This document shows positions 1 to 64,000 of a stretch of 64,000 bases of DNA, in pieces; within the stretch, counting starts at the first letter, position 1, and each line of letters begins with the position of its first letter. The stretch comes from an uncultured Planctomycetia bacterium. Its GTDB lineage: Bacteria; Omnitrophota; Gorgyraeia; 1-14-0-20-64-10. A program made the position numbers and the translations under genes. Where the stretch lies: the NCBI GenBank assembly GCA_964372395.1, contig CAYJQV010000003.1, forward strand, positions 11,124 through 75,123, given 5' to 3'. Under the pieces are notes generated by a model that did no database searches, was not told the origin of the DNA, and saw only the letters and a list, made by a program, of their open reading frames with translations.

Positions 1-1104
1 CTTCTCCGGCGCCGCAATCGTCGGATGGACCCTGGCATCGGCCCCTTCCAGCGTGGGATCCACCGCCGCTACGCGGCCGGCAATCTCCCCGATCCGCCCG
101 AGCTTCCCCTTGTCCACCATCTCGGCGGCTTCCATGAAGTTTTGAGGCCCGGCTTGCGGGCCGGTCCGGGAAAGTCCCGCCGAAGGCGGGGCGGGTATCT
201 CCCGCATCTCCGAGGCGGGGATCTCGCGCCCCGTTTCCAGATCCACCTGCACCGCCCCGCCCGGGATCTGCTCCAGGGACTGCTCCACGATCCGCATCGA
301 CTGCTCCATCTCCTGCATCCGGACGTAGTACCGGTCCAGGTTGTCCCCGTGGACCCCGAGCGGCACTTCGAAGTCGACCCGGTCGTAGATTGCGTAGGGA
401 CAGGCCTTCCGGACATCGTAGTTGATCCCGGTCGAGCGCAGGAAGGGGCCGGTGATCCCGTAGGAGACGGCCTCCTCCTGCGAGATCTTCCCCGTTCCCT
501 TCATCCGGTCGAAGAAGATCCGGTTGCGCGTGAGCAGCTTGTCCACCTCGACCAGCACCTGCCGGGTCTCCACGAAGGCCTTCCGTGCGGCCTCCGCGAA
601 GCCGGCCGGAAGATCCGCCTTCACCCCGCCCACGCGGCAGTAGGAGACGGTGAGCCGCGCCCCGGTGACCTGCTCCACAAGCTCCCAGAGGAACTCCCGC
701 GCCTTGATCATATAGAGGAAGACGGTGAAGGCCCCCAGCTCCATGGCGCTGGCGCCGATGCAGGTGAGGTGGTCCGTGACCCGGGAGATCTCCGACAGGA
801 TGACGCGGATGAAGTGGCAGCGTTCGGGCACCTCGATTCCCAGCAGCTTCTCCACCGCCATGCAGTAGCCCATGTTGTTGATGAGCGGCGAGACGTAGTT
901 GAGCCGGTCGGCGTACGGGATCACCCCGTTGTAGGGAACCACCTCCGACATCTTCTCGAAGCCCCGGTGCAGGTAGCCGATCTCCACATCGGCGTCGCGG
1001 ATCGTCTCGCCATCCAGCCGAACGACGATCCGGATGATCCCGTGCATCGCCGGATGGGATGGGCCGATGTTGAGGAGCAGGTCGCGCGTCTCCAGCTCGC
1101 CCAT
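1..1104 (-). CDS. nuoD: NADH-quinone oxidoreductase subunit D (49 kDa), reading frame runs off window; C-terminal ~90 aa non-canonical
   Basis: Minus-strand translation from ATG at 1104 gives MGELETRDLLLNIGPSHPAMHGIIR...RVGGVKADLP, typical NuoD, for about 300 aa. After ...ASEMRE (about nt 200) the sequence no longer matches the family, and the frame has no stop to nt 1. The ATG overlaps the nuoC stop (ATGA). Confidence 0.75.
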   Translation of the reverse strand, partial: MGELETRDLLLNIGPSHPAMHGIIRIVVRLDGETIRDADVEIGYLHRGFEKMSEVVPYNGVIPYADRLNYVSPLINNMGYCMAVEKLLGIEVPERCHFIRVILSEISRVTDHLTCIGASAMELGAFTVFLYMIKAREFLWELVEQVTGARLTVSYCRVGGVKADLPAGFAEAARKAFVETRQVLVEVDKLLTRNRIFFDRMKGTGKISQEEAVSYGITGPFLRSTGINYDVRKACPYAIYDRVDFEVPLGVHGDNLDRYYVRMQEMEQSMRIVEQSLEQIPGGAVQVDLETGREIPASEMREIPAPPSAGLSRTGPQAGPQNFMEAAEMVDKGKLGRIGEIAGRVAAVDPTLEGADARVHPTIAAPEK

Positions 1105-1685
1105 CAGTTCACCGGGCCGATGAGCGGCTGACGCTTGTTGACCGGGTAATCCTTGCGCAAGGGATGCCCCTCGAACGATTCGTACATGAGGATCCGCTTC
1201 AGGCCGGGGTGGCCCCGGAAGCGGATGCCGAACATGTCCCACGCCTCCCGCTCATACCAGTCCGCCGAGGCCCACAGCGGGGTGAGGGAATCCAGCTCCG
1301 GCTGAGACTCGGGGACCGGCACCTTCAGGCGGATCCTCTGCTTGAGCGGCAGGGAAAAGAAGTGGTAGACGACCTCAAAGCGCTCCGGGGCCGCCCGCCC
1401 CGGCCAGGGCGCTTCGTCGGGAACGTTCATCGGCTGCCGCAGCCCGATCCCGGCGGAGACGAAGGCACCCCGCGCTGGCGGCCGGTCGAACGTGAGAAAA
1501 TCCACCGCCGTCACGTCCATCAGGAAGTTCATCTGAAGGGAGGGGTCCTCCTTGAGGAGCCGGGCCACCTCCAGCAGCCTCTCGCGCCGGAGGGTCACGG
1601 TGTGATCCCCACGGTAGGCGTGAACCCCGAGGACCGCCTCGGGGAACCGGGAGCGGACGATCTCAGACGGTGAAGGGCCGCCCAT
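1104..1685 (-). CDS. nuoC: NADH-quinone oxidoreductase subunit C (30 kDa)
   Basis: The 193-aa ORF has NuoC-family sequence (e.g. ...MNFLMDVTAVDF...DWYEREAWDMFGIRFRGHP...). Its stop overlaps the nuoD start. Confidence 0.9.
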   Translation of the reverse strand: MGGPSPSEIVRSRFPEAVLGVHAYRGDHTVTLRRERLLEVARLLKEDPSLQMNFLMDVTAVDFLTFDRPPARGAFVSAGIGLRQPMNVPDEAPWPGRAAPERFEVVYHFFSLPLKQRIRLKVPVPESQPELDSLTPLWASADWYEREAWDMFGIRFRGHPGLKRILMYESFEGHPLRKDYPVNKRQPLIGPVN

Positions 1686-2169
1686 GGGGGGGAACCGCCT
1701 CGGGGGGAGGTTTGCCGGAGTGCTGCGCCTGGATCCTCGCCTGCAGTTTGATCAGGCCGTCGAGGACGTTCTCCGGGCGCGGCGGGCAGCCCGGGATGTA
1801 GACATCCACCGGCATGAGGGTGTCGATCCCCATCACGGTGGCGTAGTTGTCGTAGAATCCGCCGGTGCAGGTGCAGACCCCGAAGGCCACCACCCACTTC
1901 GGCTCCGTCATCTGGTCGTAGATCTTCTTCAGGACGGGTGCCAGCTTGTGGCTGATGGTCCCCACCACGAACAGAACGTCGGCCTGCCGCGGGGAGAAGC
2001 GGGGGAACCCTGCGCCGAAGCGATCCACGTCGTAATGCGAGCACGCGGTGGCCATGTACTCCATCCCGCAGCACGCGGTGACAAACGGATACTGGAACAG
2101 GGAGAATTTCCTCGCCCATCCGATCGCGTCGCTGAGCTTCGAGGTCAGGAAATTCTCCGATCCAAACAT
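1663..2169 (-). CDS. nuoB: NADH-quinone oxidoreductase subunit B (20 kDa, Fe-S)
   Basis: The 168-aa ORF has NuoB motifs: CCGMEYMA, GFPRFSPRQADVLFVVGT, GVCTCTGG, IPGCPPRPE. Confidence 0.9.
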   Translation of the reverse strand: MFGSENFLTSKLSDAIGWARKFSLFQYPFVTACCGMEYMATACSHYDVDRFGAGFPRFSPRQADVLFVVGTISHKLAPVLKKIYDQMTEPKWVVAFGVCTCTGGFYDNYATVMGIDTLMPVDVYIPGCPPRPENVLDGLIKLQARIQAQHSGKPPPEAVPPHGRPFTV

Positions 2170-2667
2170 TCTTATTCCCTAGCCCTGCTCGCGCTTGCAC
2201 CGTACCACAAGACAGCACCTCCGGTCCGAATCGCCTGCCCCGATTCGCCGGCCTGTGGGGCAGGGGCAGGTTCACAGGACGGCTCGGCCGCCCCCCCGTG
2301 GCGGCAGGCCTCTCTCTCGGCCTCGCTCGTCCCAAAAGTGTAGGCGTGCGGGGACACCGTGGCCGCTCGGCCTGCGAGAAGCCTGTTCACCTGCCCCTGC
2401 CCTCGGCCGGCTTCCTTCGGAAGAGGGGGGGCACATCGCCTTCTACCAAGAAACCAGGAAGGCTGGGGGGAGATGGGAAATCTCCCCCCGGCCTTCCATC
2501 GAAGCGCCGAAGGCGCTGAGCGCTGGGAAAGGGGAACCCCAGGGGGAAAACCAGCGGCAGCGCGTTTTCCCCCTGGAAAGCGGGGAGACGACCGGCCGGT
2601 CCAGGCACGGCCGCAACGCCAAAAGGCAGACGTCCTCCGTCGGTGAGCGCTCGCGGAGTCTCCCCGC
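2170..2667. other. 0.5-kb non-coding, hairpin-rich spacer between nuoA and nuoB
   Basis: No credible ORF lies here; the track ORFs are low-complexity GC-frame artefacts. Several strong inverted repeats are present, e.g. AAGGCTGGGGGGAGAT-gggaa-ATCTCCCCCCGGCCTT (about 2453-2489), GGGGGAAAAC-n12-GTTTTCCCCC (about 2536-2570), AGCGCC-gaa-GGCGCT and GTGAGCG-n16-CGCTCAC. Confidence 0.5.
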
Positions 2668-3021
2668 TCACTCCCACTCCAGCGCCCCCTTCTTCCAGGC
2701 GTAGATAAACCCCAAGAGGACAACCCCCAGGAAAACGAGCATCTCAAAGAAGCCCGCCCACCCCAACCGCCGGTACACCACGGCCCAGGGGAAGAGAAAG
2801 ACCAGCTCGACGTCGAACAGGATGAAGAGCATTCCGACCAGGTAGAACTTGACGGCGAATCGCCCGCTGGGGAGGTGGAACGGCTGCTCCCCGCACTCAA
2901 ACGGCTCCGACTTGGCCGCCGAGGGCCGCTTCGGCCCCAGGACGCTCGCCAGGAACAGGAAGGCCCCTCCGATCAGAGCGGCAAGCAGGAAGGTGACGGC
3001 AACGCCGAGGTACTCTGTCAT
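2668..3021 (-). CDS. nuoA: NADH-quinone oxidoreductase subunit A
   Basis: 117 aa with three TM segments and the NuoA motif ...EPFECGEQPF...FYLVGMLFILFDVE.... Confidence 0.9.
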   Translation of the reverse strand: MTEYLGVAVTFLLAALIGGAFLFLASVLGPKRPSAAKSEPFECGEQPFHLPSGRFAVKFYLVGMLFILFDVELVFLFPWAVVYRRLGWAGFFEMLVFLGVVLLGFIYAWKKGALEWE

Positions 3022-3056
3022 TGGAAATTCACATTATATAATAGACGGGTGAAGCC
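3022..3056. promoter_or_regulatory. AT-rich divergent promoter region for nuoA (-) and thyA (+) with TATAAT-like hexamers close to both start codons
   Basis: ttcacattatataatagacggg is the only AT-rich stretch locally. TATAAT at about 3037-3042 lies 15 nt before the thyA ATG. The palindromic TATATAAT also reads as a -10 for nuoA about 12 nt from its ATG. No clear -35 is present. Confidence 0.35.
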
Positions 3057-3851
3057 ATGAAACCGTACCTCGACCTTGTGCAGATGATCCTCGACCAGGG
3101 AGTGAAGAAATCGGACCGGACCGGGACCGGGACCCTCAGCCTCTTCGGGCATCAGATGCGTTTCAACCTGGCCGAGGGCTTTCCCCTGGTGACCACCAAG
3201 AAGGTTCACCTCAAGTCGGTGATCTACGAGCTGCTCTGGTTCCTTCGGGGGGATACCAACGTCCGCTACCTCCAGGAGCACGGGGTGACGATCTGGAACG
3301 AGTGGGCCGATGAGCAGGGCGAGCTGGGACCGGTCTACGGGGCCCAGTGGCGAAGCTGGCCGGCCCCGGATGGGCAGACGATCGATCAGATCAGCCGCGC
3401 CGTGGAGGAGATCCGCGCCCAGCCCGATTCCCGGCGACTCATCGTCTCCGCCTGGAATCCGGCGGAGCTGGATCGGATGAAGCTGCCGCCGTGCCACTGC
3501 CTCTTCCAGTTCTACGTGGCGGACGGCCGGCTCTCCTGCCAGCTCTACCAGCGCAGCGCCGACCTCTTCCTGGGTGTGCCCTTCAACATCGCCTCGTACG
3601 CCCTGCTCACCCTCATGTTCGCGCAGGTCTGCGCGCTCCAGCCCGGCGAATTCATCCATACCTTCGGGGACGTCCACCTCTACCTGACCCATCTGGAGCA
3701 GGCCCGGCTGCAGCTCGCCCGGACCCCTTATCCTCTGCCGCGGATGCGCCTCAACCCCCAGGTCCGCTCCCTCTTCGCCTTCACGTACGAAGATTTCACC
3801 CTGGAGGATTACCGGCACCACCCGGCCATCCCGGCCCCGGTGGCGGTGTGA
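3057..3851 (+). CDS. thyA: thymidylate synthase
   Basis: 264 aa with ThyA signatures (RTGTGTLS..., ...[12 protein letters not shown]..., [17 protein letters not shown]). Confidence 0.95.
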
Positions 3852-4384
3852 AGCTTTCCGTCATCGCGGCCGTCGCCCGAAACGGGGTGATCGGCAAAGG
3901 GGGCCGCCTGCCCTGGCATCTGCCGGCCGACCTGAAGCGCTTCAAGACACTGACCCTCGGCCACCCCGTCATCATGGGCCGCAGGACCTTCGAGTCGATC
4001 GGGAAACCGCTCCCCGGCCGCACCAACATCGTCGTCACGCACGAGAGAGACCTGAAGATCTGCGGCTGCCTGGTGGCCCCATCCTTCGAGAAGGCCCTGG
4101 AACTCTGCAATCAAGCTGAGGAGGCGTTCGTTCTGGGAGGTGCGAGCCTCTATGAACAGGCCTTGCCCCGGGCCGATCGGCTCTACCTGACCCGAATCCA
4201 TGCCGATTTCGAGGGGGACGCCCGGATGCCCCCTCTGGACTTAAGTCGCTGGAAGGAGATTTCCCGCGAGGACTTCTTGAGCGAGCCTCTGCCCTACAGC
4301 TTCATCACCTACGGGGGACGCTCCACTTTGGGACACACTGGTTGTGGAGGAGTGTCCCAAAGTGGAGCGTCCCCACATCGATGA
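3848..4384 (+). CDS. folA: dihydrofolate reductase; last ~22 codons encoded by palindromic repeat element
   Basis: A GTG start overlaps the thyA stop (GTGA). [52 protein letters not shown] is DHFR-family sequence. The tail [22 protein letters not shown] lies inside repeat element A. Confidence 0.85.
4314..4374. repeat. 61-bp palindromic repeat element, family A, copy 1 (23-bp perfect arms, 15-nt loop)
   Basis: GGGGACGCTCCACTTTGGGACAC-ACTGGTTGTGGAGGA-GTGTCCCAAAGTGGAGCGTCCCC. A near-identical copy is at about 41956-42014. Confidence 0.8.
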
Positions 4385-5811
4385 CGCTGTTTGAGAAGAT
4401 CTGGGAGCGGCACGTCGTGGCGGAGCTGCCCGACGGGAACGCCCTGCTGTACGTCGACCGGCATCTGGTCCACGAGGTGACCAGCCCGCAGGCGTTCGAG
4501 GGGCTGCGCCTCACCCGCCGGAAGGTCCGCCGGCCGGACCTCACCTTCGCCACGATGGATCACAACGTCCCCACCGATGATCGGATGAATATCCGGGACC
4601 CCATCTCCCGAGCGCAGGTGGAGGCCCTGGCCAGGAACTGCCGGGAGTTCGGGATCCCTCTGTACGACTTGAGCTCCGACAAGCAGGGGATCGTCCACAT
4701 CATCGGGCCGGAGCTGGGGCTCACCCTGCCGGGAACCACCGTGGTCTGCGGAGATTCGCACACCTCCACCCACGGGGCCTTCGGGACGCTCGCCTTCGGG
4801 ATCGGGACCTCCGAGGTGGAGCATGTCCTGGCGACCCAGTGCCTCACCCAGAAGAAGCCGAAGACGCTGCGGGTGGAGTTCGCCGGCACCCTGCCCCCGC
4901 ACGTGAGCTCCAAGGACATGATCCTCAAGCTCATCGGAACGATCGGAACCGCGGGCGGGACCGGCACCGTTTTCGAGTACACGGGCGAGGCGGTCCGGCG
5001 CCTCTCCATGGAGGCCCGGATGACGATCTGCAACATGTCGATCGAGGCCGGCGCCCGGGCCGGGATGATCGGGCCGGACGAGACCACCTTCAACTACATC
5101 AGCTCAGGGAACCGGCCCTTCGCGCCAAAAGGGAGGGCGCTGGAGCAGGCCATCTCCTTCTGGAAGAGTCTGCCGAGCGATCCGGACGCCGCCTTCGACC
5201 GCTCGGTCAGCATCAATTGCTCCGCCCTCGCCCCGCAGGTCACCTGGGGCACGAATCCCGGCATGGTCACCGACGTGACCGGCCGGGTCCCCTCGCCCGA
5301 TGGCGTGCCCGGATACACCGCAAGGGACGTGGAGCAGGCGCTGGCGTACATGGGGCTTGTCCCGGGCACCCCGATCACCAGGATCCGGGTGGACGCGGTC
5401 TTCATCGGAAGCTGCACCAACGCCCGGATCGAGGATCTGCGGACGGCGGCCAAGATCCTGAGCGGCCGCAAGGTCGCGCCGGGCGTGCGCGTGCTGGTCG
5501 TTCCCGGCTCCCAGCAGGTCCGCGCCCAGGCGGAAGCGGAAGGGCTGGATGAGATCTTCAAGGCGGCCGGATGCGACTGGCGTCAATCCGGCTGCAGCAT
5601 GTGCCTCGGGATGAATCCGGATCAGCTCAGGCCGGGCGAGCGGTGCGCTTCCACGTCCAACCGGAACTTCGAGGGCCGGCAGGGGAAGGGCGGCCGAACC
5701 CATCTGGTCAGCCCGGAGATGGCCGCGGCCGCCGCCCTCGCGGGTCATTTTGTCGACATCCAGAGCTGGCTGGGGTCAGACCCTCTGGGGTCTGACCCCA
5801 GTAGGGTTTGA
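4381..5811 (+). CDS. leuC: 3-isopropylmalate dehydratase large subunit
   Basis: [20 protein letters not shown]... with the aconitase-family Cys ligands. I place the start at the ATG overlapping the folA stop, whereas the ORF-track start at 4342 lies inside the repeat. The C-terminal [12 protein letters not shown] is encoded by the 15-mer repeat. Confidence 0.9.
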
Positions 5812-5812
5812 A
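5772..5812. repeat. 15-bp dyad repeat family B, locus 1 (GGGGTCAGACCCTCT + inverted GGGGTCTGACCCC + tail AGTAGGGTTTGAA)
   Basis: A direct copy and an inverted copy of the GGGGTC-n-GACCCC dyad sit at the 3' end of leuC. The same unit recurs at about 10307-10349 and 50843-50900. Confidence 0.8.
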
Positions 5813-6429
5813 TGGATGCCTTTAAGTCGCATCGGGGGCTGATCGCGACGCTGGACCGGGCCAACGTGGACACCGATCAGATCATCCCGAAGCAGTTCCT
5901 GAAATCAATCGCCCGCACCGGCTTCGGGGAATCCCTCTTCTACGACTGGCGGTACCTGGCGGACGGGAAGCCCAATCCGGCCTTTGAGCTCAACCAGTCC
6001 CGCTTCCGGAAGGCCACGATCCTCGCCGCCCGCAGGAATTTCGGCTGCGGCTCCTCGCGCGAGCACGCGGTCTGGGCGATCCAGCAGTACGGCTTCCACG
6101 CGGTCGTCGCACCCTCCTTCGCCGACATCTTCAGGAACAACTCGGCGAAGAACGGGCTGCTCGCAGTGGAGCTGCAGGAGGCGGAGGTCGAGGAGATCTT
6201 TCAGATGGTGGGACGCTACGAGGGACTGGAGGCCACGGTGGATCTGGACCACCAGCGGGTGACCCTGCACCTGCCGGAGGAGGTCTCCTTCCGCTTCCAG
6301 ATCGATCCGGCGGTGAAGGAACATCTCATCCACGGGTTGGATGAGATCGGCTTGACGCTCAAGCGCGAAGGGGAGATCGCCGCCTTCGAGGCGCGGCACG
6401 ACCCGCAGCGGTTTACAGGAACCGGCTGA
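5812..6429 (+). CDS. leuD: 3-isopropylmalate dehydratase small subunit
   Basis: 205 aa LeuD-family protein (MDAFKSHRGLIATLDRANVDTDQIIPKQFLK...). Its start abuts the leuC stop. Confidence 0.9.
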   Translation: MDAFKSHRGLIATLDRANVDTDQIIPKQFLKSIARTGFGESLFYDWRYLADGKPNPAFELNQSRFRKATILAARRNFGCGSSREHAVWAIQQYGFHAVVAPSFADIFRNNSAKNGLLAVELQEAEVEEIFQMVGRYEGLEATVDLDHQRVTLHLPEEVSFRFQIDPAVKEHLIHGLDEIGLTLKREGEIAAFEARHDPQRFTGTG

Positions 6430-8605
6430 AGTAACGTTCCCCGGCGAGCAGGGCGCCGGTCACGTCCCCGGTCAGCGTCACACCGTATTCCCTCAGCTTC
6501 TCGGTCAGCTGCTCCAGCCAGTCCGGCCGGGTCGGATCTACCCAGTGGATCTCGTGGCCTGAGGCCAGAGGCCCGGCAATCGTCGTCCGGTCCTGCTCCA
6601 TGTCTGATACGACGTGAATCTGGGCGTGATCCGCAGCCACATGCGCTCCAGCCAGCAGCAGACGAACCTCTCGCGCCTCATCCTCCGTACGCACGAAGAC
6701 CAGGAGCCGCTGACCGCCCCGGGCCGGCAGGAGCATCCCGTAAAAAGTGCTGGGGTCATAGAAGGCCACGAGCAGCGGCCGGCGCGCCTCAACCGCCGCG
6801 GGCTGGCCTGTGACCGCCGCCACTTGATCCCAAGCACGGAGGGTTTCCTCGAGAAACTGGTGTGGGAACCACCGCCGGCGCAGGGCTTCGGAGAAACTCA
6901 TCTGCCTGTGAATGCGCCAGTAGGTGCTGAAGACTGTCTCCAAGCGAAACCGGATCGCCAACTCAAAATCCTCAAAGTCCTCCGGAAGTCCCGCCTCCGG
7001 AGGCTGCCCGGCCAGAATCCCATCCAGCGCGTCCAGCACCGACAGGTCGACCGGTCCCAGTGCTCCGGGGATCTCCGCTGTCAGAATCTCCCTCCCTCCC
7101 CGCAGCGCCCACCCGGCCCGCTCCCAATCATTGAATTCCCGCCTGGGATTGCCGGCGACTTCCTCCAGGACAGCCAGCATCTTCACCAGCGCCTCCCTGG
7201 CCCTCCCTCGCTCCTGAAGCAAACGATCCACCTCGTCCAGCGCTCCTTCGGCCGAAGATCGGGCCCTGCCCTGGGCTGAGCGCTCCACATACGTTCCGTG
7301 GCGGCTGCGCAGATCCTGGACCACAATGACCGGGACCGGCCGACCGCCCGCGGACCAGTTCTCTCGCCGAACCAGCGCGTGCGTCACCTCAACATCGCCT
7401 GCAGTCCACAGACCCACCACCGGGACGCCCCTTCTGCGGGCGGGGTGGTACGAGCCATCCCGCCCCACGTAAAACTCGTGATGGCCTCCAGCCACCATCT
7501 GACGCGTCCCATCCGGATTGATGACCTCCCAACGGGACCTGGAGGGATCCCCGGAAGGATCCTCCACCAGCTCAACCTTGATCTCCGCATCCGCCAGCCG
7601 CAGCCGGAAGCCGTCCGTTCTCAGGTCCCGGAAGAGAACGACGCTGCCGCCCCGGGGCACCTTCTGGTAGTAACGCTCGCCCATCCTCTGCAGTCCCACC
7701 GTGGCAAACGGCGCACCCTCCTGTGTGCGCAGCTCCAGGGCCTTCGAGACAACGCCCTCGAACTGTCGCGTCCAGAAATCGTGCTCCTCCACGATCTCAT
7801 GCCGCGCTGTCTCCGCCTCCGGCGGCAGGCCCATGACCCGTGGGTCGTGGTGCGGGATCTGGTCGGAAAAAAGCATACTCGCGTTGTACCGAAGATAGGG
7901 CGGATCCAGCCAGCCGCGCAGCTCCTGCAGGTCGTGCAGGAAGTTCAGAAGCGCTGCTACCTCTTCCCGACTCAGGCTGGCCGCGAACCGCTTCGGCCCC
8001 AACAGCACCTGGTAGCCATCTGACCGGATGGCCCAGATCATGCGGGGGATTTGCCGGTAATCCTCATAGACGAAGCTGCTGATCGCCGCCGCCTCCAGGG
8101 CGGTCAGCGGGGGCAGCCAGCGGCCCATCCCGATCGGCTGCAGCGACTGCCGCCTGCCCAGGGTCTCCCATTCATTCTCCCCATCGTACCGGAACCAGAC
8201 CTCCTCCATCCCGGCGGAGGCTGCCCCCAGCCCATCAATCGCGCGCCGAGGGCGCTTCATCGCTCCACGACGCGCGTTCTCCTCCGCCACCAGCGTACGG
8301 TAGTCGTGAGCGTAAAGGGTCCGTATGCTCACATCCGCCAGGGTGGCAAGCTCCCCTGCCGTCAGCCGGCCCCCAGGATGACGACGAAGCACGGACTTGA
8401 TCCGCTCATGCACACGCTGCCACCGGGGATCCTTTGACTCCGAGGACTGCTCCAGGCCAGCCGATGGGGAGAGCTTGCGCTCGAGCTCCTCCAGCCCGGT
8501 CCCCTCGACGCTGGGTTGGCGCAGCGCGAGAGCGGGGCTGGGAAGCCCTAAGGCAAAGGCCAGAAAAAGGGTCAGGTTTGTGTGGAACAAAAATCGCCGG
8601 CGCAT
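6413..8605 (-). CDS. large secreted hypothetical protein (signal peptide; no family recognised)
   Basis: A 730-aa ORF with an N-terminal signal-like MRRRFLFHTNLTLFLAFALGLPSPALA. Amino-acid composition is coding-like. I could not assign a domain by eye. Confidence 0.6.
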   Translation of the reverse strand: MRRRFLFHTNLTLFLAFALGLPSPALALRQPSVEGTGLEELERKLSPSAGLEQSSESKDPRWQRVHERIKSVLRRHPGGRLTAGELATLADVSIRTLYAHDYRTLVAEENARRGAMKRPRRAIDGLGAASAGMEEVWFRYDGENEWETLGRRQSLQPIGMGRWLPPLTALEAAAISSFVYEDYRQIPRMIWAIRSDGYQVLLGPKRFAASLSREEVAALLNFLHDLQELRGWLDPPYLRYNASMLFSDQIPHHDPRVMGLPPEAETARHEIVEEHDFWTRQFEGVVSKALELRTQEGAPFATVGLQRMGERYYQKVPRGGSVVLFRDLRTDGFRLRLADAEIKVELVEDPSGDPSRSRWEVINPDGTRQMVAGGHHEFYVGRDGSYHPARRRGVPVVGLWTAGDVEVTHALVRRENWSAGGRPVPVIVVQDLRSRHGTYVERSAQGRARSSAEGALDEVDRLLQERGRAREALVKMLAVLEEVAGNPRREFNDWERAGWALRGGREILTAEIPGALGPVDLSVLDALDGILAGQPPEAGLPEDFEDFELAIRFRLETVFSTYWRIHRQMSFSEALRRRWFPHQFLEETLRAWDQVAAVTGQPAAVEARRPLLVAFYDPSTFYGMLLPARGGQRLLVFVRTEDEAREVRLLLAGAHVAADHAQIHVVSDMEQDRTTIAGPLASGHEIHWVDPTRPDWLEQLTEKLREYGVTLTGDVTGALLAGERYFSRFL

Positions 8606-8711
8606 GGGTTCTGCAGAAACTATACCTGGTGCGCGCCTGCGATTTCAAGGTCTTATATCACTATGTATCACTACTTACGATGGGAGAACGGCTGCCCAGC
8701 GCTGGCGCGGG

Positions 8712-9836
8712 CTAGCCCAGCTCCAGCACCCTGGGGAAAGAGGTGAGCTTCTCGCAGCCGGTTTCGGTCACGAGGAGATCGTCCTCGATCCGGATGCCGC
8801 CGGCATCGAGGTAATAGAGCCCCGGCTCCACCGTGACCACCTGGCCCGCCTTCAGCAGATCCGGAACCGGGCTGATCCTGGGCGGCTCGTGGATCTCCAG
8901 GCCGAGGCCATGGCCGGTCCCATGGAAGAAGCCCTGCATCCGTCCGCCCTGTTCGCCGGTCGGAAAGCCCTGCTGGGTGAAGTGATCGAGGATCTTCTGG
9001 TGGATCTTCTGGCCGTCAACCCCGTCCCGGATCATCCCGAAGGCGATCTCCTGCCCCTCCAGCACGGCCCGGTACATCTTCTTCACCTTGTCGGAGGGCC
9101 TGCCTTTCACCACGGTCCGGGTGATGTCCGCGTAGTAGCGGCTTGTCAGGGAGACAGGGAAAACGTCCAGGACGATGGGCCAGTGTGCCTTGAGGACGCC
9201 CGAGCCGATGCAGTGGGGGTCGCAGGCCTGCGTGCCACCCGCGACGATGGTCTCGCGAGCCAGACAATCGGACCCCATGAGGGTCAAGTGGAGCGTCTTG
9301 CGGATGAGCTCCGAGGTGAGCGGCCGGCTGCGCAGCCAGAGGTCGCCGTCCTTCACCTCCGCCTCGGCAATGAGCCCGATGGCGGACTTCAGCGCCTCCT
9401 CCGTCTTCTGGGCGGTCTGGCGGATCGCCTCCAACTCCTCCGGGCTCTTGATCATCCGTCGCGGAAAGAAGGGGTCGCTTCCGGCCTCCAGCGTGTAGCC
9501 CTTCCCGCGCAGCTTATCCGCGAGCGCAACCGGGAAGGAGGCCGGCACGCGGAGCCGCCGGATCTGCCGCTCTCGAAAGAGGAGGTCCAGCACCTCTGCC
9601 GTGCCGGAGCGCTCCGCCCCCCTCTTCTTCGCCTCCGCCTGGAGCTTCGAGAGGGAAAGGACCTCGTCCACCTTCGCCTCGCTCCTCGCCCGATCCACCT
9701 CCAGGTCGCTCATGACCAGCGTCTTCCGGCCGTCCGCCTGGACGAAGATAAAGGAGTCCGGTGCCCAGAAACGGGTCGCCCAGTAGAGGTTGGCGTCCTG
9801 CTCGCTCGCCGCAACGATCAGGATTGCTTCATCCAC
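8712..9836 (-). CDS. M24-family Xaa-Pro aminopeptidase/dipeptidase
   Basis: 374 aa with an N-terminal creatinase-like domain and C-terminal metal ligands typical of PepP/PepQ (...HGTGHGLGLEIHEPP..., GIRIEDD). Confidence 0.85.
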   Translation of the reverse strand: MDEAILIVAASEQDANLYWATRFWAPDSFIFVQADGRKTLVMSDLEVDRARSEAKVDEVLSLSKLQAEAKKRGAERSGTAEVLDLLFRERQIRRLRVPASFPVALADKLRGKGYTLEAGSDPFFPRRMIKSPEELEAIRQTAQKTEEALKSAIGLIAEAEVKDGDLWLRSRPLTSELIRKTLHLTLMGSDCLARETIVAGGTQACDPHCIGSGVLKAHWPIVLDVFPVSLTSRYYADITRTVVKGRPSDKVKKMYRAVLEGQEIAFGMIRDGVDGQKIHQKILDHFTQQGFPTGEQGGRMQGFFHGTGHGLGLEIHEPPRISPVPDLLKAGQVVTVEPGLYYLDAGGIRIEDDLLVTETGCEKLTSFPRVLELG

Positions 9837-10305
9837 CGTAGTGCCAGCCCGTTTCCTTCAAGGTGAGCGGCTCCGCCGGCTTCCCCAGCCCCGCCTCCAC
9901 CACCTCGCCGACAACGATGGAGTGGTCGCCCGCCGGATGGATCGCCCGGACCCTGCACTCCAGGAAGGCCGGCGCCTCCTCAAGGATCGGCGCACCGGTC
10001 GAACCCGCACGGTGGGGAACCCCGGCCAGCTTGTCGCCCCCCAGGTGCGCCGGCTTGATGAAGTGCTGGGCGAGCGGCTTCTGGCCGGCCCCGAGCAGGT
10101 TCACCGCAAAAACGCCCGAGGCCTCGATCATCTGGAAGGAGAGACTGTCCTTGCGCACCCCCAAGGCGACCAGCGGCGGCTCGAAAGAGATCTGCGTGAC
10201 CCACGTGGCGGTGAAGGCGTTGCGGCGCTCGCCGTCGCAGACGCCGATCACGTAGACGCCGTGCACGATCCGGCGCAGCGCCTGCTTCTTCACCTCAGGA
10301 TCCAC
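9829..10305 (-). CDS. flavin reductase-like (FMN-binding split-barrel) protein
   Basis: RRIVHGVYVIGVCDGERRNAFTATWVTQISFEPPLVALGV... is the flavin reductase family. I place the start at the GTG at about 10303-10305; the longer upstream ORF-track extension is low-complexity and overlaps repeat locus 2. Confidence 0.75.
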   Translation of the reverse strand: MDPEVKKQALRRIVHGVYVIGVCDGERRNAFTATWVTQISFEPPLVALGVRKDSLSFQMIEASGVFAVNLLGAGQKPLAQHFIKPAHLGGDKLAGVPHRAGSTGAPILEEAPAFLECRVRAIHPAGDHSIVVGEVVEAGLGKPAEPLTLKETGWHYGG

Positions 10306-10306
10306 C

Positions 10307-10349
10307 GGGGTCAGACCCTCTGGGGTCAGACCCTCTGGGGTCTGACCCC
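10307..10349. repeat. 15-bp dyad repeat family B, locus 2 (two direct units + one inverted unit, tail CTATAGGGGTTATG)
   Basis: GGGGTCAGACCCTCT GGGGTCAGACCCTCT GGGGTCTGACCCC, intergenic between divergent genes. Confidence 0.8.
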
Positions 10350-10371
10350 AGCATGGTATGCTATAGGGGTT

Positions 10372-10617
10372 ATGTCGCTCATGCCGAAGCTGCTCTTGGT
10401 TCTCCTCTTGACCGCCGCCGTCAACCTGCCGTTCGGTTACTGGCGCCAGGGCCTCAAGAAATTCACCCTGCCCTGGTGGCTCGCCATCCACCTGCCGATC
10501 CCCCTCATCATCGCCTTCCGGATCGGCCTGGGGATTCCGTACTCCACGGTCCCGCTGGTCATCGCCTCCGCCGTCGCCGGCCAGTGGGCCGGCGGCCGGC
10601 TGAGGAAGCCCCGCTGA
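10372..10617 (+). CDS. small hydrophobic membrane protein (~81 aa)
   Basis: MSLMPKLLLVLLLTAAVNLPFGYWRQGLKKFTLPWWLAIHLPIPLIIAFRIGLGIPY... has two to three TM helices. It overlaps the 3' end of cbiX on the opposite strand. Confidence 0.5.
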   Translation: MSLMPKLLLVLLLTAAVNLPFGYWRQGLKKFTLPWWLAIHLPIPLIIAFRIGLGIPYSTVPLVIASAVAGQWAGGRLRKPR

Positions 10618-11146
10618 TCCGGCGCCGGATGTGCCGCTCCAGCAGGCGCGCCACCTCCTCAAGCTCGAACGGCCAGACGTAATCGATCCGAACCCCGGGA
10701 TTCTCCCGGCGCAGCCCTTCCAGCGTGCGCGGGATGTCCCGCTCGGAATGGACCCCGCCCGGCGTCAGCATCGAAGGGACCACGAGGATCCGCCGGGCTC
10801 CCCGGGTGATCAAACCGCGGACCGCCTCGCCGACCGACGGGCTGCAAAACTCATTATAGCCGATCGCAAACAGCTCCGCCGGAAGATGCGGCCGCAGGAC
10901 CCTGGCCAGGCCCTCCAGCCCTCTCTTGTACGGATCGTTCCCGGGGGTCCGCGGCCAGCTCCGGATCTTGGAATCCAGCTCCCGGATCCGCTCTCGCACA
11001 TGCGGCCCGCCTCCGGCCCCGCGGCCCGCGTGGCCGGCCCACTCCAGCCCCATGAGCTCGCCGATCCACTCCGGGGGACAGTCGGTCGCCGGCACGCCGT
11101 GACCAGCCAGGACCACACCGATTCTCTGCCGTGGCCTCGCCTTCAT
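10559..11146 (-). CDS. cbiX: CbiX/SirB-type sirohydrochlorin chelatase
   Basis: 195 aa; IGVVLAGHG..., ...RILVVPSMLTPGGVH... fit the CbiX small chelatase fold. The C-terminal Arg-rich tail may be over-extended. Confidence 0.7.
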   Translation of the reverse strand: MKARPRQRIGVVLAGHGVPATDCPPEWIGELMGLEWAGHAGRGAGGGPHVRERIRELDSKIRSWPRTPGNDPYKRGLEGLARVLRPHLPAELFAIGYNEFCSPSVGEAVRGLITRGARRILVVPSMLTPGGVHSERDIPRTLEGLRRENPGVRIDYVWPFELEEVARLLERHIRRRISGASSAGRRPTGRRRRRR

Positions 11147-11159
11147 CGCCGCAGCCCCT

Positions 11160-11993
11160 TCACCCCTTCATCATCTCCCGAACCATCCGCCCGTACTGCC
11201 GGTTCATCTCGCCTCGCACCCGTGACAGAAGCCGGCGCAGACTGCGCGGCTGAGCGCCCGGGGTGATCGGCGGAAGGATCCGAACCCGCAGAGGTCTCCC
11301 GGGGCGGAAGACCCATCCGCCGCGGGGCAGAAGCTGCCGGGTTCCACACACCACCACCGGGACAATCGGGGTATCGGTCTCCACGGCAAGCCGGAATCCG
11401 CCGCTCTCGAACCGGCCCAGGAGGCCGGTGTGACTGCGCGTCCCCTCCGGAAAGAGGAAGACGGAGATCCCCTTGCCCAGCCAGCGCCTGGCCTGCTCCA
11501 GCGCCCGCCGACCGGACCGCGCCTCTCCCCGCCGCACCGGCACGTAGCCGGCCATCCGCATCCCCCACCCGAGGAACGGAATCCGGAAGAGCGCCTCATC
11601 CGCCACCCAGCGGAACTGGACCGGAAGATCGAACAGGAGCGGCACATCGACGTAGCTCTGATGATTCGCCATGAGAATCGCCGGCTTCCTCCCCGGAAGA
11701 TGCTCCTTTCCGATGAACTCCACCCGCCGGCCGGGCAGCATGCCCACCAGCATCCCGCCCCAGCGGGAAGCGATCCGGTGCAGCAGCCGCCTCTCCGGAT
11801 CCAGCCACGGCCGGAGAAGCCAGACCGGCACCATCGCCAGGCACATCACCGCCGTCGAAAGGCCCACCCCGACCCAGCCGGGAATCGAGAGAACCGCCGC
11901 GCCCCACAGGGCGAGGGGCTGTCCTGCCCGCCGCAGGGGAAAGAGGCCCGCCGCTCTCTGCGTCATCGCGGAGGGAAGGCCTCGCTCACCCAC
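11160..11993 (-). CDS. plsC: 1-acyl-sn-glycerol-3-phosphate acyltransferase
   Basis: HX4D motif NHQSYVDV and the FPEGTRS motif, with N-terminal TM segments. Confidence 0.85.
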   Translation of the reverse strand: MGERGLPSAMTQRAAGLFPLRRAGQPLALWGAAVLSIPGWVGVGLSTAVMCLAMVPVWLLRPWLDPERRLLHRIASRWGGMLVGMLPGRRVEFIGKEHLPGRKPAILMANHQSYVDVPLLFDLPVQFRWVADEALFRIPFLGWGMRMAGYVPVRRGEARSGRRALEQARRWLGKGISVFLFPEGTRSHTGLLGRFESGGFRLAVETDTPIVPVVVCGTRQLLPRGGWVFRPGRPLRVRILPPITPGAQPRSLRRLLSRVRGEMNRQYGRMVREMMKG

Positions 11994-13305
11994 GCCAGCG
12001 CCTCGGCCCTGGAGGTGAGCTCCCCTTCCAGCTGTTTCTCCTCCACCGATTTGAGGATCGTCCCGATCGCCGGCCCCTGAGGGTAGCCCAGGCGAAGCAG
12101 GTCGTGCCCGTTGATGAGCGGTTTCGGCCTGATCTGCTCCTTCGGAAGCTCCTTGAGCTTCTTCCGGAGGAACCGCCAGTTGGAGAGATCCCCGTGAGAG
12201 GCAAGGCAGTCGGCCCGGTGCAGCTTGAGCTGATCCTCGAAGGTGGCCAGCTGCATGAAGCGCTTGAGGGTCGAGAGCCGCATCTGCCGGACGTCCTTGA
12301 AGCGCATGTGATCCCCGACGAGCTCCGCGATCGCCCCGGTCTCCGCGTTCGAGAAACGGAGCCGCCGGCAGATCGCCTCGGCCATCCTCCTCCCCACCCG
12401 GTCGTGGCCGTCGAACCGGATCCGCTCTGCGATCCGGAAGGTGGGAGGCTTGCCCACGTCATGCAGCAGGGCCCCCATCGCCACGATCGCCGAGCCGCTG
12501 GGGAGCTGATCGAGCACCCCCTTCGTGTGGACGAAGACATCCCCCTCCGGATGGAACTCCGGCGGCTGGGCCACCCCCTTCATCCTGGCCACCTCCGGCA
12601 GAACCACCCGGAGCAGGCCGGTCTCATCCAGCAGCTCCAACCCCCGCCCGGGATGCGGCCCGGTGAAGAGCCGGACCAGCTCATCCCGGATCCGCTCGGG
12701 GCTCACCTTCCGGATCTCCCCGGGCTCCCGGAGGATCGCCTCCCGCGTCTTGCCATCGAGCTGGAAATCCAGCACCGCGGCGAACCGGACCGCCCGGAGC
12801 ATGCGCAGCCGATCCTCTGCAAAGCGGCGGGCCGGATCCCCGATGGCGCGGACGAGGCGCCGTTTCAGATCCTCCCGCCCGCTGACGTAATCAATCACCT
12901 TGTCCTCGAGCGGATCGTAGAAGAGGCCGTTCACGGTGAAGTCCCGCCGCAGGGCATCCTCCTTCGCTGTGGAGAAGATCACGACGTCCGGATGCCGGGC
13001 GTCGCGGTACTCCCGGTCGGTCCGGAAGGTCGCCACCTCGTACGGGATCTCCCGCCGCAGAACCATCTGCACCCCAAACTGCACCCCCACGGGGATGGTC
13101 CTCCTGAAAAGGCGGGCCACCGCCTCCGGGCGGGCGCTGGTGGCTACATCAAAGTCCTTGGGAGGCCGCCCCATCAAGAGGTCGCGCACGCAGCCGCCGA
13201 CCAGCAGCGCTTCGTGTCCCGCCTTCTGCAGCGCCCGGACGATCTCCACCGCCCCGCGATATTTTGCCGTCCGCTTGAAACCGCCCTTCACCACTGCCTC
13301 CATCC
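11963..13305 (-). CDS. cca: CCA tRNA nucleotidyltransferase with HD domain
   Basis: Pol-beta nucleotidyltransferase head (LLVGGCVRDLLMGRPPKDFDVAT) plus a C-terminal HD domain (HDVGK). I place the start at MEAVVKGG, about 13303-13305; the upstream 318 codons of the ORF track are a low-complexity artefact. Confidence 0.85.
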
Positions 13306-14931
13306 TTCCCGGATGAGACTCGCCGCCAGTGCCAGGAGGAGCAGCGCCGCCACGGCGGTCGGATCCAGCCAGGGACCGCCGGCCTGGAGCCGGATGAGCC
13401 ACCCCTTCAGGAGGGTGACCAGGGCCCAGAGCGTCATGATCATCATGAAGAGGCATGGGACCGCGGCAAACCCCCACGGCTTTCCGGATTTCCTCAGCCA
13501 GGCCGTCAGCCCCATCAAGGTCAGCGCAGCCAAGAGCTGGTTGGAGGTTCCGAAGACAACCCAAAAGGCCTTCCAGGCCGGGATCACCTTGCCCGAGGCA
13601 TCCGCCAGCGTAGCCGTCACGAACCAGCACGGAAGCGCCAGGGTGGCGAGTGTGGCCGCAGCCCTTCCCCGCCGGCCCTGCCAGCCGAACAGCTCCTGAA
13701 GGATGTACCGGCCCAGCCGGGTCGCCACATCCAGCGTGTCGAAGATGAAGGTGGCAAACGCCAGCAGCACGAACGCCATCGCGAAGCCCGGATCCAGCCC
13801 CAGGCGCTGCACGAAGGCGGCCAGGCCCTGCGCGTAGATCCGGTCCGGCGAAAGCTTCGTGGCCGGATCGCCGGGCAGGAGCATCATGACCGTCGAAAGG
13901 GCGACGAGGGCCACCATCCCCTCCAGGAGCATCCCGCCGTACCCGATCGGCCGGCAGTCGCTCTCCCTGGCAATCTGCTTCGACGTGGTCCCTGAGGAAA
14001 CCAGCCCGTGGAAACCGGAGCAGGCCCCGCACGCCACCGTCACAAAGAGCATGGGAAAGAGCGGCGCGGCCTCCGCCCAGCGGAACCCGAGGAAAGCAGG
14101 GTACCGGACCGGCAGCCGGCCCAGGCTCAACCCCGCGATCCCCGCCAGCAGCGCCATATAGAGGAAGACACCCCCCAGATAGCCGCGCGGCTGAAGCAGC
14201 AGCCAGACCGGAAGCACCGATGCCAGGAAACAGTACCCCAGGACGATCCCGTTCCACAGCAGGACCGGCCGCAGCCCCGCCACCGCAGGCAGCTGGACCG
14301 GCAGAAGCTGGCCGGCCCAGATGATTGCCAGCAGAAGCGGGGCGAAAAGCGCCGTGGCAAGCCCCAAGCGGATCTTGAGGCGCTGCATGGAGAGCCCCAT
14401 CACGACCGCAAGCCCCAGATAGAGCAGAGAGGATGTCGCCACGGCGCCGCCCGAAGGCGGCTGTGCGAAGGAGGTGGAGGTGAGATCCGCAAAGGCGGTG
14501 ATCACATAGACCAGGGAGAGCCAGATGAAGGCGAGGAAGAGGCCGTAAGCGCGCTGGCCCATATGCTCCTGAACGATCTGCGCCACCGACCGCGCCTTGT
14601 GGCGGACCGACCCGAACAGACTGGAGAAATCATGGACCGCCCCGATGAAGATCGCCCCCAGCACGATCCAGAGCAGGGTCGGCAGCCAGCCGAAGGCCAG
14701 CCCGGCCAGGATGGGGCCCACGATCGGGCCGGCCGCGGCGATGGCGGAGAAATGCTGGCCAAGCAGGAACGGGGCCCTGGCCGGCACAAAGTCCACCCCG
14801 TCAGTCATCGTGCAGGCCGGGGTCGGCCGCACGTCGTTCAGGCCCAGGCGGCTCGCCACAAACCGGCTGTAGAGGAAATAGCCGATGGAAAAGAGGACCA
14901 CCACGATCGCCGCAACGAACCCCAGGCTCAC
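13288..14931 (-). CDS. cstA: carbon starvation protein A family transporter
   Basis: 547-aa polytopic membrane protein with the CstA N-terminal region (MSLGFVAAIVVVLFSIGYFLYSRF...GQHFSAIAAAGPIVGPILA...). Confidence 0.85.
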   Translation of the reverse strand: MSLGFVAAIVVVLFSIGYFLYSRFVASRLGLNDVRPTPACTMTDGVDFVPARAPFLLGQHFSAIAAAGPIVGPILAGLAFGWLPTLLWIVLGAIFIGAVHDFSSLFGSVRHKARSVAQIVQEHMGQRAYGLFLAFIWLSLVYVITAFADLTSTSFAQPPSGGAVATSSLLYLGLAVVMGLSMQRLKIRLGLATALFAPLLLAIIWAGQLLPVQLPAVAGLRPVLLWNGIVLGYCFLASVLPVWLLLQPRGYLGGVFLYMALLAGIAGLSLGRLPVRYPAFLGFRWAEAAPLFPMLFVTVACGACSGFHGLVSSGTTSKQIARESDCRPIGYGGMLLEGMVALVALSTVMMLLPGDPATKLSPDRIYAQGLAAFVQRLGLDPGFAMAFVLLAFATFIFDTLDVATRLGRYILQELFGWQGRRGRAAATLATLALPCWFVTATLADASGKVIPAWKAFWVVFGTSNQLLAALTLMGLTAWLRKSGKPWGFAAVPCLFMMIMTLWALVTLLKGWLIRLQAGGPWLDPTAVAALLLLALAASLIREGWRQW

Positions 14932-14956
14932 GTCCTCATCTCCATTGTGGCGGCCA

Positions 14957-15883
14957 TTATATCATCGCTTCCAGGTGGGCCTGGACCGAGCGGGCCAGCG
15001 ATGGCAGATGATAGCCGCCCTCGAGCAGCGAGACGATCCGCCCGCCGCAGCCTTCCTCCGCGAGTGTCACCAGCAGCCTGGTCATCCGCCGGTACCCCTC
15101 CTCGGTCAGCTCCATCTGGGCCAGCGGATCATTCCGGTGGGCGTCGAATCCCGCGGAGATGAGGATGAGCTGCGGCTGGTGGCGGCGCAGCGCCGGAAGG
15201 ATCTCCTCATGGAAACAGACCAGGTATTCCGCATCCCCTGCTCCCGGATCCAGCGGGATGTCCAGGATATTCCCCTTCCCGCGCTCCTGCCGGCGCCCGG
15301 TCCCGGGGTAGAGCGGCCACTGATGGAGGCTTGCGTAGAAAACCTCCGGGCTCTCTTCGAAGGCATGCTGGGTGCCGTTGCCGTGGTGAACGTCCCAGTC
15401 CACGATGGCGATCCGCTTCAGGCCGTGCCGGCCCTGCGCATACCGCGCCGCGATCGCCACGTTGTTGAAGAGGCAGAAGCCCAGCGCCACGTCCCGTTCG
15501 GCGTGATGCCCCGGCGGCCGGACGAGGCCGAATCCGCGGCGGATCCGGCCCGCCACCACGGCATCCACGAGCGTGAGCGCCCCATCCACCGCCAGCAGGG
15601 CAATCTCATAGGAAGCCGGGCAGATGCCGGTATCCGGCGAGTCGATTGCCGTCTCGCCCGCCTGACAGGCCCGTTCGACCCGCCGGATGTAGGCCGGATC
15701 GTGGACCGCCTCCACCCAGGAGCGTTCGTGCGGGACCGGCTCGAGAGGAATCAGCCTGCCGGCCAGCCCGACCGCCGCCAGGTGCTCCTCAATCGCCCTC
15801 AGGCGGGCCGGAGACTCGGGGTGTCCTGGGCCGGTGTCATGATCGAGGTATCGCGGAGAGCGGAGGAGGCCGATGTCGGCCAA
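14957..15883 (-). CDS. histone deacetylase-family amidohydrolase (AcuC/HDAC-like)
   Basis: HDAC motifs ...[12 protein letters not shown]..., [13 protein letters not shown] and GFDAH.... Confidence 0.85.
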
Positions 15884-15891
15884 CTGCGGTT

Positions 15892-16290
15892 CTAGAGCTC
15901 GCGGAGGAGCTCGATGGCCCGGTCCGGCTCGTCCGGCCGGAGGATGAGGCAGCCGCTCTTCTGGTTCTGTGCGGCGGTGCAGTAGGCGTACTCGATGTTG
16001 ATGTCGGCGCGGGCGAGCTTCCGCGCCACCTCGGCCAGCGCGCCGGGCTCGTTCTCCAGGTCCAGGACGATCACGTCCGATTCCAGGATGTAGACCCCGA
16101 GCTGCTCGAGGATGAGGAGGGCCTTGACCGGCCGGTCCGCGACCATCCGGACGATGGCATGGTCCACCGTGTCATGAACGGTGAGGGCCAGGATGTTGAT
16201 CCCGGCCTCGGCGAGGGTTCCGCAGATCCGGGCCATCCCGCCGGGGCGGTTCTCGAGGAAAATGGAAAGCTGCTTTTCAACCCTGACCAT
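15892..16290 (-). CDS. ACT-domain protein
   Basis: 132 aa with two ACT-like beta-alpha-beta-beta-alpha-beta halves ([21 protein letters not shown]...). Confidence 0.65.
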
Positions 16291-16816
16291 GGCTGCACCA
16301 GTACCGAGTATACTCCGTCAGGTGGGTCAACGTCGAGAGATCCCGCATCCGGTCGAGGAAGACCCTGCCCTGAAGATGATCCCACTCGTGCTGGATCACA
16401 CGGGCAAAGAACCCGCTCGCCGTGAACCGCATCCTCTTTCCCTGCGCGTCGTACGCCTCCACCTCCACCGAGCGCCAGCGCGGCACCCTTCCCCGCAGGC
16501 CCTCCACCGAGAGGCATCCCTCCCAGCCCTTCTCCTCGGCTTTCCCGGCCGGCTTCACCCGGGGATTGATGAGAACGGTGAGCGGTATCTTCGGCGCCTT
16601 CGGGTAACGGGAGTTTCGGTCGACCTTGATCACAGCCACCTGCGAGGAGACATGAACCTGGGGGGCTGCAATCCCCACCCCGTCATACTCCTGCATGGTC
16701 TGGATGAGATCCGACAGGAAGGCCCGGAAACCGGGCTGGCGGATGACGGCCGGAGTCACCGCTCTTGCCTTCTTCCTCAGCACCGGGTGGCCTAACCGGG
16801 CAACCTTCAGGATCAT
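16277..16816 (-). CDS. def: peptide deformylase
   Basis: MILKVARLGHPVLRKKA... with the motifs GVGIAAPQ, EGCLS and HEWDHL. I place the start at about 16814-16816; the ORF-track upstream extension is rejected. Confidence 0.9.
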   Translation of the reverse strand: MILKVARLGHPVLRKKARAVTPAVIRQPGFRAFLSDLIQTMQEYDGVGIAAPQVHVSSQVAVIKVDRNSRYPKAPKIPLTVLINPRVKPAGKAEEKGWEGCLSVEGLRGRVPRWRSVEVEAYDAQGKRMRFTASGFFARVIQHEWDHLQGRVFLDRMRDLSTLTHLTEYTRYWCSHGQG

Positions 16817-16849
16817 GCGCGGTACTGTATCAAATTGGCAAAAGGCACG

Positions 16850-16921
16850 CAAGCACAGCGGATACTTGACAAAAGAGTCGGATTTTAAGTATCCTTGATA
16901 TTGGGAGATAGGAGGCAGAAG
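16850..16921 (+). promoter_or_regulatory. putative promoter/operator of the Rrf2-suf operon (TTGACA-like box inside a 31-bp dyad ATACTT...AAGTAT) plus GGAGG RBS
   Basis: gATACTTGACAAAAGAGTCGGATTTTAAGTATcc has inverted ends ATACTT/AAGTAT flanking TTGACA. GGAGGCAGAAG precedes the GTG start of the Rrf2 gene. Confidence 0.4.
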
Positions 16922-17389
16922 GTGAAGATCACATCTCAGGAAGAGTATGGGTTGCGCTGCATGCTGCAGCTGGCGCAGGCGGATGCCCGGCAGGGGCTGA
17001 CCGTCAAGGAGATCGCCGGCCGGGAGGGATTGTCCCCGGCCTATGTGGAGAAGCTGCTTCGGCTCCTCGCCAGGGCCGGATTCATCCACTCGGTCCGCGG
17101 CGTGCATGGCGGCTACCTCCTCAGCCGGAACCCGGCGGAGATCAGTCTCGGAGAAGTGGTGAGGGCGCTGGGGAGCCTGCCGACGACCCAGGATATCTGC
17201 GACCGGCATCCGGGCAACCGGACCAGCTGCATTCACATCGACGACTGCTGCATCCGCTCCGCCTGGGCGACGCTGACCAGCGCCATCGAGGGCTTCATGG
17301 GCAAGGTCTTCATCTCCGACCTGGTGGGTCCCGAGAGCAAGGTGCGGGTCTCGCTTCAGCAGCGGATCACGACACCTTTCTCGGTATAG
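16922..17389 (+). CDS. Rrf2-family transcriptional regulator (IscR/SufR-like)
   Basis: [19 protein letters not shown]... has the Rrf2 HTH. C-terminal cysteines ([18 protein letters not shown]) suggest an Fe-S sensing type. It sits directly upstream of sufCBD. Confidence 0.8.
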
Positions 17390-17403
17390 GAGGGAATGAG
17401 GCG

Positions 17404-18159
17404 ATGGGCAAGCCGCTGCTGGAGATCGAAAATCTCCACGTGAGCGTGGAGGGAAAGGAGATCCTCAAGGGAATCTCCCTCTCCCTGGAGAAGGGAGAGG
17501 TCCATGCCCTCATGGGCCCCAACGGCTCGGGCAAGTCGACCCTGTCCAACGCCCTCTTGGGACACCCCAAGTATCAGGCAACGCAAGGGACCGTCCTCTT
17601 CCAGGGACAGGATCTGCTGGCGCTCAAGACCGACGCGCGGGCGCGCAGCGGCATCTTCCTCGCCTTCCAGTATCCGACGGCGATCCAGGGGGTGAGCGTC
17701 GCCAACTTCCTGCGGACCGCGATGAAGGCCCGGTTCGGCGACGGATTCCAGCCGAAGGAGTTCCGCCGACAGCTCAAATCGGCCATGCAGCAGCTCGGCA
17801 TTGACGAATCCTTTGCCCCCCGCTACGTCAACGACGGCTTTTCCGGGGGCGAGAAGAAGCGGCACGAGATCCTGCAGATGGCGCTGCTCAAGCCGGTGCT
17901 GGCCATCCTGGATGAGACCGATTCGGGGCTGGACATCGACGCCCTGCGGACGGTGGCCGAAGGGATCAACCGGCTGCGCGGGCCGGAGCTGGGGATTCTG
18001 CTCATCACCCATTACCAGCGTCTGCTCAACTACGTCGAGCCGGACGCGGTGCATGTCCTCCTGGACGGCCGGATCGTCCGTTCCGCGGGGAAGGAGCTGG
18101 CGCACGAACTCGAGGCGAAGGGGTACGCCCCCTATGAAAAGGAGCTGGTCGTCCCATGA
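17404..18159 (+). CDS. sufC: Fe-S cluster assembly ATPase SufC
   Basis: Walker [13 protein letters not shown] signature FSGGEKKR, Walker B/D-loop [14 protein letters not shown]. Confidence 0.95.
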
Positions 18160-20801
18160 ACGAACCCGGGAAGAAACCGCTGAACATCGGCCAGAATTAC
18201 GAGCAGCAGTACGGCTTCCACACACCCGAGAAATACGCCTTCAAGTCCAAGAAGGGGCTCTCCCGGAAGACTGTGGAAGAGATCTCCGGGATGAAGTCGG
18301 AGCCGGACTGGATGAGGCAGTTTCGCCTCCGGGCCCTGGAGGTCTTCTTGAAGAAGCCCTTGCCGGCCTGGGCGGATCTGGAGCTGCTTCGCCGGATTGA
18401 TTTCGAGAACATCTACTACTACATCAAGCCGACGGAGAAGCAGGCGAAAACCTGGGAGGAGGTGCCCGGCGAGATCAAGGAGACCTTCGAGAAGCTGGGC
18501 ATCCCGGAGGCCGAGCGGAAGTTCCTCGCGGGCGTCACGGCCCAGATGGAGTCGGAGGTCGTTTACCACTCCATCCGGGAGGATCTCGAGAAGCAGGGGG
18601 TCATCTTCCTCGGGATGGACGACGGGCTGAGGAAGCACCCGGAGATCGTCAGGAAATATTTCGGGACGGTGATCCCGCTCATGGACAACAAGTTCGCCTC
18701 CTTGAACTCCGCCGTCTGGTCGGGCGGGTCGTTCATCTACGTCCCGAAGGGGGTGAAGGTGGCGATCCCGCTGCAGGCCTACTTCCGGATCAACGCCGAG
18801 AACATGGGGCAGTTCGAGCGGACCCTCATCATCGCCGACGAAGGCTCCAGCGTCCATTACGTCGAGGGCTGTACTGCCCCCTCATATTCGTCTAACAGCC
18901 TCCACTCGGCGGTGGTGGAGCTGGTGGCGTTGCCCCATGCGCACATCCGTTACACGACGATCCAGAACTGGTCCAAGAATGTCTACAACCTGGTGACCAA
19001 GCGGGCCATCGCGCATGAAAACTCCATCGTGGAGTGGCTCGATGGGAACTTGGGCTGCATCCGGGCCGGCGAGCTTGTGTATGCGGAGAACGGTCCGAAG
19101 CCGATTGAGAAGATTGAGCCGGGAACTCGCGTGTGGAGCTTCGATGAGCCGAAGCAGCAGTGGGTGATGCGTCCTGTTGTTGCCGTAAAAAACAGCGGCC
19201 TACAGAAAGTGTACGAAGCCGTTTTCTCGAATGGCCGGACCCTTCATCTTACGGAGAACCATCCGCTCCTTGCCGTCCATCACGATGCTTCACGCCCCTC
19301 CAAGCTGGGGCGGTATTCCCTGCAGTGGACCCCTCTTCAGCGACTCTCTGCCGGAGACCTCGTCGTTTTCCCGACGAAGCTCCCGACGGAAAGCTCGGGA
19401 CACAGGTTCGAGCGACCCCGGTTGAGAGATACGTTCACTGGCCGCAATCAGTACGGCGCACGCTATGAAGTCGCCTCGCATGCGCGTTTGCGTCTTAACT
19501 TGCCTGAGCGCGCGAACGAAGAGACCTGCTGGATGCTTGGCCTCTGGATAGCCGACGGAGACTACACCATCGCGAACGGGGCAGATGGAGGGCCGCGCTA
19601 CGGACGCGTCGGCTGGTCCGTCCCGAGAAAGGACCGCGCCCGAAAGCGCCTGGTGAGGATGCTGAAACAGTGCTCCGGGAATTACCGTGTTGAAGAGCGC
19701 CGGGACGGCCATTACTTCCGCATCAACTCCCCGGAACTTGCCCTGTGGCTACAAGTCAACGGGCTGTTCAACGGCACGAGGGAGAAGAGGGTGCCTCATT
19801 GGGTTTTTGCCTTGCCCACCTCGATGCAACGGTCGTTCCTGGCAGGGTATCTGGATGGGGATGGCTGCCCAAAGGGACCCGGCCTATCCGCCAGGTCGGC
19901 TAACCGCAGTCTGCTGTCCGATGTTCAAATGCTCGCAACGTCGTGCGGCATACACGCATCGGCCATCTACACAGATGAAACCACTCTGGATATTAACGGG
20001 GCGGGTAAAGCCAAGACTTACATCGGACACCGCTTGGACTTGTCTCGTGTCCGTGCCCTGCGGCCTTATCTGAGCCCTGGATTTCGTGCGCGGATGAAGA
20101 CGGCGAAATTAGATCGCAACTTCCAGCGGCCGTCAGGAATGCGGGCGACTCGCTTACTGCATGAAGACGTGGGCGTTGCCCGAATCACCGCAATCCGGCC
20201 ATCCGGAGTCGCTCCCACTTACGACTTGGAGATCGACGGTACATCCTCTTTTGTGGTGAACGGCATTCTCGTGCACAACAGCAAACTCACCATGAAGTAC
20301 CCCGCGGTCCATCTGGTGGGGCCGAAGGCGCGCGGGGAGGTGGTCTCCGTCGCCTTCGCCGGAAACGGCCAGCATCAGGATGCCGGGGCGAAGATGATCC
20401 ACTCCGCTCCGGAGACGAGCTCCACGATCCTCTCCAAGTCCATCTCCAAGGACGGGGGGCGGACGAGCTACCGGGGGCTGGTCAAGGTCTACCCGCAGGC
20501 GGAGAACGTCAGGTCGTCCGTGCGCTGCGATGCCCTGCTCATGGATGAGCAGTCGAGGTCGGACACCTACCCGACCATGGAGATCGACGCCAAGAGGGTC
20601 CAGATCGGCCATGAGGCGACGGTCAGCAAGGTGGGAGAGGAGCAGCTCTTCTACCTGATGAGCCGGGGCCTGAAGGAGCAGGAGGCCACCACGATGATCG
20701 TCAACGGATTCTTCGAGGCCTTCACCAAGGAGCTGCCGCTGGAATACGCGGTGGAGCTGAACCGGCTGATCCAGCTCGAGATGGAGGGATCGGTAGGGTG
20801 A
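18156..20801 (+). CDS. sufB: Fe-S cluster assembly protein SufB, interrupted by an in-frame intein (extein ~473 aa)
   Basis: The 881-aa ORF is SufB-like N-terminally (to ...[10 protein letters not shown]) and C-terminally (from [24 protein letters not shown]...), with a 408-aa insertion between. Confidence 0.95.
19056..20279 (+). mobile_element. SufB intein with LAGLIDADG homing-endonuclease domain
   Basis: The insertion begins with Cys (CIRAGELV, block A) and has block B TxxH (LTENHPLL) and two LAGLIDADG motifs ([11 protein letters not shown] and [10 protein letters not shown]). It ends ...VVNGILVHN followed by Ser (+1 nucleophile). Removing it restores a canonical-length SufB. Confidence 0.85.
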
Positions 20802-22042
20802 TGACGCTGACCCCGGAACCTTCCGTTCGGCTGAGCGACCTGCGCCGGGCCGCCAGGGAAAGATTTGATTCCATTCCCTGGCCGACGCGGACCGACGAAG
20901 AGTGGCGGCGGACCGACCCGGCCTCCCTGCCCTTGAAGGAGCTGGGTCTGCAGGCGGCGGATTCGGCCCTGAACGTCGGCTGGGAGCCCCTGCCGACCGC
21001 CTGGGCGCAGGCCGGCGTGATCGTAACCGACCTGGCCAGCGCGCGCCAGAAGCATCCCGAGCTCCTGGAGCAGTACCTCTTCCAGAGCGGCCGGACCGAA
21101 GGGCTTGCGAAGTTCGTCGCCCTTCACCAGGCCCTCTCGCAGCAGGGGCTCTTCTGCCATGTGCCCGAGGGGGTGCGGCTCGATTCGCCTCTCAAGCTCT
21201 GGATGGAGCCGCGCGGGGATGGGGCAACGCTCTTCCCCCACCTCCTGCTGGTGCTCGGCCGCCGGGCGAGCGCGGTGGTGATTGACGAGCGCCGGGGCCC
21301 GGCGGGAGGCAGGGGCCCTTCCGGAGGGAACGGGGGGGCACCCCTCTTCTCAGACGAGATGGCGGAGATCTTCCTGGGGCCGGAGGCGGAGCTCCAGTAC
21401 ATTCACCTGCAGCGCTGGGGCCGGCAGGTCACCGAGGTTTTCACCCAACGGGCCCTGCTGGAGGGAGAGTCGCAGCTCGTCAGTGTCACCATCGGCCTGG
21501 GGGGAAAACTGACCAAGGCCAACGTCGAGACGGTGCTGCAGGGGCCGGCCGCCCGGTCCGAGCTGCTGGGCGTCCTGTCCGGATCGGACGATCAGCACTA
21601 CGACTTTCATACCCTCCAGGACCACCGCGCGACCGCCACCTGGAGCAACCTGCTCTACAAGAGCGCCTTGAGCGGCGAGGCGAAGGCGATCTACACCGGC
21701 CTCATCCGGATCGCCAAGCAGGCGCAGAAGTCGGACGCCTACCAGGCGAACCGCAGCCTGCTCCTCAGCCAGGGGGCGAGCGCCGACTCGATCCCGATGC
21801 TGGAGATCGAGGCGGATGATGTGCGCTGCACGCACGGCGTCGCGGTGGGCCCGGTGGATGAGGAGCAGCTTTTTTATCTGATGAGCCGGGGGCTGGAGGC
21901 CGCGCAGGCCGAGCGGCTCATCGTGGAGGGATTCTTTGAACCGGTCTTCCGGCGTCTGCCCTCGGAGAATCTGCGCCGGGGGCTGATGGCCGAGGTCATG
22001 AGGCAACTGACAGGGGGTGGAGATGATCACGTTGACGGATAA
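20798..22042 (+). CDS. sufD: Fe-S cluster assembly protein SufD
   Basis: 414-aa SufB/SufD-family beta-helix protein following sufB with an ATGA overlap. The C-terminal ...[22 protein letters not shown]... is typical of the SufBD family. Confidence 0.9.
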   Translation: MMTLTPEPSVRLSDLRRAARERFDSIPWPTRTDEEWRRTDPASLPLKELGLQAADSALNVGWEPLPTAWAQAGVIVTDLASARQKHPELLEQYLFQSGRTEGLAKFVALHQALSQQGLFCHVPEGVRLDSPLKLWMEPRGDGATLFPHLLLVLGRRASAVVIDERRGPAGGRGPSGGNGGAPLFSDEMAEIFLGPEAELQYIHLQRWGRQVTEVFTQRALLEGESQLVSVTIGLGGKLTKANVETVLQGPAARSELLGVLSGSDDQHYDFHTLQDHRATATWSNLLYKSALSGEAKAIYTGLIRIAKQAQKSDAYQANRSLLLSQGASADSIPMLEIEADDVRCTHGVAVGPVDEEQLFYLMSRGLEAAQAERLIVEGFFEPVFRRLPSENLRRGLMAEVMRQLTGGGDDHVDG

Positions 22043-22346
22043 GGCGGCGGACAAGGTGCGTTCCCTGCAGCGGCAGGAGTCCAAGGAGGGATACGCCCTG
22101 CGGCTGCGCGTGGTGGGCGGCGGCTGCTCGGGCTATTCCTACAGCATGGACTTCGAGCAGAACCCCGGGCAGGGGGATCTGACGTTCGAGGATCATGGGG
22201 TGAAGATCCTCGTGGATCCGAAGTCCCTCGCCATGATCGACAACAGCCAGGTGGACTGGGTGGACGGGATGACGGGGGCCGGCTTCACCCTGCAGAATCC
22301 CAACGCCAAGGGGACCTGCGGCTGCGGGCACTCCTTCACCGTCTGA
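22017..22346 (+). CDS. A-type Fe-S carrier (SufA/IscA/ErpA family)
   Basis: ...GYALRLRVVGGGCSGYSYSMDF... and the C-terminal CGCGHSF motif with three conserved Cys. Confidence 0.85.
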   Translation: MEMITLTDKAADKVRSLQRQESKEGYALRLRVVGGGCSGYSYSMDFEQNPGQGDLTFEDHGVKILVDPKSLAMIDNSQVDWVDGMTGAGFTLQNPNAKGTCGCGHSFTV

Positions 22347-22414
22347 CGGACTTGGTCATCCCCGCGCTGACGGACTTGGTCATCCCCGCGCTGACGGACT
22401 TGGTCATCCCCGCG
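22344..22414. repeat. 24-bp tandem direct repeat x3 starting at the A-type carrier stop codon (TGACGGACTTGGTCATCCCCGCGC), ending in GC hairpins
   Basis: Units sit at about 22344-22367, 22368-22391 and 22392-22414. The last unit runs into the hairpin CCCCGCG-aaa-GCGGGG and then GGGAG-cgga-CTCCC. Confidence 0.75.
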
Positions 22415-22463
22415 AAAGCGGGGAGCGGACTCCCCCCTTGCGGCGGAATGACGAAATGGGCCT

Positions 22464-23705
22464 TTGATGCTTGACGTTGAGCGGGTAAGAGAGGATTTCC
22501 CGATCCTGCGCCGGACGGTGCGGGGCCATCCCCTCGTCTACCTGGACAACGCGGCCACCTCGCAGAAGCCCCGCGCCGTTTTGGAGGCGCTGGTGGAGTT
22601 CTATTCCCGGACCAACGCCAACATCCACCGGGGGATTCACACCCTGAGCGAGGAGGCGACCGCCCTCTATGAGGGAACCCGCCAGAGGGTCGCCCACTTC
22701 ATCGGGGCGCAGAAAGCCCGGACGATCATCTTCACGCGCAACGCCACCGAGGCGATCAACCTGGTCAGCCATGCCTGGGGGCTCTCGCGCATCGGAGCGG
22801 GAGAGGAGATCCTCCTGACGGAGATGGAGCACCACTCGAACCTCGTCCCCTGGCAGCTGCTGGCCCAGGCCCGGGGCGCAACCTTGAGGTTCATCCCGGT
22901 GCGAGGCGACGGCCACCTGGCTCTGGAGGAGCTTCCGCGCCTCCTGGGAGAGAAGACGCGCCTCGTGGCCATGACCCTCATGTCGAATGTGCTGGGAACG
23001 ATCAACCCCGTCGACGTGGTCATCCGGGCAGCGCACGCCCGGGGGATCCCGGTCCTGGTGGACGGCGCCCAGGGGGTTCCTCACCTGCCCGTGCGGGTGG
23101 AGGAGCTGGGGTGCGATTTCCTTGCCTTCTCCGCCCACAAGATGCTGGGGCCCACCGGCGTCGGCGTCCTCTACGCGAAGGAGCATCTCCTCGAGGAGAT
23201 GGAGCCGTTCCTCGGAGGCGGGGACATGATCCGGGACGTCTGGCTCGATCACGCGGTCTGGAACGACCTGCCCTGGAAATTCGAGGCGGGAACCCCGAAC
23301 ATCGCCGATGTGATCGCCTTCGGCAAGGCGCTCGAGTACCTGGAGCGGCTCGGCATGGCGGACGTCCGGCTGCACGAGCAGGGGCTGGCCGGCTACGCCC
23401 TCGAGCGCCTGCAAGAGGTGGAGGGATTGAAGATCCACGGGCCCAGCGACCCCAAGGCGCGGGGCGGGGTGATCTCCTTTGAGCTGGGCGGCCTTCATCC
23501 GCATGACCTGGGGCAGATCCTGGACGAGGATGGGATCGCGATCCGGGCCGGGCACCACTGCTGCAAGCCGCTCATGCGCAAGCTGGGGGTCGTGGCCACG
23601 GCCCGAGCGAGCTTCTACATCTACAACACCCGGGAGGAGCTGGACGCCCTGGTCCAGGGAATCCGGAAGGCCAAGGAGGTTTTCGCCGTTGCCTCTCAGC
23701 GATGA
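22464..23705 (+). CDS. sufS: cysteine desulfurase SufS
   Basis: Class V aminotransferase fold with the PLP lysine in SAHKMLGPTG and catalytic Cys in ...RAGHHCCKPL.... Confidence 0.9.
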   Translation: MMLDVERVREDFPILRRTVRGHPLVYLDNAATSQKPRAVLEALVEFYSRTNANIHRGIHTLSEEATALYEGTRQRVAHFIGAQKARTIIFTRNATEAINLVSHAWGLSRIGAGEEILLTEMEHHSNLVPWQLLAQARGATLRFIPVRGDGHLALEELPRLLGEKTRLVAMTLMSNVLGTINPVDVVIRAAHARGIPVLVDGAQGVPHLPVRVEELGCDFLAFSAHKMLGPTGVGVLYAKEHLLEEMEPFLGGGDMIRDVWLDHAVWNDLPWKFEAGTPNIADVIAFGKALEYLERLGMADVRLHEQGLAGYALERLQEVEGLKIHGPSDPKARGGVISFELGGLHPHDLGQILDEDGIAIRAGHHCCKPLMRKLGVVATARASFYIYNTREELDALVQGIRKAKEVFAVASQR

Positions 23706-24561
23706 CCTCTACCGGGAGATCATCCTCGAGCACTTCAGGAGCCCGAGGAACGCCGGCCGGCTGGAAAACCCGAGCCTGACCTCGCAGGGGGCAAATCCAT
23801 TCTGCGGGGATGAGATGGAGCTCACCGTCACCCTGGACACGGACCGGATCCAGGAGATCCGGATCCAGGCCCGCGGCTGCTCGATCTCGCAGGCGTCGGC
23901 CTCCATGATGTCGGAAGCGGTCAAGGGCAAACCGATCCGCCTCGCCGAGGAGCTGGCCCGGCAGTTCAAGGCCACCATGCTGGAAGGGGCGCCCGTTGGA
24001 AACGGCCCCGAATGGGAGGAGCTGCAGGCGCTGGAGGGGGTCAGGAAATATCCGGTCCGGATCAAATGCGCCCTCCTCTGCTGGAACACCCTCCTGGAGG
24101 GAATCGGGGCGTTCCGAAAGGGAGAGAGGAAGGCCGTCCACACGGAGATCGGGGAGCCGGACGCGGAGCCGGCAGCGCAACCGGCGGATCCGGCCGCTTC
24201 AGCGCAGGGCCCATCGCCCGCCGGTCCGCAGGCCTCCTCGCCCGCCGACCCGCCCGACGGCTCGCCGGAGGAGCAGGTGCTCGCCGCCCTCAAGAGGGTC
24301 ATTGACCCGGAGCTCAATCTGAACATCGTGGACCTCGGCCTGGTCTATGCCACCGCGGTGAACGGCGGCAGCGTCCAGGTCACCTACACCCTGACCAGCC
24401 CCGGCTGCCCGCTGGGCCCGGTGATCAAGGGGCAGGTGCAGTCGGCCCTGTCCAAGCTGCCCTGGGTCAAGGAGGTTCACACCGAGCTTGTCTGGCAGCC
24501 ACCCTGGGATCCCAGGACGATGGCCTCCGAGGAGATCAAGACGGAGCTGGGGATATGGTGA
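23690..24561 (+). CDS. SufU/NifU-like scaffold fused to C-terminal DUF59 (SufT/MIP18-like) domain
   Basis: Probable TTG start with AAGGAGG 9 nt upstream, overlapping the sufS 3' end. The N-terminus is SufU-like (LYREIILEHFRSPRN...PFCGDEM...GCSISQASASMM). A Pro/Ala-rich linker follows, then DUF59 (ALKRVIDPELNLNIVDLGLVY...TSPGCPLG). Confidence 0.7.
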
Positions 24562-25547
24562 AGGAAACCACGATAACGCGTCCTGAGGTGTCATTCCCGC
24601 CCTCGGTCGGGGCCGAGGGTAGACTCCCGCGGGAATCCGATCCGCGCCTGCGCGGGGATGACCTCCTCAGCCGGATCGGGGAGACCCCGCTCATCCCGCT
24701 GGTGAAGGTCGGCCGGGAATTCCCCGGTGTGGAACTTCTGGTCAAGGCGGAGTGGTTCAACCCGGGCGGCTCGGTGAAGGACCGCGCCGCGGCCAGCATC
24801 ATCGCGGAAGCGGAACGGACCGGCCAGCTTCACCGAGGGCGGATTCTCCTCGATGCCACCTCCGGAAACACCGGGATCGCCTACGCGATGATCGGGGCGG
24901 CCAAGGGTTATCGCGTGAAGCTCTGCGTGCCGGCCAACGCCGGCCGGCAGGTCCTTCAGACCATCCGGGCGTTCGGAGCGGAACTGGTTCTCACCAGCCC
25001 CCTGGAGGGATCGGACGGCGCCATCCGGGAGGCGCAGCGCCTGGCCGCGCTGGATCAGGCAACCCACTTCTACGCCAACCAGTACGGCAACCCGGCCAAC
25101 TGGCAGGCCCACTACCGGACCACCGGCCCGGAGATCTGGGAACAGAGCCGGGGCGAGGTGACGCACCTCGTGGCCGGCCTGGGTACCAGCGGCACCTTCG
25201 TGGGCGTCGGCCGGTTCCTGAAGGAGCGGAACCCGGCGATCCGGCTCGTCTCCGTCCAGCCGGACTCATCCCTGCACGGGCTGGAGGGCCTGAAGCACAT
25301 GCCGACCTCCATCGTGCCGGGAATCTACGATGCCGCCCTCGCCGATCAAAACCTGGAGATCGACACCGAAGAGGCCTACCGGCTGGTGAAGCGGTTGGCC
25401 GCGGAGGAGGGGCTGCTGGTGGGGATCTCCTCGGGGGCGGCCGTGGCGGCCGGCCTGCGGCTTGCGTCGGAGCTCAAGCAGGGGTCCATCGTCATGATCT
25501 TTCCGGACGGAGGCTCCCGGTACCTCGATGAGCCCTTCTGGAGATAA
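24555..25547 (+). CDS. PLP-dependent cysteine synthase (CysK/CysM family)
   Basis: IGETPLIPL..., PLP Lys in SVKDRAA, TSGNTGIA, GTSGT. There is an N-terminal extension of about 35 aa before the conserved core. Confidence 0.85.
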   Translation: MVKETTITRPEVSFPPSVGAEGRLPRESDPRLRGDDLLSRIGETPLIPLVKVGREFPGVELLVKAEWFNPGGSVKDRAAASIIAEAERTGQLHRGRILLDATSGNTGIAYAMIGAAKGYRVKLCVPANAGRQVLQTIRAFGAELVLTSPLEGSDGAIREAQRLAALDQATHFYANQYGNPANWQAHYRTTGPEIWEQSRGEVTHLVAGLGTSGTFVGVGRFLKERNPAIRLVSVQPDSSLHGLEGLKHMPTSIVPGIYDAALADQNLEIDTEEAYRLVKRLAAEEGLLVGISSGAAVAAGLRLASELKQGSIVMIFPDGGSRYLDEPFWR

Positions 25548-26724
25548 CGCCGCCGCGGGCTCCGGCCCTCTGCCGGACCTCTCCAACGAAGAGATCCGGC
25601 GGTACAGCCGGCACCTCATCATGCCGGAGGTCGGCGTCCAGGGCCAGAAAAAGCTCAAAGCCGCCTCGGTCCTCCTGGTGGGAACCGGCGGGCTGGGCTC
25701 GCCCCTCGGCCTCTACCTGGCCTCCGCCGGAATCGGGCGGATCGGCCTCGCCGACTTTGATGTCGTGGAGATCACCAACCTCCAGCGGCAAATCCTGTTC
25801 ACCCAGGCGGACGTCGGCCGCCCGAAGCTGGAGGCGGCCAAGGAGCGGTTGAAGGCGATGAACCCGCACGTGGAGCTCGTGACCCACGAGGCGCGGCTCT
25901 CCAGCGACAACGCCATGGAGATCCTGCGCGGGTACGACGTGGTGGTGGACGGGACGGACAACTTCCCCACCCGCTACCTGGTCAACGACGCCTGCGTCCT
26001 CTTGGGGACACCGAACGTCTACGGATCCATCTTCCGCTTTGAAGGGCAGGCCTCCGTGTTCGATGCCGCGAAAGGCCCCTGCTACCGCTGCCTCTATCCC
26101 GAGCCGCCGCCGCCCGGGCTGGTCCCCTCCTGCGCCGAGGGAGGGGTGCTGGGCATTCTCCCGGGCATCATCGGCACGATCCAGGCAACGGAGACGATCA
26201 AGCTCATCCTCGGAAGCGGGGAGCCGCTCATCGGCCGGCTGCTCCTCTTCAACGCGCTGAGGATGCGTTTCCGGGAGCTCAAGCTCCGGAAGAATCCCGC
26301 CTGCCCCCTGTGCGGCACGAACCGGACCATCCAGAAGCTCATCGACTATGAGGAGTTCTGCGGGCTGCGGCGGGGCGAGGAGGGCCCCGCCCCGGCCGCC
26401 GCCGAGGGCTGGGAGATCACGCCGGAGGAGCTCAGATCCCTGCTGGATGCCAAGCGCCCGGTCCGCGTCGTGGACGTCCGGGAGACTCACGAATGGGAGA
26501 TCTGCCATATGGCCGGAGCGAAACTCGTTCCCTTGAGCGAGTTCGTTCAGCGGATCGGCGAATTCGATTCCGCCGAGGAGATGGTCCTCCACTGCCACCA
26601 CGGCACGCGCAGCATGAAGGCGCTGGAACTCCTGCGCGCGGCCGGCTTCCGGAAGATCAAGTCCCTTAGGGGTGGCATCGACGCCTGGGCCGAGAAGGTC
26701 GACCCCGGCATGGCGCGGTACTAA
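25528..26724 (+). CDS. moeZ: MoeZ/MoeB-type adenylyltransferase with C-terminal rhodanese domain
   Basis: ThiF fold (YSRHLIMPEVGVQGQKKL...VGTGGLGSP), CxxC pairs (CYRC...CPLC), rhodanese with active Cys (HCHHGTRS). Confidence 0.9.
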   Translation: MSPSGDNAAAGSGPLPDLSNEEIRRYSRHLIMPEVGVQGQKKLKAASVLLVGTGGLGSPLGLYLASAGIGRIGLADFDVVEITNLQRQILFTQADVGRPKLEAAKERLKAMNPHVELVTHEARLSSDNAMEILRGYDVVVDGTDNFPTRYLVNDACVLLGTPNVYGSIFRFEGQASVFDAAKGPCYRCLYPEPPPPGLVPSCAEGGVLGILPGIIGTIQATETIKLILGSGEPLIGRLLLFNALRMRFRELKLRKNPACPLCGTNRTIQKLIDYEEFCGLRRGEEGPAPAAAEGWEITPEELRSLLDAKRPVRVVDVRETHEWEICHMAGAKLVPLSEFVQRIGEFDSAEEMVLHCHHGTRSMKALELLRAAGFRKIKSLRGGIDAWAEKVDPGMARY

Positions 26725-26741
26725 GAGCCGGGCCCAGCCCA

Positions 26742-27022
26742 TGACTCAGCGGCTCACGGATGCACAGGTTGAGGAGGGCTTAAAGCGGTTCCCCGGCTGG
26801 GAGCTGAAGGACGGGGAGATTACCCGGCTCTACAAGTTCACCGACTTCAGGGCCGCACTCGCCTTCGTGAATCGCGCAGGAGAGCTCGCCGAGGCGGCCG
26901 ACCACCACCCCGACATCGACATCCGCTACAACAAGGTGCGGCTGACCCTCTCCACCCACTCCGCCGGCGGCCTCACCGAGAAGGATTTTTCCCTCGCCGG
27001 CCGGATCGACGCTCAGCCCTGA
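26742..27022 (+). CDS. pterin-4a-carbinolamine dehydratase
   Basis: 93-aa PCD/DCoH fold (...EADHHPDIDIRYNKVRLTLSTH...). Confidence 0.8.
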
Positions 27023-27957
27023 GGGGCCTGCTTCCCCGGGGCGCCCCGCCGCTTCACCGTCAGCGAGATCACAACCGAAGTCGCCAGAACCGCCCCGATC
27101 ACCGCGAGCGAAATCCCGATCGGGATGTGGACCCAGTGGTGGACCAGCATCTTAGCCCCCACGAAGACGAGGATCCCCGCCAGCCCGTACCTCAGATAGG
27201 CGAACCGGACCATCGCCCCCGCCAGGACGAAATAGAGCGCCCGCAGGCCCAGGATGGCGAAGACGTTCGATGTGTAGACGATGAAGGGGTCCTTCGACAC
27301 CGCCAGCACCGCCGGCACCGAGTCGGTCGCGAAGATGACATCGGTGAGCTCCACGACCAGCAGGGCGATGAAAAGGGGCGTCGCGAAGAGTCTCCCCCTT
27401 TCACGGACGAAAAAAGCCTGACCCCGGAAGCCGGCCGTCACCGGCACGATCTCGCGGAAGAAGCGAACGACAGGGTTTTTCTCCGGATGGACCTCCGTCT
27501 CCTCCCGCATAAACCGAAAGCCGGTAAGCACGAGGAAGGCCCCCAGCAGGTAGGTCACCCACTGGAACCGCTCGATCAGCGCCAAACCCGCCCAGATGAA
27601 GATCCCCCGCATGATGAGCGCCCCCAGGATCCCCCAGAAGAGGACCCGGTGCTGGTACGCGGCATCCACTGAGAAGTAGGCGAAGATCGCCACGAAGACA
27701 AAGATGTTGTCGACGCTCAGGGACTTCTCGATCAGGTATGCGGCCAGGAACTCCATCCCCTTCTGCGATCCGTACGCCCGGTAGACCCCGGCGTTGAAGA
27801 GGAGGGCGATGCCGATCCAGACCAGGCTCCAGATGACCGCCTCGCGCATCGACCCCGCATGCGCCTTCCGGTGAAAGACGCCCAGATCGATCGCAAGCAT
27901 CCCCAGCACGAGAACCGAGAAGATCGTCCAGGCGACGGGTGAATGGACAGGCGGCAT
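27013..27957 (-). CDS. TerC-family integral membrane protein
   Basis: MPPVHSPVAWTIFSVLVLGMLAIDLGVFHRKAH...LSVDNIFVF...LTDVIFATDSVPAVLAVS... is the TerC family. I place the start at about 27955-27957. Confidence 0.8.
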   Translation of the reverse strand: MPPVHSPVAWTIFSVLVLGMLAIDLGVFHRKAHAGSMREAVIWSLVWIGIALLFNAGVYRAYGSQKGMEFLAAYLIEKSLSVDNIFVFVAIFAYFSVDAAYQHRVLFWGILGALIMRGIFIWAGLALIERFQWVTYLLGAFLVLTGFRFMREETEVHPEKNPVVRFFREIVPVTAGFRGQAFFVRERGRLFATPLFIALLVVELTDVIFATDSVPAVLAVSKDPFIVYTSNVFAILGLRALYFVLAGAMVRFAYLRYGLAGILVFVGAKMLVHHWVHIPIGISLAVIGAVLATSVVISLTVKRRGAPGKQAPQG

Positions 27958-27965
27958 CGGGGACG

Positions 27966-28288
27966 TCAGCCCTCGGTGAACTCTTGCGGCCGGCAGGCCT
28001 CGCAGGGACAGAGGGAGCGCAAGTACTCGTGCGAGAAGATGCCTGTGGTGTGCCCGTCGCTCCAGCGGATGTGGAGCGCATACCGCCCGACCGGGCTTAT
28101 CTCCAGCGGGCGCACATTCGGGTGGGCGATCGGCAGCCCTCCCTGCCTGCATGCGGCGCAGGGGCAGGCGCCCCGGAGCAGCTCCCACGGGTAGAGACTC
28201 TCATGCCCGTCGCCCCAGCGGATGCGAAGGAGGGTCTCTCCCACCCTCTCAATCTGCTGCGGCTCCGTGGCACCCGATTCCGGCATGG
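27966..28288 (-). CDS. DUF971-family small protein (two CPC(A/E)AC repeats)
   Basis: ...LRIRWGDGHESLYPWELLRGACPCAAC... and ...LHIRWSDGHTTGIFSHEYLRSLCPCEAC.... It lies 8 nt upstream of terC on the same strand. Confidence 0.65.
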
Positions 28289-28307
28289 TAAAATCGCCTC
28301 CGTGAAC

Positions 28308-29279
28308 GACACCTTCCTCTTCCCCGACTTTCCGCGCGCCACCCTTTCCCTGCGCGGCGGGGACCGTGTGGAATTCCTGCATCGGTTGGTGAGCCATGAT
28401 ATCAAAGGCCTTCCCGTCGGACAAGCGCGCCCCGCCTGCCTTCTCGACCGCCAGGGGAGGATCCTCTTTGCGGCTCTGGTGCACGCCCGGCGGGATGAGC
28501 TTCTGCTGGAGGTGGATCCGGGGTCCCTTGCCACGGCACAAGCCCAACTCGAGCGCTATCTGATCTCCGAGAAGGTGGAATGGTCGGACGCGGCGGACCG
28601 ATTCCGGATCCTCCCCTTGCACGGGCCCGCCGGCGCGGAAATCCTCCGTGCCGTGTGGCCGGAGCTGCGCCTGCCCGAACAGAACCTCGCCCATCTTCCC
28701 GGCCCGGAGGGCAGCCCGGTTCGCCTCATCGCCCGATGGGACCTGTTCGGCCGGCCGGGAGTTCAACTCTGGGTGGAGCCATCCCGGCGGGAGGAGGTCC
28801 TGGCAAAGCTTTCGCAGGGAGGAAAACCCTTCGGCCTGAAGGCTGGCTCCCAGGAGCTCTTTCACGCGCTGCGGATCGAGGCGGGCGTCCCCTGGCCCGG
28901 AGCCGAGATGACGGCGGAGGTCATCCTGAACGAGCTGGGGAGCGAGGAGTGGGTGAGCTTCACCAAGGGCTGCTTCATCGGCCAGGAGATTGTCGCCCGG
29001 ATCAAGTACCGGGCTCACCCCCCGCGCTTGCTGACGGGGTTCTTCGTGGAGGCAACGGCGGCACCCCCTGCGCCCGTGCCCGTCCATGCGGGCACCGGCA
29101 CCGCCCAGACGCAGCGGGCCGCCGGCCTCATCACCTCCGCCTGCCTCTCTCCCAGCCTGAACCGGCCCATCGCCCTCGGCTTCCTCCAGTACGGGCTGGA
29201 GGGCTCCGACCTCACGCTCCAGCTCCCCGGCGGAAAGAGCCAGCGGGTCGCCCCCACCGTCCTGCCCTTCGCCCGTTAG
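28308..29279 (+). CDS. YgfZ/GcvT-like folate-binding protein (Fe-S protein maturation)
   Basis: GcvT-like fold with the YgfZ signature KGCFIGQE. I place the start at the GTG (VNDTFLFPDFP...); the ORF-track start at 27939 overlaps the minus-strand DUF971 gene and is rejected. Confidence 0.7.
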   Translation, partial: DTFLFPDFPRATLSLRGGDRVEFLHRLVSHDIKGLPVGQARPACLLDRQGRILFAALVHARRDELLLEVDPGSLATAQAQLERYLISEKVEWSDAADRFRILPLHGPAGAEILRAVWPELRLPEQNLAHLPGPEGSPVRLIARWDLFGRPGVQLWVEPSRREEVLAKLSQGGKPFGLKAGSQELFHALRIEAGVPWPGAEMTAEVILNELGSEEWVSFTKGCFIGQEIVARIKYRAHPPRLLTGFFVEATAAPPAPVPVHAGTGTAQTQRAAGLITSACLSPSLNRPIALGFLQYGLEGSDLTLQLPGGKSQRVAPTVLPFAR

Positions 29280-29932
29280 CGGTGGTGGGTGACGCCGACC
29301 CTGGGGCAGAAACAGCGGATCGGGCAGCGGCTGCACCAGGGCGAGATCGGCCGGCAGAGGGACTGCCCGAAGCTGACCAGGAGATCGTTGTACCGGATCC
29401 AGTACCGTTTGGGCAGCTTCGCGCGCAGCGCCATCTCCGTCTGCTCCGGCCTCTTCGTCCGCACGTAGCCCAGCCGGTTGGAGATCCGGTGAACGTGGGT
29501 ATCCACGCAGATGCCGAGGCGATGGAACCCCACCGTGACGACGAGGTTCGCGCTCTTTCGCCCGACGCCGGGCAGTGACAGAAGATCCTCGATCCGGCCG
29601 GGCACCTTCCCCAGGAACCGGCCCAGCAGATGCTGACAGATCTGGTGGATCCTCCGCGCCTTTGTCCGGTAGAAGCCGACCGGATAGATGAGCCGCTCGA
29701 TCGAGCGGACAGGCAGATTCAGGAGCTGCTGAGGGGTCCGGGCGCGGGCGAAGAGCCGGGCAGAGGCCGGGCCCGTCACCTCGTCCTTCGTGCGCAGGGA
29801 CAGCAGGCAGGAGATGAGGATCCGGAAGGGATCTTTCGTCTTGCGACTGACCTGGGTAACGGCCGGAACGGACCAGGAAGGCGCGGCCCGCTCCAACCGG
29901 CGGATCACCGCATGGATGTCCCGGTCACGCAC
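29276..29932 (-). CDS. nth: endonuclease III
   Basis: HhH-GPD (LPGVGRKSANLVV...GICVDTHVHRI) and a C-terminal 4Fe-4S cluster CRPISPWCSRCPIRCFC. Confidence 0.9.
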   Translation of the reverse strand: MRDRDIHAVIRRLERAAPSWSVPAVTQVSRKTKDPFRILISCLLSLRTKDEVTGPASARLFARARTPQQLLNLPVRSIERLIYPVGFYRTKARRIHQICQHLLGRFLGKVPGRIEDLLSLPGVGRKSANLVVTVGFHRLGICVDTHVHRISNRLGYVRTKRPEQTEMALRAKLPKRYWIRYNDLLVSFGQSLCRPISPWCSRCPIRCFCPRVGVTHHR

Positions 29933-29944
29933 GCGGGGAGGTGG

Positions 29945-30172
29945 TTAGCGAAGGACCAGCTCGGTGTCGGTGGCCCGCACGCCTTCCAGCCGGCGGATCT
30001 TGGAGACGATCACCGCCAGCTCCTCGTACGGCTCCGCATCCACGAAGGCGATCATGTCATGGGCGCCCGTCACCTGATAGACGAACTGCACGCCGGGCAT
30101 CTTGGCAACCGCCCCCTGGGCGTCGCCCTCCCGGCCCGGGTGAACATCGATCATGACAAACGCCTTCGGCAT
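29945..30172 (-). CDS. stand-alone Lrp/AsnC C-terminal (RAM) domain protein
   Basis: A 75-aa beta-alpha-beta-beta-alpha-beta pattern (MPKAFVMIDVHPGREGDA...VQFVYQVTGAHDMIAFVDA...) resembling the AsnC ligand-binding domain. Confidence 0.55.
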   Translation of the reverse strand: MPKAFVMIDVHPGREGDAQGAVAKMPGVQFVYQVTGAHDMIAFVDAEPYEELAVIVSKIRRLEGVRATDTELVLR

Positions 30173-30214
30173 GGGCCTATTATACCCTAAGGGCCACCCT
30201 ATCTCAGAGGGGGC

Positions 30215-30850
30215 TTAAAACTTTCGGAACAGGCCCACCACCCGGCCGAGGAGCCGGACCGACCGGTCGCGGGGATGCACGAAGATCGGCTCCATCGCCG
30301 GGTTCTCCGGCTGGAGGCGGATCCGGCCTCCCCGCAGCCGGTAGAAGCGCTTGACCGTTGCCTCCCCCTCGATGAGGACCGCCACGATCTGGCCGTTCTC
30401 GGCCTCCGCCTGCGGGCGGATCACCACATAATCTCCATCGGCGATCCCGGCGCCGGTCATGCTCTCCCCGTGCACCCGAACCGCGAAGCAGCCCGGTCCC
30501 GGGACCCAGCGGGGATCCACCGCCAGCCGCTCCTCGATCTGCTCCTCCGCCAGCAGCGGCTGGCCAGCGGCGATGCGCCCCAGCACCGGAAGGAGAATCG
30601 GCACCGGCGTGACCTTCCCTGGCCCCCGCCCGGCTGCGGGCAGCAGCCGGATGCCGCGGGCGAGGCGGCTCCGCTCGATGTACCCCTTGCGAGCCAGCGC
30701 GTCCAGATGGATCGTGACACCCCGAAGTGACTTCAAGGCCAAGCCCTCCCTGAGCTCTCGAATGGTTGGGGGAGCCCCATCCTGCGACAGATGTCTCCGT
30801 ATCAGATCCAGCACCTGCTTCTGTCGTTGGGTCGGAGGCAACTTCTTCAT
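30215..30850 (-). CDS. lexA: LexA repressor
   Basis: MKKLPPTQRQKQVLDLI... winged HTH, cleavage site AAG (GRIAAGQP), and S24 peptidase Ser/Lys (GESMTGAGI...TVKRF). I place the start at about 30848-30850. Confidence 0.9.
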   Translation of the reverse strand: MKKLPPTQRQKQVLDLIRRHLSQDGAPPTIRELREGLALKSLRGVTIHLDALARKGYIERSRLARGIRLLPAAGRGPGKVTPVPILLPVLGRIAAGQPLLAEEQIEERLAVDPRWVPGPGCFAVRVHGESMTGAGIADGDYVVIRPQAEAENGQIVAVLIEGEATVKRFYRLRGGRIRLQPENPAMEPIFVHPRDRSVRLLGRVVGLFRKF

Positions 30851-30857
30851 ACCCACA

Positions 30858-30875
30858 GGATAGGAGACATCCGTC
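30858..30875. promoter_or_regulatory. perfect palindrome GACATCC-N4-GGATGTC immediately upstream of lexA (candidate SOS operator)
   Basis: GACATCCGTCTGGATGTC lies about 10-25 nt upstream of the lexA ATG. It does not match the E. coli or Cheo-box consensus. Confidence 0.35.
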
Positions 30876-30897
30876 TGGATGTCAAGCGGAATGGGGT

Positions 30898-32124
30898 CTA
30901 CTTTTCGCCTGCGAGGCGGGCTTGAGGCAGGGAACCGCCCCGGGCCGTCAGGATCCTCTCGATGGCATCCCCGATCACTCGGTTCGGGGTGGAGGCGCCG
31001 GCCGTGACCGCCACGGTCACGGGGCCCGGGGGGAGCCAGCCGTCGGTGACCACCGGCTCCGCCTTCCCCACCGGCTTGTGACGGATCTGCCGGGCGGAAA
31101 GGATGCAATCGGCCTCATCGATGTGGTAGGTCGGCGCGTGCTGGGAGGCGATCTCGGAAAGATGGCTGGTGTTGCTGGAGTTGAACCCTCCGATCACGAT
31201 CACGACATCCGCCGGCTCCCGAACGAGCTCCAGGATCGCGTCCTGCCGGTCCTGCGTGGCGCTGCAGATCGTGTCGAAGGTCCGGAAGTGCTCGCCCACC
31301 CGCTCCTCGCCGTACCGGGCGGCGCAGGCCTCGCGCAGCAGGCCGGCGATCTCCAGCGACTCGCTGGAGAGCATGGTTGTCTGGTTGGCCACCCCCACGC
31401 GCTGGAGGTCCCGGTCCGGGTCAAAACCGGGCGAGCTCTTGGAGGAAAAGAAGCCGATGAACTGATCCCTGCCCTGCCCGGTCCGGATGTAGTCGCAGAC
31501 GCGGCCCGCCTCCGCCTTGTCCCAGACGACCAGGTAGCGCCCCCGCGGGAACTGCGCCGCCCGGGAGACGGTGGCCCGCGTTTCCTCATGACGGTAGTTG
31601 CCGTGCACCACCGCGGTGAATCCGTCCCGCGCGTACTGCTCCACCCGCTTCCAGACCAGCACCACCGACCCGCAGGTGGCGTCCACGAGGACCGAGCCCT
31701 TCGCCCTCAGCAGCTCCATCTCCTCCACCCGCGTGCCGAAGGCCGCGATGATCACCACGTCCTCGGGCCGCAGGTCCTCGATCCGCCGGTCCTGGGCACC
31801 CGGGCCGTTGAGGAACCCGATCCCCATCTCCCGCAGGCAGTGGTTCACCCGCGGGTTGTGGATGAGCTCGGTGGTGAGGAAGATGCGCCGGTCCGGGAAG
31901 CGTTTCCGCGTCTCGTACGCGTAGTCCACAGCACGCTCGACCCCGTAGCAGAAGCCGAACTCCTTCGCCAGCCGGAAGGTGATCTCCCCGACGCGGAGGG
32001 TGTTCCCGCGAGCCCGGATCTCCTCCACCAGGCGGCTGCGGTAATCCTGATTCAGATCCTCCTCGACCTGCTCCTTCAGCCCGAAGCCGCGTTGGAAGAT
32101 CTGGGCGCCTTGGATCTCAGTCAT
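30898..32124 (-). CDS. ispH: 4-hydroxy-3-methylbut-2-enyl diphosphate reductase (long form)
   Basis: The LytB fold has three conserved Cys (FGFCYGV, ...DATCGSV..., ...FDTICSATQDRQ) plus an extra C-terminal domain. I place the start at MTEIQG, about 32122-32124. Confidence 0.9.
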   Translation of the reverse strand: MTEIQGAQIFQRGFGLKEQVEEDLNQDYRSRLVEEIRARGNTLRVGEITFRLAKEFGFCYGVERAVDYAYETRKRFPDRRIFLTTELIHNPRVNHCLREMGIGFLNGPGAQDRRIEDLRPEDVVIIAAFGTRVEEMELLRAKGSVLVDATCGSVVLVWKRVEQYARDGFTAVVHGNYRHEETRATVSRAAQFPRGRYLVVWDKAEAGRVCDYIRTGQGRDQFIGFFSSKSSPGFDPDRDLQRVGVANQTTMLSSESLEIAGLLREACAARYGEERVGEHFRTFDTICSATQDRQDAILELVREPADVVIVIGGFNSSNTSHLSEIASQHAPTYHIDEADCILSARQIRHKPVGKAEPVVTDGWLPPGPVTVAVTAGASTPNRVIGDAIERILTARGGSLPQARLAGEK

Positions 32125-32146
32125 GGTGAAGCTCCATTCTATCGGC

Positions 32147-32175
32147 TTGGAAGGGCAAAAGCAACGCGCTATAAT
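32147..32175 (+). promoter_or_regulatory. sigma70-like promoter TTGGAA-N17-TATAAT, 10 nt upstream of pepM ATG (near-leaderless)
   Basis: ttggaagggcaaaagcaacgcgctataat, then ggcgttttcgATG. This is the best -35/-10 pair I found in the window. Confidence 0.5.
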
Positions 32176-32185
32176 GGCGTTTTCG

Positions 32186-33844
32186 ATGAAGGCGAAACGT
32201 TTCCGCGAATTGCTGGCTCGGCCGGGCCCGGTGGTCCTGGCCGGCGCCCACGACGCCCTCAGCGCCAAGCTGGTGGAGCGGGCCGGCTTTGACGCCGTCT
32301 GGGTTTCCAGCTTCGGCCTCTCCGCCGCCCAGAGATCGATGCCGGACGCCAATGTCCTCACCATGACGGAGACCCTCGAGGCGGCCCGCGCGATCAACCA
32401 CGCGGTCGGGATCCCGGTCATCGCCGACTGCGACAACGGCTACGGCAACGCGATCAACGTCATGCGCACCGTCACCGAATTCTGCGAGGCGGGCATGGCC
32501 GGCATCTCCATCGAGGACAGCACCTTCCCGAAGCGCTGCTCGCTCTACCCCGGCCGGCACGAGCTGGTCTCGGTCGAGGAGATGAGCGGGCGGATCCGAG
32601 CCGCCAAGAGCGCCTGTCCCAATCCCGACTTCCTCCTCATCGCCCGGACCGAAGCGCTCATCGCCGGGCTGGGCCTGGAAGAGGCGTTCCAGCGGGCGCG
32701 GGCCTATCGCCAAGCCGGCGCCGACGCGCTGCTCGTCCATTCGAAGGCCCGCTCCGCCCAGGAGGTTCTCGCCTTTGCGCAGGGCTGGAAGGAGGGGCCG
32801 CCGCTGGTGGTGGTTCCCACCATGTTCCCCAACGCAAGCGTCCAGGAGCTCTCCCAGGCGGGGTTCAAGGTGATCATCTTCGCAAACCACGCCCTGCGCG
32901 CTGCCGTGGCCGCCATGCGCGAGCAGCTCGGCCGCCTGCGGAAGGAAGGGCGAGCGGAGGTCCTGGACGGCTCCATCGCCCCTCTCGATGAGGTGTACGA
33001 TCTGGTCGGGGTGGAGGCGCTCCACGCGCAGGAGGAGGCGTTCCTGCCCGCCCCGCGCGAGCCGGTCCGATCCGTGATCCTGGCCGCCGGCTTCGACCAG
33101 CAGCTCCTGCCCCTGGTCGAGGACCGCCCGAAGGCGATGCTGGAGATCAAGGGCCGCTCCATCCTGGAGCGGCAGATCGGCCTGCTCCAATCGGTCGGCA
33201 TCACCGACATCACCGTGGTGCGCGGCTACCAGGCGCAGGCGGTCCAGCTGCCTCAGGTCCGCTTCGTGGACAACCCCCGCTTCGCGGAGCAGGGGATTGC
33301 TGCATCCCTCTTCGCCGCAGAATCGGTTCTCACCGGACGGACCCTCATCCTCTATGGGGACATCCTGTTCGACCGGGCCATCCTCGAGAAGCTGCTCCAG
33401 TCCCAGCAGGAGGTGAGTCTCATCGTGGACCGGGCCTGGTTCGACCTGTACCGGACCGAGGGGCGCTCGCCCGAGGGGGCGGATCTGGTGCAGACCGCCG
33501 AGCCGCCGGTGCGCAGTCACCGTTTCCTCGCCTCCGAGCAGCCGCTCACCGTGCAGCGGATCGGCCAGCGGATCGACAAGCGGCAGGCGACCGCGGAGTT
33601 CGTGGGGCTGGCGCTTCTGTCTGCGAATGGAACCGATTGGCTGAAGGAGGCCTACCGGCAGGGATCCCAGGCCCCGGCCGACCAGCCGTACCACGAGGCG
33701 GCCTGCTTCGCGCAGGCCTCGCTCACCGACCTCTTCCAGGAGCTGATTGACCGCGGCCAGCCCGTGCAGGCGATCGAGACGTACAAGGGCTGGATCGAGG
33801 TGGACACCTTCGAGGATTACCGCCGGGCCTGGTCGAAGCTGTAG
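32186..33844 (+). CDS. pepM: phosphoenolpyruvate mutase fused to C-terminal LicC/PntC-type phosphonate cytidylyltransferase
   Basis: N-terminal ICL/PEPM fold (...AHDALSAKLVERAGFDAVWVSSFGLSAA...IADCDNGYGN...). The C-terminal roughly 240 aa has a nucleotidyltransferase fold (VILAAGFDQQLLPL...IETYKGWIEVDTFEDYRRA). I prefer the start MKAKRF at 32186; the ORF track begins at 32123. Confidence 0.85.
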   Translation: MKAKRFRELLARPGPVVLAGAHDALSAKLVERAGFDAVWVSSFGLSAAQRSMPDANVLTMTETLEAARAINHAVGIPVIADCDNGYGNAINVMRTVTEFCEAGMAGISIEDSTFPKRCSLYPGRHELVSVEEMSGRIRAAKSACPNPDFLLIARTEALIAGLGLEEAFQRARAYRQAGADALLVHSKARSAQEVLAFAQGWKEGPPLVVVPTMFPNASVQELSQAGFKVIIFANHALRAAVAAMREQLGRLRKEGRAEVLDGSIAPLDEVYDLVGVEALHAQEEAFLPAPREPVRSVILAAGFDQQLLPLVEDRPKAMLEIKGRSILERQIGLLQSVGITDITVVRGYQAQAVQLPQVRFVDNPRFAEQGIAASLFAAESVLTGRTLILYGDILFDRAILEKLLQSQQEVSLIVDRAWFDLYRTEGRSPEGADLVQTAEPPVRSHRFLASEQPLTVQRIGQRIDKRQATAEFVGLALLSANGTDWLKEAYRQGSQAPADQPYHEAACFAQASLTDLFQELIDRGQPVQAIETYKGWIEVDTFEDYRRAWSKL

Positions 33845-33864
33845 AGCCGGTTTTGAGGCCCGCT

Positions 33865-35226
33865 CTATAGCCGCGCTCTCTCCTTCCAGAAGTACCGAAT
33901 CCAGAAAACCTGACAGCCCACCGCCAGAGCGAAAAGGAAGGCAAGCTTCGCCTGCAGAAGCAGCACCGCAACAACCAGGAGAGAGAAGTTCTCGTGAGTC
34001 AGATTTCTCCTCAACCAGCCGATCCCGCGCCCAGCCCGTTCGCTCCTGACGCCCCGTGAGGGGTCTCCGAAAATCGTGGGGCCGAATCCCCTCACCTTGG
34101 CCCAGAGGGTGACGAAGAAGTCCAGCGCGATCCCAAGAGCCGCGACCACACCCAGCGCCGTCGCCCACCCGGGGCCTCCGGCCCGCTGAACGCCTGCTGC
34201 CAGCCCAAGCACCAGGGCCATCTGCACCACCATGTCCACAATCGGATCAAACCAGCCGCCCCATCGGGTGCTCTGCCCGCGCAGGCGGGCCACCTCCCCG
34301 TCCCAGTCGTCCGTGAGATAAAAGAGCTGAAACAAGATCGCCGCGGTCACGTCCCCGCGCCGCGTTCCCTCTGCCGCGCACGCGGCGGCCCCCAACCCCA
34401 GGAACAGCCCAAGGAACGTCCACTGATTCGGGGTAACCGGAAGACGGATCACCCACGGGAGGAACCATCCGGCGATCTGCCTGTTCCAGCAGGGAGCCGG
34501 CTTCCACTGGGGATAGATCTCTTTCCGCGCCTTCTCCTGGTCCGCCGGCGTGTCAATCTCCGTCCAGGCCATCCCGTCCATGCTCTCCCGGCCCACCGGC
34601 GTTTTCTCAAAAAGCTCGGGATAAACCTGCTCGTGCTCGATTTGGGTCATCCCCGCGCGAACCTTCTCCTCCAGGAGCTCCCTCAAGAGATGCGCTCCTT
34701 CCTCCGACAGCTTCAGGAATCCGACCGACTCCCCGTACCGATCCATCCGCTGACGGATCTCCTCGGGAGGGCGCTTGGTGATCTGCAGAACCCGCCCCTC
34801 GCGCCCGAACACCATCTGCTCTTCTCCGGTGTCCGGGGCCTTGGCATCCACCAGGAGGCAGCTGGCATGGCGGGATCCGACGAGGCGTTCGTAGGCGGCG
34901 GGAGAAACCAGGACATCGGTGTCCATGACGAGGACGGCCCGGTCCAAAAAAGCGCGGGCGCTCCAGAGGGAGAGGATCGCCCCCTCACGGTACCGCTCGT
35001 TTTCGATGACGGTGAGGCGCATCCCGCCCGCCCGGGCGCGGGCCTCCCGGACCACCTCCTCTTTTCCGAAGCCGACCACGATGACCGCCTCAGCGACCCC
35101 CGCCGAACGGAGACTCTCCAGGATCCGGGCGAGCAGGGTTTTACCGCCGACCTCGATCAGGCATTTGGGGCCGGCCCCGGGGCCCATCCGCCGTCCGACC
35201 CCGGCGGCCAGCAGGATCGCGGTCAC
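33865..35226 (-). CDS. bifunctional nucleotidyltransferase / CDP-alcohol phosphotransferase (IPCT/DIPPS-like architecture)
   Basis: N-terminal ILLAAGVGRRMG...PKCLIEVGGKTLL (sugar/alcohol-phosphate cytidylyltransferase fold). The C-terminal TM domain has the motif DDWDGEVAR-x8-GGWFDPIVD (D-x2-DG-x2-AR-x8-G-x3-D-x3-D). Confidence 0.8.
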   Translation of the reverse strand: MTAILLAAGVGRRMGPGAGPKCLIEVGGKTLLARILESLRSAGVAEAVIVVGFGKEEVVREARARAGGMRLTVIENERYREGAILSLWSARAFLDRAVLVMDTDVLVSPAAYERLVGSRHASCLLVDAKAPDTGEEQMVFGREGRVLQITKRPPEEIRQRMDRYGESVGFLKLSEEGAHLLRELLEEKVRAGMTQIEHEQVYPELFEKTPVGRESMDGMAWTEIDTPADQEKARKEIYPQWKPAPCWNRQIAGWFLPWVIRLPVTPNQWTFLGLFLGLGAAACAAEGTRRGDVTAAILFQLFYLTDDWDGEVARLRGQSTRWGGWFDPIVDMVVQMALVLGLAAGVQRAGGPGWATALGVVAALGIALDFFVTLWAKVRGFGPTIFGDPSRGVRSERAGRGIGWLRRNLTHENFSLLVVAVLLLQAKLAFLFALAVGCQVFWIRYFWKERARL

Positions 35227-35675
35227 GGCTCGATCTGGCCGGAGCGTGTGGGACCGATTGCTTCCCCCTGGGGAGGCCCCACGCAGAGCTCCTCCCCCTG
35301 GCAGGTGACGGGAAAGGTGGGGACGGCGGCGCCGGGCCGGGTGAGGCAGCGGCCGGTCTCCAGATCAAAGAGCCAGCCGTGAATCGGACAGCGCACCGCG
35401 GGCCGCTCCAGCCCGTGCGCCCCGGCATCGGGATCCGCAATCATCTCCACCCGGCCGCGGAAGAGCGGACCGCTCCGGTGGGGGCAGCGATTGCCGACGG
35501 CGTACAGGCGTCCCTGCACGTTGAACACCGCGGCCTCCTTGCCGTGCGCCGGGAGAACCCGCGACTCGCCGGGTGGAGGAGCGGTCCATCGGCCAGACTC
35601 CGGCTGCACTCCCTCCATTAAACCCCGGCGGCGACGCCTCGCCGGAAGGTGGGGATGCCCGGGGCGTACCCCCAT
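35223..35675 (-). CDS. Rieske [2Fe-2S] domain protein (ferredoxin-like, no catalytic domain)
   Basis: CPHRSGPL ... CPIHGWLF (CXH...CXXH) in a 150-aa protein. Confidence 0.7.
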   Translation of the reverse strand: MGVRPGHPHLPARRRRRGLMEGVQPESGRWTAPPPGESRVLPAHGKEAAVFNVQGRLYAVGNRCPHRSGPLFRGRVEMIADPDAGAHGLERPAVRCPIHGWLFDLETGRCLTRPGAAVPTFPVTCQGEELCVGPPQGEAIGPTRSGQIEP

Positions 35676-36622
35676 CGGCGAACCACCTCCAGCGGATCCG
35701 GCTGCCGCCAGGCCTGGTACTTCAGGAGCAGATCCACCCCGTCGCAGGTGCGCTCCAGGTTCGTCTCCATCCCCGGGAAATCGGGCCAGCCGTTCTCATT
35801 CTTGGCCTGCACGATCCATTCCATCGCCTTCTCCAGCGCCGGCCGGGCCCGCTCGTCGGCGCGCAGCATCCGGGAGATGAGCAGGCCGGAGCGGGTGCAG
35901 TCCATCGTGTGGTCCACATTCTTCTCGTCCCACGACCCGTCGGCATCCTGATGCGCGAGGATCCAGTTCAGCCCCTTCTCGCAGACCGGCCGCACCGGCA
36001 GGCCGTCCGGCAGAACCAGCGAGGCAATGACCGAATCCTGCACCAGATGCGCCGTCGTCTCCACACCCGACGGCTGAAAGACCGGGTCGTACCATCCCCC
36101 GTCCTCCGATTGGCCGTCCAGGATGAAGCGCAGGCCCTTCCGCCAGGGCTTCCGGACCGCCCCCCTCATCTTGTCCGTCCCGAGCGCCAGAACGACGTTG
36201 AAGAAGCTGACCGGATGGGACGTCGTGTCGAGATCCCCCCACTCCTTGTCCACCCACCGGCCGTCCGCCGCCTGGGAGGAAAGGAAGTAATCAATCGCCT
36301 TCCAGATCGAGCGCTCAATCTCCGGATTTTCAACGACGGCGTTGGCGCGGATCAGCATGAGCCCGCAGAAGGCGGACACCCAGGCCGCCGACTCCGCCTC
36401 GGTCGACTCCCTGCCCCACCCCCCGTCCGCATGCTGCGTCTGCACCAGCGCCAGATACTCCGCCAGCGATTCCCTCACCCTGCCCATGTGAAGGATCACC
36501 CGCATCGCGTGGGCCACCAGCTCCATGTCCTGCGGCCCCTGCGTCAGACTCCAGCGCGCATGCTCCCGCATGAGGAATGCGTGTTCCGCCTCCGCCAGAC
36601 TCCCCACCCGTTCCAGATCCAT
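35618..36622 (-). CDS. prenyltransferase/squalene-oxidase repeat (alpha/alpha-toroid) protein
   Basis: Repeated QxxDGxW-type motifs (TQHADGGWGRE, SQAADGRWVD, GQSEDGGWYD, HQDADGSWDE). I place the start at MDLERVGS, about 36620-36622, preceded by a GGGGAG RBS. Confidence 0.7.
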   Translation of the reverse strand: MDLERVGSLAEAEHAFLMREHARWSLTQGPQDMELVAHAMRVILHMGRVRESLAEYLALVQTQHADGGWGRESTEAESAAWVSAFCGLMLIRANAVVENPEIERSIWKAIDYFLSSQAADGRWVDKEWGDLDTTSHPVSFFNVVLALGTDKMRGAVRKPWRKGLRFILDGQSEDGGWYDPVFQPSGVETTAHLVQDSVIASLVLPDGLPVRPVCEKGLNWILAHQDADGSWDEKNVDHTMDCTRSGLLISRMLRADERARPALEKAMEWIVQAKNENGWPDFPGMETNLERTCDGVDLLLKYQAWRQPDPLEVVRRWGYAPGIPTFRRGVAAGV

Positions 36623-36636
36623 CGCTCCCCTCCCTT

Positions 36637-37296
36637 TTATACGTACCCGAGCCGGATAAAACGTCCCAGCCCATCCGCCAACGACTGGCCGGCCTTCCGG
36701 ACCGCGCCCAGGAAGAGCCGCATCTGGCTCCAGCGCGAAGGAACGGCCAGCATCCGGAGCCCCTGCCGCCACGAGCCCACCGCCAGCCGCACCTCCATCG
36801 GATCCAGGATCGAACGAATCGCCACCCACGCCACACCGGCCTCCGTCGCCGCCCCAGCCACCGCCGATGTCTCCAGGTCGGCCGCGATCGCCCCGAAACG
36901 GACCCCGCCCTGCTGCTTGAGCGCCGGATCTTGAAGGGTCTTCGGAACCGTCAGGAACGGCCCCACCGAGGCCATGCCGTTGAGCCCGAAGGCCAGGCTC
37001 GGTTTCCTTCGAAGACCGGTCGATTCCTCGATCACCTCCGAGGCCATCACCAGGTCGCCCACCTGAAATCCCGGCCTCAAGCCGCCCGAGAAGCCGGTGC
37101 TCACGACGAGCCGGCAGCGCTGCCGCTGCAGCTCATCCCGGACCGCCGCGCCGGCCCGCTCCCCCATCCCGGTCACCAGACAGCGCACCCCCGCCGGCTC
37201 CGCCTGCCGGAAGCGGGCAAGCTCCTGCGGGGTGGCCGCCACCACCAGAATCGTCCCGCCGGATCGCCGCCCTTCATCCTCCATTGACGTACCCAT
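36637..37296 (-). CDS. hpnG: hopanoid-associated phosphorylase/nucleosidase (PNP-UDP family)
   Basis: MTA/SAH-nucleosidase-like fold (ILVVAATPQE...LVVSTGFSGGL...GDLVMASEV) in hopanoid gene context. Confidence 0.7.
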   Translation of the reverse strand: MGTSMEDEGRRSGGTILVVAATPQELARFRQAEPAGVRCLVTGMGERAGAAVRDELQRQRCRLVVSTGFSGGLRPGFQVGDLVMASEVIEESTGLRRKPSLAFGLNGMASVGPFLTVPKTLQDPALKQQGGVRFGAIAADLETSAVAGAATEAGVAWVAIRSILDPMEVRLAVGSWRQGLRMLAVPSRWSQMRLFLGAVRKAGQSLADGLGRFIRLGYV

Positions 37297-38305
37297 TGGC
37301 GCGGAACCATCCCACCGCCTTGTCCAACGCCTGCTCCACCGGCCCCTGGGGCAGATTCAGCTCCCGCACCGCCTTCGCCGAATCGAAGAACATCTTTTTC
37401 CTCGACATGCGAACCGCGTCCCATGGGATCCTGGGCGGCCTTCCCGTCCAGGCGCTCGCGGCCGTGCTCACCGCGGCCAGGCCCAGGGCCGCCGCGTGCG
37501 GGAGGCGGACGCGGGGGACAGGACGGCCGCTCACCCGGGACAGCATCTCCAGGATCTCCCTCAAGCTGAGATTCCTTGCCCCAAGGATGTAACCCTCTCC
37601 CTGCCGGCCCTTCTCCATCGCCAGGCAATGGCCCTCCGCCACATCCTCCACGTCGATGAGATTCAGCCCCGTGTCGACATAGGCCGGCATCCGCCCGGTC
37701 AGGAAGTCCACGATCATCTGACCGGTCGGCGTCGGCTTCACGTCACGGGAGCCCACCGGCGTCGACGGATGCACGATCACCACCGGGAAGCCCTGGGCTG
37801 CCGCCCCCCGCACCTCCCTCTCCGCGAGGAACTTCGAGCGCTTGTAATGGCCGATCATCTGCTCCAGCGAGACCGGCGTCTCCTCATCGGCCGGGCTCCC
37901 GTCCGGGGCGAATCCAAGCGTTCCGACGGTGGAGGTGTAAACCATCCGCTCGACCCCCTCCTGCCGGCAGGCGGCGATCAGACTCCGGGTTCCCCCGACG
38001 TTGGCGCCGTAAAGCTCCCGCGAATCCCGCGCCCAGAGGCGGTAGTCGGCCGCCACATGGTAGATCCTCCGGCAGCCGGCGACCGCGCGGCGCAGGGAGT
38101 CCGGATCGTTCAGATCCCCCTGCACGACCTCCGCCTCCAGGCCCTCCAGGTTCCGGCGCGGGCTGCTGGGGCGCACCAGGACCCGCACGCGCTCGCCCCT
38201 CTCCACCAGCCGGCGCGCGACGTGGCTGCCGACAAAGCCGGTCGCCCCCGTCACCAGCGTCAGGCTCACTGTATCCACCCTGCGGCGGGGTACCCGGCTT
38301 GGCAT
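37274..38305 (-). CDS. hpnA: hopanoid-associated NAD-dependent sugar epimerase/dehydratase family protein
   Basis: Rossmann motif LVTGATGFVGSHV, catalytic YKRSK, in hopanoid gene context. Confidence 0.7.
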   Translation of the reverse strand: MPSRVPRRRVDTVSLTLVTGATGFVGSHVARRLVERGERVRVLVRPSSPRRNLEGLEAEVVQGDLNDPDSLRRAVAGCRRIYHVAADYRLWARDSRELYGANVGGTRSLIAACRQEGVERMVYTSTVGTLGFAPDGSPADEETPVSLEQMIGHYKRSKFLAEREVRGAAAQGFPVVIVHPSTPVGSRDVKPTPTGQMIVDFLTGRMPAYVDTGLNLIDVEDVAEGHCLAMEKGRQGEGYILGARNLSLREILEMLSRVSGRPVPRVRLPHAAALGLAAVSTAASAWTGRPPRIPWDAVRMSRKKMFFDSAKAVRELNLPQGPVEQALDKAVGWFRANGYVNGG

Positions 38306-38444
38306 CGCTCGGCCGCCCCGGCGAGGCGGCCTTCGCTCTCTCCTCGACCGCGCACAAAACCGTGCCGCGCGGCCTGCGGACGTGCCGCGCCGGGCAACCC
38401 CGCCGCCGGACGCATCCGGTCAGCCTGTCCGTGCACGCGTCGGT

Positions 38445-39431
38445 TCACCGCACCCTCGCGAATTCCGCCAGGCCCAGCCCCACCCAGGCCAGCTCTCTCG
38501 CCCGGCGCACGAGCGCCAGCGCCAGGCCGGGCGCCGCATGGATCCCCAGCGCACCGCACACCACCAGCCCGATCCCCTCGCTCGCCCCCAGCGAAGCAGG
38601 AATGAGAAACGCACCGCTCCTGAAGAGGACCCAGAGCGCCTCGATCGAGAAGGCGGTCGACAGGGAAACAGGGATTCCGAGGAACCACAGGATGATCGCC
38701 ACCTCCAGCGCCCCCGCCACCCATCCCAGGAAATGGAAGCCGAGGGACCAGGCCACCAGGCCCGGCGAACGCCGGTAGAAGGAGACGACCGCCTCATCCC
38801 AGCCCCGTGCGCCGGAAAGCACCCGGCCGGACCAGCCCGGGACCACGCGCGCGAGGAAAGAGGCGGCCCAACCGAACGGGCGGAGGAACTGCACCATCAG
38901 GAACAGCCCCAGCAGGATCGCCAGCACCGGAAGAGCCCAACCGGCCCAGCGGATGAGCTCGGCGGAGGTCGGCTGAGTGGCCAGGGTCACACCCAACCCC
39001 ACCAGGATGAAGAGGAGCATGCTGACGGAAAAGGTGGTCTTCGCCACAACCACAGAGGCCATCCCATCCGCCATCGAGATCCCGTAGCGCTCCGCCAGCA
39101 GGGCCGCCTTCACCGGCTCACCCCCGATCCAGGCGGTGGGGGTAACGTAGTTGATCGCCTCGCCCGCCAGCCGGGCGCGGAACAGGCGGAGCCACGAGAC
39201 GCCTCCCCCTGATCCCACCCGAAGGGCATATTTCCAGCCGAGCGTGTCCAATCCGAAGATCACCACGTAGAAAACCAGCACCCAGAAGAACCGCCAGCGA
39301 AGGGCGCTGAGGAGATCCCAGACGGCCGTCAGATCCGAGATCCAAATCAGCCAGAGGAACAGCCCTGCCCCAAGCGCAAGGGCGATCCAGCGAAACCAAA
39401 TCCATCCTTGTGACCGTGAATTCGGATCCAC
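38445..39431 (-). CDS. hpnL: hopanoid-associated flippase-like membrane protein (UPF0104 / lysyl-PG synthase TM-region family)
   Basis: A 328-aa polytopic protein matching the LPG-synthase TM-region family, in a position typical of hpnL. Confidence 0.65.
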   Translation of the reverse strand: MDPNSRSQGWIWFRWIALALGAGLFLWLIWISDLTAVWDLLSALRWRFFWVLVFYVVIFGLDTLGWKYALRVGSGGGVSWLRLFRARLAGEAINYVTPTAWIGGEPVKAALLAERYGISMADGMASVVVAKTTFSVSMLLFILVGLGVTLATQPTSAELIRWAGWALPVLAILLGLFLMVQFLRPFGWAASFLARVVPGWSGRVLSGARGWDEAVVSFYRRSPGLVAWSLGFHFLGWVAGALEVAIILWFLGIPVSLSTAFSIEALWVLFRSGAFLIPASLGASEGIGLVVCGALGIHAAPGLALALVRRARELAWVGLGLAEFARVR

Positions 39432-39440
39432 CGTGAGCTC

Positions 39441-40085
39441 TTAAGAAATCGGCCGACGCAGGCGCGCCGCCATCCTCAGATCTGCCGGGATCCAGAAGAG
39501 GAAGGTGCCGACGAACGCCCCCCACAGGATCCAGCCCAGAACCCCCAACACGGCCGCCGCCAGAACGATCAACGAGAAGTCGCTGCGCAGATTCATCTTC
39601 ATCGCGTCGAGCGGATCCGGCGATGGCCCGCGCGGCGGATCGGGGTGGAGCAACGCCTCCCTGCCGCGCGCCCACACCTGTGACACCAGATAGGAGACGG
39701 TCGAGGCCACCACCCCCAGGGAGGTCGCCGCCCCCAGCCAGACCCAGCTCGGATGACCCAGATAGCTCCAGAGCCCCCACCCGAGGCTGAAGAAGAATCC
39801 GGCATGCACCACGCAGCCCACCCCGGTATCGAGCCAGCTGCCGAATCCGCTGCTGGTCCGTGTCGCCCGGGCCACGGCCCCATCCGCCTCGTCCAGGATG
39901 TTCGCCAGGACGAAGCAGAGGATCCCGAGAAGCAGGGATCCGGCGTTGCCCTCGATGAGCAGGGGGCAGCCGGTCAAACCGGCCAGAAGCGAGAGCGCGG
40001 TCACCTGGTTCGCCGAGATCCCCAGCCGGATGCACAGGGGGACCAGTCGAAGCCCCAGGAACCGGTTGAACGGCAGAAGGGACAT
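39441..40085 (-). CDS. CDP-alcohol phosphatidyltransferase-family membrane protein
   Basis: DEADGAVAR-x8-G-x3-D motif (LDEADGAVARATRTSSGFGSWLDTG) with TM helices; 214 aa. Confidence 0.75.
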   Translation of the reverse strand: MSLLPFNRFLGLRLVPLCIRLGISANQVTALSLLAGLTGCPLLIEGNAGSLLLGILCFVLANILDEADGAVARATRTSSGFGSWLDTGVGCVVHAGFFFSLGWGLWSYLGHPSWVWLGAATSLGVVASTVSYLVSQVWARGREALLHPDPPRGPSPDPLDAMKMNLRSDFSLIVLAAAVLGVLGWILWGAFVGTFLFWIPADLRMAARLRRPIS

Positions 40086-40087
40086 CC

Positions 40088-41200
40088 CTAGCCCCCCACC
40101 ACCATCTTCATCGCCTGCATCAGCCCCTTGAGGTCCGCTTGCAGCAATTGGCCCATGTGCGCCACGCGGAAGATCTTGCCCTGGAGCTCGCTCTGTCCTG
40201 CGTAGATCACGTAGCCCGCCCTCTTCAACCCGTCGTGGATCTGCGCGTAGCTCCTAGCCTGGGGGAGCCACAGGGCGGTCAAGGTGTTGGAGAGGAGCTT
40301 CTCCTCCAGAAGGAGCTTCAGCCCCAGCTTCCTGAAGCCCTGCCGGAGAAACGCCGCCCGCTGCCGGTAGCGGGCGATCCTCACCTTCAGCTTCTCCCGG
40401 ACCAGCTCATCCAGCGCTGCGTCGAACGCCGCCACCAGAGGAACGGCCGGCGTGAAAGGCGGATCCCCGGCCTCCTGCGACTTGAGCTGCAACGCCAGGT
40501 CCAGGTAGAGCGAACGGGGCTTGAGCTTTGCCACCCGCGCCGTTTCCTCATCCGACAGGAGCACGAAGGAGAGGCCCGGGGCGCCGTGCAGGCACTTCCC
40601 CGCCGAGCCCACGCAGATCCCGATGTGATGCTTCGTCAGGTCCAGCGGCTCCGCACCCAGGGCGCTGATGGCATCCACCAGAAGCCGCCGGCGGTACTTC
40701 TTCGCCAGACCCGCCACCTCCTCCACCGGGTTGAGCATTCCCGTCGAGGTCTCGTGATGCACCATCGCCACCGTCCCGATCTGACCATCCCGCCTCAGCG
40801 CCGCTGAAACACGGCCCAGGTCCGGCCGCTCGGTCACGGGGGAGCGGATCTCGACGCAGGGAATCTCATGGATCCGCGCGATCTGCGCCAGGCGCGAGCC
40901 GTACACCCCGTTGTTGATGACGAGCAGCTTCCTGCTTCCGTCCAGGCAGCTCAGGAGCGCCGCTTCGAGCGCCGCTGTCCCCGAACCGCCGATGATCACG
41001 CAGCTGTAGCGGTGGTCCAGCCCCAAGGCATGCACCAGCTTCGCCCGGACCGTCTGGAGGAGCTGGCTGAACTCCGGCTCCCGGTGGCAGATGTCCGGCC
41101 CGCCCAGCGCCGCCTTGACATGCGCGCTGGTGTTGACCGGGCCGGGGCAGAGCAGGATCTGGCGGCGGCTCACGGGCCGCGGCGCGGGTGCAGCGGGCAT
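40088..41200 (-). CDS. phnW: class V aminotransferase, 2-aminoethylphosphonate:pyruvate transaminase-like
   Basis: AGXT/PhnW-like core (...ILLCPGPVNTS...VHHETSTGM...GSAGKCLHGAPG...). My start choice is M69; the upstream 68 codons of the ORF track are Arg/Ala-rich low-complexity sequence. Confidence 0.7.
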   Translation of the reverse strand: MPAAPAPRPVSRRQILLCPGPVNTSAHVKAALGGPDICHREPEFSQLLQTVRAKLVHALGLDHRYSCVIIGGSGTAALEAALLSCLDGSRKLLVINNGVYGSRLAQIARIHEIPCVEIRSPVTERPDLGRVSAALRRDGQIGTVAMVHHETSTGMLNPVEEVAGLAKKYRRRLLVDAISALGAEPLDLTKHHIGICVGSAGKCLHGAPGLSFVLLSDEETARVAKLKPRSLYLDLALQLKSQEAGDPPFTPAVPLVAAFDAALDELVREKLKVRIARYRQRAAFLRQGFRKLGLKLLLEEKLLSNTLTALWLPQARSYAQIHDGLKRAGYVIYAGQSELQGKIFRVAHMGQLLQADLKGLMQAMKMVVGG

Positions 41201-41393
41201 CGGCGTCGGCGCAGCCGCCGGCGGCGGCTCCGCCGCTCTCCGCTTCGGAACCGGCCTGCGCGCTGCCAGCCGCCTGCGGGCGACCCGCCGGGCGGCCCTG
41301 CGCGCGCTGAGCTTCCTGCGCCTTCTCGCCTGAGCTGCCCGACGCGCTCGGCTTGGTCCACCTGCTCGGCCTGCCCGATCCGCTCGACGACCC

Positions 41394-41957
41394 TTACGAT
41401 GCATTCATCGCCTCCTTGAATCGGTCGGTGATCTCCTCCGGGGAAAGCCGCACCCGCTCCGCGGGGGCCGCCGTATCCGGCTGACACTTCACCAGAAGAA
41501 AAGCCGGACCGGCGCTGGAGCGAACCTCGCGCCACGCGGCTGCCAGCTCCCCCGGATCCCGGGCCGTCCGCACCGCCGCGTACCCACAGGCCGACGCCAC
41601 TGCCGAAAGCGCCACGCGGTCGGAGTAGGTGGCCTGATTTCCCGTCGAGGCATACGCCTCGTTGTCCAGGGCCACGTGAATCAGCCGCCTCGGCCCAATC
41701 GCCCCGATCATCCCCAGCACCCCCATCCCCATCAGGATCGCCCCGTCCCCGTCCAGCACCACCACAGGAAGCTCCGGCCGGCACAGGGCAATCCCCAGGC
41801 CGATCGGCGCCGCCAGGCCCATCGACCCGATCATGTAAAAATTGCCCGGCCGGTCCGCGCAGGCCTGCATCTCCCGGCAGGTGTAGCCGGTGGTGCAGAC
41901 CACCAGCTCCTCCTCGAGCTGCCCGGCGAGGATCCCGATCGCCTCCCGCGTCGTCAT
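41394..41957 (-). CDS. TPP-dependent phosphonopyruvate (or sulfopyruvate) decarboxylase, beta subunit (C-terminal TPP-binding domain)
   Basis: ...GSMGLAAPIGLGIALCRPELPVVVLDGDGAILMGMG...ALDNEAYASTGNQ... (TPP motif GDG-x24-N). My start choice is MTTREAIG, overlapping the alpha-subunit stop. Confidence 0.75.
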   Translation of the reverse strand: MTTREAIGILAGQLEEELVVCTTGYTCREMQACADRPGNFYMIGSMGLAAPIGLGIALCRPELPVVVLDGDGAILMGMGVLGMIGAIGPRRLIHVALDNEAYASTGNQATYSDRVALSAVASACGYAAVRTARDPGELAAAWREVRSSAGPAFLLVKCQPDTAAPAERVRLSPEEITDRFKEAMNAS

Positions 41958-42506
41958 TGGGGACGCTCTACTTTGGGACACTCCGGTTGCTGGTGTGTCC
42001 CAAAATGGAGCGTCCCCCGGATCAGGAGGGCCGCCGGGATCCGCTCCCTTCGCATGAAGGCGTCCGCCCGGCCGATCGCCTCGCCGAGCTCCCCCGGCTC
42101 CGGAACCCAGACCGGAATCCCCACCTGCCGCAGAAGCGCCTCACAGTGCCGGCCCATCACCCGGTGCTCCGGCGCGTCCTTCCCCTGATACCCCCTGTAG
42201 CCCACCAGGAGCATCGCCGGAATCCGGTAGATGAGATTGAGCGAGGTCAGCGCATTGAGGCAGTAGCCGATCCCCGAATTCTGCATGAGGACCGCGGGCC
42301 ACCGGCCCGCCAGATATGCCCCAGCGGCAAGCCCCACCGCCGCGTCCTCACGAACCGCTGGGACGTATCCGACCGGATCCTGCTCCAGCTGCTCGATGAG
42401 GGAGGCCACCAGGGAATCCGCCACCCCCGTGAAAAAATTGAAGCCGCAGCCCTTCAGGGATCCCAGGCACCCTTCCGCCGCGCCGACCGCGCCCGCCAAC
42501 TTCATG
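41954..42506 (-). CDS. TPP-dependent phosphonopyruvate (or sulfopyruvate) decarboxylase, alpha subunit (N-terminal PYR domain); last ~20 codons encoded by repeat element A
   Basis: MKLAGAVG...[18 protein letters not shown]...[34 protein letters not shown]... is the ComD/Ppd N-terminal domain. The start overlaps the hpnH stop (ATGA). Confidence 0.75.
41956..42014. repeat. palindromic repeat element family A, copy 2
   Basis: GGGGACGCTCTACTTTGGGACAC-TCCGGTTGCTGGTGT-GTCCCAAAATGGAGCGTCCCC, with arms about 95% identical to copy 1 and a related loop. Confidence 0.8.
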
Positions 42507-43563
42507 ATTGACGCCCGCGGCCGTTGCCTGTCGGGCGCCGCGCGTGCCCGTTGCCCGACGGACCCCGTGCGGGCCGCAGCGCATGCAGCATGTTCCCGAG
42601 AGACCGCGTCGCATCCGTCACCGCGGTCGGCTCGTATCCGCAGTGAACCATGCAGTCGGCGCAGCGCGGGTCGCGCCCCGTCCCGTACCGCTCCCACGGG
42701 GTCTCTTCGATCAGCTCCCGGAAGCTCCGGACGTAGCCGTCGCTCATCAGGTAACAGGGTTTCTGCCAGCCGAAGATGTTTCGGGTCGGATTTCCCCACG
42801 CGGTGCACTGGTAATCGCGGTACCCCTGGAGGAACTCGAGGAAGAAGGCGGAATGGTTGAACCGCCAGCGGGGATCCGCGTTGTCCAGGATCTGGCGGAA
42901 GAGCGCCTTCGTCTGCTCTCTCTGCAGGAAATGCTGCTGGTCCGGCGCCTTCTCGTAGGGATAGCCCGGCGAGATCATCATCCCGTCCACCCCCAGATCG
43001 GTCAGGAAGTCGAACATCCGCCGGAACTCCTGCGGATCGGCCCCCAGGAAGATCGTCGTGTTGGTGGAGACGGAGAAGCCGGCCTCCTTCGCCGCCCGTA
43101 TCCCCTCCACCGCCTGGCGGAAAACCCCCTTGCGGCAGACCGCCCGGTCGTGGGTCTCCTCCAGGCCGTCGAGATGGATGCTGAACCGGAAGTAGGGAGA
43201 GGGCCGGTACTCCCCGAGCTTCTTGGTCAGCAGGATCGCGTTCGTGCAGAGGTAGACGAACTTCCTGCGCCGGACCAGCCGCTCGGCGATCTCCGGCATC
43301 TCCGGATGAACGAGCGGCTCCCCGCCCGCGATCGAGACGACCGGCGCCCCGCATTCGAGGGCCGCCTCCTCGCATTCCTGCGGGGAGAGCCGTTTCTTCA
43401 GCATCTCCTCGGGATACTGGATCTTGCCGCACCCGGCGCACTCCAGGTTGCAGCGGAAGAGCGGCTCCAGCATGAGGACGAGGGAAAACCTCTCCAGCCC
43501 CCGCAGCTTCTGGGTGAAGACGTGCCGCGCCACCGCAAGCCCCTGCCGCCACGCGACCGCCAT
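42502..43563 (-). CDS. hpnH: hopanoid biosynthesis radical SAM protein (adenosylhopane synthase)
   Basis: Radical [11 protein letters not shown] with HpnH-like downstream sequence. I place the start at MAVAWRQ, about 43561-43563; the upstream ORF-track extension overlaps shc in another frame and is rejected. Confidence 0.85.
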
Positions 43564-43571
43564 GAAGCCCC

Positions 43572-45596
43572 CTAGTCCCTCAGCCGCTGCCTGGCTTCGC
43601 TCAGGGCCAGGAGCGGAAAGATGACCCGGTACAGGTGGTATTTCAGATAAAAGACGCGCGGAAAACCGGTCCCGGTGAACGGCTCCTCGGCCCAGTCCCC
43701 CTCTTCCCGCTGGGTCCGGAGGAGAAACTCCAGCCCCTTCCGGAAGGCCGGTTCCCCGACCCACCCCAGACTCATCAGCGCCATCAGCGCCCATGCGGTC
43801 TGGGATGCAGTGGAAACTCCTCGGCCCTTCTCGGCAGGATCGTCGTAAGACCGGCAGCTCTCCCCCCATCCCCCGTCCGGATTCTGGTGAGTGACGAGCC
43901 AGCGGCCGGCCTGCTGATACCGGATGCCCTCCATCGGCTCTCCCGAAAGCAGGAGCCCCCGCAGGGCCAGCCAGCTCCCATACGTGTAGTTGACCCCCCA
44001 TCGCCCGAACCAGGTGCCGTCCGCCTCCTGCCGCTCCCGCAGGAAACGGACGCCCCGCCGGACCGCAGGATGACCCTTCGGCAGGCCCGCCGCATGCGCC
44101 AGCTCCAGCATCCGCCCGGTGATGTCCGCCGCCGAGGGATCCAGCATCGCGTTGTGGTCGGCGAACGGGAAATGGGTGAGCGCCTGGCGGTCGTTGTCCT
44201 TGTCGAACGAGCTCCAGCCCCCGTCCCGATTCTGCATGCTCAAGACCCACTCCAGCCCCCGCCGGAAAGCCCCCTCGAAATCCACCCGCTGTGCCGTCGC
44301 GGCACCGTGCGCCGTGGTGCCGGGCCGCGCCGCTCCGCCGCGCATCTTCTTGAGCGCCAGGAACGCCAGCAGGACCTGGCCGGTGTCATCCACGTCCGGG
44401 TAGAATGGATTCCTGAACTCGAACGCCCAACCGGCCGGCTTTCCCCCGGGGTTCTTGACCACCCAGTCGCCCCAGATCCGGATCTCCTGGCCGAGCAGCC
44501 ACTCCACCGCCCGCTCCAACGCCGCGTCCAAACCCGGTACCAGGTCCCGTTCGGTACCTGGTACCGATTGGGCCGCCTGCGCGAGCGCGTAGGCCGCCAG
44601 CGCCGTGTCCCAGACCGGAGAAAAACAGGGCTGCACCTTCAGATCGTCCCCCTCCTCCAGATCCAGCCGCTCCAGCTCCCGCAGCGACCGCTCGAAGAGG
44701 GGATCCCCGTCGGAGTAACCCAGGGATTTCAGCGCGAAGACGGCGTTCAGCATCGCCGGGAAGATCGCCCCCAGCCCGTCCGTCTCCATGAGGCGCTCGG
44801 TGATCCATCGGTCGGCGCGCCGCAGCGCCAACTCCCGCAGCGGCTTCCAGCCGGAGCGCTCGCAGAGCTTGAGCAGGCGGTTCGCTCCGAGGAAGAAGAA
44901 GCGCCATCCGGCCCCTCCCTTCTGCAGATTGGTGGCCCGCGCCCGCTTGCGCGCCGGGTCACGCCACAGCTCCTCCAGCGAGAACGGCGCCCGGACCCAC
45001 GCCGGCCGCCCGGCGTACACCACCGAAAGGGGGACCAGGATCGTGCGGGACCAGCAGGAGATCTCGTAGATGTTGAACGGGAACCAGCGCGGCAGGAGGA
45101 TGAGCTCCGGCGGCAGGGCTGGAACCTGATCCCAGGGATACAGGCCGAAGAGGGCCAGGTACACCTTCTCAAAGCTGTTCACCCGCTCCAGGCCGCCCAC
45201 CCGCAGGATCACCGCCCGTGCCCGCTGCAGGATCTCCTCCTGCGGCCCGTGCCCGGCCAGCCGGAGCGCCACGTACGCCTTGACCGTCACGTTGAGCTCC
45301 GCCGGGCCGCCCTGGTAGATGGGCCACCCGCCGTCGGGAAGCTGATTCTTCAGGATCGTCCGGACGAGCCGCGCCTGGCGGAGCGGATCCACGCGGCCCA
45401 GCAGGTGCATGAGCTTGACGGTGTCCGACTCGAGGCTCGTGTCCGCCTCCAGCTCCCCGCACCAGTACCCCTCCGGCGCCTGCCGGCCCAGGAGGAACCG
45501 GCCCGCCCGCTCGATCGCATCGTCGATCGAGCCGGCCGGGGTCCGGCCCGGTTCAACGAGCACCGCCGGGCCGGATCCGACGGGGCTAATGGACAT
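43572..45596 (-). CDS. shc: squalene-hopene cyclase
   Basis: 674 aa with multiple QW motifs ([48 protein letters not shown]) and the catalytic DxDDT-type motif DVDDTG. Confidence 0.95.
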
Positions 45597-47499
45597 AGAC
45601 CGTTCCCCGCTCCAGCAGCTCCCGTGCGGCCAGCTCGATCGCCTCCGGCGTGAGGCGCGCCTCCTTCAGGAGGATCTCCCGCTTGCCGTGTTCGAAGAAC
45701 CGGTCCGGGATCCCCATGACCCGCATCTTGAGGCCGTTCCGCATCCGCTCCAGCTCCACCATGAGCCGGGATCCAAATCCGCCGATCTGCGCCGCCTCTT
45801 CCACGGTGAGGATCGCCTGGTGCCCGGTGACCAGTGACACGCAGAGCTCCATGTCCAGGGGCTTCACGAACCGGGCGTTGACCACCGTCGTTGAGATCCC
45901 CCTCTGCTCCAGGAGCCGCGCCGCCTCCATCGCCGGATACACCATGCTGCCGAGGGCCACGATCGCCAGGTCGGAGCCGCGCCTCAGCACCTCCGCCCTG
46001 CCCAGCCGGATCGGCTCCGGCTGCGGCGGCATCTCCAGCTCCAGCTCCGGATGGAACCGCAGGGCTCCCCCGCGCGGATACCGCAGCGCGATCGGCCCCC
46101 GATGCCTGCATGCAAACTCCAGCATCGCCTCCAGCTCATCCGGGTCCTTCGGCGCCATGAAGACCAGCCGCGGCAGCGCCGACAGATACGCCACATCGAA
46201 AACGCCGTGGTGCGTGATCCCGTCGTCCCCCACCAACCCCGCCCGGTCCATGCTGAAGATGACCGGCAGGTTCTGGATGCAGACGTCGTGGATCACCTGG
46301 TCGTAGCCCCGCTGCAGGAAGGTGGAGTAGACCGCCGCCACCGGCTTCAAGCCGCCGCGCGCCAGCCCGGCCGCAAAGGCCACCGCGTGCTGCTCGCACA
46401 TCCCCACGTCGTAGAACCGCTCCGGCATCTGCTGGGCGTATTCCACCAGCCCGGTCCCGTCCGGCATCGCAGCGGTGATCGCGATGAGCCGCGGCTCCTC
46501 CCTCGCCAGCCGGATCATCGCCCTGCCGAACCGCTGGGTGAACGTCTCCGCCGAGGGCTTCTTCAGGAACTCGCCCGTCGCCGGATCGAACGGGGTGACG
46601 CCGTGGTACTTCCACTGCTCCTTCTCCGCCAGCGGATACCCCCTGCCCTTCGTGGTGCGCACGTGGAGCAGCCTCGGTCCCGGCAGCTCCTTGACGTGGC
46701 GGAGGGTTTTGACAAGAAGCTCGACGTTGTGGCCGTCGATCGGCCCGAAGTAGCGGAAGCCCAGCTCCTCAAAGAGGATGCCCGGAACGAGCAGGTTCTT
46801 CAGCGATTCCTCCAGCCGCTTCGCCGCCCGCAGGATCCGGTAGCCGAACCGGGGAATCCGGCACATCACCCGCTCCACCTCCCGTCGCACCCGGTTGTAG
46901 AGGGGATCGGTGATGATCCGGTTGAAGCAATGGGTCAGGGCGCCGATGGCGGGGGCGATCGCCATATTGTTGTCGTTCAGGATCACGAGGAAATCGCTCT
47001 TCACATGACCGGCGTGGTTCAGGCCCTCCAGCGCCATTCCCTCGGGCAGCGACCCGTCCCCGATCACCGCCACCACCTTGTAACGCTCCCCCTGGTGATC
47101 CCGCGCCCGCGCCAGCCCCAGCCCGGTTGAGATCGAGGTCCCGCCGTGCCCGATGGTGAACAGATCGTGGGGGCTCTCCTCCCGGTGCGGGAAACCGGAG
47201 ATCCCTCCCCATTGCCTTAAGGTCCCGAACCGCTCGCGCCGGCCGGTCAGGATCTTGTGGGCGTAGGCCTGGTAGCCCACGTCCCAGACCAGCTTGTCCT
47301 CCGGCGTGTTGAAGACGTAATGGAGGGCCACCACCAGATCCACCGCCCCCAGCGGCCCGCCGAAATGGCCGCCGGTCTTGGAAACCTTGTCGATGATGAG
47401 CTGCCGGATCTCCTGCGCGACGTTCGGCAGGGCGCAGAGGGGCAGACCCCTCAGATCCGACGGCTGGTTGATCCTCTCCAGAAGGCTCTCGCTCATCAC
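45586..47499 (-). CDS. dxs: 1-deoxy-D-xylulose-5-phosphate synthase
   Basis: 637 aa; TPP-binding GDG...N, transketolase-like PYR and C-terminal domains; Dxs-specific N-terminus (...GGHFGGPLGAVDLVVALHYVF...). Confidence 0.95.
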   Translation of the reverse strand: MMSESLLERINQPSDLRGLPLCALPNVAQEIRQLIIDKVSKTGGHFGGPLGAVDLVVALHYVFNTPEDKLVWDVGYQAYAHKILTGRRERFGTLRQWGGISGFPHREESPHDLFTIGHGGTSISTGLGLARARDHQGERYKVVAVIGDGSLPEGMALEGLNHAGHVKSDFLVILNDNNMAIAPAIGALTHCFNRIITDPLYNRVRREVERVMCRIPRFGYRILRAAKRLEESLKNLLVPGILFEELGFRYFGPIDGHNVELLVKTLRHVKELPGPRLLHVRTTKGRGYPLAEKEQWKYHGVTPFDPATGEFLKKPSAETFTQRFGRAMIRLAREEPRLIAITAAMPDGTGLVEYAQQMPERFYDVGMCEQHAVAFAAGLARGGLKPVAAVYSTFLQRGYDQVIHDVCIQNLPVIFSMDRAGLVGDDGITHHGVFDVAYLSALPRLVFMAPKDPDELEAMLEFACRHRGPIALRYPRGGALRFHPELELEMPPQPEPIRLGRAEVLRRGSDLAIVALGSMVYPAMEAARLLEQRGISTTVVNARFVKPLDMELCVSLVTGHQAILTVEEAAQIGGFGSRLMVELERMRNGLKMRVMGIPDRFFEHGKREILLKEARLTPEAIELAARELLERGTVYVH

Positions 47500-47505
47500 C
47501 GGCTC

Positions 47506-48369
47506 CTAGGATTCCCGCGTCAGGATGAACCGGGCCAGCGCCCGCAGCGGCTCCGCCTTCTTCCCCAGCGGCCGCAGATCCCGGATCGCCGACTCGGTGA
47601 GGAGTGCCGCCTTTCTCTGGACCTTGGCCTCGCCCCAGAGGGGCACCAGCCCGTCGCTGTCCAGCAGATCATCCACCATCTGAAAGACCAGGCCCACCTT
47701 CCGCCCGTACCGGCAGAGGGCCTGGTACGCCGAAGGCCTGGCCCGGCCGAGCAGCACCCCCACCCGAACCGACGCCGCGATGAGTGCGCCGGTCTTCCGG
47801 GTGTGGATCTCTTCGATCCCCCGCCCGGTCGGCCGGCCCCTGCCGGTGCGCCCGTTCCTGCCGTTCGCGCGCCCGTCGCCCGCGGTGACATCCGAGACCT
47901 GGCCGCCGATCATTCCCCGGGTCCCGATCGCCTCGGCGACCTCCCGGGCGACCTGCAGATGGGTGGTGGAATCATGGTTGGCGCGCGTCAGCATCTCGAA
48001 GGCCCGGGTGAGCAGGGCATCCCCTGTCAGGACCCCGATCGCTTCACCGAACTTCTTGTGGCAGGAGGGCTTGCCCCGACGGAAATCGTCGTCATCCATC
48101 GCCGGCAGATCGTCGTGGACCAGGGAGTAGGCATGGATCATCTCCAGCGCGCAGGCGGCGTCAAGCGCCGAGCCGACGCGGCCGCCGGCCGCCTCGCAGG
48201 CGGCCAGGGCCAGGATCGGCCGGATCCGCTTGCCCTGCCCGAGCACGCTGTACCGCATGGCCCGGTGGATGACCTCCGGCTGCCTTGCCGGTCCCGGGAG
48301 GGCCCTCTCCAGCGCCCGGTTGACAAGGGATTGACGCTGTTCCAGGTAGGACTTGAGGTTCATGGACAA
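47506..48369 (-). CDS. ispA: (2E,6E)-farnesyl diphosphate synthase / polyprenyl synthetase
   Basis: First and second aspartate-rich motifs LVHDDLPAMDDDDFRRG and FQMVDDLLD. Confidence 0.9.
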   Translation of the reverse strand: MSMNLKSYLEQRQSLVNRALERALPGPARQPEVIHRAMRYSVLGQGKRIRPILALAACEAAGGRVGSALDAACALEMIHAYSLVHDDLPAMDDDDFRRGKPSCHKKFGEAIGVLTGDALLTRAFEMLTRANHDSTTHLQVAREVAEAIGTRGMIGGQVSDVTAGDGRANGRNGRTGRGRPTGRGIEEIHTRKTGALIAASVRVGVLLGRARPSAYQALCRYGRKVGLVFQMVDDLLDSDGLVPLWGEAKVQRKAALLTESAIRDLRPLGKKAEPLRALARFILTRES

Positions 48370-48378
48370 CCTTGTATT

Positions 48379-49767
48379 TTACCGACCGTCCGTTGAGGAG
48401 GCAAGCCATTTCAGGGCGGCCGCGCTCGCCTTCTCGCCGCTCACCACAGCCGATTCCACGGTTGCCGGCAGGCCGGTCGCAGTCCAATCCCCGGCCAGGA
48501 AGAGCCCCTCAAGCCCTGTTTCCGCGCCGGGCCGCAGCCGCTCCAAGCCCACGGTCAACGAAACGGTCGCCTCCCGCTCCCGGACCACCTGCGCCCGCAC
48601 AAGCCCGGCCCCGGCGGCCGCCGGGAAACAGCGGCGCAGGTCCTCCAGCGCCGATTGGATCAGCGCCTCGTTGGAGAGCCCCACCTCCTCATGCGCCGCG
48701 CTCAGGATGAGCGAGACGTAGCTGGCCTGTTCACGGGAGGCGCGCAGGATGCCCGCCTTGTTGAACAGCCACTGGAACCGCGTGCCGAGCAGCGCCACAA
48801 ACGCCTCCTCGCAGACCGGCCGGTCGAGCCAGAGATTCACGGAGACAATCGGCGAGGAATGGAATCGGGCCAGGATCCCGCGCAATCCCGCGGCTTCTCC
48901 TGCACCCTCGGGAAGAAGCCGCAGAAGCACCGATGGCGGAACCGCGCTCACCACCGCTGCCGCCTCCACGCGGGTCCCATCCGGCAAGGTGACACCGGTC
49001 ACCCGGCCCCGTTCAAAGAGAAGCCCCGCGGCAGGCCGGTTCAGGAGAACCCGTCCTCCCCGGCCCTCGATTGTCCGCCGGGCCTGCTCCGTGTAGAGGT
49101 CGCTCAAGCCCACCGACGCCATCCCCAATCGCGAGCAGCCGCGTGGCCGGAACATCATCGTGCCCAGCACCTGCTGCAGCCCGGCCACCGATGCGCGGGA
49201 GGGATCCTCGTTCAGCACCGCCACCGCGAGAGGATTCCAGAAGCGGGTCCGGCTCCGGCTGCCCTGCCCCATCCGCTCCAGCCACTCCTCCACCGTCTCA
49301 CCCCGGCCCGACGTCCCTGAGGCCCCTTCGGTACGGCGTACCGAACTCCGCCGTACCGAATTCGAGAGGGCCCACCAGCCCAACCGCTCCCGCCATCCGA
49401 ATCCCGGCAGGCGGGAGATCCCCAGGAAAAGGTGCCAGGGCGCGGGCACCGGTGGGCAGTCCAGAACCGTCGTCCGCCCCCCCGGCTCGACGAACCCGAC
49501 CCGCAGGTGATCCTGAAAGAGGAGCCGGTCGCGGGTCCCCAGCCGCTCCAGAAAGGCGAGCGTCCTGTCGTAGCCGGCCAGGAAGAGATGCTGGCCGTTG
49601 TCCACCACTTCCCCGCTCGCCGGATCGGTGAAGGAGCGGGCCCTGCCTCCCAATCCCACCCGGCTTTCCAGAACGGTGACCGGCACACCCGCGTCGGCAA
49701 GCGCGACCGCCGCCCGCAGGCCGGCGAAGCCGCCTCCGATTACGACGACCGCCTTGTCAGCAGGCAC
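48379..49767 (-). CDS. hpnE: hydroxysqualene dehydroxylase (FAD-dependent amine-oxidase family)
   Basis: FAD Rossmann VVVIGGGFAGLRAA with an amine-oxidase fold, positioned after hpnC-hpnD. Confidence 0.85.
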   Translation of the reverse strand: MPADKAVVVIGGGFAGLRAAVALADAGVPVTVLESRVGLGGRARSFTDPASGEVVDNGQHLFLAGYDRTLAFLERLGTRDRLLFQDHLRVGFVEPGGRTTVLDCPPVPAPWHLFLGISRLPGFGWRERLGWWALSNSVRRSSVRRTEGASGTSGRGETVEEWLERMGQGSRSRTRFWNPLAVAVLNEDPSRASVAGLQQVLGTMMFRPRGCSRLGMASVGLSDLYTEQARRTIEGRGGRVLLNRPAAGLLFERGRVTGVTLPDGTRVEAAAVVSAVPPSVLLRLLPEGAGEAAGLRGILARFHSSPIVSVNLWLDRPVCEEAFVALLGTRFQWLFNKAGILRASREQASYVSLILSAAHEEVGLSNEALIQSALEDLRRCFPAAAGAGLVRAQVVREREATVSLTVGLERLRPGAETGLEGLFLAGDWTATGLPATVESAVVSGEKASAAALKWLASSTDGR

Positions 49768-50621
49768 TGCAGCCCGGCCCAGAGCTGGCGCGACCGGGGA
49801 ATCTGAATCCGGTGGCTGAAGACATCGTACCCGACCGCCTCAATCCGCTTCAGGATGCGGGAATAGACCGCACCCATCACCCGAGCCGGGACGAGCCGCC
49901 GCCCTTCAGCCGCCTCCCCCATCGCCTGCTCCGCCTCCTGGAAAAAGGAGCGGGCGCGCGCGCACTCAAACTCCGCCAGCCGCCGGAACGATCCCGACAT
50001 CCGGCCCTTCGCCAGATCCTCCTCCCGCACGCCGAACCGGTCCAGATCCTCCCCGGGGAGATAAACCCTGCCCTGCTCGGCATCCGCCTTCACGTCCCGC
50101 AGGATGTTCGTCAGCTGCAGCGCGATCCCGAGTGAAACCGCATACCGGTCCGAGGCGGGGTGCCGGCAGCCGAACACCCGCACGGAGATGAGGCCCACGA
50201 CCGAGGCCACATGCTCGCAGTAGACCCTCAGCTCCCCGAAGGTCCGGTACCGGCGCCGGTGCAGATCCATCTCCACCCCCGTGACCAGCTTCTCGAGGTA
50301 GGCGGCCGGGATCCGGAACCGCTCCCGGACCGGCTCCAGCGCCACCAGGATCGGATGCGTCGGCATCCCCTGGCCTGCAGCCGCCAGCTCCCGCCGCCAC
50401 CGGTCCAGCTCCCTCTGCGCCTCCTGGGGCTGCGCGTTGTCCCGGTCCACCGCATCGTCCACCGCCCGGCAGAAGGCGTACACCGCCTCCATCGCCTGTC
50501 TCCGCGCAGCCGGCAGGACCCGGAAGCTCAGGGAGAAATGGCTCCCCGCGCGGCCGGTCAGCCAGCGGCAGTAACGATGGGCGGCCTGCCGCCCCAGCCC
50601 GCCGTCAAGGGAGGAGCGCAC
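49740..50621 (-). CDS. hpnD: presqualene diphosphate synthase (squalene/phytoene synthase family)
   Basis: Squalene/phytoene synthase fold (...AVYAFCRAVDDAVD..., ...GIALQLTNILRDVKAD...). It is the second of two tandem family members, as in hpnCDE. Confidence 0.85.
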   Translation of the reverse strand: MRSSLDGGLGRQAAHRYCRWLTGRAGSHFSLSFRVLPAARRQAMEAVYAFCRAVDDAVDRDNAQPQEAQRELDRWRRELAAAGQGMPTHPILVALEPVRERFRIPAAYLEKLVTGVEMDLHRRRYRTFGELRVYCEHVASVVGLISVRVFGCRHPASDRYAVSLGIALQLTNILRDVKADAEQGRVYLPGEDLDRFGVREEDLAKGRMSGSFRRLAEFECARARSFFQEAEQAMGEAAEGRRLVPARVMGAVYSRILKRIEAVGYDVFSHRIQIPRSRQLWAGLQCLLTRRSS

Positions 50622-51546
50622 GGCCCAGAAGCCCCATCTTGCAGAGTTTCGACAGAACAGGCCGGCCCCTGAAGACGTCGTACCGGAGCCCCTCGATCCG
50701 GTCGAGGATCGCCCGGCCGCCCAGCAGGGTGAGCTTCAGCTCCAATCGGAGCGGCCCGGACACTGCCCGGATGAGCGGCTCCCCTTCGTCGAAGAGCCGC
50801 CGCGCCCGCCCGACCAGATCCGCCATGAGGGCCCGGAACGACGGGGTCAGACCCCGTGGGGTCAGACCCCGTGGGGTCAGACCCCGCGGGGTCAGACCCC
50901 AATAGGTTTTAAGCTCCTCTTCGGAGACGCCGTGCTCCCGCATCAGCGAATGCGGAACGTACAGCATCCCCCTCGCCCAGTCGATCCGCAGATCCTGCCA
51001 GTGGTTGGTGAGCTGCAGCGCCGTGCAGATCCGGTCGGACTGCTCGTGCAGCGCCGGCTCCCCGATCCCGAACGCCAGCAGCACCAGCCGGCCGACCGGA
51101 TTCGCCGAGTACCGGCAATAGGTCAGAAGCTCCTCCCAGTCGGCGTACCGCTTCTTCGTGACGTCCATCCTGAAGGCGGTGAGCAGGTCGTCGAGCAGCT
51201 GGACCGGCAGGCCGCGCCGCCGCACCGTGTCGCCGATCGCCAGGAAGATCGGGTGGCCGTTCAGAGCGGCGCCTGCCGGCCGTGCCGCCTGCCCCGCTCC
51301 GTCCCCGCACGCCGCCCGCAGCGCCGCCCGCCAACGCTCCAACAGCTCCAGCGACCGGCCCCGGTATTTCAGCTCATCCGCGAAATCATCCGCCGACCTC
51401 GCAAAGGCGTAGATCGCGGCGATGTGCGGGCGGACAGCCCGGGGCAGCAGCCACGACGCCACAGGGAAATTCTCGTAGTGGCCATAGGTGATCCACTCGC
51501 AATAGCGGTACGCCTGAGCCAGCTGCGGTTCCATGACCTGAACCAT
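50605..51546 (-). CDS. hpnC: hydroxysqualene synthase (squalene/phytoene synthase family) carrying an in-frame 20-aa GLTPR x4 repeat insertion
   Basis: ...AAIYAFARSADDFADE..., ...CTALQLTNHWQDLRID.... The internal WGLTPRGLTPRGLTPRGLTP is encoded by four 15-bp family-B repeat units. Confidence 0.85.
   Translation of the reverse strand: MVQVMEPQLAQAYRYCEWITYGHYENFPVASWLLPRAVRPHIAAIYAFARSADDFADELKYRGRSLELLERWRAALRAACGDGAGQAARPAGAALNGHPIFLAIGDTVRRRGLPVQLLDDLLTAFRMDVTKKRYADWEELLTYCRYSANPVGRLVLLAFGIGEPALHEQSDRICTALQLTNHWQDLRIDWARGMLYVPHSLMREHGVSEEELKTYWGLTPRGLTPRGLTPRGLTPSFRALMADLVGRARRLFDEGEPLIRAVSGPLRLELKLTLLGGRAILDRIEGLRYDVFRGRPVLSKLCKMGLLGRALLP
50843..50913. repeat. 15-bp dyad repeat family B, locus 3 (four direct units, tail AATAGGTTTTAAG), inside hpnC coding sequence
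   Basis: GGGGTCAGACCCCGT x2, GGGGTCAGACCCCGC, GGGGTCAGACCCC. Confidence 0.8.
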
Positions 51547-52575
51547 CTAGCGTTTGAAAGGGAACGAGAGGGAGCGGCTGCGCCCCTGAATCTTCCTCAG
51601 GAGATTCCGGATGAACCGCCCCTCCGCGTGCCTCCACTCCGCCGGCCGATCCGGATGCCGGATCGGGATTGATCCGCCGGCCATCGACCAATGCCCTCCG
51701 GCGCGCACCTCCTCCTTCAGCACCTTCTGGAGCAGCCGGCCGGCATGCACGCCGGGCCGCGTCGCACGCAGGGACAGGTGCAGGCGATCCCTGTACCGCC
51801 CCGTGCAGACCGACCAGCGCATCCCCTCGCAGGTGAGCAGGAAATCGGCCGTCTGAGAGACCAGATCCGGGGTGCCCACCGGCCCCAGATGCGTCCCGAT
51901 CAAAGGGCCCGCCACGAACGCATTCTCCAGGGAGCGCATCACCGTCTGAAAGAACTCCTTCGGCCGCTGGGGATTCTGGATGAGCGCCAGGGCCCGCAGG
52001 TCGCACAGCGGCAGGAGCTGGCGGTAGGTCTTCATCTCCAGCTCTCCCGTCATCCTTCCCAGGTCCTGCGTCTCGGACAGGATCCCGTACACGAGCGCCG
52101 TGGCGAGATTCTCCGGCACCGGCCACCGGACCGCGAAGAGCGCCTGCGCGAGGAGGACGCTGGTCGCCCCCACCTGCGGCTCGATCACCGAACAGGCGGC
52201 GGAGCCGCCCTCCGTCGGAGGATGATGGTCCACCACGATCGCCGCCCGCCTCTCCTTCGGAAACGCGTTGTTCCCGAAGAGCGGCTGGGTGTCCACGAGC
52301 GCGATCGCCTTGAAGCGCGCGAAATCGGCCCGCCGGCGAAGCGGCCGGATCGGCACCCGCAGGACCCGCACCATCGTCTGGTTCTCCATCCGGCCGATGA
52401 TCCCCCCGTGCACGATCCGCGTTTCCAGGCCCGCCAGCACCCTGGCCAGATGGCTCAGGGCCCAGGCGCTGGCCACCGCATCCGGATCGGGATGGTCATG
52501 GGTGAGGATGAGCAGCGGGCCCAGATCCCGCCCCTGCCGGCGAAGAAAGCGAACCAGCCGATGGGCCGCGCGCAT
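51547..52575 (-). CDS. DHH/DHHA1 phosphoesterase (NrnA/DhhP-like; candidate c-di-AMP/pApA phosphodiesterase)
   Basis: Motifs ILTHDHPDPDAVAS, VVDHHPP and DHHA1 GGGH-like AGGHWSMAGGS. Confidence 0.8.
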   Translation of the reverse strand: MRAAHRLVRFLRRQGRDLGPLLILTHDHPDPDAVASAWALSHLARVLAGLETRIVHGGIIGRMENQTMVRVLRVPIRPLRRRADFARFKAIALVDTQPLFGNNAFPKERRAAIVVDHHPPTEGGSAACSVIEPQVGATSVLLAQALFAVRWPVPENLATALVYGILSETQDLGRMTGELEMKTYRQLLPLCDLRALALIQNPQRPKEFFQTVMRSLENAFVAGPLIGTHLGPVGTPDLVSQTADFLLTCEGMRWSVCTGRYRDRLHLSLRATRPGVHAGRLLQKVLKEEVRAGGHWSMAGGSIPIRHPDRPAEWRHAEGRFIRNLLRKIQGRSRSLSFPFKR

Positions 52576-52591
52576 CGTCCGCCCCGCCGGC

Positions 52592-54040
52592 CTAAGAGCC
52601 GGCCGGCTCCACCTCGACCGTCACGCGGATCTCGCCGAGGTCCGATTCCAGCGGCTGGATGTACTCCGGAAGGGCGACGCGCGACCGCACGAGGGTGGTC
52701 TGCGTGATCTCTGAAAGGTCGATCGGCTCGGTGAAGATCTTCTCCACCTGGTCCAGGTGGGAGCGCCGGATGTATACGCGCAGGGTCTCCGGGATCACCT
52801 TCACCCGCGTCAGCTTCAGGCCCCTCGCCAGATGCCCCACCACCTGCGGCTCCACCGGCAGGGTCTCCAGCCGGACCGGGTACGCCTCGATCGCAATCAC
52901 GTTCGGCTCAATCCGGTAAACCCTCAGGTTGTTCGGCCGCCTCAGATCCTCCTCGGAGATGAGCAGCCGCTGCGGCCCCTGCTGGATGCTCCCCAGATCC
53001 AGCGACAGGCGCAGGGTCACCGGGTTCATCAGCCGGAACGCCCGCTCCGAGCCGGAGAGGGTCACCATCGCCTCCGCCGGCTTGCGCCCCTCCAGGACCC
53101 AGTCGAACGGCAGGTTCCGATACTCGATGGGCACCGCGAAGGTGCGCTGGATCGTCTCCGCCCGGTACGCCAGAAAGAACCAGAACAGGCAGGCCAGGCC
53201 CGCGGCGAAGATCTTGGTGCGCGCGTTCTCCCGCGCCCACCGCCCCCAGTCGAACCCCCCTGCCGCCCGGGGGAACCGCTGGACAAAGAAGCGCTCCAGC
53301 CGGTCCTTGAGCTGAGCCACCGAGCTCATCGGATCCATGTGCCCATGCTCTGCCACGCGGATGGTCCCCTGCTCCTCGGAGACGGCGATCACGAAGCAGT
53401 CGCACCGCTCCGACACCCCCACGGCGGCCGCGTGCCGGGTGCCCAGCGTTCCGATCTCCGCCAGATTCTTCGACAGCGGCAGATGGGCGGCGAACTTCGA
53501 AACCCGGTCTCCCTCGACCAGGACCGCCCCGTCGTGCCCCGCCGAGTGCGGATCGAAGATGCTGCACAGAAGCGGCTTGCTCACCCTCCCGAAAAGGGCG
53601 ATCCCCCCTTCGACATGGCGCTCCAGCGGCTCCCGGCCCTGGATCACGATGAGGGCGCCCACCTGGCTGGACGCCATCTCCCCCACCGCCTCCAGCAGGC
53701 TGTCAACGCCCGGGAAGACGGCGTGCCTGCGCCGGTCCCTCAGGGTCCCCCAGAGCGCGATCCGCTCGAATCCCCGCCGGATCTCCTCCTGGAAGACAAC
53801 GATGAGCGCCACCAGCAGCACCGCAAAAACCATCTGGAAAAGCAGCGAGGTCAGGTACAGATCGAAGTGCCGCGCCAGGAAATAGATGAAGGCCAGGACC
53901 GACAGCCCGATCACCATCATCCGGGAGGCGGTCCTGCGGAACCAGATCACCAGGGAATAGATGAAGATCGAGATGAGGGCGATGTCGAAGAAGTCCGCCA
54001 CGCGGAAGTTGCGGCGCAGCTCGTCGAGGAAGGGGCTCAC
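52592..54040 (-). CDS. cdaA: diadenylate cyclase CdaA fused to YbbR/CdaR-like C-terminal domains
   Basis: Three N-terminal TM helices, then DAC-domain motifs DGAVLVEGDRV and GTRHAAA. A further C-terminal region of about 200 aa has YbbR-like repeats. Confidence 0.85.
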   Translation of the reverse strand: MSPFLDELRRNFRVADFFDIALISIFIYSLVIWFRRTASRMMVIGLSVLAFIYFLARHFDLYLTSLLFQMVFAVLLVALIVVFQEEIRRGFERIALWGTLRDRRRHAVFPGVDSLLEAVGEMASSQVGALIVIQGREPLERHVEGGIALFGRVSKPLLCSIFDPHSAGHDGAVLVEGDRVSKFAAHLPLSKNLAEIGTLGTRHAAAVGVSERCDCFVIAVSEEQGTIRVAEHGHMDPMSSVAQLKDRLERFFVQRFPRAAGGFDWGRWARENARTKIFAAGLACLFWFFLAYRAETIQRTFAVPIEYRNLPFDWVLEGRKPAEAMVTLSGSERAFRLMNPVTLRLSLDLGSIQQGPQRLLISEEDLRRPNNLRVYRIEPNVIAIEAYPVRLETLPVEPQVVGHLARGLKLTRVKVIPETLRVYIRRSHLDQVEKIFTEPIDLSEITQTTLVRSRVALPEYIQPLESDLGEIRVTVEVEPAGS

Positions 54041-54044
54041 GGCG

Positions 54045-55277
54045 CTAGGGACTCAAGAGGAACCGCTCGAAGATCAGCGCGAACCCGAGGAACGCAAGGA
54101 AGCCGACCACATCCGTCACGGTGGTCAGCAGAATGCTCGAGGACTGCGCCGGGTCCCGCCCGATCCCCTTGAGCGCCAGCGGAATCGCCGCCCCGGCAAA
54201 TCCGGCGGCAATGAGATTGACCAGCATGGCCAGCCCGATCACCAGCCCGAGGAACGGGTCCCCCTTCCAGATCCAGGCCACGCCGGCCACCACCATCCCC
54301 GTGAGCAGCCCGTTCACCGCCCCCAGCGCCGTTTCCTTGACGATCAGCGCGCGCGCCCTGGCCGGCGGGATCTCCCGCATCGCCAGCCCGCGGATCACCA
54401 CCGCCAGCGACTGGGCCCCCGCGTTCCCGCCCTGGCCCGCCACCACCGGCAGGAAGACCGCCAGCACCGTGATCCGCGCGATCAAGCTCTCAAAAAGCCC
54501 CACCACCCCGGCCGCCAGGAAGGCGGTGGCCAGGTTCACCTGCAGCCACGGCAGCCGCTTCCTCAGCGACAAGGGAACCGGCGAGAACGGCCGCTCATCC
54601 GCCCCGGCACCCACCATCTTCTGCAGATCCTCAGTCGCCTCCTCCTGAACGTGCCCGATGAGCTGCTCGGTCTTCACCACCCCGATCATCCGGTTCTCGC
54701 TGTCCACGACCGGCGCGGCGAAGAAACCCCGCTTGGAAAGCTCGCTCGCCACCTCCTCCCGGTCCATGAAGGCGCTCACCGAGAAGACCTCCCGGCGCAT
54801 CACCGCCGAGAGCGGCTCCGCCGGCTGAGCCAGCATGAGCTCCCACATGTTCACCACCCCGACCAGGTGGTTCTCCGAGTCGAGCACGTAGGCGTAGGTG
54901 GTGGGCGGCCGCGTCTTCCCCAGCCCCCGGATCCGCTGCACCACGTCCCGCACGGCCAGCTCCTCGTGGAAGGCGAGGAAGACGGTCGTCAGGATCCGGC
55001 CCGCGCTGTCCTCCGGGTAGATCAGCAGCTCCTGGATCTTCCGCTTCGTCCCCTCCGGCAGATGCTCCAGAACCGCCTGCCGGGCCCCCTCCGACAGCTG
55101 CGCCAGGATCATGGCGCCCTGGTTGGGCTCCAGCTTCTGCACGATCTCCTCGAACAGCGGCTGGGGCACCTCCCGCAGGAGGCCGATCGCGTACCCGGTC
55201 TGCAGGTAGGGAAAGGCCTTCGCGGAGAGGGTGGGGGGCAGCCCTCTCAGGACCTCAACGGCCTCCTCCTCTTCCAT
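54045..55277 (-). CDS. mgtE: magnesium transporter MgtE
   Basis: MgtE N-domain, tandem CBS domains and a C-terminal TM domain (...GNAGAQSLAVVIRGLAM...). The start is uncertain: M67 of the ORF-track ORF is chosen to avoid overlapping the upstream gene. Confidence 0.8.
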   Translation of the reverse strand: MEEEEAVEVLRGLPPTLSAKAFPYLQTGYAIGLLREVPQPLFEEIVQKLEPNQGAMILAQLSEGARQAVLEHLPEGTKRKIQELLIYPEDSAGRILTTVFLAFHEELAVRDVVQRIRGLGKTRPPTTYAYVLDSENHLVGVVNMWELMLAQPAEPLSAVMRREVFSVSAFMDREEVASELSKRGFFAAPVVDSENRMIGVVKTEQLIGHVQEEATEDLQKMVGAGADERPFSPVPLSLRKRLPWLQVNLATAFLAAGVVGLFESLIARITVLAVFLPVVAGQGGNAGAQSLAVVIRGLAMREIPPARARALIVKETALGAVNGLLTGMVVAGVAWIWKGDPFLGLVIGLAMLVNLIAAGFAGAAIPLALKGIGRDPAQSSSILLTTVTDVVGFLAFLGFALIFERFLLSP

Positions 55278-55368
55278 CGTCTCGAGGCTGTGCGCCGCCG
55301 CCGCCGGATCGGTCTCAAAGAATTTCCGGACAATCGGCAGCAGGGAGGTGCGCTTCCCCAAGGGGCGG

Positions 55369-55956
55369 TTATCTCCCGGCGGAAGTGGCCGGCTCGCTGC
55401 CCGGCTTCCACTTGATGTTGCAGCCGATGCTCGGCATCTGCTTCGCGCCGGGGGCGCGGCCGGCCAGCACCGCATCCAGCGCCGCCCTCAGGTCCTGCCC
55501 GGTCACCGGCTTTCCGTTGCCCGGCCGGCTCTCGTCGAGCTGCCCCCGGTACACCAGCCGGCGGCCCTCGTCAAAGAGGAAGAAATCCGGCGTGCAGGCG
55601 GCCGAGTATTCCTTCGCCACCCTCTGCGACTCGTCGTAGCAGAGGGGGAAGGTGAGCCCCAGCTCCTCCGCCATCGCCTTGAGATTCTCCGGCGAGTCGT
55701 CCGGATAGTTCCGGACGTCGTTGGAGCTTATGGCGACGATCCCGATCCCCCGGGCCGCGTAATCCCTGCCCAGCCGCGCCAGCTCCAGTTTGACGTGCTG
55801 CACGTAGGGGCAGTGCCGGCAGATGAACATGACGAGCAGCCCCTTCTTTCCGGCGAAGCTCCCCAGGGTGACCCGCTTGCCCGAGACCACATCCGGCAGA
55901 TCAAAATCCGGGGCCGCCGTTCCCAGCGCCAACATCGCGGAGGGGGTCACTGCCAT
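55369..55956 (-). CDS. thioredoxin-fold thiol:disulfide oxidoreductase (redoxin family)
   Basis: CxxC motif in [11 protein letters not shown] within a TlpA/redoxin-like fold. Confidence 0.75.
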
Positions 55957-56459
55957 GGCTCACCTTCTCCTTTCTTCTCGAACCTCAGGGCGCCGGAGTT
56001 GATGCAGTAGCGCAGGCCGGTCGGCTCCGGCCCGTCCTCAAAGACGTGGCCGAGGTGCCCGCCGCACGTCGCGCAGAGCACCTCGGTCCGGCGCATGAAG
56101 ACAGACCGGTCCGGCTCGGAGCGGATCCGCTCCTGCGAGATCGGCTCCCAGAAGCTCGGCCAGCCGGTCCCCGATTCAAACTTCGTCTCGGAGCGGAACA
56201 GCGCCGTCCCGCAGGCCGCGCAGAAGTAGATTCCCTTCTCCTTGTTGTTCCAGTATTCGCCGGTGAAGGCGGGCTCCGTCCCCTTGCGCCGCAGGATCCG
56301 GAACTGCTCCGGCGTCAGGACCCTGCGCCACTCCTCCTCGCTCTTCACCACGCGCTCCCCCATCGGCTCCATCCCCAGAAGCCCGATCAGGCACAGAAAA
56401 AGAACCGGCGGCAACCCCCTCGCCCTCAGGCCGGCTGCCGCCGTCTTCCGCTCAGCCAA
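55947..56459 (-). CDS. msrB: peptide-methionine (R)-S-oxide reductase MsrB, with N-terminal signal/lipoprotein-like segment
   Basis: Zn-binding CxxC pairs (CAACG...[12 protein letters not shown]) and the catalytic RYCINS motif. Confidence 0.9.
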
Positions 56460-56475
56460 TCTTCAGAGCCGGCTC

Positions 56476-56718
56476 CTACTTCTTCGACTCGCAGCTCGAT
56501 CCGGTGCAGGCCGGGCAGCACCTCACCAGCGAAACCAGAAGCACCGCCCCCGCCAGCCCGACAAGGACGTAAACCGCTTTCGCTGCAGCAGGCACCGCCC
56601 CCAGCAGCTTCTGCACCAGGTCCAACCCGAACAAGGCCACCAGCCCCCAGTTCAGCGCCCCGATCCCAGCCAGAAGCGCAACGATCTTGCAGACCGCGCA
56701 TTTCTTGCCGCCTGTCAT
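56476..56718 (-). CDS. DUF378-family small membrane protein
   Basis: 80 aa, two TM helices; VALLAGIGALNWGLVALFGLDLV... is typical of DUF378. Confidence 0.6.
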   Translation of the reverse strand: MTGGKKCAVCKIVALLAGIGALNWGLVALFGLDLVQKLLGAVPAAAKAVYVLVGLAGAVLLVSLVRCCPACTGSSCESKK

Positions 56719-56832
56719 GGGTCACCTCCTCCACGTTTTTATCTGGAGAAATCCCGCGAAGCGGGCCTCCTCGTTCGCCCCCATTCTACCACCTCGGGCC
56801 GGTTCCAGAACCCTTGTTCTGCCCGCGAAGCA

Positions 56833-57050
56833 TCATCGCTCGCAGATCCCGCGGCGGTGCCCGATGCGCAGGATGAGGACGCTTCTTCCCGTGACCTTGC
56901 AGATGACCCGATCATCTCCGGCCCTCAGTTTCCGGCAGCCCTTCAACGTGCGCCTCAGAGGATCTCCAAACCGCCCCGGGCCAGGCGTGAGCTTCTCTTC
57001 AATCGCTTTCCGGATCCTCCGCCTTCCCTCCGCGGAGCTCCACGTCACGC
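56833..57050 (-). CDS. RelE/ParE-family toxin-like ORF, apparently without cognate antitoxin gene (possible remnant)
   Basis: The C-terminal ...KLRAGDDRVICKVTGRSVLILRIGHRRGICER matches the RelE/ParE signature (YR-x-RVGDYR-iiY...ILRIGHR). Only a GTG start is available. The upstream 75-nt gap has a 26-codon frame ending in a GTGA overlap but no start codon. Confidence 0.45.
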
Positions 57051-57125
57051 CGCGGCTTCCGCCGGGCGGCCCCGGACCTGAGAGTGGCGCAGCGCCTTCC
57101 TTTTCAAGAACCCCTTTGTCGACGG

Positions 57126-57839
57126 CTAGTCGTATCTCTCGCAGGCGAGCTGCTCCCTGCGGTAGCCCAGCTTCAGGCACGCCTCCTGCACCGCCTGGAT
57201 CATCTCGTTCAGCCCGCAGACGTAGACCCTGCGCCCCGCCGGCTCCGCGAAGAATCTCTCCATCTTCGTCTGGACATACCCCGTTTCCCCCCTCCAGCCC
57301 GCACCCGGCCGGCTGATCGTTGGGATGTAGGTGAAGCTCGGATGGCGCCCGGCCAGCTCGAGGAACTCCTCGTGATACGGGATCATGGTGTCGTACCGGG
57401 TCCCGAAGAGCAGCCATATCCGCCGCTCGAATCCCGCCGCCAGGAGGTGGCGAATCATGCTGCGGAACGGGGCGATGCCGGTCCCCACCGCCACGAAGAC
57501 GATGTCGAAGCCGATCGCCTCCGGCAGGATGAACTTGCCCAGGGGGCCATGCACGCGGAAGCGGTCCCCCTCCTTGAGCCGCCAGAACCAGTTGGTGACC
57601 ACCCCGCCCTGCACCAGCTTGACGATGAGCTCCAGGTGATCCCGCTCCTCCGGCGGGGAGGCGATGGAGTAGGCCCGGCGGATGATCTTTCCCTGATGCG
57701 GGCAGAGGACCGCCGCGAACTGCCCCGCGGTGAAATCCATCCCCTCTCCGGGATCGAACGCCAGGTCGAACTCCCGCGTGTCGTTCCCGAAATCGGTGAT
57801 GCGGCTGAGCGTGACGTCGAGAATCCGGGGCTCGGGCAC
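57126..57839 (-). CDS. ferredoxin-NADP+ reductase-like FAD/NAD(P)-binding oxidoreductase
   Basis: FAD motif RAYSIAS, NAD(P) motif FVAVGTGIAPF, and a C-terminal YVCG... motif. Confidence 0.8.
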   Translation of the reverse strand: MPEPRILDVTLSRITDFGNDTREFDLAFDPGEGMDFTAGQFAAVLCPHQGKIIRRAYSIASPPEERDHLELIVKLVQGGVVTNWFWRLKEGDRFRVHGPLGKFILPEAIGFDIVFVAVGTGIAPFRSMIRHLLAAGFERRIWLLFGTRYDTMIPYHEEFLELAGRHPSFTYIPTISRPGAGWRGETGYVQTKMERFFAEPAGRRVYVCGLNEMIQAVQEACLKLGYRREQLACERYD

Positions 57840-58295
57840 CTACGGGGAGGGTTGTTGGCTATCGCGCCGCTCGAACCGCGCAAGCAAGAATTCCATGAAG
57901 ACCCCCAAGGTGGTCTTGGCCCGCTCCAGCCGGTCGATTTCCGTCGAATCCAGCCAAACCCCACCGCAGCCCCCGCACACGTCCATCCCGACATCCTGTG
58001 ACCGCGGAGCCGGGGCCTTGTGCATTGGGCGGTTGCAGCGCGGGCAGTGGGCCTCCTTCTCATCAAGATGCTGGTCGAGCTGTCCTCCGACGACCGGTGA
58101 GTCCAGGATGGCCAGCCGCGCCTTCAGATACCGCTCCAGCTCGCCATGATCGAACCAGATTCCGCCGCAGGAGAAGCACCGATCCACCTCGAGGCCTTCC
58201 TTCTCCGGCCTGCCGCCCAGTTCTGGTTTCTCAGGCGCCGTGAAGCTCGTCACCACCGTCTTCTGAAGCTTTCCAACGCACTTGGGACAGTTCAT
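57840..58295 (-). CDS. tandem zf-TFIIB-type zinc-ribbon protein
   Basis: MNCPKC...CFSCGGIWFDHGELERY and CPRC...CGGCGGVWLDSTEIDRL. Confidence 0.6.
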   Translation of the reverse strand: MNCPKCVGKLQKTVVTSFTAPEKPELGGRPEKEGLEVDRCFSCGGIWFDHGELERYLKARLAILDSPVVGGQLDQHLDEKEAHCPRCNRPMHKAPAPRSQDVGMDVCGGCGGVWLDSTEIDRLERAKTTLGVFMEFLLARFERRDSQQPSP

Positions 58296-59049
58296 CTGTG
58301 CCCTCCCTGTCGAAGCAAGTATATCACGGACGGGGCCTGCCCTCTCCCCGGTGTGGTACCATCACTCCGTGGGCCAGTTCACGCTCTCCTACAGCTCGCT
58401 GCGCCTCTTCACCGACTGCCCGCGCTGCTTCTGGCTGGACAAGGTGAGGGGGATCTCCCGCCCGGAGACGATCTTCCCCTCCCTGCCGGGCGGGATGGAC
58501 GGCGTCATCAAGAGATACTTCGACCGGTACCGGGCCCAGGGACAGCTTCCCCCGGAGCTGGATGGGAAGGTGACCGGCCAGCTCTTCCCGGATCAGAACG
58601 TGCTCAACGCCTGGCGGGACCGGAAGCGGGGCATCCGGTACGTCGACCCGCTGACCGGGGCGACGCTGATGGGGGCCTTCGACGACTGCCTGGTCCGGAA
58701 CGGCCGCTACCTGCCGCTCGACTACAAGACCCGCGGCTATCCTGTCAAGGAGGATACGCCCTCTTACTACCAGGACCAGCTCAACATCTACGCCCTGCTT
58801 CTCAGAGAGAACGGCTACCCTCCCGCCGGCCATGCGGTCCTGGTCTTCTACCATCCGCTCGAGCAGGCGGACGGCGGCCGTGTGGCCTTCCACATGCACC
58901 CGGTCAAGATGGAGACCGACCCGGACCAGGCGCTGAGCCTGCTCCGGGAGGCGGCGGTCCTCCTCTCCCGCCCGACCTGCCCGCCGGCCGGCGGGGAATG
59001 CCGCTTCTGCGCCTGGGCCGCCCGGAGCCAGGTCGAGACAGAGTCCTGA
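58282..59049 (+). CDS. PD-(D/E)XK nuclease-superfamily protein (Cas4/DUF83-like, 4-Cys cluster)
   Basis: N-terminal Cys (CPRC) and C-terminal CPPAGGECRFCAW, with a core LDYKT motif. No CRISPR array or other cas genes are nearby. Confidence 0.6.
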   Translation: MGQFICALPVEASISRTGPALSPVWYHHSVGQFTLSYSSLRLFTDCPRCFWLDKVRGISRPETIFPSLPGGMDGVIKRYFDRYRAQGQLPPELDGKVTGQLFPDQNVLNAWRDRKRGIRYVDPLTGATLMGAFDDCLVRNGRYLPLDYKTRGYPVKEDTPSYYQDQLNIYALLLRENGYPPAGHAVLVFYHPLEQADGGRVAFHMHPVKMETDPDQALSLLREAAVLLSRPTCPPAGGECRFCAWAARSQVETES

Positions 59050-59074
59050 ATGACGGCGCTGATGGAAAGCTGCC

Positions 59075-59740
59075 ATGGCCCGGCCCTACGCTCTTGAGCT
59101 CTCCCTAAGGCAGGCAGAGATCTTCAAGACCCTGCCCTCCAAGGACCGGCAGCGCATTGCCTCGCTGTCCCGCGAGCGGACCTACGCCAAGGGCGAGACG
59201 CTCTTCCACGAGGGCCGGCCGTCGGACAGCATCTGGCTGGTCCTCGAGGGGCGCGTCCATCTTCTCCACCATCTGGCCGTCGGCCGGGTGCAGACCACCT
59301 GCGTCATGACCCCCGGAGAAACCTTCTGCTGCCTGCCCGCCCTGGACCGGGGCACCTATCCGGCCACCGCGGTCGCCGCAACCCAAGCCAAGGTTCTCCA
59401 GATCCCCAGTTCCCTCTTCCACGAGATGATGAAGCGCTCCCCCAGGATGACCGAAGAGGCGATCTGCCTCTTCTGCAGCCGCCTGCGGCAGGTGGAGGAG
59501 AGAGGCTGCATCGCCCACGACCCCGTGGAGCGCCGGATCGCCCAGGCCCTCTTGACCCTCCGGAAGAAATTCGGAGACGCCATCCCGCTGACCCGGCAGG
59601 AGATCGCCGATCTCGTCGGAACCACCGTGGAGACCGCCATCCGAACGATCAGCCGCTTCCAGGCGGAAGGCTGGATCCGCGCCGGCCGGGGCCAGATCCG
59701 GCTCCGCAATCCCGACGCGCTGAACCTCCTCCTGCGGTAA
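59075..59740 (+). CDS. Crp/Fnr-family transcriptional regulator (no N-terminal Fe-S Cys cluster)
   Basis: cNMP-binding-like beta-roll plus C-terminal HTH TRQEIADLVGTTVETAIRTISRF. E and R are 4 residues apart, as in FNR. Confidence 0.85.
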   Translation: MARPYALELSLRQAEIFKTLPSKDRQRIASLSRERTYAKGETLFHEGRPSDSIWLVLEGRVHLLHHLAVGRVQTTCVMTPGETFCCLPALDRGTYPATAVAATQAKVLQIPSSLFHEMMKRSPRMTEEAICLFCSRLRQVEERGCIAHDPVERRIAQALLTLRKKFGDAIPLTRQEIADLVGTTVETAIRTISRFQAEGWIRAGRGQIRLRNPDALNLLLR

Positions 59741-59785
59741 CCTCCGCCCGCCGCCCTCCGGGGCGCGCCCCGAAAATTTCCACTT

Positions 59786-59801
59786 TATGATCCGGATCAT
59801 A
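59786..59801. promoter_or_regulatory. FNR-type operator TATGATC-CG-GATCATA (TGAT-N4-ATCA core)
   Basis: A perfect 16-bp palindrome about 27 nt upstream of the hemerythrin-like ORF and 46 nt downstream of the regulator gene. It matches the FNR/Dnr consensus TTGAT-N4-ATCAA at 8 of 10 positions. Confidence 0.55.
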
Positions 59802-59827
59802 CCCCCGCCCTGCCCCCTGAAGTAACC

Positions 59828-60403
59828 TTGCTGATGAAAGAGAACGGTGCCGCCATGACCGCCATGAAACGGTGGGACGAAGGAGTGCAGGAAGATCACC
59901 AGGCCCTGGAATCCCAGGTGGGAGCCCTCGAGGCGGCCTTGGGCGTTGATGTCACCCCGCAGGACCGCCGGGTCGTTCTCTCCTGGATTCTCCGGGGGTT
60001 GTGGCCATCCTTGGAGCTGCATCTGCGGAAGGAAGAGGAGGTTCTGTTTCCAGCCCTTCAACAGCTGCTGGGGGAATCTGCCGGCGCGGTGACGCTGCTC
60101 AAGGAGCAGCACCGGGAGCTGCGTGCCGCACTCCGGCACCTCGCCGAGCTGCTGCAGGAGCCCCAGGGCATGGACTGGCCGGCGGTCAAACTGGCCAGTC
60201 AGGCATTCACGGAGCTCCTGGAGGATCATGAGGCGAAGGAAGAGCGCCTCCTCCTTCACGTCCTTGAGGCCGGCCTGAAACCGAAAGAGCTCAAGGAGCT
60301 GGCAGCGGCTTTCCATCACGTCACCCAGAAGGCGGTCCTGGAGGAAGGCTGGCCCACCGGCTGGCCGACCCATTCCGCCAGGGAGCTGCGCCATCACGGG
60401 TGA
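59828..60403 (+). CDS. hemerythrin-like (HHE cation-binding) domain protein
   Basis: Spaced His/Glu ligands (...EDHQALE..., ...HLRKEEEVLFPAL..., ...EQHRELR..., ...EDHEAKEE...). Confidence 0.7.
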   Translation: MLMKENGAAMTAMKRWDEGVQEDHQALESQVGALEAALGVDVTPQDRRVVLSWILRGLWPSLELHLRKEEEVLFPALQQLLGESAGAVTLLKEQHRELRAALRHLAELLQEPQGMDWPAVKLASQAFTELLEDHEAKEERLLLHVLEAGLKPKELKELAAAFHHVTQKAVLEEGWPTGWPTHSARELRHHG

Positions 60404-60477
60404 GAGCGGACGAGCCGCCGGCTCGCCTGGTACACCGCCGCCAGACGCCCTTAAGAACCCCCCGCCGCCTCAAGCCC

Positions 60478-61239
60478 CTACCGCTTTCGCCTGAGAATCC
60501 CTGAATGGAGGCAACTGATCATGAACCGATCCACCGAATGATCCAGCTCGAAGTCCCCACGCCCTCTCAGGAACTCCAGGACCGCCGCCTTGGGGCCCGG
60601 CTGGTGGCGGGTCGCGCTCACCCTGTCCAGATGCGTATCGTTCACCACGATGTACCCGCCTGGCGCAACGAACGCGGAATAAAGCTCCAGCTCCTTGAGG
60701 ACGTGCCCCTTTGTGTGGAGGGAGTCCAGAATCACCAGAACCCGCTTCCCTTCCACCCTCACTGCGATCTGATCCAGAACCTCCTCGGAGACGCTGTCCC
60801 CCTCCAGGAAGATGATCCGCTCGAGCAATCCCGGCTGAATCTTCGCTGTACGGAGCGTCTCGTTCCAATGAACAGGATTCAGATCCACGGTGATGACCCT
60901 GCCCTCCCCGCCGAGGGCCTCCAGCACCCCGGCCAGATACAGGGAAAGCCCGCCGCGGTAAGTCCCGGTCTCAACCACAAAATCGGGCCTCGTCCTCTCG
61001 ATGAGAAGCTGGTAGGTCCAAAGATCCTCCGGGAATTGAAGGATGGGCACCCCCAGCCACGTGTTGAGCCACTCCCGCCGTCCCTGCGCCAGCTCCAGCG
61101 CCCGATGTGCCACCCATCGGTCGAGCGCCCTCGAGTACGGCTTCTGAGCGACGGCGACCACCCCCGCCGCCGCCAGCAGACCAACCGCCGCGGCGGCCAT
61201 GGCGCCTCTGCCCATCCCGGTCACCCTCCCCCTGAACAA
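60478..61239 (-). CDS. CmcI-family (cephalosporin hydroxylase-like) class I SAM-dependent methyltransferase, N-terminal signal/TM
   Basis: ...LIERTRPDFVVETGTYRGGLSLYLA... is the CmcI fold. Confidence 0.7.
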   Translation of the reverse strand: MFRGRVTGMGRGAMAAAAVGLLAAAGVVAVAQKPYSRALDRWVAHRALELAQGRREWLNTWLGVPILQFPEDLWTYQLLIERTRPDFVVETGTYRGGLSLYLAGVLEALGGEGRVITVDLNPVHWNETLRTAKIQPGLLERIIFLEGDSVSEEVLDQIAVRVEGKRVLVILDSLHTKGHVLKELELYSAFVAPGGYIVVNDTHLDRVSATRHQPGPKAAVLEFLRGRGDFELDHSVDRFMISCLHSGILRRKR

Positions 61240-61303
61240 ACTGTCATCTGAAATTCATCCTTCCGTCATCTCCATCCTGTATTATTGAAGGTGGAGGCGA
61301 AGA

Positions 61304-62068
61304 ATGCCCATGCCGCACGACACGGTGACAGGACCCGTTTCACCACGCCGGATGCAGCTTGCCCAGTGGCTCTTTGTCGCGCTCGCCTACGGCGCGGCCG
61401 GCACAGTCACCGGGCTGGCGCTCCTGCCGGCGGCCTTCCTTTTAGCCGCCTGGTGGGACTGCTCTCACGGCCTGCCCTGGGCAGTGCGCCTGGGTGTCTC
61501 CGGCCTCTGCCTGGGGTGGGGATACTTCCTGTTCGGCCTGTCCCTGCTGGGGCTCACCGCCGCGATCTGCCGCGCGCTGCGCCTCGCCGTGCGCGAGGGA
61601 GATTACCCCTTCTTCTCGGCCGCGGCGGCCCGCTGGGTCTTCAGCTACCTGCTCACCCTGACCGTGCAGACGCTCTTCCTGAACTTCATGCGCTCGACCC
61701 CTCTCATCTGCAGCTGGTACCGCGCGATGGGAGCCGAAATCGGGCGAAACGTGCAGATCAACACGTCCCATCTGAACGACGCCTCTCTGCTGGAATTCGG
61801 AGACGGCGTTCTGGTGGGCGCCAACTCGCTCTTCATCTGTCACGCGACAGAAGGCGGGATCCTCACACTGCGCAAGACGCGCCTGGAGCCCGGCGCGGCG
61901 GTCGGCGCCGGGGCGGTTCTCATGCCCGGCGTCACGGTCGGATCCGGCGCGGTGATTCTTCCCGGCTCAGCCGTTCCCGCCCGCACCCGGATCCCCGCCG
62001 GCGAGGTCTGGGCCGGCGTCCCCGCGCAGTGCGTCAAGCCCGGCGCGGTCCGCTCCCCGCCCGCGTAG
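61304..62068 (+). CDS. membrane-anchored hexapeptide-repeat (left-handed beta-helix) acyltransferase
   Basis: N-terminal TM helices followed by hexapeptide repeats (...GDGVLVGANSLFICHATEGG..., GAAVGAGAVLMPGVTVGSGAVILPGSAV). Confidence 0.65.
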   Translation: MPMPHDTVTGPVSPRRMQLAQWLFVALAYGAAGTVTGLALLPAAFLLAAWWDCSHGLPWAVRLGVSGLCLGWGYFLFGLSLLGLTAAICRALRLAVREGDYPFFSAAAARWVFSYLLTLTVQTLFLNFMRSTPLICSWYRAMGAEIGRNVQINTSHLNDASLLEFGDGVLVGANSLFICHATEGGILTLRKTRLEPGAAVGAGAVLMPGVTVGSGAVILPGSAVPARTRIPAGEVWAGVPAQCVKPGAVRSPPA

Positions 62069-63760
62069 TTACGCACCGCCGGCGCCGTCCAGATGGCCCT
62101 CCAGGAACCGGATCGCCCGCTCTTCCGCCCAGCAAAGAGGCCGGCCGGGCCACGGTCCGCCGAGGAACCCGGCATGCCCGCCATGGGAGGGGAACTCCGC
62201 CGTCAGGAACCGGTTCGCCGCCACCGCAGCCACGGGCAAAGCCTCCTCCGGCAGGAACGGGTCGTCCCGGGCGTTGATCAGGAGAGTCGGCCTCCGGATC
62301 GCGGGGAGGAATACATTCGAGCTGGATCTGCTCCAATAGTCCGCTGCGCCCCGGAAACCGTGAACCGGCGCCGTGACCGCTTCGTCAAACTCGGCCAGCG
62401 TGCGGGCGGCTGAAAGCGCCTTGCCGTCCGCGAGGTCCGGATATTTCTTGAGCTTCGCCCGCGCCTTGCGTTTCATGCTCAGGACCAGCCGGCGCATGTA
62501 GACCCGGCTGAATCCCCGCTCCAGCGCCCGCGCTGACCGGGCCAGGTCGAACGGCGTGGAAATCGCCGCCGCCGCCCGCACCTCCGCCGGCAGCGCCTCC
62601 CCCTGCTCGCCCAGGTATTTCAGCAGGACGTTGCCTCCCAGCGAAATGCCGGCGCACAGAACCGGGCTGCCCGGATCCTCCTGAATCACCCTCCCGATCA
62701 CCCAGGCCAGATCGGTGGTTTCGCCCGCATGGTAGGAGCGCCTCAGCCGGTTCGGCTGCCCGCTGCAGGACCGGAAATTCACGCCGATCCCGCGCCATCC
62801 CTTCGCGCTCGCCGCCCCGAGCAAACCCAGCACCGGCTTGGAACGTGAAGATCCTTCCAGGCCATGCAGGACAACCAGGACCGGAGCGCCCCGTTTGCCC
62901 GCCAACCGGTCCACGCCGAGGAAATCCCCGTCCGGCGTCTCCCACCGCTCCCGCCGGAGCGTGACCCGCCGCCCCGGCCGAAGGATCGATCCCCAGATCG
63001 TCTGCGCATGAGCCCCGCGGCACCACCAGGCCGGCCGGAAACCGGAGCTGGCCGGAGGCCGCAAGCTGGAGGCGGCCGCCGGGCCCGTGGCCAGCTTCGC
63101 CGGGAGCCACTTCTCCAGACAGTCGGCCACCGCCTCCCCCATCCTCCGGTATCCGTTCACGTCCGGATGCAGCCCGTCCGCGCTGCTCACGAGATTGCCC
63201 TGCCGGTCAGGGTCCTGCATCACGCTGAAGAGATCGCAGAAACCCAGCCCCGCTTGCCGGCTGTGCCGCCGGATCCAGCCGTTCACCTGCCGCATCCGCT
63301 CCAGGACGGCAGGTGAAGCCCCGTTGTACGGCAGGATCGTGCAGGCCATGACCGGGATCCCCTGCCCCGCGGCCAGCGCATAGATCCCCTCCAGGTTCTC
63401 CTGGATCCGCTCGGGAGGGTAGCCCTGGTAAAGGTCGTTCACGCCGGCCAGGACAATCACCGCGTCCGGCTGAGACCTCTTCAGGTCCCGCTTGAACCGC
63501 CGCAGGATCTGGTCGGTCCGCTCCCCGTTCACCCCCCGGTTCAGGAAGCGCCGGCCAGGATAACGCCGGGCAGCCCAGTACGTGTATTGGCTTTTCTCGT
63601 TTCCCGAGCCGTCTGGCGGGGATTCCGCTGGGGACCGGAACTCCGGGGTTCCGGCAGTCGTGGAGTCCCCAAGCGCGAGGATCGTCACCTCACCCTCCGC
63701 CCGGGCGGAGGAGGGTGTCGCGAAGAGGACCGCAAGGCTGATCCACCGCGCAACTCTCAT
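62069..63760 (-). CDS. secreted SGNH/GDSL hydrolase fused in-frame to a YheT-like alpha/beta hydrolase
   Basis: Signal peptide MRVARWISLAVLFATPSSARA. A GDSTT block with GxND and DGLHP motifs follows, then an alpha/beta-hydrolase domain (GISLGGN nucleophile elbow). I place the start at about 63758-63760; the ORF-track upstream extension is rejected. Confidence 0.65.
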   Translation of the reverse strand: MRVARWISLAVLFATPSSARAEGEVTILALGDSTTAGTPEFRSPAESPPDGSGNEKSQYTYWAARRYPGRRFLNRGVNGERTDQILRRFKRDLKRSQPDAVIVLAGVNDLYQGYPPERIQENLEGIYALAAGQGIPVMACTILPYNGASPAVLERMRQVNGWIRRHSRQAGLGFCDLFSVMQDPDRQGNLVSSADGLHPDVNGYRRMGEAVADCLEKWLPAKLATGPAAASSLRPPASSGFRPAWWCRGAHAQTIWGSILRPGRRVTLRRERWETPDGDFLGVDRLAGKRGAPVLVVLHGLEGSSRSKPVLGLLGAASAKGWRGIGVNFRSCSGQPNRLRRSYHAGETTDLAWVIGRVIQEDPGSPVLCAGISLGGNVLLKYLGEQGEALPAEVRAAAAISTPFDLARSARALERGFSRVYMRRLVLSMKRKARAKLKKYPDLADGKALSAARTLAEFDEAVTAPVHGFRGAADYWSRSSSNVFLPAIRRPTLLINARDDPFLPEEALPVAAVAANRFLTAEFPSHGGHAGFLGGPWPGRPLCWAEERAIRFLEGHLDGAGGA

Positions 63761-63788
63761 TGCGCGGCGGGGAATGAAGCAGGAAAGC

Positions 63789-63977
63789 TTAGCGGGGGCC
63801 GCCCTTCCGCTTGGAGAAGCACTCCTTGCAGTAGACCGGACGGTCACTGCTCGGCTGAAATGGAACCTCGCACTCCTTCTTGCAATCCGCGCAGACCGCC
63901 TTGAACATCGGCCGTCCCCCACCGCCGTACCCGCCGCCACCGTACCCGCCACCTCCACCACCTTGTTGAAACGCCAT
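63789..63977 (-). CDS. small glycine-rich CxxC...CxxC zinc-ribbon protein
   Basis: MAFQQGGGGGGYGGGGYGGGGRPMFKAVCADCKKECEVPFQPSSDRPVYCKECF.... AGGAGG RBS lies 6 nt upstream. Confidence 0.55.
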   Translation of the reverse strand: MAFQQGGGGGGYGGGGYGGGGRPMFKAVCADCKKECEVPFQPSSDRPVYCKECFSKRKGGPR

Positions 63978-64000
63978 CTCTCCTCCTCTGTTTGCTGCCA

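Follow-up and report, generated by a model that had tools for sequence, protein, structure and literature searches.

Two gene junctions in one 64,000-nucleotide stretch of DNA (hereafter the window) carry nearly the same palindrome, and at both of them the upstream gene is read through the palindrome into a stop codon that overlaps the start codon of the downstream gene. The question is what this palindrome is, how it came to lie in the last codons of two unrelated genes, and what it may do to the translation of the gene that follows. A preliminary description, made from the letters of the window alone, had considered it a REP/MITE-like element placed precisely at intercistronic junctions.

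Results

Two copies of the palindrome in the window

The two copies and their parts are as follows.

4314–4374: family-A palindrome, copy 1 (left arm 4314–4336, loop 4337–4351, right arm 4352–4374)
41959–42017: family-A palindrome, copy 2 (arms 41959–41981 and 41995–42017, loop 41982–41994)

Copy 1 is 61 nt long and consists of GGGGACGCTCCACTTTGGGACAC, a 15-nt loop and the exact reverse complement of GGGGACGCTCCACTTTGGGACAC, so that its 23-nt arms are complementary at 23/23 positions. Copy 2 is 59 nt long, with 23-nt arms and a 13-nt loop, and differs from copy 1 at one of the 23 positions in each arm, in agreement with the arm identity of about 95% given before. The preliminary description had located copy 1 exactly, between folA and leuC; copy 2 was assigned to the correct junction, between the alpha and beta genes of a decarboxylase, but at about 41956–42014, which is about 3 nt off, and the element length of 61 bp holds for copy 1 only.

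When the 23-mer arm was searched with up to 3 mismatches, four matches were found in the window, that is two elements with two arms each, against a chance expectation of 0.00 (100 shuffles). A covariance model built from the family members described below was run on the 64-kb window with filters off and recovered only copies 1 and 2, at 72–81 bits. The next matches, at 22–28 bits, are members of a different repeat. Copy 1 scored 81.2 bits on the plus strand and 72.3 bits on the minus strand. For copy 2 the scores of the two orientations were nearly equal (75.1 vs 73.8 bits), and the family alignment prefers it as the reverse complement. How copy 2 is oriented against the family consensus is therefore ambiguous, and for this reason the loop motif that had been described as common to both copies is not reliable homology.

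The RNA of both copies is predicted to fold into very stable hairpins, with energies of −52.6/−51.6 kcal/mol for copy 1 and −47.7/−44.3 kcal/mol for copy 2 and z scores of about −9 to −10; the value expected beforehand was about −40 kcal/mol, and the folds found (−52.6 and −47.7) are stronger. Rfam gave zero matches in the window at gathering thresholds, and below threshold only eukaryotic miRNA hairpin models appeared, none of them meaningful.

Two other readings of the hairpins were tried and rejected. Neither copy is an intrinsic (rho-independent) terminator, since no run of U follows the hairpin: copy 1 is directly followed by ACAUCGAUGAC and copy 2 by AAUGACGACG. T-runs do follow some family members elsewhere (L004). 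Being open in all six frames was also dropped as a designed property, as copy 2 contains one stop, and 15% of random 61-mers of the window and 29% of synthetic palindromes are free of stops.

The public record of the contig differs from the window at 2 of 16,429 overlapping bases, and both differences fall inside copy 1 (4348 and 4361), which suggests that the hairpins are prone to error or polymorphism. In the public version the arms of copy 1 are 22/23 complementary, and an in-frame ATG in the right arm is called as the leuC start. That the only two differences in 16.4 kb lie within a palindrome is what an assembly or sequencing artefact at contig junctions might produce. However, the NCBI MAG contains the same elements, as do Logan assemblies of other runs (L053, L048) and numerous unrelated metagenomes, copy 2 was found as an identical element in an independent Logan assembly, and the ORF structure around the palindromes is coherent. 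Since they recur in independent assemblies, the elements are not artefacts, and the probability that we leave to this explanation is practically nil.

The folA–leuC junction

Copy 1 lies in an operon with the order thyA-folA-leuC-leuD, and the features at the junction are listed below.

3848–4384 (+): folA, dihydrofolate reductase (DHFR), Pfam DHFR_1 match; 178 aa including the element-encoded tail
4313–4381 (+): DHFR tail, 23 codons, from read-through of copy 1
4381–5811 (+): leuC; its ATG overlaps the folA stop (ATGA 4381–4384), 6 nt past copy 1

The start codon of folA is a GTG lying across the thyA stop (GTGA), and from there the reading frame continues through copy 1 as far as the TGA of ATGA 4381–4384. 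Homology of LeuC to solved structures begins at MTLFEKI, and the ATG at 4381 was therefore taken as the leuC start. Genes are packed tightly in this region: 11 of the 21 junctions between called genes around copy 1 overlap and one more (leuC/leuD) abuts. A second, unrelated hairpin family occurs at the leuC-leuD junction here and at the folA-leuC junction in a relative.

DHFR orthologues are 157–161 aa long and end in ...TYE(R/K)x, and the 23-residue tail was absent from all aligned orthologues. In the syntenic relative L051 the folA-leuC junction is empty: the protein ends in ...YEKRSSS*, and 16 nt follow before the ATG. AlphaFold gave pLDDT values of 46–49 for DHFR residues 161–178, which make up most of the tail, and of 87–94 for the beta-sheet core that precedes it, so the tail is predicted to be disordered. 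A search with phmmer of the DHFR tail against 1.84 billion representatives returned two unrelated repetitive proteins only, and a protein word search with synthetic element peptides gave zero candidates sharing three words. A 20-residue internal insert of some DHFR orthologues (P0064 type) was considered as a third repeat family and dropped, having no significant hairpin (z = −1.35) and no repeats in the loci examined. The best homologues of DHFR, like those of the decarboxylase alpha subunit, are named Candidatus Omnitrophica/Omnitrophota.

The decarboxylase alpha/beta junction

Copy 2 lies between the two genes of a decarboxylase on the minus strand, with genes for an aminotransferase, a CDP-alcohol phosphatidyltransferase-like protein and an LPG-synthase-like membrane protein as neighbours.

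41954–42505 (−): decarboxylase alpha, TPP-dependent, phosphonopyruvate/sulfopyruvate-type, 183 aa
41957–42016 (−): alpha tail from copy 2, the last 20 codons of alpha, element-encoded
41394–41957 (−): decarboxylase beta; its ATG (41957–41955) overlaps the alpha stop, 1 nt past copy 2

The reading frame of alpha continues through copy 2 to the TGA of ATGA (41957–41954). The beta subunit is the same 187-aa protein in the gene calls of the empty-site relative and of the public record. Thus the architecture noted in the preliminary description is borne out at both junctions, in that the upstream ORF runs through the element with about 20 extra residues (23 codons in folA, 20 in alpha) and the downstream gene starts at an ATGA a few nucleotides past it (6 nt for leuC, 1 nt for beta).

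The empty-site relative has an alpha orthologue, P0122, that is 96% identical, with a DNA identity of 92.5% over 2 kb. P0122 ends in ...LLMRPGVLPA* without the element and with the ATGA overlap intact. Relative to it, 17 nt (CCGGGGGTATTGCCCGC) are swapped in the window for 59 nt of element, a net change of +42 nt that keeps the frame, and the native C-terminus is lost, the last 6 codons being replaced. With 17 nt exchanged for 59 nt, the filled site is not a clean insertion, which weighs against the mobile-element reading given below. A second orthologue, P0121, with 85.7% DNA identity, carries the same alpha/beta insertion; its loop is shorter by 3 nt and its junction reads TTGA. The site is therefore polymorphic for presence and absence of the element, and the pattern does not follow divergence, the 92.5%-identical relative being empty and the 85.7%-identical one filled. 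Strain recombination or repeated site-specific insertion could explain this.

Comparison of the C-termini with orthologues, which had been proposed before, found that neither DHFR nor alpha orthologues share the tails. If the tails were selected, functional C-terminal extensions and the palindrome incidental, one would understand why both are in frame, why they are kept in independent assemblies and why the alpha tail is common to the relative with 85.7% nucleotide identity. Yet the two tails are encoded in different reading frames of the same DNA, orthologues do without them, the DHFR tail is predicted to be disordered and has no relatives in the exhaustive protein search, and it is the arms as DNA that are constrained, not the peptide. 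We consider functional tails very improbable.

A family of paired and single arms

The arm module of the family is GGGGACGCTCCA-W4-GGGACAC, usually followed by WCYRG, and it can be written as the search pattern GGGGACGCTCYAYTTKGGGACA. Exact-arm scans identified 13 loci in species-representative genomes and 30 metagenomic loci. The hosts of the genome loci are Omnitrophota MAGs, MAGs named "uncultured Planctomycetia" and one Lachnospiraceae genome. The Lachnospiraceae locus (L013) was rejected as a member, because with 20 specified bases in the pattern and 596 Gb scanned a single chance match is expected, which leaves 12 genome members. The palindrome is thus a member of a repeat family with related copies in other Omnitrophota-like genomes and in metagenomes; with such copies elsewhere and with orthologues that lack the tails, the observations that would have spoken against the preliminary description were not made.

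The GC content of the family loci ranges from 47 to 65%, and the arms are near-invariant throughout. Each MAG had 2–3 exact-arm copies in the scans. The family occurs as inverted pairs and as single arms, the latter at about half of the loci. Paired elements are 56–103 nt long, with loops of 10–57 nt whose sequence is not conserved. The arms are perfect in 7 of 20 paired elements, and in 8 of 20 the central tetranucleotide is non-complementary (TTTT facing TTTA or AAAAA), leaving a 12-bp basal helix and a 7-bp apical helix.

Multiplication has taken place within genomes, as elements at unrelated loci of one MAG are 95.5–98.5% identical, loops included, with flanks that are only 40–48% identical. 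In two orthologous pairs the arms are identical at 45/46 positions, compared with 81–87% identity in the coding flanks. This conservation fits a cognate protein and host selection alike, and is not by itself a sign of selfishness. The four flanking bases are 61–73% A/T (mean about 69%) against a background of 40%. No flanking direct repeats, and so no target-site duplication, were found at any copy examined. The arms and the GGGGTCTGAC repeat may resemble the Tn3 terminal repeat, but a link to Tn3 was set aside, since 5-bp duplications are absent.

Viral contigs, phage records and plasmid records gave no match to the arm, and no searchable published text was found to print its sequence. Omnitrophota and Planctomycetes are not mentioned in the REP survey that was checked for these taxa.

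Position of the copies relative to genes

The gene context of the family copies was obtained from a crude GC3-based ORF survey. In 8 of 23 pairs the upstream stop codon lies 1–8 nt before the element, and often it is a TAG fused to the element's first G; the downstream start lies 0–60 nt past the element. At least five copies are translated, three of them as tails and two internally, and two copies contain a stop codon. These are L037 and L041, where it is found 12 nt into the arm variant CCATAAAGG. Relative to solved structures, HemB has an in-frame, element-encoded insert of 18 residues and RecJ one of about 16 residues. The locus L018, syntenic with 36.4–39.2 kb of the window, has two 101-nt elements at junctions that are overlapping or compact in the corresponding region of the window, and the sole possible start codon of one downstream gene of L018 lies in the right arm. 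Some family copies are located between convergent genes.

Both window copies do sit at tightly coupled junctions, but this does not extend to the family, members of which lie just past stop codons and also inside genes. The window copies are the read-through end of this positional spectrum and therefore do not form a special junction-only class. As typical members are post-stop and others are inside genes, the junction position looks like tolerance or like an A/T-rich target, and less like a device made for junctions.

These positions also bear on whether the palindrome is a regulatory hairpin or protein-binding site, exapted and selected by the host, that sets how strongly neighbouring cistrons are expressed relative to one another, whether by enforcing coupled translation, by RNase III processing, by protecting 3' ends or by stalling ribosomes at the stop codon. 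Arms that are almost invariant across genomes of 47–65% GC and better kept than coding flanks would suit such a function, and so would the post-stop spacing of 1–8 nt, which is the range where, according to the work cited in PMC12306157, REPs of E. coli cause ribosomes to stall at termination. The unrelated second hairpin family, which occupies leuC-leuD here and folA-leuC in a relative, likewise speaks for it. Against it, orthologous junctions work without the element, and a transposase that recognises the arms would be expected to keep them conserved just as well. Furthermore, copies are found within RecJ and HemB, between convergent genes and as single arms, so that no one regulatory setting is common to all of them, and the orientation of the elements relative to genes is not uniform. 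Host selection for regulation is, on this evidence, rather unlikely, though it is the alternative that we take most seriously.

Search for the mobiliser

No transposase is encoded within the 64-kb window, and at no locus examined does an arm pair span a transposase-sized segment. Screening of all loci for the HUH...YxxNP motif found nothing, a truncated gene in L020 being missed by this screen, and a RAYT-like motif was absent from the 286 kb of loci apart from L020. The L020 lead came from a Pfam scan of the ORFs adjoining single arms. On this 1.8-kb metagenomic contig, a 70-codon ORF begins 90 nt after a single arm; it matches Y1_Tnp (PF01797) with 25.3 bits (cut-off 23), and its best NCBIfam match is the REP-associated tyrosine transposase NF047646 (E = 1.6e-6, positions 3–64/146). 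The gene is truncated, being cut by an IS256-family insertion sequence, and its other side is off the contig. Chance adjacency of the RAYT-like gene and the arm was estimated at about 5%. A single truncated neighbour of this kind points weakly to a putative RAYT partner.

The presence of an IS256-family transposase in L020 could instead be read together with the long near-perfect terminal inverted repeats, the length of 56–103 nt and the A/T-rich flanks as marks of a classical MITE, that is a derivative of a DDE-transposase insertion sequence that has the arms as 23-bp terminal inverted repeats and is mobilised in trans. However, the IS256-family element has its own inverted repeats, which are unrelated to the arms, and it interrupts the RAYT-like gene. 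No parent insertion sequence with termini like the arms was found in the loci examined, a target-site duplication is present at no copy, and the common single arms fit REP singlets better. A classical MITE is thus improbable, somewhat more so than a host-selected hairpin.

Discussion

Nature and origin of the palindrome

Taken together, the palindrome is probably a small, non-autonomous REPIN/MITE-like mobile element that is tolerated in the gene ends of a compact genome. By inference from the architecture of the family and from the L020 gene, a REP-associated Y1 (HUH) tyrosine transposase is the likely mobiliser. Palindromic mobile repeats of this kind are known, and what we describe is a new example of them, without a new mechanism.

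The events may be pictured as follows. A family with REPIN-like architecture has spread through Omnitrophota-like and other PVC-type uncultured bacteria. Because the compact genome has almost no neutral intergenic DNA, the surviving copies would be those that landed in last codons; in the window, the native end of folA has given way to one copy and the final 6 codons of alpha to the other. Both ORFs have thereby gained 14–20 net residues, probably unstructured, and still end at the TGA of the original ATGA overlap.

Possible effects on the downstream genes

Between the 3' arm and the downstream ATG there are 6 nt at copy 1 and 1 nt at copy 2, and the only GGAG/GAG (Shine-Dalgarno-like bases) near that ATG lies within the arm, 13 and 8 nt upstream, respectively. 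Since a folded stem of −48 to −53 kcal/mol would hide the initiation region, free 30S subunits should not initiate downstream. Translation of the downstream gene would then fall mostly to ribosomes that have already opened the stem on their way to the end of the upstream ORF. From this geometry we infer enforced coupling of termination and reinitiation at both junctions. A perfect 23-bp stem could plausibly also serve as an RNase III substrate or as a block to exonucleases. For the typical members, which lie within 15 nt past a stop codon, ribosome stalling at termination may be supposed by analogy with the E. coli precedent discussed below.

A more far-reaching form of the mobile-element reading would be a REPIN-type system of a free-living uncultured phylum that has a Y1 partner and regularly settles in coding sequence, with arms kept nearly invariant by trans-acting recognition, and that acts as a portable coupling module donating start and stop codons. 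We regard this as a speculative proposal with little probability at present.

Significance

The finding shows small palindromic mobile repeats at work in Omnitrophota-like bacteria, whose phylum has been seen almost exclusively through metagenomics. Where a genome has hardly any intergenic DNA, they persist by turning into gene parts, either C-terminal tails or internal loops of essential enzymes. This matters for annotation, since gene callers put start codons inside the arms (leuC in the public record, a GTG for beta); because of this, where a MAG protein shows a tail or insert of about 20 residues, it may be repeat DNA and say nothing on the biology of the protein. If the coupling is true, the two junctions offer a natural system for the effects of a stable stem within an ORF on termination and reinitiation. 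Should the REPIN-type coloniser of coding sequence also be true, Omnitrophota would be a second, independent RPE-like case, and one that would affect operon stoichiometry.

Comparison with known systems

The closest precedent is the REPIN/RAYT system, in which inverted REP doublets go together with a Y1 transposase (PMC3337134, PMC6006769). Like REPINs and BIMEs, the family comprises inverted doublets, folding into a long hairpin around a spacer of little conservation, as well as singlets, without target-site duplication; a number of its copies lie in tiny intergenic spaces, often post-stop, 2–3 exact-arm copies per MAG came up in the scans, and one family arm adjoins a REP-associated tyrosine transposase-like gene (L020). 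It differs in its variable, A/T-rich flanks, which lack the GT[AG]G guide tetranucleotide, although this tetranucleotide is also missing in some RAYT subclasses (PMC6006769). The arm, unlike a REP, has no clear internal palindrome, only a 3-bp GGA/TCC self-complement around CGC. In further contrast to REPINs, several copies are inside coding sequence and translated, and the host phylum is the uncultured Omnitrophota/PVC.

MITEs that fuse in frame with genes are known from Rickettsia palindromic elements (RPE), intragenic ERIC and QMITE1 (PMC10969869). As with RPE, an in-frame palindrome is translated in unrelated housekeeping genes (DHFR, alpha, HemB, RecJ), and the protein is not obviously destroyed. 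The family is shorter, 56–103 nt against about 100–150 bp for RPE (PMC10969869); judged by the published description of RPE, its sequence and hosts are unrelated, and it has no single conserved peptide frame. In addition, many members of our family lie just outside ORFs.

In E. coli, REPs within 15 nt of stop codons stall ribosomes (Liang et al. 2015, as cited in PMC12306157). The family resembles the intercistronic REPs of E. coli, of the malE-malF type that stabilises mRNA, in placing a stable hairpin between co-transcribed genes, and its typical members lie 1–8 nt past the stop. The window copies are different in that no stop codon precedes the stem, so that the ribosome must translate through it.

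In the coat-replicase region of phage MS2, mRNA structure masks the downstream ribosome-binding site and thereby couples translation of the two genes. The junctions described here are alike in that the downstream start and the Shine-Dalgarno-like bases lie in or at the foot of a stem that would be opened only by a ribosome translating the upstream gene. They differ from MS2 in that the coupling is deduced from geometry, and in that the structure would have been imported by a mobile repeat and not evolved in place.

Variation at the family-A elements of the window

The two family-A copies of the window, each a palindromic repeat of about 60 nt, were compared with public records and with relatives. 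Only 2 mismatches were found in the 16,429 bases over which the window overlaps CAMTXW010000040.1, and both were within copy 1 at the folA-leuC junction. Around copy 2, at the junction of the decarboxylase alpha and beta genes, 2 differences were found in 6.5 kb (39014 and 44307), and both lay outside the element. At the two variant positions of copy 1, listed below, the window has A where the record has T.

Window 4348: position 8537 in L014, the public-record counterpart
Window 4361: position 8550 in L014

The family-A hairpin may be a hotspot of polymorphism or of error. Comparison of window 41954-42017 with two loci from other genomes or metagenomes (L045 and L048) showed that the insertion state was out of step with relatedness: the alpha/beta junction was empty in a relative of 92.5% identity and filled in one of 85.7% identity, the latter carrying the same insertion as the window with the same arm variants.

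Start codons and gene junctions

The arms contain start codons that lead ORF and gene callers astray, and the cases at the two window copies are listed below.

Window 4360: ATG of the public record in the right arm of copy 1, called there as the leuC start
Window 4342: TTG opening the longest leuC ORF
Window 41981: GTG opening the longest beta ORF

At locus L018, the only in-frame start codon of the downstream gene was likewise inside the right arm (AAATGGAG). This locus carries two elements and is syntenic with window 36.4-39.2 kb.

L018 1718-1818: family-A element, 101 nt
L018 2413-2513: family-A element, 101 nt

The shared operon contains an NAD-dependent epimerase-like gene, a nucleosidase-like gene and a 403-aa gene, with a squalene-hopene cyclase gene nearby in the window, and the junctions holding these elements are overlapping or compact in the window counterpart.

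A family-A arm near a transposase-like gene

At locus L020, a succinyl-CoA ligase alpha-type gene ends in a TAG to which a single arm is fused.

L020 100-122: family-A arm
L020 212-421: REP-associated tyrosine transposase-like gene (N-terminal half), 90 nt past the arm
L020 421-1798: insertion sequence of the IS256 family (Transposase_mut), which interrupts the transposase-like gene and has imperfect inverted repeats of 18 nt

A second palindromic repeat family

A palindromic repeat family distinct from family A was also detected, with the units GGGGTCAGACCCC and GGGGTCTGACCCC.

Window 5771-5800, 10299-10350 and 50842-50901: second-family repeats
L050 1113-1146: second-family repeat at the folA-leuC junction of a relative

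The copy at the leuC-leuD junction (window 5771-5800) folded at -32.7 kcal/mol (z = -5.3) and was read through by leuC of the window; the last 16 residues of the window protein differ from the ending ...RRWS* at locus L051. The folA of L050 reads through the copy at its own folA-leuC junction.

Separately, a 24-nt perfect tandem repeat in three units (CTGACGGACTTGGTCATCCCCGCG) was observed at window 22343-22414. It occupies the short spacer that follows an ORF with the C-terminus ...CGCGHSFTV*, judged by eye to be IscA/HesB-like. A 730-aa ORF on the minus strand (window 6413-8605), for which the public record has a gene call, carries no recorded Pfam match.

In-frame inserts within proteins

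Several Omnitrophota-like DHFRs (P0064, P0068 and P0073) contain an internal insert of about 20 residues (DRGATAQRSEEMVALPLSADRG). Its DNA (L051 1758-1832) gave no significant hairpin (z = -1.35) and no repeat copies across the loci examined. Family-A elements were found in frame inside two other genes, encoding RecJ and porphobilinogen synthase (HemB), directly past the HGHCG metal-site motif in the latter.

L044 4284-4344: in-frame family-A insert in HemB
L007 3935-3994: in-frame family-A insert in RecJ

Compared with solved structures, the HemB and RecJ inserts add about 16-18 residues.

Follow-up and report, generated by a model that had tools for sequence, protein, structure and literature searches.

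The sufB gene in the analysed DNA, which comes from an uncultured, planctomycete-like bacterium, is interrupted in frame by an insertion. This is very probably an intein of the canonical class 1 type whose homing endonuclease is a monomeric, two-motif LAGLIDADG enzyme, and it is predicted both to splice and to home. To our knowledge, SufB inteins have been studied almost only in Mycobacterium tuberculosis, where the intein is viewed as a redox-responsive switch for splicing and as a drug target. Here the same essential Fe-S scaffold has been invaded at another conserved point by another intein lineage, whose C-extein nucleophile is serine (Ser+1). As a selfish element the SufB intein is of an ordinary kind, and it leaves the general understanding of inteins unchanged. 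It does offer a natural comparison for asking whether conditional splicing of SufB depends on the host protein or on which intein it carries, and why inteins gather at several conserved SufB sites. The window referred to below is the whole 64,000-nucleotide stretch of DNA that was analysed.

Boundaries and anatomy of the insertion

A first-pass annotation of this DNA had reported an 881 aa sufB open reading frame, where about 470 aa is normal, and had placed within it a 408 aa insertion whose Cys1 directly follows WLDGNLG. The reading frame has this length, and the insertion was located exactly to the base (Table 1). It extends in frame from Cys1, directly after ...EWLDGNLG, to His407-Asn408. 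Its last residues, ...ILVHN, stand immediately before Ser+1 of the C-extein sequence SKLTMKYP, as had been described. Removal of the intein from the 99 kDa precursor leaves a SufB of 473 aa and 53.3 kDa in which the conserved host sequence is restored; this mass and that of the intein are near the approximately 52 and 45 kDa given earlier.

The insertion point, Gly300|Ser+1 (the bar marks the junction), corresponds to G322|S323 of E. coli SufB. Spliced SufB could be aligned without a gap to the E. coli protein (5awf), to M. tuberculosis SufB and to 80 intein-less metagenomic SufBs. Joined at the intein junction, the flanks in the window read ATCGTGGAGTGGCTCGATGGGAACTTGGGC|AGCAAACTCACCATGAAGTACCCCGCGGTC. 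At the same place, intein-less sequences read EWIDGNIGSKVTMKYP in M. tuberculosis and DGNLGSKLTMK in the relatives L081-L087.

All eight canonical intein and LAGLIDADG blocks (A, B, C, D, E, H, F and G) are found in the insertion, among them the TxxH block B and the two LAGLIDADG motifs, which lie where they had been annotated. Six residues (C1, H69, K244, D390, H407 and N408) are invariant in an alignment of 21 inteins that occupy the same site, and conservation of D167 and D269 is 90% or higher. We take K244 to be the block-D lysine of intein endonucleases. Block F of the window intein has serine at the position that is frequently histidine and that remains histidine in other family members; this histidine is common among inteins and is not universally required. 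Neither stops nor frameshifts interrupt the insertion, and more than 25 homologues share its length. The earlier description of an intact, probably active intein is therefore upheld as a prediction from sequence, with every splicing and endonuclease block present and the conserved residues kept.

The suf operon around the interrupted gene is intact, and sufB is translationally coupled on both sides, by an ATGA overlap with upstream sufC and a GTGA overlap with downstream sufD. An identical intein-bearing protein is present on two recorded contigs. Because the source is a metagenome-assembled genome (MAG), a second, intein-free copy of sufB may exist, in which case selection on splicing would be weaker. 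When the family HMM was compared with the six-frame translation of the window, no further intein was detected, and an Rfam scan of the window gave no match.

Table 1. Coordinates of the suf cluster, the SufB intein and its blocks, and two empty SufB sites in the window
Feature	Position	Strand	Remarks
Rrf2-family regulator	16895..17389	+	gene 1 of the suf cluster
sufC (ABC ATPase)	17404..18159	+	suf cluster
sufB precursor ORF	18156..20801	+	881 aa plus stop; exteins match TIGR01980 sufB, 3.7e-208
N-extein of SufB	18156..19055	+	300 aa; alignable to E. coli SufB up to G322
Empty second SufB site, AQME|SEVVYH	18540..18569	+	occupied by related inteins in Acidimicrobiia, mycobacteria, Fimbriimonadales and archaea
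Empty M. tuberculosis-type site, VEG|CTAP	18861..18881	+	Cys corresponds to E. coli SufB C254; uninterrupted
SufB intein	19056..20279	+	codons 301-708; 408 aa, 45.8 kDa, pI 10.0; very probably class 1 with LAGLIDADG homing endonuclease
Block A	19056..19094	+	Cys1 (nt 19056-19058), predicted nucleophile for the N-S acyl shift; invariant in family
Block B	19236..19277	+	LTENH, T66-x-x-H69; H69 invariant
Block C, first LAGLIDADG motif	19518..19562	+	predicted catalytic Asp167-Gly168
Block D	19776..19811	+	K244, P247 and W249 invariant
Block E, second LAGLIDADG motif	19827..19871	+	predicted catalytic Asp269-Gly270
Block H	19896..19955	+	one of the eight canonical blocks
Block F	20205..20255	+	D390 invariant; Ser at the frequent block-F His position
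Block G, VNGILVHN	20256..20279	+	penultimate His407 and terminal Asn408, both invariant
C-extein of SufB	20280..20801	+	173 aa plus stop
Ser+1 codon, AGC	20280..20282	+	predicted C-extein nucleophile
sufD	20798..22042	+	suf cluster
A-type Fe-S carrier (Fe-S_biosyn, SufA/IscA-like)	22017..22346	+	suf cluster
sufS cysteine desulfurase (Aminotran_5)	22464..23705	+	suf cluster

Profile, fold and class evidence

The intein alone scores 37.6 bits with Pfam Intein_splicing (cut-off 35.8) and 31 bits with LAGLIDADG_3 (cut-off 22.5). TIGR01445 intein_Nterm and TIGR01443 intein_Cterm recognize its ends at 29.2 and 25.8 bits, above cut-offs of 24.5 and 15.6, respectively. These matches are far stronger than chance would give. 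The top sequence match in the PDB is the intein endonuclease PI-PkoII (2cw7, 8.3e-06), followed by matches at block F/G to the DnaB, DnaX and GyrA mini-inteins.

An AlphaFold model of the intein (pLDDT 74) is predicted to contain a HINT fold, with the splicing domain at moderate confidence (pLDDT 50-80). Foldseek comparison with this model retrieved the TliVMA, PI-PkoII, PI-SceI and PI-PfuI inteins with E values of 1e-9 to 1e-13. The modelled endonuclease core superposes on I-DmoI with a target-normalised TM score of 0.6-0.68 over approximately 190 residues. Secondary structure in the model is H155-167, E168-174, E180-188 and H196-207 in the first part and H255-269, E270-273, E276-281, H284-296, E305-312 and E319-330 in the second (H, helix; E, strand), which is the predicted twice-repeated alpha-beta-beta-alpha-beta-beta-alpha fold of LAGLIDADG enzymes.

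The sequence features of class 1 are all found: Cys1, the block B TxxH, the block F Asp, the block G His-Asn and Ser+1. Classes 2 and 3 are ruled out because the WCT triplet is absent and Cys1 is present. The presence of all eight blocks, the scores above Pfam and NCBIfam cut-offs and the intein-like fold of the model thus argue strongly for a class 1 intein with a two-motif homing endonuclease.

Predicted splicing and homing

The 99 kDa precursor would be translated along with the rest of the suf operon. An N-S acyl shift at Cys1, assisted by T66 and H69 of block B, would generate a thioester, and attack on this thioester by Ser+1 would yield a branched ester. Cyclisation of Asn408, aided by His407 and the block F Asp390, would then free the intein, and a final O-N shift would produce SufB with the native junction sequence. 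The endonuclease of the free intein (Asp167, Asp269 and Lys244) is expected to cut intein-less sufB at the insertion site, and repair of the cut allele from an occupied one would copy the intein in. Such homing would account for the patchy distribution of the element across phyla. Both protein splicing by the window intein and DNA cleavage by its endonuclease are activities that we infer from the sequence. Since the predicted target is a highly conserved 30-40 bp sequence of sufB, the endonuclease is a candidate new rare-cutting enzyme.

Three signals bear on mobility. GC at third codon positions is 0.68 in the intein versus 0.905 in the exteins, a gap that is likewise seen in other high-GC hosts. 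Relative to the closest copy, in L001 (dS 0.72-1.04), the splicing domain has a dN/dS of 0.09 and the endonuclease domain one of 0.19. Finally, AGY codons encode Ser+1 in 27 of 30 occupied alleles versus 15 of 82 empty alleles (Fisher 3.5e-12, with shared ancestry ignored), a bias that would fit co-conversion of flanking DNA or a target preference of the endonuclease. Foreign codon usage, purifying selection on the endonuclease and the Ser+1 codon bias together argue for a mobile, selected element.

Distribution among relatives

Homologous inteins are located at exactly this site in about 29 species-level MAGs. Their hosts belong to Planctomycetota, Omnitrophota, Armatimonadota, Chloroflexota, Actinomycetota, Saccharibacteria and DPANN archaea. 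When a profile of 21 same-site inteins was run against a set of 5.8 billion proteins, few additional matches appeared, and no cultured organism was among the matches listed. A phage or plasmid vector was considered and rejected; the matches of this type are only 21-28% identical and reside in unrelated genes (terminase, portal, polymerase and Dam methylase).

Occupancy differs among close relatives. The site is empty in L081 (91% extein identity), and L001 (88-92% identity) carries two inteins, one of the window type and one at the M. tuberculosis site. In P0046 (about 90% identity), the same site holds an intein that is only 31-33% identical to that of the window. The empty site in L081 and the different intein lineage at the same site in a close relative argue for recent gain or loss. 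In a neighbor-joining tree, the PVC clade groups the window intein with L001 and then L007 with L008 (bootstrap 87-100), which roughly follows host grouping. The clade of Planctomycetota, Omnitrophota and Armatimonadota, with a bootstrap value of 100, is the only solid one. Deep nodes fall below 50, including those that bear on whether the same-site inteins form a single lineage or enclose the family at the AQYE|S site.

Alternative explanations

The alternative that deserves most weight is an intein that splices and whose endonuclease is already inactive, so that the element is fixed, vertically inherited and en route to a mini-intein. Relatives that have lost the endonuclease exist within the family, with lengths of 189-193 aa (P0015 and P0017) and 256 aa (P0008-P0012 and P0298-P0302), and such mini-inteins are expected as a later stage of the homing cycle. 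The rough agreement of the PVC-clade tree with host grouping is also compatible with vertical inheritance, and sequence alone cannot reveal activity. Nevertheless, the endonuclease keeps its block D lysine and its two catalytic Asp-Gly pairs, and its domain is under purifying selection (dN/dS 0.19 at dS 0.72). Vertical fixation is likewise at odds with the empty site in a 91%-identical relative and with the second lineage at this site in another, and we consider an inactive endonuclease rather unlikely.

A different proposal is that the host has co-opted the intein as a conditional-splicing switch that tunes SufB under redox or metal stress, in the manner suggested for its M. tuberculosis counterpart. 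Both inteins sit in the same Fe-S scaffold, which is used in oxidative stress, inteins occur at five or more conserved SufB sites, and M. tuberculosis SufB that is left unspliced cannot form SufBCD (PMC8529194). However, the disulfide in that system needs Cys+1 (PMC8529194) and the window intein has Ser+1. Moreover, the intein is absent from the closest relative, its codon usage is foreign, and an intact, selected endonuclease is easier to reconcile with a selfish element than with one adapted to the host, all of which make domestication improbable. Even less credible is that the insertion arose by chimeric assembly or is decaying and leaves sufB a pseudogene. The source is indeed a MAG, and L043, a relative, has a frameshift within its intein, but the window insertion is in frame and without stops, and its boundaries recur identically in about 29 independent species-level genomes. 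In addition, the protein is found unchanged on two contigs, the catalytic residues are all conserved and the translationally coupled operon around it is undamaged. We regard this explanation as extremely improbable and retain the reading of a class 1 intein with a selected homing endonuclease.

Insertion sites in SufB

Inteins were observed at a minimum of five SufB sites (AQYE|S, WSGG|S, VEG|C, VYN|L/C and GNLG|S), and two inteins per gene are common. Mycobacterial intein-bearing SufBs retrieved with M. tuberculosis exteins, in a non-exhaustive retrieval from which M. tuberculosis SufB itself was missing, are interrupted only at VEG|CTAP and AQYE|SEVVYH. Among these mycobacterial sequences, no relative of the window intein was present at DGNLG|SKLT. 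The M. gastri intein site is said to have been named 'pps1-c' by Saves in 2001; another named mycobacterial SufB site is 'SufB-b' of M. leprae.

We tentatively suggest that DGNLG|SKLT is an uncatalogued intein site and that SufB is a multi-site hot spot in uncultured bacteria and archaea. On this view, a single endonuclease-bearing lineage may have crossed domain boundaries and come to range from PVC bacteria, Armatimonadota, Chloroflexota, Actinomycetota and Saccharibacteria to DPANN and Methanosarcinales archaea, perhaps with moves between sites of one gene as well. We hold this broader reading to be possible and short of probable.

Comparison with known inteins

The first-pass annotation had hinted at a relationship to the mycobacterial SufB (Pps1) inteins, which holds only with regard to the host protein. 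The 359 aa M. tuberculosis intein and that of the window share SufB as host, class 1 architecture, Cys1, the block B His, the penultimate His, the terminal Asn and a LAGLIDADG domain (PMC8891592). In contrast, the M. tuberculosis intein interrupts SufB at ...HYVEG|CTAP... (PMC8891592 Table S2), a junction that corresponds to E. coli C254 and is uninterrupted in the window, whereas the window intein is located 62 residues downstream. The +1 residue is Cys in the former and Ser in the latter, and the two are 20% identical over 429 aligned columns, with similarity mostly confined to the splicing blocks. Identity of allele is rejected by the different site and the low identity; because the +1 residue differs as well, the window intein represents a different allele in the same host protein, and in the neighbor-joining tree the M. 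tuberculosis intein is the outgroup. The redox trap of M. tuberculosis SufB is a Cys1-Cys+1 disulfide, and the unspliced protein is unable to assemble SufBCD (PMC8529194). A trap of this type is impossible in the window intein because its +1 residue is Ser.

Inteins at AQYE|SEVVYH (from Acidimicrobiia, Fimbriimonadales, archaea and the mycobacterial P0249 and P0254) resemble the window intein in their SufB host, Ser+1, class 1 blocks and full-length LAGLIDADG endonuclease. Over the whole length of the window intein, identity is 27-34%, and the insertion point of these relatives, empty in the window, is approximately 170 residues upstream. Among solved structures, the best sequence and fold matches are PI-PkoII (Pko Pol-2, 2cw7), TliVMA and PhoVMA (7qsu, 7qss and 7qst), PI-SceI and PI-PfuI, with identities of 13-16%. 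Like the window intein, these have a HINT domain with an inserted LAGLIDADG endonuclease, but their host proteins are DNA polymerase, V-ATPase and ribonucleotide reductase rather than SufB. I-DmoI shares the fold of the endonuclease core and differs in being a free-standing, intron-encoded enzyme without a splicing domain.

Identity of the sufB insertion

Translation of the 881-aa sufB ORF placed the 408-aa insertion exactly where the first-pass annotation had put it, with its Cys as residue 301 (nucleotide 19056) and V-H-N as its last residues, ending at nucleotide 20279. Removal of exactly 408 residues leaves a SufB of 473 aa. The SufB model TIGR01980 matches the exteins (3.7e-208) as two pieces meeting at the insertion, and E. 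coli SufB (PDB 5awf) aligns end to end with the spliced sequence (2.6e-113) and shows no gap where the exteins join. The computed masses, 53.3 kDa for spliced SufB and 45.8 kDa for the basic intein (pI 10.0), agree with the ~52 and ~45 kDa expected earlier.

On its own, the insertion clears the curated thresholds for Pfam Intein_splicing (37.6 versus 35.8 bits) and LAGLIDADG_3 (31 versus 22.5 bits), as well as those for TIGR01445 and TIGR01443, which model the N- and C-terminal splicing regions of inteins. Among solved structures, the nearest in sequence is the intein endonuclease PI-PkoII (2cw7), and several mini-inteins also match blocks F and G. All eight canonical blocks are readable (A, B, C, D, E, H, F and G), among them the Cys1 start, TxxH, the two LAGLIDADG motifs and the VHN end before Ser+1 that had been noticed originally. 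In an alignment of 21 same-site inteins (SufB inteins at DGNLG↓SKLT, the arrow marking the insertion point), C1, H69, K244, D390, H407 and N408 are invariant, and D167 and D269 are conserved at 90% or more; the splicing-competent residues of blocks A, B, F and G are all kept. Because Cys1 is present and the WCT triplet is absent from the window intein, its sequence assigns it to class 1.

Features of the sufB locus and its surroundings in the window
Feature	Position	Strand	Details
sufB precursor ORF	18156-20801	+	881 aa
VEGCTAP	18861-18881		contiguous
Intein	19056-20279	+	408 aa
Block A			C1
Block B			T66-x-x-H69
Block C			LGLWIADG, D167
Block D			KRVP, K244
Block E			LAGYLDGDG, D269
Block H			present
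Block F			D390
Block G			H407-N408, then Ser+1
Linker motif	19440-19469		G-R-N-Q-Y-G-A-x-Y, intein aa 129-138
Ser+1 codon	20280-20282		equivalents compared in loci L001-L160
ORF downstream of sufS	23479-24558	+	NifU_N (SufU/IscU-like) and FeS_assembly_P (SufT-like), one frame
ARAGORN 'tRNA-???'	11265-11361	-	97 nt, two-base anticodon

An AlphaFold model of the intein (pLDDT 74) matches the endonuclease-bearing inteins TliVMA, PI-PkoII, PI-SceI and PI-PfuI (E 1e-9 to 1e-13), and the core of the model matches I-DmoI, a monomeric LAGLIDADG enzyme, at a target-normalised TM of 0.6-0.68. Taken together, our analysis indicates that the insertion is a real, intact and probably active intein with a homing endonuclease. 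The 'intact, probably active element' of the first-pass annotation stands in this sense.

The established class 1 pathway, with its residues checked in the window sequence, suggests how splicing would proceed. An N-S acyl shift at Cys1, aided by T66 and H69, would be followed by transesterification by Ser+1, cyclisation of Asn408 aided by H407 and D390, and an O-N shift yielding native SufB. The free basic intein would then act as a putative site-specific endonuclease on empty sufB alleles (those with no intein at the site).

The linker that leads from the splicing domain to the first LAGLIDADG helix contains a motif outside all the canonical intein blocks. The same-site family conserves this motif (consensus FxGxNQYG, alignment A2), which may be an extra DNA-contact element.

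Distribution and mobility

Only 18 of 5.8 billion proteins matched in a single-sequence search; all are SufB with the match at DGNLG↓SKLT, and the best is 59% identical. When one genome per GTDB species was scanned by pattern, ~29 genomes, all MAGs, proved to carry a full-length homologue at precisely this position. The closest copy (79%) is at locus L001 of an uncultured Planctomycetia genome. Copies in Planctomycetales, Omnitrophota and Armatimonadota (including Fervidibacter) are 57-61% identical, and those in Chloroflexota, Actinomycetota, Saccharibacteria, Woesearchaeota/Nanoarchaeota and one Methanosarcinales MAG 30-40%. This distribution was borne out when 1.84 billion cluster representatives were searched exhaustively with HMMER. 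A neighbour-joining tree recovers a Planctomycetota/Omnitrophota/Armatimonadota clade of inteins at bootstrap 100, with low support for the deep branching between site families. Phage and plasmid collections hold no close copy. The window SufB recurs residue for residue in the MAG GCA_947085785.1 (contig CAMTXW010000040.1, locus L080), which is identical to the window over 7.2 kb across the suf genes; register is lost in the sufA-sufS spacer from window position 22390 onward, consistent with a ~24-nt indel. A second, almost identical contig is on record and may be where the window comes from.

Several observations serve as sequence-level evidence that the intein is a mobile, selected element. 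Its GC3 is 0.68, versus 0.905 for the exteins, with an equal gap in other high-GC hosts. The comparison with intein-less relatives proposed at the outset bears this out: the metagenomic SufB L081, 91% identical over the C-terminal half, has no intein at any site, and the spliced sequence's 80 best hits among metagenomic SufBs are all contiguous (80/80). The SufB protein P0046, with exteins ~90% identical, carries a same-site intein of a different lineage (31-33% identical). Against L001, dN/dS is 0.09 in the splicing domain and 0.19 in the endonuclease domain, with dS unsaturated at 0.7-1.0. Of 30 occupied alleles, whose hosts span GC3 0.14-0.95, 27 encode Ser+1 with AGC or AGT; among 82 empty alleles, just 15 have AGY and most have TCN (Fisher 3.5e-12, uncorrected for phylogeny). 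AGY and TCN lie at least two bases apart, and the bias looks like either co-conversion of flanking DNA or a target preference of the endonuclease.

Relatives also include mini-inteins of 189-256 aa with the endonuclease deleted. At L043:6001-7217 (Acidimicrobiia MAG JBHHXA010000003.1) a same-site intein is frameshifted after ~150 codons, so the deposited protein, P0018, begins within the intein; either the copy is decaying or the assembly is at fault. Both the mini-inteins and this frameshift are of the kind expected late in the homing cycle.

Other intein sites in SufB and the genomic setting

The HMMER search of cluster representatives also revealed related inteins elsewhere in SufB, at AQYE↓SEVVYH (used as well in the mycobacterial proteins P0249 and P0254), WSGG↓SFIYVP, VEG↓CTAP and VYN↓(L/C)xTKR. 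Many SufBs carry two inteins per gene. L001:1781-5659 (CAYJUA010000074.1) has inteins at VEG↓CTAP and at the window's site in one ORF, as do P0001, P0008, P0014, P0020, P0022 and P0029, giving precursors of ~1240-1290 aa. In contrast to these closest relatives, the window carries the downstream intein only. P0172, a mycobacterial-type SufB of 650 aa from a JGI metagenome, contains the segment SEVVYH...VEGCTAP twice, with the last 40 residues of an AQYE↓S-site intein linking the copies; an intein-bearing and an intein-less allele were probably mis-assembled into one sequence.

The suf cluster is ordinary, in the order Rrf2 regulator, sufC, sufB, sufD, A-type carrier, sufS and an ORF joining NifU_N to FeS_assembly_P. 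Start and stop codons overlap on both sides of sufB. The mechanical start of the last ORF overlaps sufS, and the true start therefore probably lies further downstream. The window contains no further intein of the same-site family, and Rfam found no family in it. The ARAGORN call is probably a false positive within coding sequence; Rfam at gathering threshold has no tRNA there.

Comparison with mycobacterial SufB inteins

M. tuberculosis SufB has an N-extein ending in ...SYVHYVEG, an intein reading CLPAGEL...AYGFAVHN, and a C-extein that starts CTAPIYKS... and holds an uninterrupted EWIDGNIGSKVTMKYP (PMC8891592 supplement). The window intein lies 62 residues downstream of this site; in E. coli numbering the two sites are G253↓C254 and G322↓S323. 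The Pps1 comparison suggested by the first-pass annotation thus holds for the host protein, but identity with the tuberculosis intein is rejected: the site differs, the +1 residue is Ser rather than Cys, and the inteins are 20% identical. A Cys1-Cys+1 disulfide has been described for the tuberculosis protein (PMC8529194); with Ser+1, such a bond is impossible in window SufB. The SufB site of M. leprae, M. lepromatosis, M. triplex and M. xenopi differs from that of M. tuberculosis (PMC8891592), and 'SufB-b in M. leprae' is mentioned in PMC5050341. Three insertion sites have been named for mycobacterial SufB/Pps1 in previous work; the mycobacterial intein-bearing SufBs that we retrieved use two only, neither of them DGNLG↓SKLT. 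The window intein belongs to a well-known kind of element. Its interest lies mainly in its being a second, non-mycobacterial SufB intein lineage with Ser+1 and in its belonging to what may be a multi-site hot spot for inteins in SufB.

Follow-up and report, generated by a model that had tools for sequence, protein, structure and literature searches.

The question raised by this locus is whether phosphonate genes lying among hopanoid genes serve to decorate a hopanoid. The window, i.e., the whole 64,000-nucleotide stretch analysed, carries a hopanoid cluster of about 20 tightly packed genes at positions 30898-51546. Our results suggest, tentatively, a hopanoid operon with an inserted mobile module for a CMP-activated 2-aminoethylphosphonate (AEP) head group, and a phosphonate-decorated hopanoid is a plausible, though unproven, product.

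Gene content and order of the cluster

Families were assigned by Pfam and NCBIfam profile scores against curated cut-offs. The genes are given in their order down the minus strand:

50605..51546, minus strand, hpnC (TIGR03464 300 bits, cut-off 250)
49740..50621, minus strand, hpnD (TIGR03465 302 bits, cut-off 279)
48379..49767, minus strand, hpnE (TIGR03467 410 bits, cut-off 283)
47506..48369, minus strand, ispA-type polyprenyl (farnesyl) diphosphate synthase (PF00348 153 bits, NF045485 262 bits)
45586..47499, minus strand, dxs (TIGR00204 784 bits)
43572..45596, minus strand, shc, squalene-hopene cyclase (TIGR01507 661 bits, cut-off 431)
42502..43563, minus strand, hpnH, adenosylhopane synthase, radical SAM (TIGR03470 521 bits, cut-off 225)
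41954..42506, minus strand, phosphonopyruvate-decarboxylase-like alpha part, TPP_enzyme_N (TIGR03297 114 bits, TIGR03845 107 bits; ATGA overlap at both ends)
41394..41957, minus strand, phosphonopyruvate-decarboxylase-like beta part, TPP_enzyme_C (TIGR03297 185 bits, about the same as sulfopyruvate decarboxylase beta, 183 bits)
40088..41404, minus strand, 2-aminoethylphosphonate transaminase-like, PhnW/AepZ type (TIGR03301 347 bits, below cut-off 361)
39441..40085, minus strand, small CDP-alcohol phosphotransferase paralogue (PF01066 31 bits)
38445..39431, minus strand, HpnL-like membrane protein, LPG_synthase_TM, flippase-like domain (PF03706 115 bits; TIGR03476 161 bits, below cut-off 196)
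37274..38305, minus strand, HpnA, hopanoid-associated SDR, 'sugar epimerase' (TIGR03466 496 bits, cut-off 368)
36637..37296, minus strand, HpnG-like PNP_UDP_1 nucleosidase/phosphorylase (TIGR03468 74 bits, below cut-off 187)
35618..36622, minus strand, SHC-related single (alpha/alpha)6 barrel ('toroid') with SHC-like fold
35223..35618, minus strand, small Rieske [2Fe-2S] protein (PF00355 52 bits; CPH...CPIH in the translation)
33865..35226, minus strand, cytidylyltransferase and CDP-alcohol phosphotransferase fusion (PF12804 66 bits, PF01066 49 bits, NF041135 120 bits)
32174..33844, plus strand, PepM-like (Cys-type) and NTP_transf_3 fusion, convergent to the preceding gene (PF13714 214 bits; TIGR02320 260 bits, below cut-off 320)
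30898..32124, minus strand, ispH, HMBPP reductase (NF009911 536 bits, cut-off 440)

Every gene named in the original prediction was present at or near its predicted coordinates, with the qualification that the products of its hpnG and hpnL score under their family cut-offs. The HpnG-like protein reaches 62 bits on the futalosine hydrolase model, and its gene keeps its position in all related loci. Three genes, for ispH, the SHC-like barrel and the Rieske protein, had been missed. The transaminase ORF may start at 41404 instead of 41200. For the pepM-like gene, a start at 32174 is more probable than one at 32186, because P0037 (97% identical, 556 aa) supports the former. The gene is divergent from ispH and about 50 nt away; the ispH start was placed at the ATG at 32124, since homologue alignments begin near residue 104 of the long ORF.

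The tight spacing claimed earlier was borne out from hpnH to the cytidylyltransferase fusion, where stop and start codons overlap or nearly touch; the single sizeable gap of the minus-strand run is 139 nt, between the HpnL-like gene and HpnA (38306-38444). ATGA overlaps join hpnH to the alpha part of the decarboxylase and the alpha part to the beta part, and the transaminase is 2 nt from the small CDP-alcohol transferase. The Rieske gene is translationally coupled on either side, by a TAATG overlap with the toroid gene and a GTGA overlap with the cytidylyltransferase fusion.

Similar to the canonical hpn clusters of Zymomonas, Rhodopseudomonas and Burkholderia, the window holds hpnC-D-E, shc, hpnH, hpnG-like, hpnA and hpnL-like genes and the MEP genes dxs and ispH in one locus. 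It differs from them in its HpnG-like and HpnL-like proteins, which fall under the family cut-offs, in seven extra interleaved genes (two for the decarboxylase, one transaminase, two CDP-alcohol transferases, the barrel and the Rieske protein) plus the PepM-like gene, and in the absence of hpnI/J/K/O/P/R/N. That the known head-group tailoring genes are absent had been predicted, and the domain scan agreed: no domains typical of hpnI/J/K/O/P/R/N were seen in the window ORFs scanned.

The whole order, including the interleaving, recurs at 40-85% protein identity in over a dozen divergent MAG loci (L001-L011 and L013-L016); identity of the small transferase is 38-57% across most of them. As the original prediction required, many relatives show synteny between pepM-like and hpn genes. 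An accidental adjacency of two unrelated clusters in one genome was also considered, since the pepM gene lies on the opposite strand and is missing at that position in two related lineages (L001-L003; L013). However, many divergent MAGs share the order, the two pathways have their genes alternating on one strand with overlapping codons, and the combination recurs independently in other phyla. Conserved synteny refutes accident for practical purposes, and we regard it as extremely improbable.

The predicted phosphonate enzymes

The PepM-like gene had been described as a PEP mutase, and its product as a PepM-PntC fusion; neither description holds in that form. The PepM-like domain, whose TIGR02320 score falls short of the cut-off, reads EDSTFPKRCS in place of the diagnostic EDKX5NS. 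The diagnostic motif is likewise absent from 120/120 of the closest homologues, and Cys replaces Asn122 of PEP mutase in all 120. The position of Lys116 is Ser, Ala or Asn in this Cys-type clade, giving the clade motif ED[S/A/N]xFPK[R/K/Q]CS, and in alignments its Cys falls on the catalytic residue of the lyase loop, the Cys of K[KR]CGH. Motif-filtered inventories would reject the clade because EDKX5NS is missing, and NCBI labels the relatives merely 'isocitrate lyase/PEP mutase family'. The fused NTP domain is not a canonical PntC, as it has GFDQQ...PK where GXG(T/S)R is expected.

The missing motif and the low TIGR02320 score of the PepM-like domain count against the hopanoid reading, and they might indicate that the Cys-type enzyme is no PEP mutase and that the head group is not AEP, the changes Asn122 to Cys and Lys116 to Ser/Ala/Asn marking a new reaction of the PEP mutase/isocitrate lyase superfamily. 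In that case another 3-substituted pyruvate, e.g., sulfopyruvate or phosphohydroxypyruvate, would be the substrate of the decarboxylase and transaminase, giving taurine or phosphoethanolamine, and the PepM-like enzyme would have the barrel and Rieske proteins as its partners. Consistent with this, the decarboxylase scores equally on sulfopyruvate models, and it and the transaminase are kept in the two lineages in which pepM is missing, which also counts against the hopanoid reading. In addition, L020-L022 carry PepM-like, barrel and Rieske genes as a run of three with no decarboxylase nearby, far from any hopanoid gene. However, the remaining catalytic residues of PEP mutase are all kept (W44, S46, D58, D85, D87, E114, K120, S123, R159 and H190), and the best solved match of the domain is the PEP mutase 5unc (285 bits), whereas lyases reach about 130-145 bits. 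Cys-type and canonical PepM fusions adjoin identical partners (split decarboxylase, PhnW, NTP, CDP-OH and LPG_synthase_TM), and in the Cys-type clade the decarboxylase is usually immediately adjacent; these shared neighbours speak for a Cys-type enzyme that still supplies the pathway of the canonical form. Among solved structures, the beta part scores highest with 9iz3_B (123 bits), which belongs to a split enzyme and is annotated as a 'putative phosphonopyruvate decarboxylase beta subunit', and the transaminase scores 201-212 bits with AEP transaminases but no more than 131 bits with other class-V enzymes, so that both enzymes are assigned to the phosphonate type and not to the coenzyme-M type. 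A sulfonate head group is excluded, because only a head group with phosphorus can undergo nucleotidyl activation and then CDP-alcohol transfer. Taken together, a head group other than AEP is improbable.

AEP tailoring by Ppm-Ppd-AEPT plus the PntC cytidylyltransferase (Rice et al., 2019, PMC6697681) comprises the same enzyme families and steps as are suggested for the window, the steps being C-P formation, decarboxylation, transamination, CMP activation and transfer to a cell-envelope acceptor, and a Ppm fused to a PF12804 domain is common to both. The window differs in its Cys-type motif in place of EDKX5NS, in a PepM-fused PF12804 domain without GXG(T/S)R, in a second, canonical cytidylyltransferase fused to a CDP-alcohol phosphotransferase, and in the embedding of the module among hopanoid genes.

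The barrel and the Rieske protein are both part of the system. The barrel shares the (alpha/alpha)6 fold and QxxDGGW-type repeats with monodomain class II terpene cyclases (8paj, MstE 6sbb) and SHC domains; it has no DxDD motif, and Glu188 occupies the position of the SHC general acid. The occurrence of this pair with the PepM-like fusion alone in L020-L022 is not explained by the hopanoid head-group model and counts against it.

Proposed transfer of the head group and its acceptor

The 33865-35226 fusion keeps the cytidylyltransferase signature (GVGRR...PK) and a complete transferase motif, DDWDGEVARx8GxxxDxxxD. Its scores against solved proteins are 54.6 bits for 4mnd and 46.5 bits for PntC 6pd1. 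IPCT/DIPPS (PDB 4mnd) likewise combines an N-terminal cytidylyltransferase with a C-terminal CDP-alcohol phosphotransferase with complete motif, and makes a CDP-alcohol that it uses directly. The sequence similarity is weak (55 bits), and IPCT/DIPPS acts on inositol phosphate, whereas the neighbours of the fusion point to activated AEP and a lipid alcohol acceptor. In the small transferase, which has 36 homologues among 5.8 billion proteins, the motif reads DEADGAVARx8GxxxDxxxG; this lineage has Gly in place of the fourth Asp, which counts against the hopanoid reading.

Judging by homology, Dxs, IspH, IspA, HpnC/D/E and SHC make hopene, which HpnH and the PNP-family HpnG-like enzyme extend towards ribosylhopane or bacteriohopanetetrol (BHT). 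The Cys-type PepM-like domain would convert PEP to phosphonopyruvate, and the decarboxylase and then the transaminase would turn this into AEP. CMP-AEP is probably made by the N-domain of the 33865-35226 fusion and not by the degenerate PepM-fused domain. The transferase domain of the fusion might then attach the aminoethylphosphonyl group to the extended side chain of the hopanoid, at a hydroxyl, with release of CMP. The small paralogue would perhaps be a second transferase or partner subunit, and the HpnL-like flippase-type protein could carry the product to the other side of the membrane.

Together, the phosphonate genes, the CDP-alcohol transferase and the HpnL-like gene make up an independent module, which in most cases has no hopanoid genes with it. 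Within the contig DNA examined, SHC or HpnH was present in only 2 of about 25 module loci of at least 12 kb, counting both PepM clades, and the HpnL-like gene accompanies the module even where hopanoid genes are absent. It is therefore likely that the module's default acceptor is something other than a hopanoid. The main rival to the hopanoid reading is accordingly a phosphonoglycerolipid: the module would make an ordinary phosphonolipid, with AEP on diacylglycerol or another non-hopanoid lipid, and its linkage to hopanoid genes would reflect co-expression and shared membrane remodelling. Diacylglycerol is the acceptor known for characterised CDP-aminoalcohol phosphotransferases. The set PepM-NTP, split decarboxylase, PhnW, NTP, CDP-OH and LPG_synthase_TM stands alone, with no hopanoid genes nearby, in L018 (Binatia) and L019 (a Chlamydiae MAG), and alone also in most metagenome loci of both PepM clades. 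Furthermore, characterised LPG_synthase_TM relatives act on glycerophospholipids (PMC12324291).

However, the module joined hopanoid clusters at least three separate times; its joining to hopanoid or isoprenoid genes shows at least three arrangements and involves both PepM clades. In L017 it adjoins SHC, PNP and HpnA in a different arrangement, also with HpnA and a CruF-like hydratase; in L055 it is paired with a polyprenyl synthase, HpnA and a CruF-like hydratase; and in L073 and L078 a canonical EDK..NS PepM lies in a proteobacterial-type cluster with HpnN-, HpnM- and HpnL-like genes. Published linkages in Roseomonas/Belnapia and Nitrosococcus count as further independent joinings. In the window the genes go beyond adjacency: they lie among the hopanoid genes, between hpnH and hpnA/hpnG, and their codons overlap. 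In L011, hpnJ (717 bits), hpnK and hpnI lie between two copies of the small transferase, inside the phosphonate block, and this identifies the block as one that tailors hopanoid head groups. An ordinary phosphonolipid is possible, though somewhat less probable than the hopanoid reading. The original prediction took the hopanoid side chain as the acceptor: the interleaving on which it relied is real, while the prevalence of the module away from hopanoid genes means that this acceptor is suggested and not required by the gene content.

Known hybrid clusters

The original prediction also claimed novelty, which stands for the chemistry, as our literature search found no chemical description of a phosphonate hopanoid. 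It needs qualifying as to the linkage itself, since shc-pepM linkage or a 'phosphonate-terpene' product has been mentioned in passing for Roseomonas/Belnapia (PMC8776678) and Nitrosococcus (PMC7285500; GCF 731, PMC8942020). Similar to the window, these hybrid clusters have pepM and AEP genes adjoining squalene synthase or hopene cyclase genes, and L073 and L078 are of the same proteobacterial type; the published notes are single sentences without gene-level analysis. Their PepM is canonical, as the clusters passed an EDKX5NS filter, whereas that of the window lineage is Cys-type. The window lineage, PVC-type MAGs labelled Omnitrophota or Planctomycetia, also differs in phylum, and the barrel/Rieske pair is its addition. 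If the hopanoid reading is true, this lineage would make an undescribed phosphonate-capped hopanoid.

Gene content, layout and conservation of the cluster

The window has a G+C content of 65-69%, and codon-position G+C delineated one long minus-strand gene run from 51546 down to 33865. The genes of the cluster, identified by profile searches, are as follows.

50605-51546, minus strand: hpnC (profile match)
49740-50621, minus strand: hpnD (profile match)
48379-49767, minus strand: hpnE (profile match)
47506-48369, minus strand: ispA-type prenyl synthase
45586-47499, minus strand: dxs
43572-45596, minus strand: shc
42502-43563, minus strand: hpnH
41954-42506, minus strand: TPP decarboxylase, N part (alpha)
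41394-41957, minus strand: TPP decarboxylase, C part (beta)
40088-41404, minus strand: PhnW/AepZ-like transaminase
39441-40085, minus strand: CDP-alcohol phosphotransferase of 214 residues (small transferase)
38445-39431, minus strand: LPG_synthase_TM/HpnL-like membrane protein
37274-38305, minus strand: HpnA
36637-37296, minus strand: PNP_UDP_1 protein, weak HpnG match
35618-36622, minus strand: 334-residue protein with faint squalene-cyclase repeats (barrel)
35223-35618, minus strand: small Rieske protein
33865-35226, minus strand: NTP_transf_3 and CDP-OH_P_transf fusion
32174-33844, plus strand: PEP_mutase and NTP_transf_3 fusion (PepM fusion), convergent with the preceding gene
30898-32124, minus strand: ispH, next after the PepM fusion

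The combination of hopanoid and phosphonate genes in the original prediction was real; ispH, the barrel and the Rieske gene were added to it, and some starts were adjusted. The genes shc, hpnH, and hpnC/D/E all scored above the curated cut-offs, which identifies a hopanoid cluster. The HpnG-like gene reached 74 bits with TIGR03468 (cut-off 187), belongs to the PNP_UDP_1 fold family, and has a conserved position adjoining hpnA. The HpnL-like gene reached 161 bits with TIGR03476 (cut-off 196) and matched PF03706 at 115 bits. Domains typical of hpnI/J/K/O/P/R/N were seen in none of the window ORFs scanned, in agreement with the predicted absence of known head-group tailoring genes. The tight operon-like interleaving was also found, since junctions along most of the run consist of overlapping stop and start codons (ATGA, TAATG, GTGA) or spacers of 2-14 nt. 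Between hpnH and the 33865-35226 fusion, the minus-strand run has a single sizeable gap, the 139 nt that separate the HpnL-like gene from hpnA (38306-38444), and this gap may contain an internal promoter. The remaining scanned window genes were housekeeping genes (NADH dehydrogenase, aconitase-family proteins, Suf system, CysK/ThiF-type, CdaA, MgtE, and others). Among these, a SufB/SufD-family gene (18156-20801, plus strand, 881 aa) contains an intein with Intein_splicing and LAGLIDADG endonuclease domains within the SUFBD core. Additionally, a radical SAM gene bearing an intein (Intein_splicing and LAGLIDADG) lies near a related cluster (L015:1-2307, minus strand).

A search among 5.8 billion proteins gave only 36 homologues of the small transferase. 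The contigs compared were those carrying such a homologue (L001-L004) and species-representative genomes encoding a relative (L005-L013). With the exception of L012, all of them keep the order from hpnD through the 33865-35226 fusion to ispH as far as each contig extends, and protein identities to the window range from 38 to 98% in this set. The relatives are labelled as "uncultured Planctomycetia" or "Candidatus Omnitrophica/Omnitrophota" MAGs. The proteins most similar to the PepM fusion (58-74% identical) occupy the same place in the same cluster in L014-L016, and pepM-like genes are also syntenic with hpn genes in L017, L073, and L078, as the original prediction supposed. In two lineages (L001-L003 and L013), ispH directly follows the 33865-35226 fusion and pepM is missing there, while the decarboxylase, the transaminase and both transferases are retained. 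In the window, ispH and the pepM-like gene point away from each other, and their likely starts lie about 50 nt apart (32124-32174); compared with L001 and L013, this point looks like the site of an insertion or loss of pepM. The conserved synteny rules against a chance adjacency of two clusters. Overall, the locus is a genuine and conserved hybrid, in which a hopanoid operon is combined with a predicted CMP-activated head-group module of the 2-aminoethylphosphonate (AEP) type. The idea that the small transferase specifically marks hopanoid clusters held true only in part: L012 (Binatia) carries it accompanied solely by an HpnL-like gene, and in L015 and L016 its place is taken by a gene that instead resembles the transferase domain of the 33865-35226 fusion.

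The PepM-like domain and its phosphonate context

The PEP mutase motif EDKX5NS is missing from the PepM fusion, which reads EDSTFPKRCS. In the numbering of the Mytilus PEP mutase (E114-D115-K116...N122-S123), every one of the 120 closest homologues has Cys in place of Asn122 and Asn, Ala, or Ser in place of Lys116; all 120 are fusions to NTP_transf_3. The residues W44, S46, D58, D85, D87, E114, K120, S123, R159, and H190 are all present in the window protein, and each of the ten positions is conserved in at least 113 of the 120. W44, D58, D85, E114, K120, S123, R159, and H190 are essentially invariant in this set, and S46 and D87 show only rare substitutions. The TIGR02320 score was 259.8 bits, below the cut-off of 319.55, and the phosphonopyruvate hydrolase model gave 251 bits. 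Among solved structures, the matches were PEP mutase 5unc (285 bits), phosphonopyruvate hydrolase (243 bits), the Mytilus enzyme (194 bits), and superfamily lyases (about 130-145 bits). The Cys at position 122 aligns with the catalytic Cys in the K[KR]CGH loop of the superfamily lyases. Because EDKX5NS is missing and Cys stands at position 122 in all 120 homologues, these Cys-type proteins form a distinct PepM-like clade that motif-filtered surveys would have rejected. EDKX5NS served as the acceptance filter for Ppm in published inventories (PMC6697681, PMC8942020).

A phosphonopyruvate-consuming enzyme adjacent to PEP mutase would provide thermodynamic coupling. Such a partner is present in the form of the Ppd-like split decarboxylase, which lies in the window cluster and is immediately adjacent in most Cys-type loci. 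Its beta part scored 185 bits with the Ppd model of NCBIfam against 183 bits with the sulfopyruvate decarboxylase model, and its alpha part 114 against 107 bits, all below the cut-offs. The best solved match of the beta part is a split "putative phosphonopyruvate decarboxylase beta subunit", and the context with PepM-like and PhnW genes favours a predicted Ppd over ComDE. The transaminase scored 347 bits with TIGR03301, 14 bits under the cut-off of 361. It matched solved AEP transaminases at 201-212 bits (1m32, 212; 9kk8, 204) and other class-V enzymes at no more than 131 bits, and was judged an AEP transaminase because the match exceeds those to other class-V aminotransferases. A coenzyme-M-type sulfopyruvate decarboxylase was rejected, since the best solved relative is Ppd-type and the transaminase is clearly AEP-type; the same decarboxylase/transaminase pair also accompanies canonical PepM (the EDKX5NS-bearing type) elsewhere. 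The proposed phosphonate-type assignment of the two enzymes was thus upheld by the transaminase and by the solved match of the beta part, whereas the NCBIfam models failed to separate the decarboxylase from the sulfopyruvate type.

A metagenome scan with an alignment of PepM-NTP fusions returned 80 loci, which comprise the Cys-type clade (46-57% identity) and a canonical EDK..NS clade (35-43%). Both clades share as common neighbours the split TPP decarboxylase (usually immediately adjacent), the PhnW-like transaminase, a second nucleotidyltransferase, a CDP-alcohol transferase, and LPG_synthase_TM. Read most simply, this context suggests that the Cys-type enzyme would do the job of canonical PepM. 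The identification of the window protein as a PEP mutase is weakened by the missing motif and the TIGR02320 score, and is favoured by the other catalytic residues being kept and by PEP mutases being the nearest solved proteins. On balance, we regard it as quite improbable that the Cys-type enzyme catalyses something other than PEP mutation, in which case the head group would be something else.

No other part of the system is explained as poorly as the barrel and Rieske pair. The barrel is 70-82% identical within the cluster type, far above the small transferase. It has four to five QxxDGGW-type repeats, and its invariant polar residues are D130, D132, H136, E188, H192, D196, D237, H238, D241, E290, R291, C293, D294, and D297. 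The AF2 model (pLDDT 94) is an (alpha/alpha)6 barrel. The DxDD general-acid motif of class II terpene cyclases is missing, with P-D-V-D-D-T-A of SHC aligning with P-S-G-V-E-T-T-A of the barrel. In another lineage, multi-megabase contigs carry a run of Cys-type PepM-like/NTP fusion, barrel, and Rieske (L020:8239-11366, L021:5425-8546, and L022:8227-11328), and no decarboxylase, transaminase, CDP-alcohol transferase, or hopanoid gene was found within 10 kb of it. A role of the pair as hopanoid enzymes is therefore doubtful. In all contexts seen, the pair occurs with Cys-type PepM or with no PepM, never with canonical PepM.

Predicted activation and transfer of the head group

The PepM fusion had been proposed to be a PepM-PntC fusion that forms CMP-AEP. 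PntC/LicC-type enzymes have the consensus GXG(T/S)RX4-8PK, and replacing Arg15 or Lys25 by Ala leaves less than 10% of PntC activity (PMC6697681). The PepM-fused domain reads GFDQQ-X8-PK; the second Gly and the Arg are lost, likewise in all Cys-type relatives. The N-domain of the 33865-35226 fusion reads GVGRR-X6-PK, which follows the consensus except at the T/S position, and its match to the PntC structure reaches 46.5 bits, compared with 27.9 bits for the PepM-fused domain. The PepM-PntC claim was consequently abandoned, as the PepM-fused domain is without the GXG(T/S)R consensus and the N-domain of the other fusion keeps it and fits PntC better. The transferase domain of the 33865-35226 fusion has the complete motif DxxDGxxARx8GxxxDxxxD, reading DDWDGEVARLRGQSTRWGGWFDPIVD, and the whole protein resembles the IPCT/DIPPS bifunctional enzyme. 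Because of the retained GVGRR, the better PntC match, the full CDP-alcohol motif, and the likeness to IPCT/DIPPS, the putative formation and transfer of CMP-AEP were assigned to the 33865-35226 fusion, not the PepM fusion.

The small transferase is without the fourth Asp of the motif and reads DEADGAVARATRTSSGFGSWLDTGVG. The fourth position is Gly in the window lineage and in L001-L003, L005, L006, L008, and L014, and the Asp is kept in the more distant members L004, L007, L009-L013, L015, and L016. Canonical PepM, too, is adjoined in metagenome loci by divergent pairs in which one CDP-alcohol transferase has the complete motif and the other is Gly-type (L073:14059-15284; L082 near 12361/13278; L087 near 14203/15029), as with the two transferases of the window. 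A heteromeric transferase formed from such a pair is conceivable. Overall, it is rather probable that the cluster makes a phosphorus head group, activates it, and attaches it to a membrane lipid.

The possible acceptor lipid and the significance of the hybrid cluster

The joining of the module to hopanoid or isoprenoid genes recurs. In L017, a Cys-type module with no transaminase adjoins SHC, PNP, HpnA, and a CruF-like hydratase, and its Cys-type PepM and decarboxylase have two zinc alcohol dehydrogenases upstream (L017:7741-9846, plus strand); this variant suggests a 2-hydroxyethylphosphonate head group rather than AEP. In L073 and L078, canonical PepM lies inside a proteobacterial-type hopanoid cluster with the order GT2, HpnD, SHC, HpnH, ispH, HpnA, NTP, PhyH dioxygenase, PepM-NTP, fused decarboxylase, PhnW, two CDP-alcohol transferases, MMPL/HpnN-like transporter, HpnL, and MlaC/HpnM-like protein. 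The PhyH-family 2-oxoglutarate dioxygenase that directly adjoins the PepM fusion (L073:9035-9793, minus strand) might hydroxylate the phosphonate head group. A PepM-like fusion, a polyprenyl synthase, and HpnA occur together in L029, by similarity matches, and in L055, the latter also with a CDP-OH gene and a CruF-like hydratase. The CruF-like (Caroten_synth) isoprenoid hydratases beside HpnA (L017:15760-16788, minus strand; L055:16394-17197, plus strand) could create a tertiary alcohol on an isoprenoid, which would then be the acceptor. The genes hpnJ, hpnK, and hpnI build glucosamine and cyclitol-ether head groups on bacteriohopanetetrol. In the Omnitrophota MAG L011, all three lie inside the phosphonate block (6321-9801) between two small-transferase copies, each above the curated cut-off (hpnJ, 717 bits; cut-off 578). 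A linkage of this kind has been remarked on in one line for Roseomonas/Belnapia, as an "undiscovered terpene-phosphonate" (PMC8776678), and for Nitrosococcus as a phosphonate-terpene linkage (PMC7285500, PMC8942020). Recurrence, interleaving, and overlapping codons make the case for a hopanoid acceptor. The proposal that the acceptor would be an extended hopanoid, which is based on synteny, is close to an even call, falling a little short of it.

The module also occurs by itself. The PepM-like fusion, decarboxylase, transaminase, NTP, CDP-OH, and LPG_synthase_TM genes are present in L018 (Binatia) and L019 (a Chlamydiae MAG), with no hopanoid genes found within 10 kb of the module. In addition, among metagenome loci of at least 12 kb, SHC and HpnH were found only in L073 and L078. 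Because of these stand-alone modules and the restriction of SHC and HpnH to two loci, the usual acceptor of the module is probably not a hopanoid, unless the carriers encode hopanoid genes elsewhere. For the window cluster, a conventional phosphonoglycerolipid co-expressed with hopanoids is a somewhat unlikely alternative acceptor. It is the module, not shc, that HpnL-like and often also HpnA-like genes accompany. A synteny study from 2025 described the function of HpnL as unclear and did not mention phosphonates (PMC12324291). The linkage to the module is a new clue to HpnL and HpnA, which are both hopanoid-associated and of unknown function.

The extended hopanoid may be placed in a wider scheme, which we offer tentatively. 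Several lineages would cap extended hopanoids or other isoprenoid alcohols with AEP by a CMP-AEP/CDP-alcohol-transferase module, and in the window lineage the large Cys122 PEP-mutase-like clade with the barrel and Rieske would make the C-P bond. The novelty claimed for the product holds in part: a phosphonate-terpene product had already been noted by genome mining, and neither a chemical description, nor a characterised phosphonate hopanoid, nor a bacterial CMP-AEP:lipid transferase was found in the literature searched. Nor did that literature contain the gene-level features, namely the Cys-type clade, the degenerate fused nucleotidyltransferase, the IPCT/DIPPS-like fusion, the HpnL/HpnA modularity, and the barrel with Rieske.

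Cultured Nitrosococcus and Roseomonas/Belnapia reportedly carry the canonical-motif hybrid cluster, which makes the scheme directly testable by lipidomics. HpnL and HpnA gain a testable context; both accompany the phosphonate/CDP-alcohol module even at a distance from shc. If the scheme is true, motif-filtered inventories such as PMC6697681 and PMC8942020 would have excluded this widespread clade and the environmental capacity for phosphonate synthesis would be underestimated; if the Cys-type enzymes are active mutases, these inventories miss a substantial producer group in soil and groundwater.

Hopanoids rank among the major lipids of bacterial membranes and also serve as geological biomarkers, with polar head groups that are used for source tracing. 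If real, a hopanoid with a phosphonate cap would be a new class of head group and of C-P membrane lipid, a possible biomarker, and a link between the hopanoid and C-P cycles.
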